This document shows, one piece after another, positions 1 through 64,000 of a DNA stretch of 64,000 bases; position 1 is the stretch's first letter; each line of letters starts with the position of its first letter. Below the pieces are notes generated by a model, which was given only the letters and a program-made list of their open reading frames with translations, was not told where the DNA came from and made no database searches. Both the position numbers and the translations under genes were made by a program. This DNA comes from Pocillopora damicornis (taxonomy: Eukaryota). The stretch covers positions 124,001-188,000 of the forward strand of contig NW_020844410.1 in the NCBI RefSeq assembly GCF_003704095.1, written 5' to 3'.

Positions 1-71
1 TTCGATGTAAATATTCTCGAGTCCTTCTGCTCTGCTGGGTTGTAATGTTTTTAAAACGCTTATCTCCCCAG

Positions 72-2103
72 ACTATGAACCCAGATGTGTACCAAGGACC
101 CTGGGGCGGAGCTAACTGCCGTGACTCGATAGCACAGGTTGATGGGAATTACCGCAGCGTTTGGTGTAACTCACTTTATCATTGTTTCATTGTTCATCCA
201 TCTACCATCTATTAAATCATTCATTAATTCGTTCAATCTTTCGTTTCTCGTGCTTTATTCGTTTGTGTAATCCACTCGTTTGTTAATTTATCTCTAATTT
301 ATGAAATGTATTTATTCATTTATCGACAGACGGACAGAACATGTAATTGTGCGGCAGGTAAACCTTTCTTGAAACAAAAGAAAAAAATTCTATTAATAGA
401 TATGTGTGAGGAGCTTTTTCATTTTCAATGAAGTGATGTCGAATACACCATCTAACCAAAACATTTGTATCAATTAAGGTCAGTGTATGGCTTCCAAGAT
501 GTATGTTGATCAACTGAAAGATGTCCTGGTGCATTCGACTTCAAAAAAGGTTGCAGGATTCATAGCTGAGCCTATTCAGGTCAGAATGCTTTTCCCAACT
601 TCTGAGTCGTTTACGTAGTAGTTACGAACATTTTCCGACTTGACATAAAAAAATTTTGTATGGATGACGTAGATGTGTTTGGATACCAGCGCCCCATCTG
701 ATTGGTTGTTTCTTGCGAAGCGAAGCGAAAACCATACTACAGCCAATGGTTGTTCTTTATTTTGGCCTTATTTTGAGCATGTAACATATGTAGGTTCTTA
801 AATTGAGCGACGATTTACTCAAGTTTACGGTGGCCAATTTACGTTTTCAACTCAGTTGTTAGCTCTAAGTTACCNNNNNNNNNNNNNNNNNNNNNNNNNN
901 NNNNNNNNNNNNNNNNNNNNNNNNNNNNNNNNNNNNNNNNNNNNNNNNNNNNNNNNNNNNNNNNNNNNNNNNNNAAGATTTACTTTCATTGGCCAATATT
1001 TAGCTGAATAAAGCCTATTTCAATTCTGATTGGTCAGAAATGTGCTGCGGCTGGTGGCTCCTCAGATTTCCCGCCATTTAATGATGCATGCGCAGCGGAT
1101 GGAGTCTGCTATTTGCTTGGTGTTACGTAGTCAGATCGGCACCAGATCTCTTTTTAACTTTCCTCGTTTTTTTGTTGATTCTTCAATCGGATTTGCCGGA
1201 GATGTTTATCGAAGTGAATTTTTTTTCCGTATTTCTTTGCTGTAATTTCTCTTTAACCAAAGATTTGACCAAGCAGCCAACTTTTTCTTCCCTAAGGCTA
1301 TTGATGAAGACGGTGTACAAAAGAACTGTGAGGTCGTGGGAACATACTTCTTAGAAGAACTGCTTCAACTTAAGAAAGAGTTCCCGGATGTAATCGGTGA
1401 CGTCAGAGGGAAGGGTTTGATGATTGGCGTTGAGTTTGTCACAGATAAGGTGAGAGTTCAATTTATTCTCCATTATTTGGGTGGGAATATGAATCATTCT
1501 ACGGTCTTAAACATTTAAGAACGCGAAGATCGTTTTTATTTCCTAGGAATCAAAGACACCTTTGCCTCCCGAGAAGTTCGTCCCAATCTGGGAAGACTGT
1601 AAAGACATGGGAGTTCTTGTCGGAAAGGGTGGACTGTATGGAAATGTAAGTACTCACTTTAGAGATATTAATATCATCCTTGTCCTTTGTCTTTGTCGTT
1701 GCTTTGATAATTTAGTTTTGTTCCCATTAGACGAGTATCACTCTCGTTATACGTTGATTCGAATTCAAATAATTTCTGGTACACAGTGCCTGTCTCAGTC
1801 TTCTCTTCTTCAATTCATGGCATCTGCTGTATGACAGCGCAGCTCATTTTGTTGCCCGCCCTCACGCACGCACGCACTTGCCTCAAGGGTTGAAACAAAC
1901 GACTTCCTTATTTTTTATAAGAATTTGGTTTTCAACTGATGGGTGTTTCAGTAGATTCTTGTGCTTAAATTAAGACATTTTTTAATATTTTTTTGCCTTA
2001 GGTAATGCGTATTAAGCCCCCAATGTGTATAACCAAAGAGGATGTCGACTTCGGAGTTGCAGTTATTCGTACGGCCTTGTCCAAGTACTCGCATGGCAAA
2101 TAA
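72..2103 (+). CDS. AGXT2: Alanine-glyoxylate aminotransferase 2-like (class III PLP aminotransferase), 3' part; 5' exons lie outside the window
   Basis: GT-AG exons 72-137 (TMNPDVYQGPWGGANCRDSIAQ), 330-357, 479-579 (...VAGFIAEPIQ), 1297-1449 (...IGDVRGKGLMIGVEFVTDK), 1547-1645 (DMGVLVGKGGLYGN) and 2002-2103 (VMRIKPPMCITKEDVDF...stop). The expected DEVQTG and PLP-lysine exons are not visible and probably fall in the gap at 875-974. Confidence 0.92.
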
Positions 2104-2377
2104 ATAACAATCGTTGGACTTTTTACGATTACTGTTAGCACCAATAGTACCTCTGAATAAGTTGACATGCCCCACCGACTTTACTACATTCGCAGTATAG
2201 AATATCACAACACCGTTTAAGTATCCCAATGATCTGTCATGTAGTAAAACTATTTTTTTAGAGAATATTCGTGAATGATAATAATTGCCAGTAAAACACG
2301 AGACATCCTGATCGCATTGATAATCAAAGTGGGTCCGTGGGTTTTTCAGAGATCAATTTTGGGGATATTGAGTGTCT

Positions 2378-2589
2378 TTAACTCTTTTAACACCTAGAAG
2401 TGATGAACATGTGACTTCTCCCGATAATATCCATGCATTATTAAGGAAACACGTTATGGAAAAACTCAGACTTATCAGGTAGAAGTGGCTTTCTTGATCT
2501 AACACCGAATTATCGTGACTAAGTGACACAGAAATGTGTAGCAGCTAGGGGGGAGAAGCAATATCAGATCTTGGTAGTTGTAGGGTTAA
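2378..2589. mobile_element. Non-autonomous ~210-bp MITE with TTAA-CCC...GGG-TTAA-like ends (piggyBac-like); related copies at ~16889-17098, ~35935-36040 and ~55660-55851
   Basis: Shared internal motifs (tgatca..atgtaacttctcc, aaattctc) and the terminal sequence gggagtgaaag(g)gttaa recur across the window. TTAA next to CCC/GGG termini is the piggyBac signature. Confidence 0.6.
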
Positions 2590-3537
2590 ATGCTTCTTAA
2601 ATCATGGCAATGCCTCGCATCAAGTGGACGAAAGTGATTTACCTACAAATGGTTTCAACGTTGGGTAATCAATAAAGAACATTGAATCTATCGCACAAAC
2701 GTCCCCTCTCTTATTTCTGTTTTAGCATTCATATTGTATCTATAGAGATCTGCTCTTGATGCGCGGTATTTTTAAGCTAAAGCCTTGCGAAGGAGGATGA
2801 AAAGGTCTCAGGGAACTGTTGGGAGAACCGATAAGGTCCAGGAGAAGTGGTGATTCTGCCGGTTGCATTTTTCCATGAGTCTGAAGACAGCGATCAACTG
2901 TATGGCGTGCGCAGTTCGGTAGAAAAACATAGCTTTTAATATCTGTAACATTCGTTAGACAAAAGATTGTATCAATTTCTAATAGAATTTTAATATCTGG
3001 GGTAAATTTCACACTTGCTGTAATGTAAAAGAACAGTTTTGGGGTTTTCAGTCTTTTATCACTACTGCCTAGATTATTTACAAAAATTAAGCCGCGACGG
3101 ACGAAAACGTCAATTTTACAGACTAATTAAGCGCAGCATCGAGTCTAAATATGTATATTTAGTATAGTGCAACCATTATGGGCTCAATCAATACTGGGGC
3201 CCTAAATAACACGTGCCAAGCTTTTTGGTTTGATCACTTTTCACACTTTTCATACAATTAAAAAAGATATCTCTCTAGCAATGGTCTAAGATATTGATCA
3301 ATCTCTCGCCAAAGAGAGAGCGGCATATCTTTTTCCATCATATAAATACGCATACAACTACGGTATCGCGCTTGCTTTGTATCAAATGAAAATATTTATA
3401 TATTATTAAGTCACTCTTAATCTCTCTTAATCAAATAACGGGGCTAATTAAGTAAAATATTACATGGACGTCTCAAGGAGAACAACTTCGACGTGACATG
3501 AAGTTGGATCATACCATCATTCCGTCACCTACTTTTG

Positions 3538-6500
3538 TTATCTTTCTTTCCTAAGCGGGGGTACTAGAGGCTTGATAAGTCCATCCCCTGGGGGAGGGGG
3601 CACTCCCATGTAACGCTCTACAGGTGACTGGGGAGATGGAGGTAAAGAATCTTCATAGTCTGGCTGAATTGACAGGTTTTGTTCAAAGTCTCCTAGGATA
3701 TCGTCGATATTCAACTCCCCTGGTTCGTAAGACAGAGTTGAAGGCATCAATTCTAAATCATAGTCAGCCTGACTTGAGAGGGGTAGTGTTGGGGGTGGCA
3801 AAGTTGGCGGGGGAGGGGGAACAATTTCAAGATCAAAATCCGCCAAATCGTTGCTTTTCTGAGATCCTCTCTTGAGCCCTTTGCGTGCCTTCCTTGAGTT
3901 AGACGAACCGTTTATGTTGTTATTGTCAGTTGTTTCTTCCCAGCCTGACGGCGGAAATAAAGCTTGCAGATTCAAGTCTAAGTTTACAGTTTCTGTATCG
4001 TTGTTATTGTCAAATTCTTTGAAATGCATCGGTGGTGGAGGGACGATTTTCAAATCCAAGGAATCCAGGCTTGTTCTTGAAGCAGATCGTTCAGACCTGC
4101 CATACAAGTAATCCATCGGGGGAGGAGCCACTATGTTGACGCTATCTGTACCGTTCTGAGCTCCAGTTGTTTCACGGTCGGACGTGATCGAGTCAGATGT
4201 GATTCCATTGGCTCTAGTGAAGAGAGATGACGACAATAAAGGCGGCGGAGGTTTAAAGTTTGGCGGTCCAATGTCCACTTTTGCCTGGAATGGTTTGGGG
4301 CCGACAAGAGGTTTTGAAGGCAATGCTGGCTTGGACTGTAACGTACCGTTTATATCTCGAGTAGGGATTTCATTTTTGTCAAACCCACCATTAACTTCCA
4401 CGCCAGAATACAGATTGCGAGCTTCAATCACTGAAGTCGATGCTTTGATGACGTCATCGTTAACAGTGCCAGCTATAGAAGATACCCTTGGAGGAGGCGG
4501 TGGCTTAAATTGTGGCGGCGGCCTGTTTAGTGGAGGTGACGAAGAATTGAGAAGTTTAGCAGACGAAAGCGTGGGCGAACCAGGCACAACGACAGGGAAC
4601 TTGGGGGAAAACGGAGTCTCTGGCGATTGGAGCCTTTCTTCTTGCGACGTGACAATGCTATTCGGAAAACTATCTTGAATACTTTTCGGTCGGAAGGGAG
4701 CAGGCTTAGGCGGTGGTGCCCTGACCTTTGTTTCAACTGCCACGACGTCTTTCGTTTTGTAAGGAAGTGGTTTGGGAGGAGCCTGACGTTTTGCATCGTT
4801 CATTTTGGTCACGAAGTCAGCAACGACATCCCTAGTGAAGTACGCCTCCACTTCGGGCGTCGAAGACCTATCCACAACTTCGGAATATGGACTTTCATTG
4901 CGACGAAGTTGTCCAACTTCTGCATAATCCGGATCCACTTTAGGCAGACTGGCATCACGTGAAGGTGGTGATGGGCGCCTGTCCTTGTAAGGACCGGGAG
5001 GTGCTGGGGGCATATCTTTCCTGCTTACTTTGCGATTATGGGGCGGCGGTGGCGGAGGTGAAGGGTTCTCCTGAGCAGATGGGACCAAAGGTTTTACAGT
5101 TCGAGGTTCAACGACTTCGTAAGGATTCTCGACAACTTCCGGAGTGCTTTCGTCTAAAGTCATGTCGAATTTCGACGAGTTAAAACCATCAAGTTCGGGT
5201 GAAGATTGAGTGGAACCGTCGCGTTCCGGTGAAGGTGGAGACACGGGCCGTGACTTAGTAGCTAGCGATATATCTTCCTCAGAATAATTACGATCAGGAA
5301 TAGGTGGAGATTCATTAGAGTGGATTTCTTCTTCGATTGGATTGTCATTTACAATAGGAGCACTAGGAGTTTCCCCCTTGTTGATGAAGAAAGACTTGGG
5401 CTTTTTCTGAGTCATATCGGGTTTGGCGTAACTTGGCATTTCCCGTCCAGAGCCTTCAAATACCGATAGCATACTTTTCACTCCCATACTAGGTGAAATA
5501 CTCGTTTTTGAATCGTTACCGTCATTCCTCTCTATCTCGAGCTTCTTTAGTTCCACTTTACTAACATTTTCGTCAGCTCCGCCTACTTTAATTTTTCCAG
5601 CATAGTTAACAGGTTTTAGTGGAACCGGTTTCACCGGTTTTGAAACAGATTTTGGTGGCTCGGGTTTACTTGGTCTTGGAGCCGATGTTTTTACAGGGCT
5701 TTGGGGTGCGTTCGACTGCGGCGACTTTGGCTTCATCTTGGGGGGAGGTGCAGGTTTCGGTTTAGTGACCATCGGCGCTTTTGCAGGCTCTAAAACAACC
5801 TTTGGAGCTTCTTTGTTGGGAAGTGATGTACTAACATCCACCACCGTCCAAAGAGGTTCTTCACTCGGTTGAGTATCCACAGGCTTCACGACTGAGTTAG
5901 GTGATGCAAAGCGAGGAGAAGAAGGCGAGTTAGGCGATGCTAGGCGAGGGGTAGAGGGCAAGTCAGACGATGCTTCTCGAGGGGAAGGAGGCGGGTCAGG
6001 CGATGCTACTTGAGGGGAAGAAGGCGAGTTAGGCGATGCTACGCGAGGGGAAGAGGGCGAGTTTGACGATGCCACTCGAGGTGAAGAAGGCAAACCAAAT
6101 ACACTGTCATTACTTTGTTCACTGCTTATACGGCGTTTTTTGAAGCTTTCTTGAAGTTCATCTTTAGGTTCAAAATCAGGATCACTCATACTTCGCTCTC
6201 TGAAACTTTTTAGCTGTTTTGTGCGTTCCTAGATAAAACAAAAGCAGCGTGTGTGTTATTTTAAGACGGACAGAACAACTAACTATACAATACGGCGAGG
6301 GACAGTCGACACGGTGAACAGGGGCTCCACCTTTCGCTATTCCGGGAATCTCTAGTCCTACTAGTGTATATACTATGTACAGTGACTTAATAAAACAAAC
6401 ATTTAAATGAAAAAAACGCAAATAAACAAACATGGTCGCATAAAAATAAAAATATACAAGAATACATAAACATTCTATAGATTGACTTTAACTGAAGTAT

Positions 6501-9500
6501 CATACGCGTCGAATAAGACAAATAACGATAAAAGTAATAAAAATGAAATTAAAAAATAATCAAATAAATGTACGATCGGACAAATAACGATGAACACCCT
6601 ATTTCGCAACCATGGCGTGCACTACCACTGAAGGTATGAATTAAGAAAACAAAGAGAGGATAAAGTATGAATCCGGAAGGAAGACATCCAGGGTATTGAA
6701 GGAAAAGGAATTTCCATTAAAGAAAAGAAACGAAACAATGAGGCCATACTTCTCTTTGCTTCTCTCTTTTGGCTTGTTCTTCCTTCTGCTTCTGTCTCGA
6801 TACGTTTTCTGCATGTGCTCTCTACAGTGGAAACCAAAACACAATTATGAATCATAATAATAACTATAACAATAAGAGAGAGTTGACAGCACATTTTCAT
6901 TTTGGACGAATCCCAAGGCGAGCGACGAAGAGAGAGAGACGACGAAGAGAGCGACGAAGTAATCCAACATTTGCTTTGCCCTGTGATCGGTCGAGAAAAC
7001 GTGCACCGTTCTCTCAACCAATCGGTTCCAAAACTAAAAAACCAAACACAACTTGGTCGCCCGCGTTTTCCCGCGTTTAAAGCGCTTTGCAGTTTTTACT
7101 CTGAGTTCTAATTGGCTCTTCAAGGTATATTCTCCTTTCCTCTGATTGGCTGTTGTGATATGGTTCGACTTTTTCGACACTCAATTGAAAAGCGCTCTCG
7201 CAGCAATTTCATGCAATATTGTTCAAAAACGGAACGTTACATAATAGAATCACTCACCGTGAAATTCATAATAAACGCTGCAAAAATACCAAAGAAATCT
7301 TCTGTAGTAGCTGAAGTTGGTTTTTCTCCAAAGAACTTCACTGTTTCTCGGAATTCTTTGGTGCAATTTTCTTGCAAGCTAAGCAGATCAATTAATTCTC
7401 CTTCTGTTTCGTCTATAATGTTCTAAAGGTTTAGATTAAAGACAATATTTTAGACCTCACTGAAACCATTTAAAGAAGTGGCGCAATTACCGTCGCCATA
7501 GCTTCTATTAGGTGTCGGCATTTGTAATTCTATTCCAAATAAATTTGGATAATTTCAGTTTAGAAATTCAGCGTGGCTGTAAAGTTCTGAGGAATCTTAT
7601 GTAAAAACACATCCCATTCACAGGAATTTCTTTTATCCGATTGCACTCTAACCAATTCGGTTTGGTCATGTTCCCGGATGAACATAGTTGCCAGTTTGAT
7701 ATATAAATCTATCGATAAAACCATTCACTGCTTGCAACTCAGAAGAAGCGCGATGTAATGGTTTTCGCGGGGGAAAATTCGGTCTGGGGCCGCCAAATCA
7801 GCTTTTTTTTAATGGAATGGTAAAAGAATAAGCATAAAAAGAGAAAAAACTGGTAAAACTATGGAAAAAAGGTGTACAATGTGGGAAAATAAATGCGGTT
7901 AATAGAAAATGCACGCAAAAATCTCTAAACTAAATGAACGCTGATAGTGAAAACGAAATTCGAAATTGGCTTACCTTTACCGCAAGTGAAAACTTATCGT
8001 TTGGATCTTGTGACTTCAGTGACCGGAAAGCTCCAAGGTCTGACTTAAGCTCCTGTAGAAACATGTACCAAAGCGGAAAGTTATAGAAATGCTCTTTCGT
8101 TTGCGGTTTTAAGACATTTTTTTTGCAATTTGTGAGCTCGTTCGAACAGGACAAAATGAACAGAGCACTAGACAAACCTTCATTCCTTCAGCCAACTCTT
8201 CCACTTCACAAGCCACCATTTGCCCCGAAACTAGAAAAACAAAATCAAAAGTAAATTTCATCCAAGGGCATCAAACAAAAACATTATTTCAAAGCCTAAA
8301 CCAACGTGAGTTGGGTTACTATTGCGTTATTGCGTTTCAATTTGCTTGTTTTCACTCTGTCTCCACATTGGCTACTTGTGGTATGTTCCTCTGTTGTGTT
8401 AAGCCGTGGGAACCATTTTGAAATTCGACAACAATCACTCACATAAGTTCTTAAGCGTACCTTTAGCCGCTGTAGGCACTGTGTCGAGTTCTTCTTTGAT
8501 GTTTAACACTTCAGGGCACTTAGACTCGATGGACTGAACCAAAAAGTGCAGCAAAGTGGATTTGTTGTCTGAGGTTTTGGTGTTGCTGAGCTGTACAGAA
8601 TGAAAGAAAAAAAAACTGTCATTTAAAATATGGAACTCTGTCAAGCAAAAACATCTACAATGGCGAGAACAAGTCACAAAGGACTTCGAAGATCTCCTGA
8701 GCTGCGTTTAGGTATGTAAACTACTTTATAATTTTCAGTAAGAAAGTGACTTTAAAAATTTTGGGAGGTTTTAAATAGTACTTTGTTCATTGACTTTTCG
8801 GGGCCACAGTAGGAAAAGTTAATGTACCTTATTCAAATACTCAATCTTGAATGCAGCGGCTGATCCTATCCTCATATTTCCTTTGTTCATGTAATTACCC
8901 ATCTTTAGAACAAGCTGAAATCAATCAAAAAATCAGTTTATTAATCAGTCTAGTAAATAGGCAGACGGACAGACAGACAGACAGAGAAACACAGACAGAC
9001 AGGCAGATATACAGACAGACAGACAGAGAAACACAGACAGACAGGCAGATACACAGACAGACTGACAGAGAAACACAGACAGACAGGCAGATATACAGAC
9101 AGACAGACAGAGAAACACAGACAGACAGGCAGATATACAGACAGACTGACAGAAAGAAACACAGACAGTTGTATTCGATCTCCTCAGTCTATGATGATCA
9201 CGGTAGATAACAAAATCTAACCTAACTTGACCTCTCTTGTTCCTTCGTGGCTTATTCGTACTCTATTGGCGATTCGTAACGCGCACGAAATTTCATTTTC
9301 AGCTGCCCTTGTAAATTATATGCAGAGGCAACTCTCCATGGGCGTCAAAACGACTCAATTACCCTGAAAGATTACTTTCGACAAAAGATATCTTTCTAAA
9401 ACGCCGCAAAGGCTTTCATAGATAGGTAATCATAAAAGTAAGACACCAAACCTCTAGGATCTTCTTTAGTTTTGTACTATTTCTAAGTTCTCCTGATGCA

Positions 9501-12500
9501 TCAAGAACAGACTCTAAGTCCTGAAAAATAATTCAGTCAACAATATAAAAATGGTAATGATAATGATGAGAGTGATAACGATGATGATGATTATGAGGAT
9601 AGCAATAGTAACTAATAATTGTGTAGAAGAAAAGGAGCACGGGATTAAATAAATTCGAGTCAGTTTCGCTGAGCGAAACTTAAATCAAAGTTTTAATTTC
9701 TCTTCTTTCTTTATTTTTTGAGAGCTTAATGTTTAACGCCTTACCGGTTTAATTTCTTCCACTTTGTCAGCAAAACGAGCCTTGAAGAGCAAAGCTTTCA
9801 GTCGTTGTTTGTACCAAGGCACCTTACTCATCTGCAGAAAAGATAAAGAAACCTCACATACATAACACAAGAAAAGAAACTTAAAACATCGCTATAACTG
9901 AGTCGAAGACAGAGATAAGACCAGCACAAAAACAGAGCTCTTGGCAATTTTCAAAATTCTCTCTATGAAACCTCACATACAGGCAGCAAAATCGCAATCT
10001 CCATATTCCGTCTACATTGCCATGTATTAAGAATATTCAACTGAGAAAAAGTGTTGTGCACAAGAACTTATACACGTATGTTACATCAGGCCATTACCGT
10101 AACTACACGTACCTCGTAACAAAACCTGTCTGCTTTGTCCAACTTGGAAACATCGTCCGCGAAGTATTTAAACTTCTGGAGCTGGAAAGGAAGAGATGGA
10201 AAACATGTTAGTTAACTCAACGAGACCCTTAAGGAATTAAACTCACAACTATATGTAACTGTATGCTCATTCGGCTTCTTTTATTCATACGCTTGGACTC
10301 AAAAAAGCACTTTATGCAACGAAGACGATTTGAGACTCAAGGGAACCAGCCCCGAAAAAGTTTGTTTTTTTGCGCACAATGAAAGTAACGTCACAGAATG
10401 TCTCACCTAACATAGCTGCTGTCCTTACCTCTTTGCTGTCCGGTGCATAGAGGAGAAGCTGTTTCAAATGAGCCTCGCTGAACTTCTCATCGTCCATCGA
10501 CAGGAGTGCTTGTTTTATATCTTCAAATGGCATTTTCAAGTGACCCAACAAAATTGCTGCAAAATGAAACAGAACGCCATTAAATGGTAAATTTTACTGA
10601 CTGTGGACCGCGTGACTCTCACGGTACGAACACATCCCAGTTTCCGCAGCACTGAGTGACTAGAAGTGCTCCTCGAAGAGAAGCTAGTTTGTCCGAGGTT
10701 CCTCGCAGCATATCATCTGTTTATCGTAACCTGTTCGTCATCTTAGGAGGAGAGCAGGAGGAGAAAAGCACTTCTAGAGTGACGGGTCGTGATCAAAAAA
10801 CTCATCGCTTTGCCCAGACCTTTGTATCCAAAGCCAAACACTCACGGTAGTGAGGTGTTAAGCTTCAGCAAAGCATATCGTGAGAAGCGCCAGAGCCGTT
10901 GAGCGGCAAGAAAAGGAGTTCGCGACGCGTCTCTCGCCAATTCAAAAAGGAAAGCTTGCTCGCAGGCTAAGCGGGCTAAATGATGCTACAAATTTTGCGC
11001 GTAAAACAGCCAAAACGTCTTACATGCGAAACATTTTGACCGCAGAAAGGAAATTAGCATTCTTATTACGTACCTATGTTGTAGGTTTTCTTCGGATTCA
11101 TTACTTGTGGTTTCGCAGGCTTTTTCTCCTCTTTACCTAAAAAGGATAAAAATTATTACAATTTGGTTTGCAAAACAGCTACAAACTCAACTTTATGAGA
11201 AATCAAACTCACTTGATACTTTCTGTATGGCACTGAAACTTTGCTCGAGTTGAATGAACTCGATGACTTCTTCTGACGGCTCGTTTTGTCCCAGCTGTAA
11301 TACGAACAAGAGAAAGATTGGTCAGTGGTGGAAAGCTGCAGAGGTTTACTTTGCTAAGGGTCGTTTCAGACAAATTTGACATGGCAATGGTAGAGCACCT
11401 GATTCAAATCGCTTTACTTGAAAATAAACGAACCAAATGAAGACAAACGATTTTACGAGATATGGCCTGTGAATCCGAGAAGTGCCAGAATCGTGTGAGT
11501 TTGCCGCTTCTACTTCAAATCCGCTGCTTCAGATCGCATTCCATTCGTCGCTCTTTTTGACGGGTACATGTCGAATAAGTTGATTGGAGTGCGCCAAAGA
11601 GACAGTTAGGTATGTCAAAGGGTAGGTCTTCCTATTCTCATATTCGCAATTATATGTGTATAAAACGTGACAACGTAGGCAAACTCAAGCAACAAAGTCA
11701 TAATCAGCGTTCTGTTTTCCTTTTGTGTGATGCTTGTGTTGGGCGGGGAGAGCGAATTACAGGTAAGCGTCCTATTTTACATTTCAAATCGCGCCATTTT
11801 TAATTTACTTCGATAAACGAACTAACCTCTTAATTATGTGTTTTAAAATGAAACTTTAAGGCAAAAAAAAGGATACTTTTACAAGATCGTTAATAACAAC
11901 AATCCTTACCTTAGCCCAAACAGTGTCTTCTAAACCAGCGATACTCAGTTTCTCCCAGTTCACTCTCTTCAATTGCATTGGTGCAAGAACGTTTCCAGCA
12001 CCCCCGACAGGGGGAGGAGGAGGGACAGACGGTGGGGGAGGAGGCGGTGGCGGTGGAGGTGGTGGTGCTCCCATGGGGGGAGGAGGTGGAGGAGGAGCGG
12101 CGCTTGTACTTGCGACATCTTGGGTTCCTTGGTAAAAGCAAACGATTTTGAATTAGACTATAAACTCACACACAGAAAATCTAGCATACAGGTATCTGAG
12201 ACTTTGAGAGACTGCAAAGACATGAATTATTAGTAAATAACATGCATGGTAAGTGAGTAAACAACATCGGAACCTCGATCGTAACACCGTTTCAGTCACG
12301 CACTGTAAGGATTCTCTATAAAATGTTAATTATAGTTTAGCGAATTTACCTTCTGTTTCTTTCCCATCTTGGTCTTTCCGCCGAGCTTTAACCGCAGCAT
12401 CTAGGGGATTCTCTACAGCGTTGGGAGAGCTGGGTCTACTACCGGGATCTGAAAAAGAAAGAAGGAGAAAAGTCTGAAAAAGAGCGGCGAAAAAGGGAAA

Positions 12501-15500
12501 GAATCAGTATTTCATGGCGAGCGGAACCCGTGACTATCGACACGCCGGTGCCTTGGCTCACTTAATGTCCTGCACACTGAGGCTGGGACTTGAGCGCAAT
12601 GGCGACTTCGAAAATTCTCGTTAAAAGTGATATTCATTCATTTAATGGGAGAGATAAACATATAAATAATTCTGTTCGGGCTGACTGTACCTCCAAGCTC
12701 TTCTAGTTCTTTCCTCTTCTTCTCGCTTTCATCAAGCGCCTCTTTTGTCTCCATTAATTCCTGTGTAGTAATCGCCAGTTGATGTTGGATTTTCTCCACA
12801 GCTTCCCCAGACGTTTCTCCTGCTCCAACAACAATACCACTGTCTCCACTACCACCTGAAGACGCTGAAAGCGGGGTTGAGGTAACAATTCCCTGCCCAC
12901 GGTTTCCTGGGGCTCCTGGTTCGGGTGAGGTGCCAGTGAAAGGAGCGTGGACCTGTGCTTGCGTCGTCAGGCTGGTTACACTCGACTTCCTTATTTCATC
13001 TGCCAATAGCGCGTCGGCTAACTCCTCTGTCAATAACAGGAGATATTCAAGAAAGTAATCAACACTGCGCAACATGGCTTTAGCCATAGTTAAAAACGGA
13101 TTTCCTAGCCCTGGTTCTTCGAAGGGTGGATAATGCTATCCACTTGGTAAATCTTTATCCGATGGATTACTCAATATGTTTTGTAAACACTCATCCGCTG
13201 GATGGCGATTTATCCCTTGAATAGTGTTGAGGAACCGGGGCCTCGCTATATCGACCCAATTACACTCTTGTTAGATATACCTGGTACCTCTGTTCACTTG
13301 TTTAGTGCAATGAGGCCCGGTCCATTTACTAGCCTGCTACGAATTACCCACGAAATATCCAACATGAAAGTTTTTTTAAACAGAAAAAGCTTTTGCACTC
13401 GACAAATTAAACATCCAATGGCCAACCCACGAAAAGAACTCTCCTGCCCCGTAGACCTTCATTGTATCATAGCTTGTACCATAATCTTCATCTAATATTA
13501 AAGTTATTGAATCTTACCAAGTCCTCCGAGATCCAGTTCCTCGTCGTCATCATCACCCCATCCGGAATCAGGAGTGCCATTTCTGGATCTAACATCCCTC
13601 ACAGGCACAGTATCCAAATCTGACCCTGTGAAATATCAACAATTAATTGTATCCTAAGGTTTTGAAAGTCCTCGGCAGCAAGCCATTTCTGTAAATTTCT
13701 ACTGTAGAAACTGTTATGCTTTATCTCAAAGACTAAAAATTACTAAATAATGCTCGAAGTTGCAGTTTACACCAAACAGAGTGACCATTTCTGTAGCAAT
13801 GTACATACGAAGTGTAAAAACGGTAAAGTCACTGGAGAAGTTTCCACTAACCATAGCTAAATCCTGGGCTATGTCGGCCTCTGACTGCACCAGATGAAGG
13901 CCATTCACCATAAGGCTCCTCTGATCGAACTAACAAGAGAAACATGAACGGATTAGCTCAGTAAGAGCAAAGCCAAAAGCTATCTTATTACAACCAAAGA
14001 TGCAAAATTGTTATAAAAGCATGCTCAACATTTGACGAAATGAAGGGAAAAACAGGCTCGTGGAAAAGAAACTGTTATGAACCAGTATTTATGGAGGGAA
14101 AACCAGTATAAAGCCATACAATTCAATATTAGTAAAAATTAATAAAAGGATTCTGGCAGTCACAAGGAAAATTTTGATGATTGTTGGGAAGGGACAGGGG
14201 TGTTTTCTGTACCTGCTCCTGGCGTTGTTGTACGAGATCTTGGTGCGTCTACAAGCCGTCTTGCTTGCACTCTGTACAGTACATCCACAACTTCATCATT
14301 GTTAGTGTTCAGACTCGGTACAACACCAGCTAAAACAATACGAAGATTTTCAAAGTAAGTTCTTTAGCATCTTTTGCAGGGGAAAGTTTGCCTAGTTATT
14401 CAAAAATATATATCTTCATAAATTGATTTTAAAAATGTACAAATTAGACTCCCTGTAGCTAAATGTCTCAGAAGATCTTCTCTAAAACAGGGAAGAAAAT
14501 AATTTATCTCATTTTATATAGTAAGCAACGAAACCAAACCATGAAGGCAACATCAGGACAACTTGAATATAAAAATAAAAAAAAAAAACAAAAGAATCTT
14601 CTCAATGATTTCACTTTCAAAATAGAATGCACTTGCAGGGAAAGGTCTTGAAATCAAGATGCCTTTCCACTTGTAAAGCCAGTTGAGTTTTATAAATGTA
14701 CAGGTAAGTTATAAATGCAAAGCAAGACTCTTCACATACTCTCCATCTTCCTGGATATCATTCTTGCTGCAGCTCTGTCAAATGCTTGTTGTTCAGCCTC
14801 CGGCAGAAGTTCACTTAGGTAATGTAACATCTGCAGTTTAGCTCCATCATCAAGGACAGGTTCCAGTGCATTGATTAGTCTCTGTACATTTCTAAAGATA
14901 AGAAACAGACCCTTAGATAATAATCCTCTCTACATCCAGAGAATGCTCTCAGACCCCTTTCTGATAGCAATCCCGTATCCACCTAACCATTGGTTATAAA
15001 TTTAAGACAAATAAGACTCATTTTTATAAAATGATGGGAAAGTTTTCTCACTAGTTACCTGTCTCTACTGTACTGATCAAGGCTCTGCTTTACCACAAGT
15101 TGCTCTCCACGTGTAAGTAAATGACTCATCTGTAGGTTGGTGAATCAAAATGAAGCTTTGTTATAATTGTAATTACCAAAAGTCAAAAGTTAATAATGTT
15201 CTGTCCATGTGGCATCTGAAGACAAAAACTGATGAAAAAGTGTTGACATGAATGAGCAGTTCTGGAGAATTAATGAGACAAAATCACATAAAAATTGTAA
15301 AGCGAAGTACCTGTATTTTGAACTGGCGGGAAAGTGTTTGCAAGTCACTTCTGTTATACCCAGTTCCATTTATGAAGAGATCACCTCTGCGGGAGAAAGC
15401 CTTGGATGCTCTTGAGGAACACCTTGACACAGTTGCAGGTCTCTCATTTTCAAAGGTCACAGAAAGCTGTGAAGACTTGCTGGATGACGGCAGGGATGAG

Positions 15501-18500
15501 AGAGACGACTGATGCTTTAATGCACTCATGGGGCGCCATTGAACTAATAAGCTTGGTTTTGAACCACTTCCTTTCAACAGCTGCACTACATGTTGATGTG
15601 ACTTTCCTCTGCAGAAAACAAATTAATGCATATTTAGATGACTTTAATTGATGCAACCTTCTGTCAGCTGATTTGAATGACTACCTCACCTTACAGTCAA
15701 AAAATCTGCATTTTTGTTTAATTCAAAGTACATATTTTGGTTAGTACTGTTTGCGGCAAAATTGGACAAAAAATTATTTATATTAGGGCAGAAGTTTCAA
15801 GAGGAAGAATCTAAATTTACTCTGACCATCAATGTTTTTTACTAGATTAATGAGTAAAAAAAGAAGCATTATCCTTCTATGAAGGCTTAATGAAGTAATA
15901 ATCACAGTTTGTATGTGATACCTATGGTTAAGTATATGGTATGTACAAGCAAGTACAGTGTAGGATAGTTCATAATGAAACTTTTACTGCACCTGACATT
16001 TAGTCCATTTATCTCAAGTATATGGTCACCACCTTTAATCCCAGCCTGAGAAGCTGCTCCTCCTACAAAAAAGAAAGTCATTGGCCAGTGAGAGGATTTC
16101 AATCAGAACCACCTTAGAATTTTTTTGGCTGTCTCACATGTATCCCCAACCATGACTAGCACTTAACAAATTTTGCTACAGAATAAGAGCTATGGGTCAG
16201 CCCAGATTTACTCATAAAAACTGTGTGAAATGGGCTAACTTTGAAGTAATTTCAGTTAATATAAATCAATTTTCTTTGTTAGCCTCACATTTTCACAACC
16301 TTTCTAAATAATCACACCTTCCATGTAAGTTATCTGTTCTCTGCCTAGTCCTAACTGCCATCTAATCTGATTGTCCATGCAGGTACAATATGCCTGGAAA
16401 TTGTGTGAAAGATGATATCTCCAATTGCACTTACTGTAACTACCAGCCAAAAGCATACCCTGCATGTATGTCAGCCTCTAAGTGGCTAGAGAGAACTTGA
16501 TACATACAAGTTTTCCTCACTAAATTTATCTCCTAATACAAACAAGACTTACAAACACTTTGAACAAACACTTACCCCTGTCAACAGATTTAACAAACAC
16601 AGGAGAATCCCCACTGAGTGTAAATCCAAACCCTGACCCAGGTCCCTCTCTTATTATTCTTACAGTCCTGTGCATCGCAAACAGTGAAGTCTTCAAATCA
16701 GTAAAACTTGTCCCATTAAAATACTAAATTAACCCTTTCACTTCTTGGCATGACCAGGAAGTAATTTTTCTAATCAAAAGCAGGATTACATGTAAGCAAT
16801 GCAGGGAGTAATTTGGTACAAATGCATGTGTATACTTACTTTTCAAAAAACATTTAAATGTGCATAACTATATGCAGGCAGTAATGTTTTTACCCTTAAC
16901 TCCCATAAGTGACCAAGACAGAATTTCTCTTTGCAATTTCAATACAAAAATGAGCAGGCAAGTGATGAGAATAATGAATAATATCAATTAGGGGATTGTT
17001 AGTTGATCCAATACAAAATTCTCCTTATTAACATCATGAGAATTGTATGGCAGACAGTAAGGAGAATTACCAATGAGATCTTGGGAGTGAAAGGTTAACT
17101 GAAGTTTTTATGAATTCTCATCACTAAGAATTGCTATATTTAATGTTACACTGATTACACTTTGAACAGTACCCATAACTGATTGCAATGAGGTTCAATT
17201 TTATCCTGGGCACCAATTTTAGTGGCTGAACACTTCAAACCCAAAAAACAATGATACTTGCCTCGGTGGAGCAGCCATATTCTCTCTTGATTGCCGTCTT
17301 GCTAAATTCTCCCTGAACTGATTGGCGTGAGTTGTTCCGACTGACCATGTTCTAAGAGAAAGATTTCAGCATTAAGGCAAGGTTGGGCGAAAAGCTAAAG
17401 GAAGCCCATCAGATTCCCTACTGACATTCCCTACTGTTTACACTAAAGGAAAGAAGAGCTGTAAATCTATCATGGTTCTCTATAAGTATACAAAGAATAA
17501 GGGAGTTTCAACCAAGAACCTTAGCCAACAAAATTTCAAGATTGCCTTTAAACTGTTTAGTGTTTTCCCTTAGGAAGCAAACAAAACATGCAATTGTGAG
17601 CAACTTACCCAAACCTGCCAAGAGCAGGAGTGTTACTGCTATTATATTCTGGAAACTCTAAGTCAGTGCCGCTGGAGAAATCTGGGAGGAGGTCTTCATC
17701 AACAGATTGTTTCTCGGAATGCGTTATTTCACCATTCATTCCAACCAAGATGTCAAATAGTGGCTTTTCCCGTTTGGGGATGAAACTCCTAAAAGATAAA
17801 AAAAAATTAAATTAAAAACAGATAGTAATGTTGAAAAAATTTATCAACCTAACAACATTTCTAAGTTCATTAAAATCTATACTTATTAAAGACAAATAAA
17901 TAATTTCAAAAAAGAAATAAACAGAGCAATTGATGAATTATGAATAAGAACAGGAAGTATAATGTACAGTAAAATGAGGAAACAGCTCCTAGAGTAATGC
18001 TAATGACTTCACAGTTTTGGTGCAATGGTGTGACTGTCTAGTAAACTAGGTAATTACTTGGGAATAAAACTAGATAGACCACCCCAGTTTGTTATAATAA
18101 TAAGATTAAATATGAGCAAAAATAATTACCCAACCCATCATGTCAAGAAAATCTACATGACTGCAGGAGGAGAGGGCAATATGAAATTTCTGCTTTTCCT
18201 CTATATTTCTATGTTATATCAGTAAATTTGAAGTCATTTACCTTTGATTCATAATTTTCCTATTTGAAAAAGAAAAGTGGAGCAAAGTTTTCTCTTGATA
18301 AGCAAATCAGAGAAGCAAGACATGACAGAACTGTTGATGCAATTTATCTATTTTTTAATACAATACCTGATGTCTCGCAGCAGTTTTCTTTCCACTGGAG
18401 TTTTAAGTATTCTTTTGAGATTCTGTGCCAGTTGCTCAACAGATCTGTCTCGTGCATATTGATTGAGGGCCTTGACAAGCTCCTTCTTAATGCTTTCATT

Positions 18501-20038
18501 GCCAGCTAAGTAATAATTCATCTTTAAGAGAAAACAGCAAAAGTCAACTACATTACTACCAATAATTCTGAAATCAGCTCCCCATACAATTGACAGCTGT
18601 CAGTGGTTAAATATGTCATATAAAATAGTTCACTTCATCTTTGGTACACAATGGTCAATATACTTTTTATGTACGATAATTGTGGTTTTTTTTTTCTTAT
18701 ATTTTTAAAATAGCAATTTTATGTCACAAACTTCACCACTTATGCCACTCAAAAGTCAGTTGTTATTTAACTGGAATTTAATTAAAAGCGGGAAGTAAAT
18801 ATTGTCTGTTCTTTCAGTTTCGATTGTCCAAAATAAAGATTCATGTATCAGCCAAAAGAATTTGATACACTATAGCCTGCTATCAAATATGGTAGTCAAA
18901 TCTTTATTCATGTTTTCTAGCAAGCATTTGAATCTTGAGTTTATCTTTACATCATTCCGGGAATTTTGTACAACAATTAACTTGTCATAAACTTACAACC
19001 ATTGTGTTATCTTGGATTGAAAGAAAAACCCACTGATTGCTTTTATGGTCTTGAAAATGTTAAACATTTTTCTTCCTTCCCATTTGTTGACAAATCAAAC
19101 AAGTTAATGATAAGTCAAAAGGCTGGGCGAGCAATACAGCCCATGTAATGTAATTGACGTGTAAAATCTACGAAATTAAAAGTACGGAATTATAATAATA
19201 TGCATGAACAATTGAAGTTGAATCGAACAAAATGCGTGTTCATCTTTCTTTGTCTTGGAATGTGTCAAGAATACAACAGTCCAACGGAAAACGTATCATT
19301 TTGACAAATGGAACAACATTGGGGTTTGTAATCGCTTTAACAGAAATGTCATACAACTTGACCAATATCTAATTATCCTTATTTCGCTACCCAAGTGTAA
19401 ACTTATGTGTTTGATGTCCATACAAAGACAAGAACGTGGATCAATAATAAATAAACTCTGCAAAACAGCGGTGTAGAACTGACCTGCACGAAGAAATCTT
19501 TAGCTCTCTTGTATCGCGAAGACGAACTCTTTCCTTCTTTTTTATCTGTAATTCCGATGTCTGCAGCTCCGGCAATGAGGACTATAGAAATTGTAGGTCC
19601 ACAAGTATCTATCATTTCTCCAACTTGATTCTCGTTCATATGTCTGAGGTTAACACCATTTAAACGGAGAATTAAATCTCCACGACGAATGCCAACGTTC
19701 TGAGCCGGGCTTCCCTGCTCTACATCCGCAATGAAGACAGGACCCTTTCCGCGAACTGCAAAACCAAACCGTCCTCTTCTCCGACGCAGATCAAACGTTC
19801 GAATGCGTGAAATTACAGCGAGCGCTGGAGGGACAGTTCGCGATCGTTTTGCCAATAGGATTATTTCTTCCTTGCTTAATCCTTGAACGTTTTCCCCATT
19901 GACTTCGAGTATTTGATCACCGGGTTGAAGTCCCGCTCTTTGAGCGACTGAATTTTCGTCAACAGACAGGATGACAACAGGAGCTCGTCCGCCGACGGTA
20001 AAACCGAAAGCTTCGGGCCATTTTTCGTTCGTACTCAT
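3538..20038 (-). CDS. GRID2IP: Delphilin/GRID2IP-like formin: PDZ-PDZ-HN-PDZ-HN-coiled coil-FH1-FH2 plus a ~900-aa Pro/Ser-rich tail; 28 coding exons, ~2130 aa
   Basis: Exons in transcript order: 20038-19484 (two PDZ), 18521-18367 and 17788-17609 (harmonin-N-like), 17351-17262, 16667-16576, 16062-15993, 15608-15311 (third PDZ, GFGFTL), 15129-15059, 14891-14740 (second HN), 14329-14213, 13929-13852, 13625-13518, 13026-12691, 12448-12350, 12127-11910 (FH1 polyPro, LKRVNWEKL..DTVW), 11294-11213, 11136-11074, 10556-10429 (NIAILL), 10181-10113, 9831-9745, 9520-9452, 8914-8828 (GNYMN), 8590-8461 (KLSNTKT), 8230-8178, 8052-7975, 7422-7258, 6821-6750, 6228-3538. Total 6393 nt, with phases consistent throughout. 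Confidence 0.88.
5893..6090 (-). repeat. Coding 33-bp tandem repeat, 6 copies, encoding a PSSPRxASPNS-like 11-mer
   Basis: Translation: PSSPRVASSNS/PSSPRVASPNS/PSSPQVASPDP/PPSPREASSDL/PSTPRLASPNS/PSSPRFASPNS. Confidence 0.9.
6960..7200 (-). repeat. Interspersed repeat family; related copies at ~28893-29145 (+) and ~8290-8430
   Basis: Shared motifs such as ccaatcagaactca(aag), aaacgcg(g/a)gaaaacg and ...caattgaaaa... between copies in different introns. Confidence 0.6.
8961..9167 (+). repeat. Intronic composite minisatellite: ~36-bp unit built from (CAGA)n, about 5 copies
   Basis: Repeated acagacagacagagaaacacagacagacaggcagatat. It produces the spurious ORFs at 8851-9210 and 8950-9162. Confidence 0.92.
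13110..13240. repeat. Interspersed repeat with palindromic tatcc.ctggata motifs; second copy at ~27935-28060
   Basis: Both loci carry gtggat..cgctatcc.ctgg.taaatct.tatcc..tggat....tatccgctggat(a/g)gcg.tt. Confidence 0.65.
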
Positions 20039-23000
20039 GATGACAACAGAAGAATCAGCTCAAATTTGAAGCTTGAAAAAAAAACTCGAGAATTTTCCTT
20101 GATGTTTTCTTTCCACCACAAAGTCGTTTGTTTATCAAAAACTGATCCTTCTCTCGATTAAGCCATCCATTAATAGCACAAACATCTAAACCAGGGTGCC
20201 AAAGTTATAACAAACTTTCCATAAAGTTTTCCGTTTTGAGAACGCCTTTCGCTTCAGCGATTAATTTGTTATCTTGGAATCCTTGCTGTTTAGATCCACG
20301 ACAAGTTGATGACAATAAAAGCAAGTGGAGATAGAGACACGTTTTCGAAGAGTAGCTTAACGCGGATTGACAGGGTCGGCGACGCTAAATATGAAACCAG
20401 GCAACCAGACCCGCAACAGCGTATAGGTTTCACTGTAGCAACGAAATGTCGACAAAACCGTAAAATTTCTTTCTCAAACACAATGTTTCCTTGGATTTGA
20501 TACTTAACTCACGCTGCAAAATTGAAGAATGAATCCAAGTTGTTAGTTCAAAAACGGAGACGTGATTGTTTAATCCATTCCCTGCGCGGTATTAAGTTAA
20601 AACAATTCTCTACTTCCAATTACGCTGTTGTTCGCCCAGCCAAATCACCACAATTATTCATGCTAATGGCATGACGACTTAAGCACATCCCGACCAAATT
20701 TGCATATCTTTAAAATTCTGAAATCCAACGTAGTCATCGTCGACAGAGAAAAGATTCCGAAGCTGTAGACTGCCGAACCGAAGCTCACTCTGTTCATAAC
20801 AAGCTACGCTCAAAAAGAATCTTGGGTATTTTTCTAAAGAGTCCTTCAGAGTGTTTGAAAGAATTTTGTCATGGGCAAAATAAACATTCCTTGATAGCCA
20901 CCCTTGACCTTACGTCATAATCTGGAGACAAAGCGTTGTAACGCAAACTCTTCATCCGAGAGGAAATGGAAGAAATGAATTACTAAAGAACCCCTAGAGT
21001 AGCAAAAGGACGAATTTCTCATTCTACGCGCTTGGATCCAGCTCTTCAACCGTGACGGAACTAAATTAGTTTTCTGCGAATGTAGATTTTGGCTGTCTTC
21101 ATAGTTCTCATAATATTTATTCAGCGATCTTGTTTTGCTATGTGCTCGATACGTTTACTTAACGAAGAAAAAACTACACGATTGGCCTATGTTAGAGAAA
21201 TGGGACACCCGCGATCCAAGTAAAATCGATCATTAATCGAGTTAAATATTTAATTATAAATATCTGACCTGGCTTGCCAGCTTATGTTGTCAAAAAAAAA
21301 ATGATATGCCGTTCATTTGTGAATGGAAAATTTACCTGATAACTTAGGTCAATTAGGAGAAACATCATCAATAAAAATTTCGAGCGTAAAATCATTTACA
21401 CCTCAAACCATCGGATGTCAGTTCACAAAAGATTTCGAAACTATGAAAAAGTCACGGTATTGTAAATGACGTCATCGGGAATGTTGACGTCACAGTTTGT
21501 GGCTCTGAGGTTCTTTTTCTCAACGAACTTAACTGTCAATTGGAAACAACCACTACCCGATTTAAGTCTAATCATCAGTTTGTCGGAAGGCGAGATTTCA
21601 CTTGACCTGCTGATCCGTTGCTGAGAAAAATTTCTCGTTGTTAACAGAGAAACAGAGGAATACAATAACGATCGACTGAATTGTTTCTCCATGTTTGCAT
21701 CAGTTCATCTCAGATTCAACGAAGTTTAATTTCCTCTCAGCACTGTTTTTTTTTTGTACGTGCCATGTTCAAAGCAGAGGAAAACCCAGATTAGCTTAAA
21801 TAATTTCTCCGTGGTAAGAGGTCAACTTTAAGCATGTTAACTCGCGTGACCCCCTCATTACGCATTTATCACAAAGTCTGGCTTCTTCTTTTTTTAATGT
21901 CGGAAGGCCTTTTTCCACTACTACATTTGATTTTTTTTCATTGCAGTTTAGAACACTTTTACACCCGTCATCCATGATACTATAACGATTTCTTCAGAGA
22001 TGAAGAAGGAAAAAAAAGAAGGATTGTCATTAACATGAACAATGATAAATCATTTACATCTATTACGCTCATGCCAACCTGCACGTCTGCTGAAAGTGTT
22101 AGCAAAAATATTTTTTCTTTATAAAAACAGTAGCGCACAGTGGGAGGTGTGCAGCATACTTCCTCGTGAGACCAATTCTAATCGTTACTGGACTAACGTT
22201 ACTAACGTTTAACTATATGTGTCGCTCACGAGTTCCAGTGCTAGAGAAGAATTTGTATTATAACGAAATCATGCCTTAATTTTGGCCCATTATTCATAGC
22301 TAATCACCAGTCTTAAAATCTTTGTTTTCCTATCTGAGGATGGCCAGAATTCCTATTGCCATCGTAAATTTCTGATTTCTAATCGGAAAAATTTTATTTA
22401 AGTGAGAAGGCTAAATGATTAAAGTGGCCACGCGATTTCAAGTGACAAAATTAAATTTTTAATGAGCTTTGTCACTACACAGACAGGAGACTAGAATAAA
22501 CCGAAAGAGATTAAAGAAGGCTTTGAGGATGGTCTAGATCCCATTACACGGATTTTTTGCTAAAAAAAAAAAAATAGGGGCAATTTTCTTGAAGAACAAA
22601 CCTGACCCACGGTAGTTCCTTTTCATGATGCAAATTTCTTGATTGTCAGTTTCTTGAAACGAAAAGCGATTTTGTTTTCGATTATCTAATCCGTCGTTCA
22701 ATACTTCAACACTCTAATGTCCCCATGAAAGAAAACTAAAAGCTGCTTATATGCTATACAGAACTATGATGAGGTTAACAATCTTTTTCACTACATTTTC
22801 ATCTTCGCGGGCGCGCATAGTAAAGCAGGTTGTGCGCGCGGGCAGGCTTGTTGTCGTGATGGTATTAAGAAAACGTCAAAATCTATTATGACGTCATGAA
22901 GACCGCTCTTTTACAAAGCAACCACTGAGGTGTTTGCACTTACAGAGCTACTCGGCAAACAGCTTCCTAATGTAGATACTTGAGTAAATCTAGACAGCCT

Positions 23001-23078
23001 AAAAGATCGAAGTTTTTAATCAACAATGAGAATTTATCTTAAGAAAAGAATGTGCGCGGTGGATGAACTATTTTTGCC

Positions 23079-26000
23079 ATGACAGAGTCGGAAAAGGATT
23101 CAAGCACTGTCACAGAAGGTATGTGCCTAACATATCCGCAGTAATAACCATAAACTTTTCGCTGGATGGTGTTAATATCCCATTTATGGAAGGTCTTACG
23201 CTCGAGTCAGTGAGATTCTCCGAGATTTTGTTTACAGAGATATATATTTTCGTTGTCTTAAAATTGAACGAACGAAAAATTTGGGAACTCTTCCAGACGA
23301 GATCAAGGAAATAGCTACGTTTTACCAAGTTGTACAAAAAGTTGAAAATTGTTCATGACTTAAAACAAAGCAAACACTTATCTTAGGTAAACTAATAAAA
23401 CAGAATAATTGATTCAAGGGTCACTTGAAAAGAAACCGGTGCAACTCTAATGCTTGTGTATGATCGAGCCAGCACGGAAACAAGATGTGCTTATTTCAAT
23501 TTTTCATTATAAACTTAAAAACAAAGCATTTGATTACAGCGCATCCTGCGATGCCCATCGGAAGCACTTACAAGTTTGAAACAGTTAATTTAGCATTTCC
23601 ACTCTAATAGATCGGCATATCATCTAATTTATAGCGACGTTGTTTACTTTGGAAATCTAATGGATCGAGCCGACAAAGCTTATATTGAATCGCCAGCAGC
23701 TAGGAAGAAGTAGCTGAGTGTTTGCTGCAGGCATAAGTGTACCGGTTTTGATCGATTTTCAATGATGTTTGTCCCTATTAGAAACCGTTTATGACAAATC
23801 AACAGAAAACATCTCGTAATTTCGTTCCACTTCACCACAAAATGATTCCTAATATTCATTTAAACAGAGGTCTCATCAGTAATCCCCGAATTTGATTTGA
23901 TCATTGTCAACTTGTCAAGAGAAACTTCACGAGAAAACTTTTTTTCTTTCAACTTCGCAATAAACATGGTAAAAGCGCGCTTTATCTTAACGTTTTCGCG
24001 CGGACACAGACAGTTCTGACACCACTTCGAATTCCTAGGGAACTAAAACCATTCCTAACCAAGTGAGTCCCGGCGACACTATCAAAACGTAAATAAAGTT
24101 TGATTGGCCGTGAAAACGTAGCAACTTTGATTTTTCAATAACTATAGGCATCACTTTATGCCCTTATATTAAACTAAAATATTATATAGTAATATTATAC
24201 TATCACTTGAAGCGATTCCGGCAAATAATTTTGTTTTAAGATATCTCGCCCTAACTTCTAACCATTGTAATGTTGCTTCTTACTTTCAGGTGCGACGCAA
24301 AACAATCGGAACTTCTTCAACAGTACTTCAGAGTTTTTCAAATGGTAATTTTATAAAATTTATTACTTTCTTCCTCATTTCATTATATTTCTATAAAAGA
24401 TGTTTATCAAACTCTATCGTCCTTTTCTTTCCATAGCAACTGGAAAGTGATTTTACCTTTTATTGCTGTAATTCTACTGTTCTCTGTTACCGTTTTCACG
24501 AAAAAGGACATCACTTTTGCAGTCAACATCTGGGTTTTTCCAAGTAAGCACTGCTTTTATTTCATCAAGCAAACATGATGCACTTTTAGTTACTTCAGAG
24601 CTAAATCAAAGCCAATCCCGCTCCCAGAGCTTCCTTCACTCGTGTCCAGCGAGACTGACTAACAGCTAATTCCTCTTTCACCAATAATGATCGTCTTTAT
24701 AGGTTTTGCTGTGCTCATGGCATCCTATGTGTGTTCAGTTCTCAGTGTGCAAAACTGGATTCCTGCTCTCCGACATCAAGGTATGCGAACAACTCAAAAC
24801 AACTGTTAGAAATTTCTTTAGCTACTTGAGTGTAGTATTTTCAACCATTACTCTCTCCCCATTCCCCTTTGTGTGTTTTTAAATTTAGCCAATCACGTTC
24901 AGAGCGCTTAAATTTGAGTTAGAAGTTTAGATGTGAACATTCACTTTTTTGTGCGTTGAGTTTTGTCAGTTAACAGTTTTTCTTCCTTACGCCTTGCTTT
25001 CGTTTGGATTTTAAGGGCCTCTTATTTAAACGAGATCTAACCCAAACCGCGGTTTTCCGCAAGCAGTTGGCCTCGGTGATTCTCCATAAGAGGGCTGATT
25101 TAATTTAAATAGATGTCCGTCTACTTTTAGGTTTCGGCCTGTTGACACTGTTCGAAAAAAACTGATTATTAGATAAAAGGTTCGGCTAAATTGAAGAAGG
25201 CTTAGAGCGTGGTGACGGCTAAACTTTGTTTAAATAGCCGGTCCCAAGAATTTTGGAAGGATCTATTTTAAGCCAAATATTGATTTCAATTTAGTACATT
25301 TATGACACACGCAAAAACAATACTTGGTACCTCGATTTTTCTTCAGACTTTTGGCAAAATCAAGGTCCGCCATTTTATCCAGTTGTCAATGCAGCCCCTG
25401 CTCCACCCCCACCACCAAGCTACCCTCCCCCTCCTCCACCTAACACCATAAAAGGACATAAGGGCCAACGAATCGACTGTAGAAAACTGTCTTGGGAGCA
25501 ACTCAGCCCAGACCTCCTCAAGCAAGACACCATCTGGAAAAAGGTGAAATTGAAACTGCTACAGCTGTGTACATATAGTTTTATATCAAAATGTTTTAAT
25601 TCGCTGTTATACCGTATAGCTTTGGTAATGTAAAAATTGTTGTTGTTCTGGATCAACACTTGCTGTATGTTTCTTCAAAAACACTATTAATTCCCCCATA
25701 AAAAAAAAATGAAAAACATTTCTAAAAGTTACCGACTCCTTAAGGGGAAAGACGGGGTTTCTTTTTCATTATATGAAGAGACTGTTGTCTATGTTTTAGG
25801 TTACCCTGAGAGCAAACAAGTAATTTGTGCCGTCAGGAATTTAATCCAGATCTTACACTGATCCCCATATGTATTTCATCTCCTTCGTTTAACTCACTTA
25901 GAATAACGCTTTTCTCTGATTGAACTTATTCCTCATTTAGGTTAAAGAACATCTGCCTTTGGAAGGTATTTTTGACTCTGATGATATAATAAGGGAATTT

Positions 26001-29000
26001 TCTGTCACGTCATTGTCAGGTGTGTAATCATGTATTTTCAAAGCATGCTGACACAGTAAATGATTTTATACGCGCTGACCAAAACAAATATGAAGTTCCT
26101 TGCATACATTGTCAAAATATGAGACTATAATTACTTCTTGCCAGCTCGTTGTCCCAGCCGATATATTGACAAATACAGAGTTATGTGACACAGGTTAAAG
26201 AAGCTTGATGATAGCTATAATCTAAAAAAAACCTTCGCTTCCCTTGAAGTCGTTATATGATTAGCTGAATTTTTCACGCATTTTGATTGGTTGTTACCCG
26301 TGATCTATGAGAAGATTGACGCATATATAACGTCACTGTCAACAACTTTTCCGCACGGAACCATGGAATCTAATAGAATCTATTTATTAATTAGTGCCAA
26401 GAGAATATATACTCTTGTCAATACATAATATGTGCAGTGCTTATTTTTCAGTGTTCCTTCTTCCAAGAAAAAATTAACTGTTGATATTCTCTTGCTTCTT
26501 GCCAACATAATGACAGGAAAACCACAGCATTGTTTCTATAACTAGCATGTTATGTAATTTTATTTCAAAGGGAGTTCACTGAAAAAGACCAAAAGAGAAA
26601 ATGCAATGGACGAAAAGAAGATTTTCAATGTCTGTAAGTACTTCAGTGTAACGAAAAAAAAAAGTATTATGTAGCAGCAAACTAACTCCATGTTAAGCAA
26701 AAAAGGTGAAGAATTGAATCCATATATGTGGACCTTAATGTTGTTTATTGAATCGCCATTTAATGTTCCTTGAGTGCGAAATTAACATCTTTGATTAAGG
26801 TGCGTTGTGAAAGAGTTAGCCAAGATAGATTTGCACACAAGATGGATGGGACGAATTTGATTACCACAAAAAATTCCAGGAGATCTTTTTTTCGGGAGGA
26901 AGGAAGATTTCGCGTGACCTACTCAAGAAAGGCCACTAAGGAGGCTATTTAAACCATGGTCTACTGTCTATTTCATAAATGAATTAGCTTACTGATATAG
27001 TTGCTGATCTATCACAGCGATCATTTTGACGCATTACAAGCTTAAAGCAGAAGGCGTTAAACAATGCTTGATGTCCGGGACCACACAGCTTACATCTGAC
27101 GTACTAAGACAGGTGTTGGCATTTGCACCGGATGATCAAGAGGTAACAGCTGTGTAGAGATATGCACATAAAAAATGACAAAACAGAATGATTAGATAGG
27201 AGTGTGCACACGTGCCCTAACTGAACAAGAATGGTTTAACGGATCACAAAGAATTGGGTATAAATGTTTTAGTCAGCGGCTAAAATGAGGATGAAAGTGC
27301 AAAACCCCTCTGTTTGGTTCTTAAAAATTCGGTTCATTTCATTTTTCTTAGCTTTAATTGGTTTGTGTGGACATGTTAAGGGCGTTTATGATTCAATATT
27401 TCATGACAAGTGACTGATTATGGAAACTAGAGGCAATTTTTCTTTTTTGCAAAGATTCACATTTACAGATGAGTCTTTTTTGCAAAGACTCACAGTTAAA
27501 AATATTTTTATTCATACAAAAACTTGAATCTTCATCCAAATGAATTTATATAACCCTGTCGGGCTACTTCACAACTACCATGTTCGTGCACTTTATTAGG
27601 CCCGAGCTTTGCGGAAAATGGAGAGAGAAAACGGGATTTCACTTGAGCCAGCTGAGCGATTTTATCTTCAGGTAACGGTATTATAAGAAAGCATATAGTT
27701 AGCCAGTTGAATACGTTTAAACGTGAGAGGTAAAGGCTGTTTGCTAATTGGGATTTATTTAACTTTATTACGCATTAAAAGGCAGGGCCGGGATTCATTT
27801 TCGATGGTCGCGTTATAACAATCTTCCACCTCTGTAGTGTTTATTGTTGGTTGATTGAAGGCAAGTCAAGACAGAAGCAATTCATGCTCTAAGGCAAAAC
27901 ACTTACAGACAAAACACTTACAGTAATTCATCCACTTTCCCCGCTGTTGGGAGAGTGGATGACGCTATCCGCTGGATAAATCTCTAGCCTACGGATAGCG
28001 CAGTATGTTTTGGTAACTCTTATCCGCTGGATAGCGTTATGCGACTTGTGAACAACTGGGCTCAAGAGTATGAAAGTATATCAGCAAAAGGCGTCACTCA
28101 CACTGTTTGATGGTAATGTATCTGAAATGTCTCTTTTGTCATTCCTAGGTTGCAGCGACTGTGCCTTCCTACAAAGCAAGACTCCGCACTGTTTTACTCA
28201 AAGCGCAGTTACAAGAAAGGATCGCACAAATCAAACCAGTAATAAGTGTATCCTTTTTTTGTTTCATATGATCCATAACTTCTCTTTCTTTCACTTTGAT
28301 AAGGCCTTGCCTTAAATTGATTTACGTCACTCCTGAAAGATTCAAGTCGAATATCGACTGATCAGAAACAGTGACGAATTTCTCCCGCTTATGAAAGATC
28401 GCAGTTCGTTTTCTGTAGCAAACTTTTTGAATCTACGAACATTCATGACAAAAATTCACATTTGATTTGTATTTCAGCATCTTGAAACAGTCATTACCGC
28501 CTGCCAAGAGCTTATGGCCTGTGAAAAACTCCCAAAATTCATAGAGGTACAAGTAAAATGTGCATATCTAAGCAAAGTCTTTTGTTGCACAAACATTTCA
28601 TGTCCATTTACCCACATCTATCATTCATACTTATTCTGCCAATTGTAGATGGTCTTGACCATGGGGAACATCATGAATGGTAGCCAAACCTCCGCCTTTA
28701 AGATAACCTTTGTTACAAAGGCAAGTTTGTTTATTTTGTTCCACTCATAATCTATTTTTACACGCCCTAGTTGACAAAGGAACTGAAAGCCGGCTGACAT
28801 ACCTCTTAGTACACGCACAACAATCTGTATTCACTTCGCGTTCATCCCAGGCAACTTATACAGCAGCTTTAAACATCAGTATATTAAATTGAGCATTTTT
28901 CGATGGAGTCTCCTAAAAAACAAAAACCAAATTAACAACAAAGGCCAATCAGAGAGACTTAAAATACCATTACGAGCCAATCAGAACTCAAAGGCAAAAC

Positions 29001-30719
29001 ACGCAAACCACCTAAAACGCGAGAAAACGTAGGTGATCAAGTTATGATTGTTAAGAATGTGACGCGAGTTTTTTGACCCAATCAAAGAGCAAAGGAAAGC
29101 GAAACCAATGCAAGCCCGGATCACTTCCGACAATAATTGAAAATTCCCTTCAACCATTTTTTTCCCAGCTGATGGATTACAAATCATCTTTGAACAAGGC
29201 CACTTCTATGTTAGACTACCTAACGCGAGTTATCATCACAAAATGTCCGCACATCGCCGCTTTGGGAGATGATCTCAGACACGTGGAAAAAGCATCAAAA
29301 GGTGAGGATATAAAATCATTTTCAACTCACGCTATAATTTGACACAAGAGATTATCTGTCACTGGTAAGGTTTTTTCCTTGTAACTAGCTAGCATTTCAT
29401 TCCCAATTAGTCGCGTACATTGCGTAAATGGAGCTTGACAGATTTAAAAACAACATTGATGTTCAATTGGAGAACGAGTTCTACGCCTTAGTTACCGTTC
29501 TCTGAAGCTCCACTACAGGTTACATTCCAGGCGATATGATTCTTTTGTAACCTTGTTTTCCCGACTTTTCAGTTCCATTTAATTCTCTTGACAAGGAAAT
29601 ATGCGAGCTGTCCGCAGAAGTTGAGGTAAAGCAATCAGTTTCCAGTTATCATTTGAAGTTCTTTGATTTTAAGGCGTTTGAAGCTGCCTTGTTGGAACTT
29701 TCGAATTCTTAGATGTTCATATATTTCAATTCACAGGTCCTTGAGGAAGACGTAGAGAAAATAAACAACGATAGTGTAGAGGAAGACTACTTCAGTGCAA
29801 GTATTGGAGTATCCTTAAAAGCTCAGTATAAGACTTGGACTGCTGNNNNNNNNNNNNNNNNNNNNNNNNNNNNNNNNNNNNNNNNNNNNNNNNNNNNNNN
29901 NNNNNNNNNNNNNNNNNNNNTACTGAATCTAACGGTGAACCTCACTCAAACTGAGCGCCTTTTCCTGGGCGCAGGTAGACTATTTTAGGATTTCCCTGGT
30001 ATCTGAGTTACGATATAGAAAACATCTGGAAAATTACGAATTAGATTTAGCAGGGTCTGTGAGTCACTGAAGGGCTACTCTTAAGAAAATGGAGTTATGG
30101 CCACTCAGTTTTTCGCGAAAACGTTGTGTTATAGTTTTGTGTAAGTAGTATTTTACCGTCACTGCAATAAAAGGGTACTATTTATTGCATACCGGAGCAT
30201 CTTTATCGAGCTGGACATAAGCAGCTGGAAGATCAGGTTGGGTAGTATGATAACCCTTAGCATAATTAGGGTTGGCACAAAATTCCTCATAATTTATTCA
30301 TATTTTTGTAGTGAGAAGTTATCATTCAGAGGGAGTGATTAATTCTCATCCTTTATCGAGTTAGGAATAAGAACTTGTGAAAAAAGCTTCAAGGTCAAGT
30401 CATACGAAGCTTTTCCTCAACAAACTTGTTAGCTTTTTGCTGTTTCGGCAAAGGAAGACCTTAAGGACGTGTTATCGCTTCGGAGGAATGCCAAGCGAAG
30501 CTTTAGCCTCCTTGTGCAGTACTTTGGCGAAGAGAGTGATAAACCGGAGGAATTTTTTGGAATCTTCGCAACATTCCTACGGCAATTTGAGGTATTCATC
30601 AATCTTAATGAATAACTGTACTCCTAAACTAGGTAGGACCCTAAGTGATTGTGATTGGTTTTGATCTTCACGATTTAAATTGTTTTTTTTTCCAGGATGT
30701 GTTGAAGACGTATAGATGA
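23079..30719 (+). CDS. Second formin (delphilin-derived FH1-FH2) with two predicted N-terminal transmembrane segments; 17 coding exons, ~495 aa
   Basis: Exons 23079-23118 (gccATG with in-frame TGA upstream), 24290-24344, 24437-24543, 24703-24780, 25347-25543 (FH1, RKLSWEQL..DTIW), 25941-26019, 26571-26633, 27018-27142 (NVSIIL), 27600-27671, 28149-28238, 28478-28546, 28649-28720 (GNIMN), 29169-29301 (KLMDYKS), 29573-29625, 29737-29808, 30433-30591 (YFGEE..PEEFFGIFATF), 30696-30719 (stop). Total 1488 nt, open throughout. The FH1-FH2 part is secure. The four 5' exons rest on splice signals and phase continuity only. Confidence 0.8.
25035..25260 (+). repeat. Interspersed repeat; second copy at ~36370-36575
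   Basis: Both copies begin tct(a/g)acccaaaccgcggttt..cgcaagca..tgg and share attct.catargagggytg.ttt and ttgacac.gttc..aaaaa. Confidence 0.7.
29809..30432 (+). other. U12-type (minor spliceosome) GT-AG intron
   Basis: Donor GTATCCTT at 29809. Branch-point-like TTTTCCTCAAC at 30411-30421, about 10 nt before the AG at 30431-30432, with no polypyrimidine tract. The flanking exons join in frame. Confidence 0.8.
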
Positions 30720-31399
30720 ATGTGCAACGCTGAGTCACCAAGAAAATAAATTTAAATTCAAAGTAACAAAGTGCCCATTGAAAGGGCGTTTAGTTTCAGA
30801 ACTGTTTATTGTATGTAAACAATCATTACTACATGCATATCTTCGAAAAATTTTACAAAATAAAGCAACTGCTTCTGTGCAGAAAAATTCATGGCAAATG
30901 CGTTTTTGGGTAAATAATTAAGTTGAATAAAGCTTGAATCTTCAAAGATTTTTTACAATGCTATAAAAAGCGAGTCTTTCATTGCGACAAAAATAACACA
31001 GCGACCACAATGAGCCACGAAACTCCTTTCCAGCAACGTCCAAAGAACGCAGAACCACATGTGAATTAAAAATTTGATCGACGCATTCCTCCTTTTAAAC
31101 TACATATAATGATTTCAATCCTTGCCGCTTTCATCATAGGGGGTAATATTTAGCTTTGTAATTTTTTTTTTTCTCTCTCGATGAGTATAAACCTGATCAA
31201 CACGTTGGAACGTAAAGGATGAGCGAAAATATAGCACTTCGGTGCCAAAGTCATGCAAAATAAATTATGGAGCTTTATTGTCACGAGCAAATGCTCGAGG
31301 CGAGATACAATACAGAGTCACCTCAGCTGCTGATTAACCAATTTCTCGCCAATATATTCAATATATATTCAATTTCTCGCCAATATATTCAAAACCCAT

Positions 31400-31502
31400 C
31401 GCTCTGACGAAGGGCTAACGCTCGAAACGTCAGCTTTTTTACTCTTTACGGTGGCTAATTAACGTTTTCAACCCAGTTGTTAACACTAAATTACCTGCTA
31501 TA

Positions 31503-31547
<45 letters not shown>

Positions 31548-31555
31548 TTTATTCA
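31400..31555 (+). repeat. Interspersed retroelement-derived repeat (ctctgacgaagggctaacgctcgaaacgtcagc type); partial copy at ~823-874
   Basis: The segment tttacggtggcyaatt.acgttttcaac.cagttgtt is shared with 823-874. The family assignment comes from recall of marine invertebrate repeats and is not verified. Confidence 0.6.
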
Positions 31556-31593
31556 AAACTGTGATTCGTCAGCTCAAAAATGTATCAAAGGAG

Positions 31594-31732
31594 AACCAAT
31601 CAGAGAGCTTTTTAGAGAGGTCAGGAAGTTAGAATCTAGAGCAACAAGCAATGGCAAGCTTGTGACTTCTACGTGCAATAGGTGAGATAGTTTTGATGTA
31701 TAATTCGCACGTGCATTGTGGCCGTATATAAC
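31594..31732 (+). promoter_or_regulatory. Putative H3 promoter: CCAAT box (aaccaatcag, ~31594) and TATA-like tatataa (~31725)
   Basis: Motifs lie about 240 and 110 nt upstream of the H3 ATG. Confidence 0.45.
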
Positions 31733-31812
31733 TTGGATAGCAATTCTGTTCCACTACCAAGAAGTTCCAGATCCTGCGTCACAGCAACTTTGTACGACTA
31801 TTTCACCAATAA

Positions 31813-32244
<432 letters not shown>

Positions 32245-33704
32245 TTGAACATTCTTGGTACTTTTTCTTCACTTTTTGATTGAACCTGTTTTGATTTCAT
32301 TTGCACATTTACTGTTACAAATTTATTCGAAGACACACATATACTGCAAGACGAGCAGATGTAACTTGAAACCGAGCAAAAACTTCATAATATAATCACA
32401 AATTTGTAACGTCTATGTACATAAAGCGTGTAAGATAGCGATGCAACTTCTAAAAATTCATCAGTGCTTAAGTTATTTGTACATAGAAGCATCTCGTTTG
32501 CGTTCATTTTATCCTTCTCATTGTATCAGACGAGTGTAATAAAACTATTGTCAATTAATTTTTCTGACTCGTTCAATATTAACTATAAAAAAAAATTGTC
32601 TGACGTGAATGGTTATCACCAGCCCGATTTGAGGACTAATAGGACAGTGTGCGCTTCATGCTTGTAATTGGACAGTAATAGGACAGTCAAGGGACAGTTA
32701 ACACGTCATGCCTGTATAAGAAGACAGAACGCTTCATGTGCGCGCTCTGTTGTCTCGCATTTCTTCGAGTTAAATGTTTTTTATTGAAAACGTACGACCG
32801 ATTTCTAGTTTCTACCTCAAATTCCATCACAGTTTCGATTAATTGATAACCGGACTTCGTGTCGTCCAATTGTCTGTAACTCGTGATTAACAAATCGGAC
32901 GAAATCTTCACGATAATTAACTAGATTGCGCTATCTCTTTCCCTGATTTCCCTTGCTATCAAATCAAATAAATTAGAGGCGAAGCATTGAAAAATTAAAG
33001 GAAATTATGGAGAGGGCTACTAATTATCCAGGGATAGCTTTTTAACTATAGGACCGCCGTGCGATTTTACTTTCTCCGATCAAAAATCTTGGAACAAATA
33101 ATTTTTTTGTTTGTAACAAACTTTAGCCCTAAGCGGTTCAGCCCTAATTCAAATCGAACTCTAGAGAAGCGCAAGATGTTTTTTTTATTTTGGTTTTCAT
33201 TACATGTAAAGAATGTACGGGCACCATCATGTGAAATAGAAATATTCCAAACACTCGCACACATGCAGGTTACCTTGCATTTTACGATGTTAGCTTCTTT
33301 TCTTTAAATAAATAAATTACAGATATTAAACAAATTTCTTCAGAAATAAAATGATGTTCTCATGAGAACGATATGCCTAAATTAAAGCAGCTCGTGTTGA
33401 CATGATTACGAGTACTCCTTGGCAAACTGGTAAAGATAATTCTTGGCTTTTCTCCGGAAATAACTGATCTGTAAAGCTTTCCAGTTTACGAAAAGACCCG
33501 TACACAAGAGCAGTGACTTGTCCATCTTCAATACTTTTAGTCGGAACATTTTGCAAACGTACAAGCGCCGTAATTAGAGACCACCAAGATTTCGTATGCC
33601 ACCTGTTTTTAAGTCTGTTTACCGATGAAAATCGGCCTCCTCACAGCAGATGAACCGGTGGACTGTACATCGTTTCCACTGACATGCAGCTACCTTATGA
33701 AGTT

Positions 33705-42408
<8,704 letters not shown>

Positions 42409-42999
42409 CTAAAACGTCAAAAAAAGTTATCTATTAAAAAAAAAAAAAAGAAAAACTACCTTAACACTATAATGAAATAGTTTTGAGAGAGAACGAAAGC
42501 TATAAAAAAATNNNNNNNNNNNNNNNNNNNNNNNNNNNNNNNNNNNNNNNNNNNNNNNNNNNNNNNNNNNNNNNNNNNNNNNNNNNNNNNNNNNNNNNNN
42601 NNNNNNNNNNNATTGTGTAAACATTAAATACTATAAGTAATAAGATAAATTGCAGTTAAGTATATACTACACGTGATTCTGATATTTAATAGTACAAAAA
42701 TTTCCAAATCTAATAGATCTTGAGGAGGTAGGTACAGACACAGTTCTTCCTGCCCTAAGGGCATATGGTCTTGAAAATTGACATTGCGGTACTAAATTTC
42801 GCAGTAGGTCAGAAGAGTAGTAACTCCGCTGTAACTTAAGTAACTTGTGCTAATTAACACCAAATTGCACTCAAAATCATGTTGTTACCTATACCTAATA
42901 AATGAGGATATAGTGACCACTCAGAACTGAGGGTGTGACAGGTTTGTACCAGCTCTGTACATTTCATAATGAATGCTTCTTTCCATACATTTCTTGTAG

Positions 43000-45240
<2,241 letters not shown>

Positions 45241-45350
45241 TGNNNNNNNNNNNNNNNNNNNNNNNNNNNNNNNNNNNNNNNNNNNNNNNNNNNNNNNNNN
45301 NNNNNNNNNNNNNNNNNNNNNNNNNNNNNNNNNNNNNNNNNNTTACTCAC

Positions 45351-49185
<3,835 letters not shown>

Positions 49186-50504
49186 TTTTTATTTGGATCC
49201 AGTTACCAGTCCCACTCGGTTACCGCGTAGATACTTTAGTGTGAACTCGGCATATATAAAAGGGTTTTAATTTTGACGAAGTAATCTTCCTTTTTAATTA
49301 AACAAATAGGTAACTGACGGCGAGGGAGGTAGTTTTTTATGCTTTCTTTTAATGACAACTAGTTATAGAGCTTTGTGCAGCTGAGATGTCAAGTTACACA
49401 TCATTTTTTTTCTTGTTATTTGGTAAATTAAAAACACGTCATTCAGAAAACTTGTGAGCAAACAACACAAAGCAGATACGGGATGAAAAAGAGATGAAAA
49501 TAGAGATATAAGTTGCACATCCTCCTCATTTTCCATTATTTCCTTTCAATTAGTCATTTATATGGAAAGCCTACCGCAAGAGAGAGATCTTAGATGAAGT
49601 CTTTTTAAAGTCAGCGCACGATATAATAGATTTATTGAAAAAAAACCACGAAATGTGCTATTGTCTTTTTATCCGTATCAGTTGCTGGTAAGGGCGAAGA
49701 TTGTGAACAAAATGTCCGTCATTGTAGCAAAATCTCAAAATATAAATTTCGCCTTAAAACGTTCTTTCGAGCTGAGTGTTATCCATGCATTGTATTAAAA
49801 GCGGTTGGCAAAAATCGAAAATTGAAATGTCCTGTAGATCTTTATAAAAGCAGACAGTCAAAATACTCTTCGCCCTAAAATAAGTCGTGTATTAACATCT
49901 CAAACGAAAACTCTCGAAACAATCAAATGGCTTTCAATCAGTCCGGTAGTATCCGTCCGTTTTAAGGACCAATGTCTTCAGAAGAGTAATTAAGATCGAA
50001 AGCTAAGCCTACATCCTTTTTTCAGAGAAATTGAGACCTAATTTTAATTTTAACACACAAAGGAAACCCTTGTCCAACGCAGTACAACCCAATCGGCGGT
50101 TAGAAATTAAAACATTGAAAGATACACCTTGGTCAGTTTTTGTTTTCACAATCTGTTTGATTCCCACGCAAGCAGCACGCGACCGCGTAAATTGCTACCG
50201 GGGCCTGCTTATTAACTGCTATAAAATAATATTAACAAATGAGGCAGTACAAGTGTTAACCGGAAATTTGATAAAATATATAATAGCACACGTTCATTGA
50301 GTCCAGTGTAAGAAATCTTTCCTTGCTAAGCTGAGAATACTGAAACATTATGAAGAATTCTCCCGTATGGAAATTTACCGGAAAATCAGCTTTGCCAAAT
50401 AAATACACCTTTTTCTGTTTTAGAACTGAGAAGTGAATAAGCTGTCACCCAGGACAAAAAATTGATCATTACTCTGGCTGACTAATTATTTTTAAGGCTG
50501 GCGT

Positions 50505-51416
50505 TTAAGGTAAAGGCAATTTCCGCACAATTAACATCACTTTAGAACGAATTTCTCTAATTCGCCAACAGTAGACGAAAGGATTTATCGAAGAATTAAG
50601 AAAAATCACAACAGATGTTAGGTTTGTTGATAACACAACTGGGGAGCTATATCCAAACAATGCTACCGCGATTATGGCACAGAGATAAGGAGTGTAACAT
50701 GCTACAAGAAAACCGAAAACTGCTAGCATACTGTTTACAGATCTACGGTACAGCATCATGTTCAAAGTCTTTCGAGGTTGCCTTGTGGAAGCCTCGTTTG
50801 TTATTCTTGTCTTTAGAGCCCTCAGAGTTCGATGTATTCTAAAATAGCACGAAGACGTTATGACAATGCAGGAAAAGCCAAGAATTATGGCACTGATTTT
50901 ATTGATTTGGATATTCCACATTCGGGAGACCGCCCAGATAGAGCTGCCAATCCACAGGAGTACTACAACCAGAGTGACTTTTTTCACGGTTATAATCAGT
51001 CTGTGTCGTATTCCGAGTCTCAACGCCAGATATCTTTCAATGCTTATTACTGTCGTGGTTGTAAAAGACACGGCACAGAAGAAGTAGGCCACGGCAGCAT
51101 AAAACGGCTGAATTGTACAAAACAATCCAAGATTACCATGGAGAGCACCCAAACCTGTGGCAACTTGTAACGGTTGAGCGACCATACCAACTCCAAAATC
51201 AGACAGAGCTAAGCTGTAAAAAAGAGCTTTGGACGACGAGTAGATCGTGCGGCACTGGAAGAGGGCGAGTAAAATTATCGAATTTCCAACAATCGCAGAA
51301 ATAGAAAAAACTACATTTGCAATGCACAAGAACACGTACCAATGACGAGGCGATTTGCGTATAAACTGGTACTCACGAAAATCTTGATTAGAGCAAGAAG
51401 TATTAAATACCTCCAT
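50505..51416 (-). CDS. Intronless class A (rhodopsin-like) GPCR, 303 aa, cnidarian melanocortin/adenosine-receptor-like family
   Basis: Seven hydrophobic segments with GN (TM1), SLALSD (TM2), ERY (TM3), W (TM4), CYTP (TM6) and NPFVY (TM7). Confidence 0.93.
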   Translation of the reverse strand: MEVFNTSCSNQDFREYQFIRKSPRHWYVFLCIANVVFSISAIVGNSIILLALFQCRTIYSSSKALFYSLALSDFGVGMVAQPLQVATGLGALHGNLGLFCTIQPFYAAVAYFFCAVSFTTTTVISIERYLALRLGIRHRLIITVKKVTLVVVLLWIGSSIWAVSRMWNIQINKISAIILGFSCIVITSSCYFRIHRTLRALKTRITNEASTRQPRKTLNMMLYRRSVNSMLAVFGFLVACYTPYLCAIIAVALFGYSSPVVLSTNLTSVVIFLNSSINPFVYCWRIREIRSKVMLIVRKLPLP

Positions 51417-54018
51417 TTAAAAACTGTTTGTAAAATTGCTTGATCGCCTTGCGTTTCCGGAGAATATTACTTCGAGTTTTAGAGGCTTGGGGAGCTTGCC
51501 AGTATGTTCCCATTAAAATATTGTGCCTGATATTGAGCCTTGTCGCAGTTTTACTGATAATTTGAAGTTAAGTTAAAAATCTATATACACCCAACGATGG
51601 TTTTTCTATGTCAACATGAACAAGGGAGATGTCAATCGTGCCAATCAGACTCAAAGCTTTGACTTCCAACTGAAAGGAAAGTAAACATTAAGCCAGCTTT
51701 GTTTTACTTTACTTTGGCGTTCCGGATTACAACCCAAAAGAAATAAATTTATCTCGACAATGAAGACAGGGAGGTGTATTATTCTAATTGTACTAAAGAA
51801 GGCGTTCTATTTACCGCGCAGACACCAGTTTCTTTGGATTCAATGAACAAATGTTTGCGACTTCGCAAGAATGAATATTCTGTGAATTGCAAAACGCTGT
51901 AGCTCTTGCTAAGTACTGTATAAATTAAGTCTAACTGTATTCATGAGAAAATGAAAAAATGATCGTCAATTAATAATTTTAATATACTTTTTTAAATTTC
52001 TCGCGAAATGGTCCGCTTTGTATTTTACAGCACGCGTAAAAGCCAGATCTGATTATGCCGTTCTGACGCATCTCATTAGAGATTCAATATAGAAATGACG
52101 TTTTTCGTTTGTTCAAGTTTATTTACAAAAGAAAAGTGTTTTTGCTTTAAAATAGAAGAGTTTTGAAAAAGAGAAGTATATTTCAGAATCAGAGGTTAAT
52201 TATAACACAGTTTTACTTCACAAAAGATGTTTTTGACATTAATAGCATTATGATATGTAAGGCCTGAGGGAATTGCTAAATCTATCAAAAAACCTTGTAG
52301 CTTACGAGTAAGCACATTGCCCATACAGACGTATACTGATATTTTTTTTAGTCCCACGCTCCAACCAATGCTTGACATCTTACTTTATTAGAAAATCTCC
52401 ATTTCTGCCCTAATACTCTTTTGAAAAAGTATCCTTCACCAAACGTATTGAAGGTGACCCATGAGAAGAGTGCAATTGCTTATGCATGCTATACAGCACT
52501 TGAAACAGCCCATTTTTATATTGTCCGTTTTTGTACCAGCCAAAATGTTGTTCAGTCGTGGTTCAAAGTAATTCTTCTCACTATATAATTTTCATGGGCT
52601 CCTGATTATTTTAAATATTTTTCAAAGTTTGAAAAAAAATGACGTAAAAGAAGGCTCTCGTATATGATAGCTTCCCACAGCCTTGGATCTGCTTAGGGAT
52701 AAAAATAAAGATTGCCACCTGTCTTCACAACAAATCTGCAGCTCATGTGCTCTGTCACGGATGATTTTTTTACTATTGCTTTTACTCCTACATTTTGCAA
52801 ATATTTGACGCAAATTTCCCCTCTCCATATTGCTTACACCAGCCGTCGCTGTTAGAAATGAGTTAGTAAAAAGATCAGTTATATCAAGGTTGCATGTATT
52901 TGTATGACGCACTGGCTATGGACGGGGTAACACAATTAACACGCGCATGCATCGGTGGATAAATATCTGTTCCACTTTTTGCAAAAACCAGAGAAAGTGA
53001 TGCCAGGCAACATTTCCACAAATAAATACAGCAGTTACACGTTCATTTTTGAAAAAAATGACGCAGATCATCCCTATTCATTCGCGGAAGCGCTTCCATT
53101 AAACTTGGAAGGACATATCAGCAGGAAAACTGGCCGCCATGTTGTCTTGCCTCTACTTATCAAAGAGGAGAGATCAGATGAGGACCGATCCTCGTGACTA
53201 ACCATTATTGATATACCAACCAAAAACAGGATGGAACATGGATATTCTGTTGGGAATCTGCAGTGAAAATTACCGCGTAAATCCGTCGCGGAAATTGCCG
53301 TTTAAAACAGTTCAGTTTTCCCAATAGATCGCCACAAACATTGACAAACAAAGATCAAAGTCACAGCGACTTTTTACCGAAACTTGTTCACACACAGAAA
53401 TAAGCCTTAAACATAAACTTTGGCTATGGTAACTTCTACCTCAGAATTAAGCACACATTACGGTCTTTGGTAAAAACTTCAATTTTGGAAACTCACAATT
53501 TAAATTGTATAATGAGGTAAAAAAAAACCGCACGCTCTGAGATTAAACTTAATTCACGATAACTCGTTATAAAAAGTCATCACGTGCATTTTCCAAACTT
53601 TAATCACGGTCATCAGGGCCTCTGTGGTCATTTACCAGTCAACCTAAATGTAACGTGAATATGTATTATTTTTTGTGCGCATCACCGGACTGTAACAATG
53701 AAGAAAGTGAAGGGAAACTTATATTATTCCTAAAGCAGAGCAAATGAATTTTGATGAAAATATATTCAATTGCCTTGAAATTCGAAATCAATCGGAACCA
53801 GCACGTACGCAATTATGTTGTCATCTACAAACCCACACAATGGTGGACATCTATTTCTATAATTTCTTGCCGTGCTGATGTACATTAATTAAAGCCCGTG
53901 CCAAGTTATGTCAAATATTTCAAGATCTTCATTTGGGGTCGTATAGAAAATAAAAATTTGCACAAAACCGCAACCCTATAAAGAAAACACCTGTTCAGAC
54001 TCAAATCAAGATTTTAGA

Positions 54019-54195
54019 TATATGAAAATTCACATATTTGCACTGCGGTGGAGAGATGAAATAGGAGAGAAATTAGGAGAGATTGAAATTTTTTTTTTTT
54101 TTTTCAGGTCCTATTTACAACTACTCGTTTCAGTAGTGTTCTTAGCTGCGAGGATCTCCTAATTTCATCTCTCCACCGCAGTGCAAATATGTGAA
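54019..54195. repeat. Foldback/MITE-like repeat with a perfect 34-bp inverted repeat
   Basis: 54029-54062 ttcacatatttgcactgcggtggagagatgaaat is the exact reverse complement of 54162-54195. Confidence 0.85.
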
Positions 54196-54269
54196 CAAAG
54201 GCATGCCCATTTACGAGGATCATTTTCAAACTCTTATGTCTTTCAAGGCACCGCAAGTTCTATTCTTCA

Positions 54270-54900
54270 GGCAATCGTTAGGGCCCTATGGAACTCTCTT
54301 ATACAGCACACTTTCTAACTGATGCTAATATCCACGCGCCTTAATCAAAGCGTTCAATAGTCTGTAGTTTGGTTTCTTTGGATCTAGGAGTTACAATCAT
54401 TATTTATCTCATATCTGCGATCTACAGTTTTTCCGCGGCGATGAATAGCGTTGAAGTATTTTGTGGAGGTCGTGAGCCGAACGTCATCTCAGATCTTAGT
54501 TTGGGATCAGTGTCTTTCATAACAGTGGCATTCATCGTTTTAGGCAGATACTTTGCTTTAAAACGGCGACTAAAGTAACGGCGACCAAGGTAGCCTGTTC
54601 CAGGCATTCAGTCATTAAAACGCAGCGCGATAGAAAACAGCACGATTTTGTGGCGGAGGAGTGAAAAAGCGAGGGAGGCTTGGGTCTAGTTGGGGTCAGC
54701 AACTGTCTCGACCCAAGCCTCCGTTGTTTTCACGATCGGCCGCAACTAAATATATTGCGCCGTTTACTATCGTTTTACCAACTGAACGCTCGAAACATGC
54801 TACGACAAAGGTATTACCAGATGGTTACTTCAAAAAGGGTTGTGTTGCTATTAATTTCTTAATTATTCGCCGCATTCGCATTCGCCGTTGGGGTGTTTGT
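54270..54900 (+). pseudogene. Degraded class A GPCR pseudogene (TM1-TM4), interrupted by a MITE
   Basis: Fragments NSLI.., IHAP*SKRSIVCSLVSLDLGV, VFC, SVSFITVAFIVLGRYFALKRRLK* and, after the insertion, YYQMVTSKRVVLLLIS* follow the TM1-TM4 pattern of the two intact GPCRs. Multiple stops and a frameshift. Confidence 0.75.
54591..54802. mobile_element. 212-bp MITE with degenerate 22-bp TIRs and a 9-bp target-site duplication
   Basis: Left end tagcctgttccaggcattcagt; right end actgaacgctcgaaacatgcta. Flanked by cgaccaagg (54582-54590) and cgacaaagg (54803-54811). Confidence 0.8.
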
Positions 54901-55917
54901 TACTCGACGCAAAAATCCGTTCTACGAAAAGAAACGACACTGGAGAACAGTTTGATTGGTTTAGAGTACATGTTTCGAGAGCCGATACTACTATCCATTG
55001 GGTTTGTCCACTCAGTGAATGGAACCCTCTCGAAAATGGCTTCTGAAGACTGAAAGCACTCAACACAATTACGCAAGACATTTATTTTAGCTCTAAAAAA
55101 AATCGAAAAATCAAGTATTTGGTTATCTAACAAAATTTCATTTAGCCAGGAGTTGTTTCAGCCGAGTAATTGTAATGTTAACGATCGAGAGCATGGCTTC
55201 GTGTATACACCCGATTGCAAAAACGTTGACAGCCTAAAATACTTTAAACGATGGGATCCGTCGGCCTTATGGGTGAACGTGTACATGGTAATCACAGTCG
55301 TGTGTGATCAATAATGCAAGCTGTCCACCTTTCCTAAAGAAAAGAACTATCTTATAAAAGATTTGACACGAAAAAAGAGGGAGAAGTAAATCACCGATGA
55401 TGTGGCTATACCATCACCACACAGAAACTTTTGAGTCCTCATCGTTAATAGTTCACGTTTTGTTAGGTGACTACATTTTGGCAACCGAATGTGTGTTACG
55501 CCTATAGTCCTACAACTGACTTAAAATATTGACATAAATCTACCATATATATGAAAATTAATCCTTCCTTCGATGATATTTTCTAATTTTCACTGCAAGG
55601 ATTATTGTTCCATAGCCATGATCTATCAAATCAGCAAGGTTCGAGTTGACGTTAGCCATTTTACTTTCAAGATCTAAACATCAATTCTCCTTAATGTTTT
55701 CCACTCGTTTCTCATGATTAAAATTTGAGAATTTGGCGTGAAATCAAACAATATTCTATGGTTGATATTCATCTTACTTCTCACCTCCTTTCTGTTTAAG
55801 ATGTTTTGAAATTTGGATGAGAAAATTATTTTTGGTAACTCCAGAGATTAAAGCACCACTGGGAAATTAACTTACTTTAAAGGCGTCTTGATCTCTAATA
55901 CATGAAGTAGACTGACA

Positions 55918-57510
55918 TCACCGTGAACGGCCCCGAAGCCCGGAGCTCATGCTCAGATTGCTTTCAAAAACATCTTCAATTTCTTTATATAAAGGTTTTT
56001 GAAATGCGTGACATAGACTGACAACAACGGGATCAGTGATCTTACGTCCATCCAGATTAAGTTTGGTTACTTTACGTGATGGTGTCTGCATTGCTTGACA
56101 CAGACCGAAAGCACCGGCATCGGTGATCAGATTATCATTTAGATCAAGTGTGGTGACTTAACATGTTGGTGTCTGTATTGCTAGACATAAACTGCCAACA
56201 CCGGAATCGGTGATGTGATTTCTTCCCAGATAAAGTTCGGTGACTTTACATGTTGGCGTCTGTATTTCTTGACATAGACTGGCAACACCAGAATCGGTGA
56301 TATGATTATTTCCCAGACCAAGCGTGGTGACTTTACATGTTGGCGTCTGTATTTCTTGACATAGACTGGCAACACCGGCATCGGTGATCTGATTGTAACT
56401 TAGATAAAGTTCGGTGACTTTACATGTTGGCGTCTGCATTGCTTGACATAGACTGGCAACACCGCCATCGGTGATCTGATTGTAACTTACATAAAATTCG
56501 GTGACTTTACACGTTGGCGTCTGTATTGCTTGACATAGACTGGCAACACCGGCACCGGTGATCTGATTGTTACTTAGATGAAGTTCGGTGACGTTACATA
56601 TTGGCGTCTGTATTGCTTAACATAAACTGACCACACCGGCATCGGTGATCCAGTTATCACACAGATTAAGTGCGGTGACTTTACATGTTGGTGTTTGTAA
56701 TGCTTGACGTAGACTAACCACACCGGCATCGGTGATCTGATTACCACGCAGATTAAGCGCGCTGACTTTACATGTTGGTGTCTGTGATGCTTGACATAAA
56801 GTGTCCACAGCGCCATCCGTGATCTGATTACTTACAAGGGCCAGGGAAGATAAGAAATTTAGTAATCCGAACTCCACCATGCAAGAAATCCCGTCGTTAC
56901 AAACACTGCATAGATCTAATCGTAATTTAGTAAAGGGAGAAGAGTGGTTAGCCAGGAATTTGACGAATCGTTTCAGTCCAGGCAATGATAGATTTGGATC
57001 AAGGATAAATAGCTTTGTGACATTTAATGAGTGATTAATATTTTTCTGATGTTTTTCTGCGTCATTTTCGTCGTTTATTGCGCTGAAAACATCCAAGAGG
57101 CAGGTTACGGCGAAATAGTCAACATCGCTCAGAGGAAAAAATGCAATTCCTCCGGAAAATGTACAGCTTTGAAGATGACCATTTCGTACATAATTCTGGG
57201 CAAATTCTTTGTCTTGATATTCAGCGAGACATTGTGCTATAAAAAGAGGAATGAATAAATTTCATGACCATTTTAGATGAATTGCCTCTGCAAGGAATCT
57301 CTTTCCTCTTGACAAACCAGCGAGCCGCTAAGTATTCTTGGAGGGTTCAGTGGATAAAGCAGAAATGCTTTGTTGATTGAGAAAAGCATGTCATGTAAAC
57401 GGAGGACCACAATGAAGAAGCCCATTTGCTTTGGTTTACTCAATTTCTTCTGAAGTAAAATTTCTCATGTCTTGGTCAACAAAAAGAAACTTTTCCTCCA
57501 GCAGTGGAGT
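55918..57510 (-). pseudogene. NLR (NACHT-LRR, NLRC3/NLRP-like) pseudogene, 5'-truncated
   Basis: Winged-helix motif HFCFIH*TLQEYLAARW (stop at 57347-57349), GLLHCGPPF, AQCLAEYQDKEFA, then ribonuclease-inhibitor-type 28-aa LRRs (QTPTCKVTxLxLxxNQITDAGVASLCQA). In-frame stops at 56617-56619 and 56158-56160. No Walker A/B region recognisable. Confidence 0.85.
56010..56840 (-). repeat. 84-bp tandem array encoding LRRs, about 9-10 units
   Basis: Recurrent ggtgactttacatgttggcgtctgtatt.cttgacatagactggcaacacc at 84-nt spacing. Confidence 0.92.
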
Positions 57511-59111
57511 ATCAACCCCCACCTCCCCTCCCCGGTGGAACTTGTTATTTACTTATATGTGTTGTGTGGAACACTTGATTTCATAGGAAAAGGGGGGAGA
57601 GGAGTGGAGAGGATTGCGATTGAGATGACAAGAAAGGATCTTGCTTCCTTAGGTCTGTTTGATTAAAAAATTCAAAGAAGACATTAAATGAATCAACATT
57701 TCTTGCTGTCGAGGGATTTTTCCCGGTTTCTGCTTTCGATATCATACTTAGCTAGCTTTTTTCAACTGTAACGTCTGAGACACGCGGTTCAAAAAATTGG
57801 GGTTGAAAGCAAGATTAGCAGTGGATAAATAAGTAAATAACTGATAGAGCAGTAAAGGAATAGATAGATAAATAAATGGAGATGAATGAATGAAAAAAAA
57901 AAACAAAATCAAACAAATATATGTGTCAACAGATGAGTAAGGTGATCCAAAGATGAAGTTCAAGGCGAGGGAATATCTCGTGGACACAAGTTTAGTTGAT
58001 CTATAAGGAGTGAAGCTCAGGGAATTCATTTCTAAGGCGACACCTTTGATAGCAGCCAGAGTTAATCTGAGCTGTTCTATTCGTTACTGAGTGAACTTAA
58101 AATCTTTCCAGGATAAACTATATTACCTCAAATCGAACCGAAAATCAGGTATAAGTAGTTGTGATCTCTCACTCAGTGGGAAATCATCTGGATGTAAGAT
58201 AAATCCGGGACTCGTGAGTCAGTTGGGTTAACCTTATTATTATACAGTTTTTCATATCGTGAATTTCGATCGCAAATTTACATTTTAGCGCCATTTAACA
58301 TTTGCAGTTCCCATCTGATGTAGCAATTAATTATAGCCGCAGGAAACTACAGCAGTCACATATATTATATTCAGATAATTCTCATCCGAATAGCGTCTCA
58401 AATTATATGATGAATATTTCCTAATCACTCGTGACATTAAAAACTAGTTATTTTAAGCCTGACTTGCTGCGAAACAATAAGGTGAACAGATAATTTTGCA
58501 ATTAATTTGAAAAAAAGATATGGCCAAGGTATAATCATAACAAAAAAATGAAATTTGAATTTCGCGAATTATTTCACAATGTTAGAAATTTTCAAAATGT
58601 CGTGCCTCTTAGAATGCATGTGCCAAAAGGATCGTAAGCACGAAACAAGACTCAGTGTAAATATTTTAGTTTTATTGCGTCAAATCAACACTGATCACGT
58701 GTTTAATTTGATCGAAAGTCAATGTTACGACCATCAGTACACGTTTTTATCGAGTTTTTTTGCTTGGGAACCATTGATATGAAATATTCTTAATGCTTTT
58801 ATCAATAGTCTTGTTAAGGTAATTTATATTTACATTGTTTTGTACGTGATCAGGAATCTTTGGATTTTTCCCAAAAGTGGGAAAAGCGTAGTATTTGTTT
58901 CGTGTTTCAGAGATTTTTCCGGTCAAATGAAATTAAAAATGATCTCGAGGAAAAAGTAAACGGGTCAAGATTTTTAAAGGAAAGAAAGAAATGATAACAC
59001 GAAAGAGGGAAGAGAAAAACGAAGAAATATGAGCAAAATTATTGAATTTTCCGGGTTTTTTTATTGACTAAATTTTGTAACAAGAAAATGACAGAGGAAT
59101 TCATTATAGCT

Positions 59112-59320
59112 AGGAAAACGTGCGGCGAGAAAGGAAGTTCTGCTGAAAATTAAGGTTTATCATAATGGTTGATATTATGATGTCGGTAGCGTGCATTTAC
59201 GGCATTTTCATTTTATCATAGAGGAAAACGTGCGGCGAGAAAGGAAGTTCTGCTGAAAATGAAGGTTTATCATAAAGGTTGATATTATGATGTCGGTAGC
59301 GTGCATTTACGGCATTTTCA
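59112..59320 (+). repeat. Near-perfect tandem duplication of ~99 bp, period 110
   Basis: aggaaaacgtgcggcgaga...ggcattttca at 59112-59210 and 59222-59320, with two mismatches seen. Confidence 0.92.
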
Positions 59321-60197
59321 AATCTTGTTGAGAAGGATATTCTGTACTTGTGAAAATTAAATTAGAGTTTTATTGATTAGCTTGGAGCAGAATAAAGGCT
59401 AAGCAGTTGAATTCAAGGGAAAAAAAAGCGAGAAGGGATAGTAAAACAAAAGTAGAAATAAACAAACAAAAGGACGTCGTTGTTATACGAGCAATTTCCT
59501 GTGAGTATTATTTACCGGCTGTCATGAAGTAATACTTCCGATCAGGTCATGATGCAATATTTTCGATTTATCATTGATCCCTTTTATGTTTCCAGCAATT
59601 CCAAAGTGTTCAACGAAAAAACGTTCAAGTTAGGCTGATCATTTTGAAAAAATAAATTTGGTGTGTCAATCACTCTAATGCATATATAGTACGTTATTAG
59701 TCATATGAATAATTATTTTTTTAAACAACATGATTTTTTAGGGGGTTTAATTGAAATGATAGTTCAGTAGCAACGGCTAAAAAATTATTTAAATCATTCA
59801 TAAAAAAAACACGTTTCTTTTATCTTCAGTCACGTCTTAAAACGCATCACGGAGTTCTAGATGTCCTAAATTTAAATCTCAAATTAAAGAATGACCCGAC
59901 CTTTTGTGTAAACAAAACTCTTTATTCTCATCACGCAGTACCCAAACGATTCAATTTGCTTTCGGTACTATTTATGTTAATCTGACTTGACATTCTCTCG
60001 AATACAAATAATGTTTTATCAAATGTTTGCCTCACATCGGAAGGTCATGATGTATGACAAGATGAAAGTGTGGGTACAACACAGCTGTATCGCTTCACAT
60101 CACATAAAGCGGATCAAATATAATTGATTTGATCACATTGGTCAGAGGTAGTGGTTTGTAACTCGCCAGGTACGTGAGAGGTAAAAAACCTTAACTG

Positions 60198-61202
60198 ATG
60201 GCGAACAATTCCTTGGGCAACACAGATGGGCCACTCTTTACTAATTCCTCAGCTGTAGCAAGAAAAACCTGCTATTACCTGGATCGGTTTCAGATTTTCC
60301 ATAGCGGTCCGCCAACAACGGAATACATCGTTAACTGTACGCTTAACGCAGTATTAGCAGTTCTGGCCATTCTTGGAAATGGACTCGTCCTTCAAGCGCT
60401 CCGAAGATCTGCCGCGCTTAGACCAGCTTCCAGAGCTTTGGTTTACAGCCTTGCCGCCTCCGATCTCCTTGTTGGATCGACAGTTCAACCTTTCTATGTG
60501 TTGTACAAAACGGCTGAAATATTGAACATGCATCAGTTGTACTGCGTCACAGGAATTGGATTCCATTTGTCAGCGAACGTTTTCTCTGCCGTTTCCTTTC
60601 TGACAGTGACAGCCATAGCCACCGATCGCCTTCTGGCTCTTCACCTTGGGTCCAGATATCAAAGAACCGTAACGCTTCCAAGGGTAGTAACGGTCATAGT
60701 CACTATGTGGGTGCTAACTGGTTTGTGGATTTTCAACTGGGTATGGGATATCAAAATATATGAAAAGTTTAATATAATCGTTGTTACGATATGTTTGATT
60801 TTCTGTACAAGTGCGTATGCCCGACTCGGATACAGGCTTCACCAGTTGAGAGTTCGCACCATGTTACGATGGCAGGACGCCGAATCAACAACGAACCAAG
60901 AAGAAAGAAGCAGCTCGAGTGGTTCAAAATCGAAACTACGATTTGGAGCATACAAAAGATCTGTGGCTAACATGTTTTATGTTTATATTTTAATGCTTAT
61001 TTGCTATGTTCCATACCTGGCCATGTTCGTAGTCATACAAACGACGACCGTAACCAAAGCGAAAATTGTCACTCTAAGTTATACCATGACTTTGTTGTTC
61101 GCCAATTCGGCTTTCAACCCGTTTCTTTACTGCTGGCGGATACAAGAGATTAGATCGGAGGTAATTTTAATTCTCGCAAAATTTTCTTGCAAGAACAATT
61201 GA
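60198..61202 (+). CDS. Intronless class A GPCR, 334 aa, same family as 50505-51416
   Basis: N-terminal glycosylation sequons (NNS, NSS), LGN, SLAASD, DRL, CYVP, NPFLYCWR; seven hydrophobic segments. Confidence 0.94.
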   Translation: MANNSLGNTDGPLFTNSSAVARKTCYYLDRFQIFHSGPPTTEYIVNCTLNAVLAVLAILGNGLVLQALRRSAALRPASRALVYSLAASDLLVGSTVQPFYVLYKTAEILNMHQLYCVTGIGFHLSANVFSAVSFLTVTAIATDRLLALHLGSRYQRTVTLPRVVTVIVTMWVLTGLWIFNWVWDIKIYEKFNIIVVTICLIFCTSAYARLGYRLHQLRVRTMLRWQDAESTTNQEERSSSSGSKSKLRFGAYKRSVANMFYVYILMLICYVPYLAMFVVIQTTTVTKAKIVTLSYTMTLLFANSAFNPFLYCWRIQEIRSEVILILAKFSCKNN

Positions 61203-62824
61203 AAATAAAAGTGCAAATTTCTGTTTGATTACGAAACGTAATGTAATGCATATCGACCATGACTAATAACCTTTATATGGTTTTAAGCACTACATGCTTT
61301 GAAATTAGATTGAAATTGTTACTCGGCGAGAACGGAAGCGGATAATTTTTTTTTCTATTTGTTAAGCTGACAATGCCAAACATAGCTGAGAAATTTGACT
61401 TGAAAAGAGAGTGACATCGAATAGAGGCTTTCTTTTCGTGAATCAATATTTGCATATCGAGGAAATTTTTGACGTATTCACCGATGTTTTAAGTATTTAA
61501 TGTGTTCAAATGTGCCCTAAGAATACGGCCGCGCCGTATGATTGGGCTAAGGCCTCTTAAAGAACGGCGAATTACTGTGGTATGCTTCATAGCTTAATTA
61601 GGTTAGAATAACTGATTAATTTTTGAAAGATAAAAGGAGCTGTGATACTGCTATACTATCGATCACAAAAATACTATGGTCTGAAGCGAGATTGTCTAAC
61701 CTTATGCAAATTTGTTCTCCGAATGACACGAAATTAAACGCGAATGAAACAAAGGGCCTCTTAAAACGTTGAAATTACTGAATGATTTTTTCGCCAATAT
61801 GAGAAAGGAGAAAACTTATAAAGGAAAGCCGTTTCAACTAACGGAAATTTTTTTTAGGTAGCCAAGCATGTAACTAAACGTAGAGAATATAATGAGGCTT
61901 CTGGCATACGTTAAATGTGCAGGTATAATATATGATATATTTACATAAAACTGAATATCATAATGGAAAACTGGCCATTGCAAGTTCTGTTCTTAATGAA
62001 TCGGCTTCAAGGCCTGACATTTCTCGTTATTTTGAGTAACAAATAACTTTGCAAGTTACAAGTGGCATCCTCTTTAATGTTGTTTCAAAGGTTCTATGGG
62101 CATCAAGGAGTTTAAATTTGAGTTATAATCCACGTGAAATTGTACCATCATTACATTTGCAATAATTTCAACTTAATGATACAAAACACACGGCTGATGA
62201 GATGCCGCGATGCTACTGTGCACGATTTTCTTCAGATGGACGTGCTATAGTTTAATTGTCGTTAACGAACACTTAAATAAGTTTGTAGGAGATAATATTA
62301 CCTTGTATAAAAGATATCGAAGTTTACAGTTGAACCTGAACGGGATAGATTAGATGCTAAGTTTTTCAACTTTGCGTAATAGGAAAATATTGTACAGACG
62401 TTTAATAAAGAGGTAAAATGGTTATATAGGTCGTCATGCATTTATTATTTCCTATATTTGAAGATAGCGATTCACGAAGTAATCTGAATATTTCCCTGAA
62501 TCTTTGTCAGTACTGATAACAAAAAAAATCTATAAATTTACTCGGCAACACATGTTTAAAGGATGCCCATCATTTTAAAAACAGTGAAGAGAGTTACCCG
62601 ACCAAAGAATTCTTTAAAGGCAGTTACATCTATTGCATAAGAAAAATTTTTTTGCCTCGTTAGAAAAAAAAAAGAAACAAGCAAACGAAGAAATAAAAAC
62701 AAACATAGAAACGAAAAATTTAAATAAAAAATTGAACAGAAATAAATACAATATCCCTGCTGAGGAAATATAGTCCGTGGTATGTTGAAGATAAAACGCA
62801 TAGAGCGAACAAGAGATTAAGCCA

Positions 62825-62985
62825 TCTTCGATTCGCTGCCGCTGGGGAGCATACGGCGTCGACCATGGATATCTGCTGGACCTTGTTTTTGACTGTTCTT
62901 TTTGCCTCTCTCGAGGCGACTTTATTCTTGTCGAGCTTTCTTAGACAGTGTGCCTTCGAGACTGCCTTGGATGTGCACGGTAACT
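62825..62985 (-). mobile_element. Possible 3'-end remnant of an RTE-clade LINE
   Basis: The minus-strand fragment EAKRTVKNKVQQISMVDAVCS resembles the RTE ORF C-terminus (WxEAxxxAxDRxxWRxxVxALC) as recalled. Heavily decayed. Confidence 0.45.
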
Positions 62986-64000
62986 GATGCGTTTTTGCGG
63001 CATATTACTAAAAGTGACTGAGTTCTCTGTCTGTAAAGATTAACTCTTTCATTTCTGGGGAAATTATAGAGACCTATTTCTTTTCCTGAGAAGCCTCTTA
63101 TATTTAGACGGGTATTTGGCGTTATTACATTTTATTACGATGATCAGTTATTGAGTTCAGTTAATTTCCTCAAGTCAAGAACCTTTACATTTCCTTCGTT
63201 TACTTGAAAAAGCCTGGAGATAATTCAAGGAAAAAAGTTTAATTTCTCGTATGAGTGAAAAGTCACTTTTCTTTGTTATTGTATCGCATATTTTCTATGG
63301 GATCTTTCTCAAGGAATAGGAGGTGAAAAATACTCTAAAGGACGAAACGAGAAATATCGCTTAGCCTTGTAAAGCAAACCACTATAATTGCAAATGTCAA
63401 TCTTTCTGGATATCTGAAGAGTTTTCTTAACTGGTGCATCCTGCTTGGTTTAATGAAAATAGTGTTTGATAGTTCCTTGTGTGATTAAGAAATCACCACC
63501 TTAGTATCACGGCTTAGTATCGCGGTTAGCTCTCGATCTGTCCTCCTTCTCTTCGATAGTTTTGAAAAGGAACATTTTGGAGGTTAGTGAACATGTTTAT
63601 CAAAAATAATTTCTTTGAATGAGAAAGACTGAGAAAGACAACTGTTTTCATACTTTTAGGAATTTTACAAAACTGAACTACACACTGAACTACATGGAGT
63701 ACGTTACTTTTCCCATTTTCAAACTGTGAATTGGGCAACCTAGCCAGCTGCACCACATAGGGTGGCCTTCATCATATTCCTTTTAATATAATTCAATAAG
63801 TTCAATAGATTTCTTATCCCAAAGCGAAAAAAAGAACGGAAACAGAAAACGTTGTACTGATACTGATAACTGTCCTAACAAACGTTTGCACGTTCCTACC
63901 ATCATGTAAGAAGATCTAAGTTCTCATTAGGTTGTTCGTATGAAAATTTTCAGACTGAGAAACACTTGCATCATGTGGTATTACACAGAATCAAAAGCCA

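What the first reader, a model, noticed from the sequence alone, without database searches (positions are those of the whole stretch)
7258..30719. Head-to-head formin pair produced by inverted duplication with N-terminal domain replacement
Seen: the two genes diverge with ATGs ~3 kb apart (20038 and 23079). Every FH2 intron read is at an equivalent position and phase, and several exons are identical in length (63, 69 and 53 nt), while the protein sequences are strongly diverged. Inference: an old local inverted duplication of the delphilin FH1-FH2 module, after which one copy gained TM exons and ends right after FH2, and the other carries PDZ/HN domains plus a huge tail. The two could be co-regulated and might form FH2 heterodimers, which would bring the PDZ scaffold to a membrane (speculative).
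Basis: partly seen in the sequence, partly recalled or inferred. Interest (0 to 1): 0.75.

Follow-up and report, generated by a model that had tools for sequence, protein, structure and literature searches.

The report
Delphilin gene beside a short coral formin
A stony-coral genome carries its delphilin-type formin gene back to back with a much shorter formin gene that has a water-repelling, possibly membrane-spanning front end; the two are probably old local duplicates, but the shared gene layout that suggested this is common to several other formins too.

Summary
Gene A (minus strand, ATG 20038) is a true delphilin: PDZ exons, FH1-FH2, and a tail of about 895 aa. Gene B (plus strand, ATG 23079, stop 30719) has 17 exons and encodes 495 aa. 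RNA contig joints and a transcript-derived protein (490/495 identical) confirm it.

All 12 FH1-FH2 introns sit at the same place and phase in A and B. Three exon lengths are equal (63, 69, 53 nt). FH2 identity is 35.6%. The N gap lies inside B's intron 15, and the coding sequence is continuous across it.

- The intron and exon-length evidence is not specific to A and B. The DIAPH-type paralog shares about 8 of 12 introns and a GBD/FH3-type paralog at least 9 of 12, often with A's exact exon lengths.
- FH2 trees put B beside all delphilins (88/79 and 88/84) inside a DIAPH+delphilin group (95/92).
- AU tests reject B+DAAM (p 0.022). They do not reject B+DIAPH (0.08) or B+coral delphilin (0.11).
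- Being 3 kb apart, among only 10 formin loci in 234 Mb, favours local duplication.

B orthologs were seen only in stony corals. Neighbourhood in relatives, co-regulation and heterodimers could not be tested. The scan's other notes on these genes lie on this same window, not on other DNA.

The parts
3538..20038 (-). Gene A: delphilin (GRID2IP-type) formin, whole span from ATG to stop
   Evidence: Collinear with Nematostella delphilin P0044 over residues 1-581, 831-1225 and 2006-2032. The FH2 of the A-type protein P0039 best matches proteins named delphilin.
19478..20038 (-). A exon 1: two PDZ domains
   Evidence: Pfam PDZ, E 1.1e-27, two stretches. 66% identical to P0044 residues 1-189.
14196..18533 (-). 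A N-terminal exons (HSPs 18533-18357, 17793-17647, 16669-16574, 16093-15992, 15613-15299, 14893-14738, 14327-14196). They include a third PDZ piece and a weak harmonin-N-like piece. Exact splice sites were not set.
   Evidence: tblastn with P0044. Pfam PDZ E 2.5e-4 for 16093-15992 and USH1C_N E 0.0088 for 18533-18357, both below the curated cut-offs.
11910..12104 (-). A FH1 and start of FH2. The exon ends at 11910 in phase 0; its start was not set.
   Evidence: sequence; (tblastn HSP 12104-11904); junction confirmed by P0039.
11213..11294 (-). A FH2 exon, 82 nt (phase 0 to 1)
11074..11136 (-). A FH2 exon, 63 nt (phase 1 to 1)
10429..10556 (-). A FH2 exon, 128 nt
   Evidence: (Pfam FH2 87-132)
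10113..10181 (-). A FH2 exon, 69 nt
9745..9831 (-). A FH2 exon, 87 nt
9452..9520 (-). A FH2 exon, 69 nt
8828..8914 (-). A FH2 exon, 87 nt (GNxMN motif exon)
8461..8590 (-). A FH2 exon, 130 nt (phase 0 to 1)
8178..8230 (-). A FH2 exon, 53 nt (phase 1 to 0)
7975..8052 (-). A FH2 exon, 78 nt, followed by a U2-type donor (GTAAGC)
7258..7422 (-). A last FH2 exon, 165 nt
6750..6821 (-). A post-FH2 exon, 72 nt, outside the finding's coordinates
   Evidence: Best-scoring exon choice against P0039
3541..6228 (-). A tail: a single exon of 896 codons, proline-rich
   Evidence: Open frame. 24 database relatives at 37-98% identity. The last 27 residues are 59% identical to the end of Nematostella delphilin.
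20039..23078 (.). Spacer between the two ATGs. B's transcript contigs start at or before 22930. A 78-bp block at 20872-20948 is conserved in metagenome contigs.
   Evidence: records 16 and 21 begin 70 nt before 23000
23079..23118 (+). B exon 1 (ATG; coding part)
   Evidence: Joint 23116>24288 in 4 of 4 RNA runs
24290..24344 (+). B exon 2
24437..24543 (+). B exon 3 (first hydrophobic segment)
24703..24780 (+). B exon 4 (second hydrophobic segment)
25347..25543 (+). B exon 5: short FH1 and start of FH2
25941..26019 (+). B exon 6, 79 nt
26571..26633 (+). B exon 7, 63 nt
27018..27142 (+). B exon 8, 125 nt
27600..27671 (+). B exon 9, 72 nt
28149..28238 (+). B exon 10, 90 nt
28478..28546 (+). B exon 11, 69 nt
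28649..28720 (+). B exon 12, 72 nt (GNxMN exon, 5 codons shorter than A's)
   Evidence: (the loose end at 28720 continues into exon 13)
29169..29301 (+). B exon 13, 133 nt
29573..29625 (+). B exon 14, 53 nt
29737..29808 (+). B exon 15, 72 nt
29809..30432 (+). B intron 15 (number 11 of the 12 introns shared with A). It has a U12-type donor and a branch-site-like motif near the acceptor, and it holds the N gap 29846-29920.
   Evidence: The same donor type occurs at the homologous site in loci C3358 and C1852.
30433..30591 (+). B exon 16, 159 nt (last FH2 exon)
30696..30719 (+). B exon 17: 7 codons and the stop

Best explanation
Gene A is the coral's delphilin (GRID2IP-type formin): PDZ domains, FH1-FH2 and a long disordered tail. 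Gene B is a separate, conserved stony-coral formin of about 495 aa. It consists of a short N-terminus with two hydrophobic helices, a short FH1, a complete FH2, and nothing after it.

B most likely arose by a local, inverted duplication of the FH1-FH2 part of an ancestral delphilin-lineage gene. After that its FH2 diverged quickly and it gained four small new 5' exons. The duplication is old: at least as old as the split of the coral lineages that carry B, and possibly much older. No DNA similarity is left, and B still has a U12-type intron that A has since turned into a U2-type intron.

Inferred, not shown: B acts as a dimeric actin nucleator and elongator held at a membrane by its N-terminal hairpin, with FH1-FH2 in the cytosol.
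For: - B is expressed and spliced as modelled: 12 GT-AG joints in polyA RNA contigs, and 490/495 identity to transcript protein P0010.
- The FH2 is complete: Pfam FH2 E 2e-70, profile positions 12-371 of 372. B keeps 15-17 of 19 columns that are invariant in 28 delphilin, DIAPH and DAAM rows.
- B orthologs turned up in 9 of the 11 hits. The named ones come from Stylophora, Pocillopora, Porites and Desmophyllum.
- A is a delphilin. In the tree it sits inside the cnidarian delphilins at 95/90.
- B's highest identity among the 10 formin loci of this genome is to A: 33-35% against 20-28%.
- ML trees group B with the delphilins at 88/79 (45 rows) and 88/84 (36 rows). That group sits within DIAPH+delphilin at 95/92 and 100/98.
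- In 10 columns that tell delphilin from DIAPH, B has the delphilin residue in 7, the DIAPH residue in 1, and another in 2. In 8 columns that tell cnidarian from bilaterian delphilins, B has the cnidarian state in 4, the bilaterian in 1, and another in 3.
- B+DAAM is rejected (p-AU 0.022). B + coral delphilin is not rejected (p 0.11).
- With 10 loci in 234 Mb, two lying within about 30 kb by chance has odds of roughly 0.01 (my arithmetic).
- Two hydrophobic 19-residue windows (mean Kyte-Doolittle 1.7-2.3) lie at about residues 33-55 and 59-83 in 5 of 5 orthologs. Nothing above 1.31 occurs past residue 140.
Against: - B lies outside the delphilin clade, which is monophyletic without B at 87/82 and 84/77. 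All supports that join B to delphilin are below the 95/80 star level.
- B+DIAPH costs only 4.8 lnL units and is not rejected (p 0.08).
- B's stem is long (1.47-1.61 changes per column), so its position may be pulled by long-branch effects in either direction.
- The tree has no named FMN, FHOD, INF, PHCF or MWHF references. Those subtypes are represented only by this genome's own loci. I rebuilt their rows from HMM hits on exon translations, using an HMM made mostly from delphilin, DIAPH, DAAM and B sequences.
- The shared introns and exon lengths do not single out A and B.
- No PDZ or HN remnant lies near B, so 'replacement' as opposed to partial duplication cannot be told apart.
- Adjacency in other species was not testable.
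- The membrane anchor rests on hydropathy alone. The AlphaFold model was poor (mean pLDDT 47, N-terminus under 50).
Confidence: 0.6

Rival explanations
1. B is an ancient third branch of the DIAPH/delphilin group. On this view it split off before cnidarians and bilaterians diverged, as the sister of all delphilins or of DIAPH. It then survived only in corals, or has gone unrecognised elsewhere. Its place next to delphilin would be a relic of a very old tandem duplication.
For: - This is the literal ML topology in both trees.
- B keeps the U12-type intron found in the DIAPH-type locus and in C3358, while A has a U2-type intron there.
- B's stem is long.
- Pruyne 2017 (PMC5628938, passages read) derives GRID2IP from a DIAPH-like duplicate with a replaced N-terminus.
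Against: - It needs losses in every other lineage sampled. One search found B-type proteins only in stony corals, but that search scores only proteins that share exact words with the query and are 270-861 aa long.
- B shares 4 cnidarian-specific against 1 bilaterian-specific delphilin residue.
- Placing B with coral delphilins is not rejected (p 0.11).
Confidence: 0.25
2. A and B are not direct duplicates. On this view B comes from the DIAPH-type or another formin, was moved next to delphilin by rearrangement or chance, and resembles A only through shared ancestral features.
For: - B+DIAPH is not rejected (p-AU 0.08).
- The intron pattern is shared with C1852 and C3358.
- tblastn with P0003 gave similar exon-level scores on A and on C1852.
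- NCBI's automatic name for the Stylophora ortholog is 'DAAM1-like'.
Against: - Chance adjacency of two of 10 loci in 234 Mb is about 0.01 (my arithmetic).
- B is more like A than like C1852 (33-35% against 28%).
- 7 against 1 diagnostic columns favour delphilin over DIAPH.
- B+DAAM is rejected (p 0.022).
- B has no GBD, FH3 or DAD domain.
Confidence: 0.1
3. B is a decaying or mis-assembled partial copy of a formin, that is, a pseudogene or an annotation artefact.
For: - The public P. damicornis model P0012 lacks three exons.
- A Stylophora model, P0011, fuses B to histone H3.
- An assembly gap lies inside the gene.
Against: - The reading frame is intact over 17 exons.
- Spliced polyA RNA contigs appear in 4 of 4 runs.
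- Orthologs of 492-514 aa are 62-88% identical, with 72% mean column identity and a conserved N-terminus.
- The gap is intronic.
Confidence: 0.02

Closest known systems
Delphilin / GRID2IP formin subtype (Pruyne 2016, PMC5047451; Pruyne 2017, PMC5628938; passages read)
   Same: Gene A has PDZ domains, a weak harmonin-N-like piece, FH1 and FH2. It is 58-60% identical in FH2 to Nematostella delphilin and sits inside the cnidarian delphilin clade. Gene B's FH2 is closest to this subtype by identity, by tree position and by diagnostic residues.
   Different: B has no PDZ or HN domains and no tail. It is less than a quarter the length of Nematostella delphilin (495 aa against 2032), and its FH2 falls outside the delphilin clade on a long branch. 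A's 896-codon single-exon tail is far longer than in the mollusc and vertebrate delphilins (1064-1302 aa in total), but Nematostella delphilin (2032 aa) has it too.
Diaphanous (DIAPH) formins
   Same: They belong to the same FH2 supergroup (95/92). The DIAPH-type locus C1852 shares about 8 of the 12 intron sites and has a U12-type intron (AT-AC type donor) at the site where B has its U12-type intron. Human diaphanous-related formin genes all hold minor introns (PMC6865273, one passage read).
   Different: B lacks the GBD, FH3 and DAD domains, and its identity to C1852 is only 28%.
Plant class I formins (membrane-anchored FH1-FH2; Grunt et al. 2008, PMC2386819, passages read)
   Same: They share the layout of a membrane-spanning N-terminal part followed directly by FH1-FH2. 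That paper also notes signal-peptide plus transmembrane combinations as 'rare in invertebrates'.
   Different: They are not related. Plant formins hit B only at E 1.7e-10 and 4.1e-4. Plant class I formins have a signal peptide, an extracellular proline-rich stretch and one transmembrane helix. B has two adjacent hydrophobic segments, and whether it has a signal peptide was not tested.

Membership tests
Formin (FH2 domain protein), gene B | Complete FH2 domain (Pfam PF02181) above the curated cut-off | tested here: met
   P0010, which is 490/495 identical to the window's B: 238 bits against a cut-off of 34.8, profile 12-371 of 372. Five exons of the window matched the profile in order.
Formin, gene B | Proline-rich FH1 directly before FH2 | tested here: met
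   Exon 5 holds two short proline runs just before the FH2 start. It is shorter than A's FH1.
Delphilin / GRID2IP, gene A | N-terminal PDZ (and HN) domains before FH1-FH2 | tested here: met
   PDZ E 1.1e-27 with two stretches in exon 1. A third PDZ piece and USH1C_N are weak, below cut-off. A is collinear with P0044, which carries three PDZ stretches; PF23116 comes's precomputed list.
Delphilin / GRID2IP, gene A | FH2 falls in the GRID2IP clade | tested here: met
   A groups with P0039, then Nematostella, then Dendronephthya delphilins at 100/99, 98/97 and 95/90.
Delphilin / GRID2IP, gene B | N-terminal PDZ/HN domains | tested here: not met
   No Pfam domain other than FH2 in P0010. No match of P0044's N-terminal part in 22000-32000.
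Delphilin / GRID2IP, gene B | FH2 falls in the GRID2IP clade | tested here: inconclusive
   B is sister to the whole clade at 88/79 and 88/84, not inside it. Placing it with coral delphilins is not rejected (p 0.11), and neither is placing it with DIAPH (p 0.08).
DAAM (NCBI's automatic name for the Stylophora ortholog of B) | GBD/FH3 N-terminus and FH2 in the DAAM clade | tested here: not met
   No Drf_GBD or Drf_FH3 domain. B+DAAM has p-AU 0.022. Identity to the DAAM-type locus C4129 is 26-28%.
U12-type (minor) intron, B intron 15 | Extended donor consensus and a branch-site motif close to the acceptor (consensus recalled from memory) | tested here: met
   The donor and the branch-site-like motif can be read. 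The same donor type occurs at the homologous site in C3358 and C1852. Splicing by the minor spliceosome itself was not tested.
Integral membrane protein, gene B | Transmembrane helices predicted by a dedicated tool, or shown by experiment | tested here: inconclusive
   Only Kyte-Doolittle windows were used: two segments in 5 of 5 orthologs. The AlphaFold model shows helices at 34-51 and 54-79, but with pLDDT under 50. No TMHMM-type tool was available.

The most novel reading that the evidence does not exclude
B is a stony-coral formin lineage that is an integral membrane protein. In this reading a two-helix hairpin holds a minimal FH1-FH2 actin nucleator at a membrane. It was born from the delphilin locus and has been kept for the whole history of stony corals. 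It might pair, through FH2 heterodimers or shared regulation, with the PDZ-scaffold delphilin next door.
Probability: 0.3. Interest if true: 0.7.

Novelty: new variant of a known kind. Interest (0 to 1): 0.45.

Why it matters
Published animal formin surveys count nine subtypes, eight of them in cnidarians (Pruyne 2016, passages read). This genome has ten FH2 loci, and B fits none of the named architectures. If B really is membrane-anchored, it would be an animal counterpart of plant class I formins. It would also be a clean case of a new protein built from a duplicated FH1-FH2 module.

The work also gives a caution for gene-structure arguments. Formin FH2 introns, even exact exon lengths and a U12-type intron, are conserved across distant subtypes, so they cannot date or pair duplicates.

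On the practical side, public models of B are wrong or misnamed. One has missing exons, one is fused to histone H3, and the names given include 'DAAM1-like' and 'Delphilin'.

Tried and rejected
- **Exon-level blastp of B frames against A frames.** It found only 6 of the 12 exon pairs. A weak hit of a B intron-1 frame to A's third PDZ exon (E 0.027 among about 58,000 segment pairs) was dismissed as chance.
- **tblastn of P0003 against all formin loci.** It was too insensitive to rank paralogs, because the exons are short.
- **The one library-wide HMMER search, with a 44-aa B exon.** It returned 9 hits. Seven were B-type fragments or orthologs and two were unrelated repeat proteins (P0007, P0009). 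No other formin subtype appeared.
- **Automatic splice-site finder.** It mis-set 2 of B's RNA-proven donors (28552 for 28546, 28711 for 28720). It also mis-set joints where an exon was missing from the chain. Intron calls in the other loci are therefore approximate. I corrected C1852 and C3358 by eye at four joints. None of the paralog models is backed by RNA.
- **A+B-only introns as a shared derived trait.** I considered intron 1 and the one after the 53-nt exon. I rejected the idea because the DAAM-type locus has phase-0 introns within 3 profile positions of both.
- **Synteny in relatives.** Seven metagenome contigs with A's exon 1 (L047-L053; four further hits, L054-L057, are distant PDZ matches) reach at most 3.3 kb upstream and show no B exon. 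Matching contig lengths between A-tail hits and B orthologs gave no shared contig.
- **Other blanks.** The ESM Atlas search with B's first 100 residues gave no usable hit. No inverted DNA repeats of 40 nt or more lie in 3500-31000. The AlphaFold model of B from 8 sequences had mean pLDDT 47, so I ran no fold search.
- **Literature.** Two searches for membrane-anchored animal or coral formins (8 and 16 papers) showed none on a coral formin by title; 12 of the 16 were listed. I opened only PMC11730148, PMC2386819 and PMC6982070, by passages.
- **Supplements.** I did not open the supplementary tables and alignments of Pruyne 2016/2017 and Grunt 2008, which list formins per species, because supplements are closed. 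They could show whether a B-like or transmembrane formin was already catalogued.

Full report
**What is there**

The window has 38% G+C and six N runs. It is contig C1045:124001-188000 of a 234-Mb assembly in 4,393 contigs. The public protein pdam_00008753 of Pocillopora damicornis (P0012) is 417/420 identical to my model of gene B. The genome is therefore that coral or a very close relative.

Two formin genes point away from each other. Gene A is on the minus strand with its ATG at 20038. Gene B is on the plus strand with its ATG at 23079.

**Gene B**

Contigs of four polyA RNA runs from one study were laid on 23000-28999. They gave 12 GT-AG joints, plus a loose end at 28720 that runs on into the next exon. 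A 44-aa exon used as query found B-type fragments and orthologs, including a 492-aa Stylophora protein, P0003. The follow-up search with P0003 added a 495-aa transcript-derived protein, P0010.

With these I set 17 exons. Joined in a local script, they give 495 codons. The product is 490/495 identical to P0010, with five substitutions and no gap.

The protein has four parts:
- about 30 N-terminal residues;
- two hydrophobic segments, at about 33-55 and 59-83, present in 5 of 5 orthologs;
- a short FH1;
- a complete FH2 (Pfam E 2e-70), followed by only 7 further residues.

**The assembly gap**

The gap at 29846-29920 lies inside intron 15 (29809-30432). Exon 15 ends at 29808 in phase 0 and exon 16 starts at 30433. 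P0010 runs straight across this joint. The gap therefore does not touch the coding sequence. I laid no reads on it and did not fill it.

**Gene A**

A is collinear with Nematostella delphilin (P0044, 2032 aa) in three stretches:
- the N-terminal region, residues 1-581, which includes the PDZ domains;
- the FH2, residues 831-1225;
- the last 27 residues.

Exon 1 holds two PDZ domains (E 1.1e-27). A third PDZ piece and a harmonin-N-like piece are weak.

The tail is one exon of 896 codons (6228-3541). It has 24 relatives, mostly ORFs of about 850 aa in other assemblies at 43-58% identity. One is a 1240-aa transcript protein, P0039, that joins an A-type FH2 to the tail. P0039 confirmed my hand-set FH2 exon joins (313/360 identical). 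It also revealed an extra 72-nt exon at 6821-6750.

The best matches of P0039's FH2 are proteins named delphilin from Nematostella (61%), an octocoral, molluscs, an acorn worm and a bird. DAAM and DIAPH proteins come after these. A is a delphilin, and its long tail is shared at least with the anemone.

A global alignment of the two FH2 regions gives 126/354 identical residues, or 35.6%. Eleven of 12 introns fall in the same column and phase. The twelfth is at the same site once end gaps are allowed for. Exon lengths of 63, 69 and 53 nt are equal, and the rest differ by one to five codons. No DNA-level inverted repeat of 40 nt or more remains.

**Is the shared structure special to A and B? No.**

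A Pfam FH2 search of the whole genome found 31 exon matches at 10 loci on 9 contigs. I fetched 20 kb around the other eight loci. I then built a local FH2 profile from 36 full domains and chained exon hits and splice sites. Two loci were corrected by eye.

| Locus | Type | How typed | A/B intron sites shared | Exon lengths |
|---|---|---|---|---|
| C1852 | DIAPH-type | 100/100 with named DIAPHs | about 8 of 12 | 128, 69, 87, 130 nt, as in A |
| C3358 | GBD/FH3-type | 98/80 with an unnamed GBD-FH3-FH2 protein | at least 9 of 12 | 128, 69, 87, 69 nt, as in A |
| C4129 | DAAM-type | groups with named DAAMs (98/86); 56% identity to two named DAAM proteins | about 3 of 12 | not compared |

The two sites that C1852 and C3358 lack have near matches in the DAAM-type locus. 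The pattern is therefore old and widely kept. These paralog models have no RNA support, and the automatic finder erred at two of B's known donors.

**A U12-type intron**

At the eleventh shared site the donor types differ:
- B has a GTATCCTT-type donor with a branch-site-like motif close to the acceptor.
- C3358 has the same donor type.
- C1852 has the ATATCCTT type.
- A has a plain GTAAGC donor.

One paper passage states that all human diaphanous-related formin genes hold minor introns (PMC6865273). The U12-type state is thus ancestral and A has changed. B did not copy A's present structure.

**Phylogeny**

I ran an ML tree under LG+C20+F+G4 with 45 rows and 374 columns. I left out only the redundant rebuilt row of B. 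Results:
- DIAPH + B + delphilin group at 95/92.
- B + all delphilins group at 88/79.
- Delphilins without B group at 87/82.
- B's stem is 1.47 changes per column.

Dropping nine long rows gave the same picture at 100/98, 88/84 and 84/77.

| AU test: rows held together | Cost in lnL | p-AU |
|---|---|---|
| B + the two coral A-type rows | 10.7 | 0.11 |
| B + DIAPH | 4.8 | 0.08 |
| B + DAAM | 16.5 | 0.022 |

Two planned tests, B with hexacoral delphilins and B with all cnidarian delphilins, did not finish and were not resumed.

Identity of B to the other loci is 33-35% to A, 28% to the DIAPH-type locus and 20-28% to the rest. Diagnostic columns favour delphilin over DIAPH by 7 to 1, and cnidarian over bilaterian delphilin by 4 to 1. 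These are small samples.

**Reading**

B belongs to the DIAPH/delphilin group and is most likely a delphilin-side duplicate. The data do not fix when it split. Adjacency is the strongest extra argument: with 10 loci in 234 Mb, a chance neighbour within about 30 kb has odds near 0.01 (my arithmetic).

B-type proteins were found only in stony corals. The named hits are from Stylophora, Pocillopora, Porites and Desmophyllum, and four more are unnamed transcript assemblies. This is 9 of the 11 hits. That search, however, sees only proteins of 270-861 aa that share exact words with the query.

No PDZ remnant lies near B. Partial duplication and later N-terminal replacement therefore cannot be told apart.

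**Function (inferred)**

B keeps 15-17 of 19 FH2 columns that are invariant across 28 reference rows, and it has an FH1. It probably dimerises and builds actin filaments.

The two hydrophobic helices suggest a membrane hairpin, with both protein ends in the cytosol. This rests on hydropathy alone, because the AlphaFold model was poor. Grunt et al. 2008 already noted rare signal-peptide/transmembrane formins in invertebrates (passages).

FH2 heterodimers are documented only for close paralogs (PMC6982070, passages). At 35.6% identity, an A/B heterodimer is a long shot and was not tested.

Co-regulation was also not tested. B's RNA contigs begin at or before 22930 and A's transcription start is unknown. 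The two starts may be up to about 2-3 kb apart.

**Limits**

- Paper supplements were not seen.

Noticed in passing
window 29809-30432 (+); G000 C3358 and C1852 (loci L045/L046, L033/L034): A U12-type donor sits at the same FH2 intron site in three formin paralogs: B and C3358 (GT-AG type) and the DIAPH-type locus (AT-AC type). Delphilin gene A has a U2-type donor there. This looks like an ancient minor intron that was converted in one paralog.
   Followed up: partly
window 31744-32241 (+): A histone H3-like coding stretch lies about 1 kb downstream of B on the same strand. It is 85% identical to the C-terminal part of a Stylophora gene model (P0011) that wrongly fuses B to histone H3. The B-to-H3 order is therefore shared by the two genera.
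   Followed up: partly
window 3541-6228 (-): Delphilin's 896-codon single-exon tail is conserved at 43-58% identity in many coral assemblies. Its last 27 residues are 59% identical to the end of Nematostella delphilin, which suggests a functional C-terminal motif in an otherwise disordered tail.
   Followed up: partly
window 20872-20948: A 78-bp block about 850 bp upstream of A's ATG is 86-89% identical in six metagenome contigs (five align 78 bp, one 74 bp), while its flanks are 70-80% identical or do not align. It may be A's 5' exon or a promoter element.
   Followed up: no
window 8950-9210: A tandem repeat with a unit of about 42 nt sits in the A intron between exons 9520-9452 and 8914-8828. 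It reads as repeated short peptides in several frames of the ORF lists.
   Followed up: no
window 23079-30719 (public models P0012, P0003, P0017, P0011): Public annotations of B disagree. The P. damicornis model lacks exons 2, 3 and 12. The Stylophora protein is named 'DAAM1-like', the Desmophyllum fragment is named 'Delphilin', and another Stylophora model is named 'histone H3'.
   Followed up: yes
window 11869-11876 (-): A second U12-donor-like motif lies 34 nt downstream of the U2-type donor that ends A's FH1 exon. The transcript protein P0039 supports the U2 site. The motif may be chance or a relic.
   Followed up: no
window 26633-27020 (+): In one of the four RNA runs (X3), the joint into B exon 8 lands 2 nt later, with two other letters in between. 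This is probably a strain difference at the acceptor.
   Followed up: no

Follow-up and report, generated by a model that had tools for sequence, protein, structure and literature searches.

Gene organization of the locus

The window analyzed in this study, a stretch of 64,000 nucleotides from Pocillopora damicornis, contains two formin genes arranged head to head. On the plus strand lies a gene of 17 exons encoding a formin of 495 amino acids, which is letter-identical to the RefSeq protein XP_027038267.1 (P0026) annotated in this species as "DAAM1-A-like". Its neighbor on the minus strand is a delphilin-type formin gene containing two PDZ domains (19406-20059), an FH1 region (11859-12152), FH2 exons (approximately 7261-10593) and an exon for an 896-aa tail (3541-6228).

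The 5′ part of the plus-strand gene consists of five exons. Exon 1 (23079..23118) carries the start codon and an acidic, polar and weakly conserved N-terminus (residues 1-13), and exon 2 (24290..24344) encodes residues 14-32, including a conserved NFxN..SEFxKC motif. Exon 3 (24437..24543) encodes NWK, a first hydrophobic segment (segment 1, residues 36-52, 24447-24497), a TKKD turn (24498-24509) and, from 24510, the first part of a second hydrophobic segment, the second half of which is encoded by exon 4 (24703..24780) and runs to residue 79-83 (24703-24749), followed by a conserved WI.ALRHQ. Exon 5 (25347..25543) encodes a short FH1 with two polyproline tracks (approximately 25391-25441) and the FH2 lasso, in which W143 and W157 are invariant. 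Exon 1 opens at the ATG, an AG acceptor precedes each of exons 2-5, a GT donor follows all five exons, and with intron phases of 1, 2, 1 and 1 they form a single open frame leading into the polyproline FH1 and the start of FH2. Four small exons with consensus splice sites, these phases and one frame had been proposed in an earlier sequence-only reading of this DNA; their coordinates proved exact, the quoted peptide was reproduced, and the 495-aa model is identical to the RefSeq entry, of which that reading had no knowledge.

Exons 6-17 (25941..30719, plus strand) encode the rest of FH2 and a tail of eight residues, with the stop codon at 30717-30719. Exons 6-11 (25941-26019, 26571-26633, 27018-27142, 27600-27671, 28149-28238, and 28478-28546) lie within FH2, and exons 12-17 (28649-28720, 29169-29301, 29573-29625, 29737-29808, 30433-30591, and 30696-30719) encode its remainder and the tail. 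Two introns in this part are atypical, namely a GC-AG intron (28721..29168, donor GCAAGT), which is needed for identity to P0026, and a U12-type intron (29809..30432) with the donor GTATCCTT and a branch-site-like TTCCTCAAC located 12 nt 5′ of the acceptor. An N gap (29846-29920) falls inside the U12-type intron and thus hides no coding sequence, and the proteins P0026 and P0011 confirm the exon junction across this intron. Exon limits past the junction 28238>28478 were fixed by sequence reading and by translation identity to P0026. An older GenBank model (pdam_00008753, 420 aa) omits exons 2-3. The 495-aa sequence is therefore already public in RefSeq, under assigned names that hide its architecture.

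Transcript evidence

Logan contigs, which carry no measure of expression level, from four RNA runs of three studies were compared with positions 22600-28500. Spliced junctions were present in runs X1 and X2 (study P1) and X9 (study P4). The joints 23118>24290, 24543>24703 and 24780>25347 (all GT..AG) were identified in contigs of X1, X2 and X9, and the joint 24344>24437 (GT..AG) in contigs of X2 and X9; six further FH2 introns, up to 28238>28478, are also present in RNA contigs. Run X6, which was random-primed, gave solely low-depth unspliced pieces, so that the junction evidence comes from two studies. Record 26 of X9 (444 nt) aligns with exon 1 from 23034 onward, with exon 3, and with exon 5 as far as 25465; the rest of its sequence is consistent with exons 2 and 4, the joints of which are also found in X9. 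This layout indicates that one molecule joins the first exon to FH1. All four junctions predicted from the sequence, and the linkage of the small exons to FH1 that they imply, are accordingly seen in RNA.

Record 1 of X1 begins at 22944, which gives a 5′UTR of at least 135 nt (22944..23078, plus strand). An upstream ORF in this leader extends from the ATG at 23026 to a TGA at 23080-23082, and its stop overlaps the main start codon (ATGA).

Orthologs and taxonomic distribution

A phmmer search with exon 5 against 1.84 billion representatives (E up to 0.001) retrieved 10 proteins, one of which is a full-length Stylophora protein of 492 aa. In searches with this protein and with a six-species profile, family members scored at least 552 bits and the next best match 151 bits; the matches that follow the family are fragments of bird DAAM2 with 29% identity. 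Stylophora, Porites, Montipora and Acropora have orthologs of 492-514 aa and Desmophyllum a fragment, and the N-terminus is the same in all full-length proteins. Clustered members come from Pocillopora verrucosa, P. meandrina and P. damicornis; Porites lutea, P. lobata and P. harrisoni; Montipora foliosa and M. capricornis; and Acropora millepora, A. muricata, A. palmata, A. cervicornis and A. digitifera, to which the protein and profile searches added Stylophora pistillata, Porites evermanni and Desmophyllum pertusum. Complete ORFs are present on transcript contigs of 1.6-2.0 kb in Pocillopora, Porites, Montipora and Acropora. The members span both major scleractinian clades, each of which preserves the N-terminal module.

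No anemone, octocoral or hydrozoan protein was among the matches of these searches, which used a length window and a word filter. The family is thus apparently restricted to stony corals, a distribution that is suggestive and not proof. A search for a donor of the N-terminal module with residues 15-100 returned this formin family alone (18 candidates of 272-866 aa). The ESM Atlas gave nothing usable for residues 1-100, and the whole protein led there to generic FH2 clusters only. Genomic fragments from the robust clade (L006-L008, 0.7-1.5 kb) end before the upstream exons, and a DNA copy of the Stylophora protein was looked for and not located. The most distant exon-5 match (P0010), on a 2.9-kb metagenome contig (L001), has a long tandem peptide repeat upstream of FH1 and no hydrophobic exons, and was set aside as a different formin.

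Conservation of the N-terminal module

Across the family alignment, residues 1-17 are variable and a conserved pattern begins at N18. It comprises NF.N..SEF.KCNWK, a hydrophobic 17-mer (segment 1) that keeps its character and not its sequence (41-71% identity among orthologs), T(K/N)KD, the almost invariant segment 2, ITFAVNIW(V/I)FP(G/S)FAVL(I/M)(A/V)S.VCS, and then WI.ALRHQDF and FH1. From K55 to L72, all positions save V65 and S68 are invariant. dN/dS was calculated by the Nei-Gojobori method for the least saturated pair, Acropora-Montipora (dS 0.79). The ratio is 0.149 for residues 18-93, close to the 0.131 of FH2, and falls to 0.093 for KKD plus segment 2, while the variable tip (residues 1-17) has a ratio of 0.60. 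These values indicate purifying selection on residues 18-93 and agree with the earlier proposal that the small exons are coding, for which a dN/dS below 1 in the hydrophobic frame had been named as a check.

The start codon is conserved as well. RefSeq and transcript-derived ORFs of five genera share one start ATG; its context, tttgccATGa here, follows the pattern ttt[ga][gc]cATGA in four species, and an in-frame stop lies 15-81 nt upstream in the 5′UTRs of four species (15 nt in the Pocillopora damicornis window). Porites, Montipora and Acropora have Ile in place of M73, the residue encoded by the ATG at 24717, and the next in-frame Met is M198, past FH1 and the lasso. Both hydrophobic segments are present in every predicted isoform, even in one from Montipora that uses an alternative first exon, and neither frameshifts nor stops were found over the N-terminal module in the orthologs. 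A second long ORF, which starts at ATG 23063 in another frame (130 codons), occurs in Pocillopora only and was rejected.

Domain composition

FH2 is the only Pfam domain of the coral formin (PF02181, 233 bits with a cut-off of 34.8, residues 139-487 of P0026), and similar results were obtained for the Acropora and Porites orthologs. Exons further along the gene also match FH2 when scanned singly. PF06371 and PF06367 gave no match in P0026 at E up to 1. GBD/DID, PDZ, PH and DAD are absent in the Pfam scan of P0026, the chain of which stops eight residues past FH2, and PDZ had no match in P0026, P0017 and P0014, in line with the earlier proposal of a formin devoid of DID and DAD. FH1 is limited to two polyproline tracks (PPPPP and PPPPPP, residues 111-125), whose prolines are invariant across genera. 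Besides the two lasso tryptophans, I208, GNIMN (331-335) and K354 within KLMDYKSS are invariant. By motif matching, I208 and K354 are the putative counterparts of the knob I1431 and the post K1601 of Bni1p, residues needed for actin assembly.

Hydrophobic segments and predicted membrane topology

Hydropathy was assessed as the Kyte-Doolittle mean over a 19-residue window (KD19), with a membrane threshold of 1.6. The Pocillopora damicornis protein peaks at 2.33 in residues 36-52 and at 1.91 in residues 57-83, and does not exceed 0.93 past residue 100. In five species, the peaks range from 1.69 to 2.33 for segment 1 and from 1.91 to 2.19 for segment 2, with maxima of 0.91-1.11 past residue 100; KD19 reaches 1.6 solely at the two segments, and a DAAM2 control never reaches it. 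The two long hydrophobic stretches of the sequence-only reading are thus borne out by the hydropathy criterion. The segments lie four residues apart. Segment 1 is flanked by W-K and T-K-K-D, and segment 2 by K-K-D and by Q-N-W or acidic residues (E/D). An invariant C32 and a near-invariant C78 are juxtamembrane, at the outer ends of segments 1 and 2. The first 35 residues are polar and acidic, and a signal peptide was judged absent from sequence reading. A Pfam scan of the two hydrophobic exons matched no family.

A naive Hessa-scale sum is slightly positive for both segments, a point against the hairpin reading given below, and Wimley-White octanol sums also flagged a segment of the DAAM2 control and hence were not relied upon. 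An AF2 model from a 16-sequence alignment contains two helices, residues 13-51 and residues 54-80, interrupted at the TK turn; its confidence is low (N-terminus pLDDT 31-46, mean 49), too low for a fold search or for topology.

Taken together, these features suggest that the coral formin is very probably an integral or monotopic membrane protein. We consider a two-pass hairpin, with the N-tail and FH1-FH2 both in the cytosol, the best reading, with a probability of roughly 70%. From the N-terminus, the protein would consist of a polar N-tail of approximately 35 aa, helix 1 (17 aa), the TKKD turn, helix 2 (23-27 aa), a linker of 25 aa, the short FH1 and FH2. The two helices would insert as a tight hairpin in a cellular membrane, which would place C32 and C78 on one side of it.

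In a less probable arrangement, segment 1 would cross the membrane once as a reverse signal anchor, leaving the 35-aa N-tail outside or in the lumen; TKKD would be cytosolic and segment 2 a re-entrant or monotopic wedge bent at the Pro-Gly/Ser, with FH1-FH2 cytosolic as before. The four-residue loop contains two lysines, which would be cytosolic under the positive-inside rule, as this arrangement has them, although the flanking charges leave the orientation of the segments unfixed. The invariant F-P-(G/S)-F is central in segment 2, and constraint at nearly every position of this segment, unusual for a plain anchor, may point to something more specific. N24 was invariant in a first alignment of six sequences, four of which have an N-x-T sequon. 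This potential glycosylation site is nevertheless not conserved: Acropora has N-P-S or S-P-S in its place and Montipora foliosa K-L-T. This speaks against an N-tail that must lie in the lumen and leans toward a cytosolic one. Moreover, N24 is just 11 residues from the segment, and arms of 10-12 residues would be short for a stable wedge, whereas the hairpin would place both conserved juxtamembrane cysteines on the cytosolic face. For these reasons we think a single span with a re-entrant segment unlikely; FH1-FH2 is cytosolic under either topology.

It is very improbable that the hydrophobic stretches are not embedded in a membrane at all and instead form a buried helical core, or an oligomerization or regulatory element, of a soluble formin. 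The strong conservation of segment 2 does resemble that of a protein-protein interface, and AF2 is uninformative on the N-terminus. However, uncharged runs 17 and 23-27 residues long that score KD19 values of 1.7-2.3 and have K/D/E and Trp flanks are typical of membrane helices, no other window of the coral formin or of the DAAM2 control attains 1.6, and segment 1 preserves hydrophobicity over sequence, as lipid-facing helices do.

That the four small exons are 5′UTR or an annotation artefact, with the protein starting at ATG 24717 or later, might be suspected from the GenBank model lacking exons 2-3 and from the uORFs in the leader, and is rejected as extremely doubtful given the Ile at position 73 in three genera, the loss of FH1 and lasso that a start at M198 would entail, a dN/dS of 0.15, the exon junctions present in RNA, the ATG shared by five genera with in-frame stops upstream, and the isoforms that all keep both segments.

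Under the hairpin reading, an FH2 dimer formed through the lasso would be tethered by two hairpins at approximately 50 residues from the bilayer. FH1 would recruit profilin-actin, and filaments would nucleate and grow with their barbed ends no farther than approximately 50 residues from the membrane. As DID and DAD are missing, canonical autoinhibition released by Rho could not apply, and we infer that nucleation at the membrane might be constitutive.

Comparison with known formins

In plant class I formins, a cleavable signal peptide and a proline-rich extracellular domain are combined with one membrane helix. Similar to these proteins (e.g., Arabidopsis AtFH1 and AtFH5), the coral formin has its predicted anchor N-terminal to a probably cytosolic FH1-FH2, does not contain GBD/DID-DAD autoinhibition, and is predicted to place barbed-end machinery at a membrane. 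Different from them, it has neither signal peptide nor ectodomain and contains two closely spaced hydrophobic segments.

Among animal formins, DAAM and the Diaphanous-related formins (DRFs) possess GBD, DID, DD and DAD, all of which the coral formin lacks, and it is approximately half their length; the score gap to DAAM2 is very large (151 bits, compared with at least 552 bits within the family). Delphilin (GRID2IP) is, like the coral formin, a non-DRF formin without DID/DAD, although the coral formin has no PDZ domain whereas the neighboring delphilin-type gene has two. INF2-CAAX is an animal formin constitutively located on the ER with FH1-FH2 in the cytosol, attached by C-terminal prenylation and retaining DID/DAD regulation; the coral formin has neither this prenylation anchor nor DID/DAD, and would use N-terminal peptide helices instead. 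Mammalian L-delphilin is reported to attach to membranes through N-terminal palmitoylation.

In the surveys of Pruyne (PMC5047451, PMC5628938), which sampled Nematostella and not corals, nine metazoan formin subtypes were recognized, none of them membrane-spanning. A 2024 review by Cvrckova and colleagues, which went back to the membrane formins previously suggested for organisms other than plants, states that there is no evidence for integral-membrane formins outside plants, and formin reviews regard such proteins as a plant synapomorphy. Phrase searches found no paper on an animal integral-membrane formin, the matches to "transmembrane formin" being nearly all plant papers, and the accessions of the coral family occur in no searchable paper.

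Origin and relation to the neighboring gene

The closest solved-structure sequences to the FH2 domain are DAAM1 (E 1.6e-40) and mDia1 (E 4e-33), followed by FMNL3 and INF2. A metazoan-type FH2, a family seen only in stony corals, and an architecture with two segments and no signal peptide together indicate that the anchor arose independently of plants, as the sequence-only reading had proposed, and that the likeness to plant class I formins is one of convergence and not of shared ancestry. In a tblastn comparison with the upstream part of the window, the FH2 domains of the coral formin and its neighbor shared one HSP of 46 aa with 46% identity, which indicates that the gene is not a recent local duplication of the delphilin-type gene. 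A Pfam FH2 scan of the Pocillopora genome identified at least 10 FH2 loci. A search of this genome with P0026 for paralogs returned its own exons only, such an exon-wise search being too insensitive to rank paralogs.

Implications

The observations of the sequence-only reading are confirmed, and its interpretation is supported to the extent that sequence comparisons allow; the outcomes that it had named as refuting were looked for, and the results spoke in its favor. What appears to be new is the membrane anchor of this formin, made of peptide and evolved convergently in a family that seems confined to stony corals. With odds only a little better than even, we favor the broader view that this family is the first integral-membrane formin of animals, a stony-coral counterpart convergent with plant class I formins that would be hairpin-anchored, free of autoinhibition and dedicated to actin assembly on a specific membrane. 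The near-invariant helix 2 would then serve as a docking or oligomerization site for a coral-specific partner. Considering the apparent restriction of the family to the calcifying and mostly symbiotic Scleractinia, the formin could belong to a cell structure particular to this lineage, for example skeleton-anchoring cells or the symbiosome.

If this view is correct, a conserved and expressed coral formin carrying two helices of membrane type would stand as an animal counter-example to the plant synapomorphy and as an instance of convergence. It would further represent a naturally minimal, regulation-free formin with which to ask how a membrane-fixed FH2 handles filament rotation. The automatic names of family entries alternate between "DAAM-like" and "Delphilin", with the Delphilin (GRID2IP) name on the Porites harrisoni, Desmophyllum and A. 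digitifera entries; such misleading names ("DAAM1-like", "Delphilin") are spreading in coral genome annotations and are corrected here.

Genomic neighborhood

The short formin gene lies head-to-head with a minus-strand gene for a delphilin/GRID2IP-type formin (3541-20059), which encodes two PDZ domains (19406-20059), an FH1 region (11859-12152), FH2 exons (approximately 7261-10593) and an open tail exon of 896 aa (3541-6228). Because the 5' ends of the two genes are at most about 2.9 kb apart, it is possible that a single bidirectional promoter serves both. An intron of the delphilin-type gene contains a tandem repeat (8851-9262) in which several reading frames of both strands encode peptides resembling (RQTDRETQTD)n.

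On the other side, an intronless histone H3 gene (31840-32241, plus strand) starts 1.1 kb 3' of the short formin stop codon. An annotated Stylophora protein of 575 aa (P0012) consists of the short formin wrongly joined to H3; the model is a fusion artefact, and it shows conservation of the formin/H3 synteny.

Upstream ORF and introns of the short formin

A short plus-strand upstream ORF (uORF) occupies 23026-23082 in the 5'UTR, and its TGA stop codon overlaps the main start codon (ATGA). The orthologous 5'UTRs of Porites and Acropora have uORFs, of 18 and 8 codons respectively, that end in the same overlap; none was clearly present in the 5'UTR of Montipora. Judging from this arrangement, translation of the short formin may be controlled by termination-reinitiation.

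A GC-AG intron (28721-29168, donor AAG|GCAAGT) interrupts the GNIMN...KLMDYK region of FH2. The intron at 29809-30432 is U12-type: its donor is GTATCCTT, and 12 nt upstream of the AG lies TTCCTCAAC, which resembles a branch site. This intron contains an assembly gap (29846-29920), and its junction is confirmed at the protein level only, by RefSeq and transcript ORFs.

Repeat-like stretches in intron 4 (25013-25236) and intron 9 (27932-28113) are covered by many diverged RNA contigs, at a depth of up to about 500, with non-canonical "joints" (TG..TG, CG..TG) and loose ends on both sides. The contigs most likely represent interspersed repeats transcribed from other loci rather than alternative splicing of the short formin.

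A different formin on a metagenome contig

A different formin is encoded at positions 200-1800 of the metagenome contig L001 (JGI 3300034274), in which a unit of about 25 aa (PPEGQ.KSETDSTIA.CESICSSQ), repeated in tandem more than 20 times, lies in frame upstream of the FH1/lasso exon.
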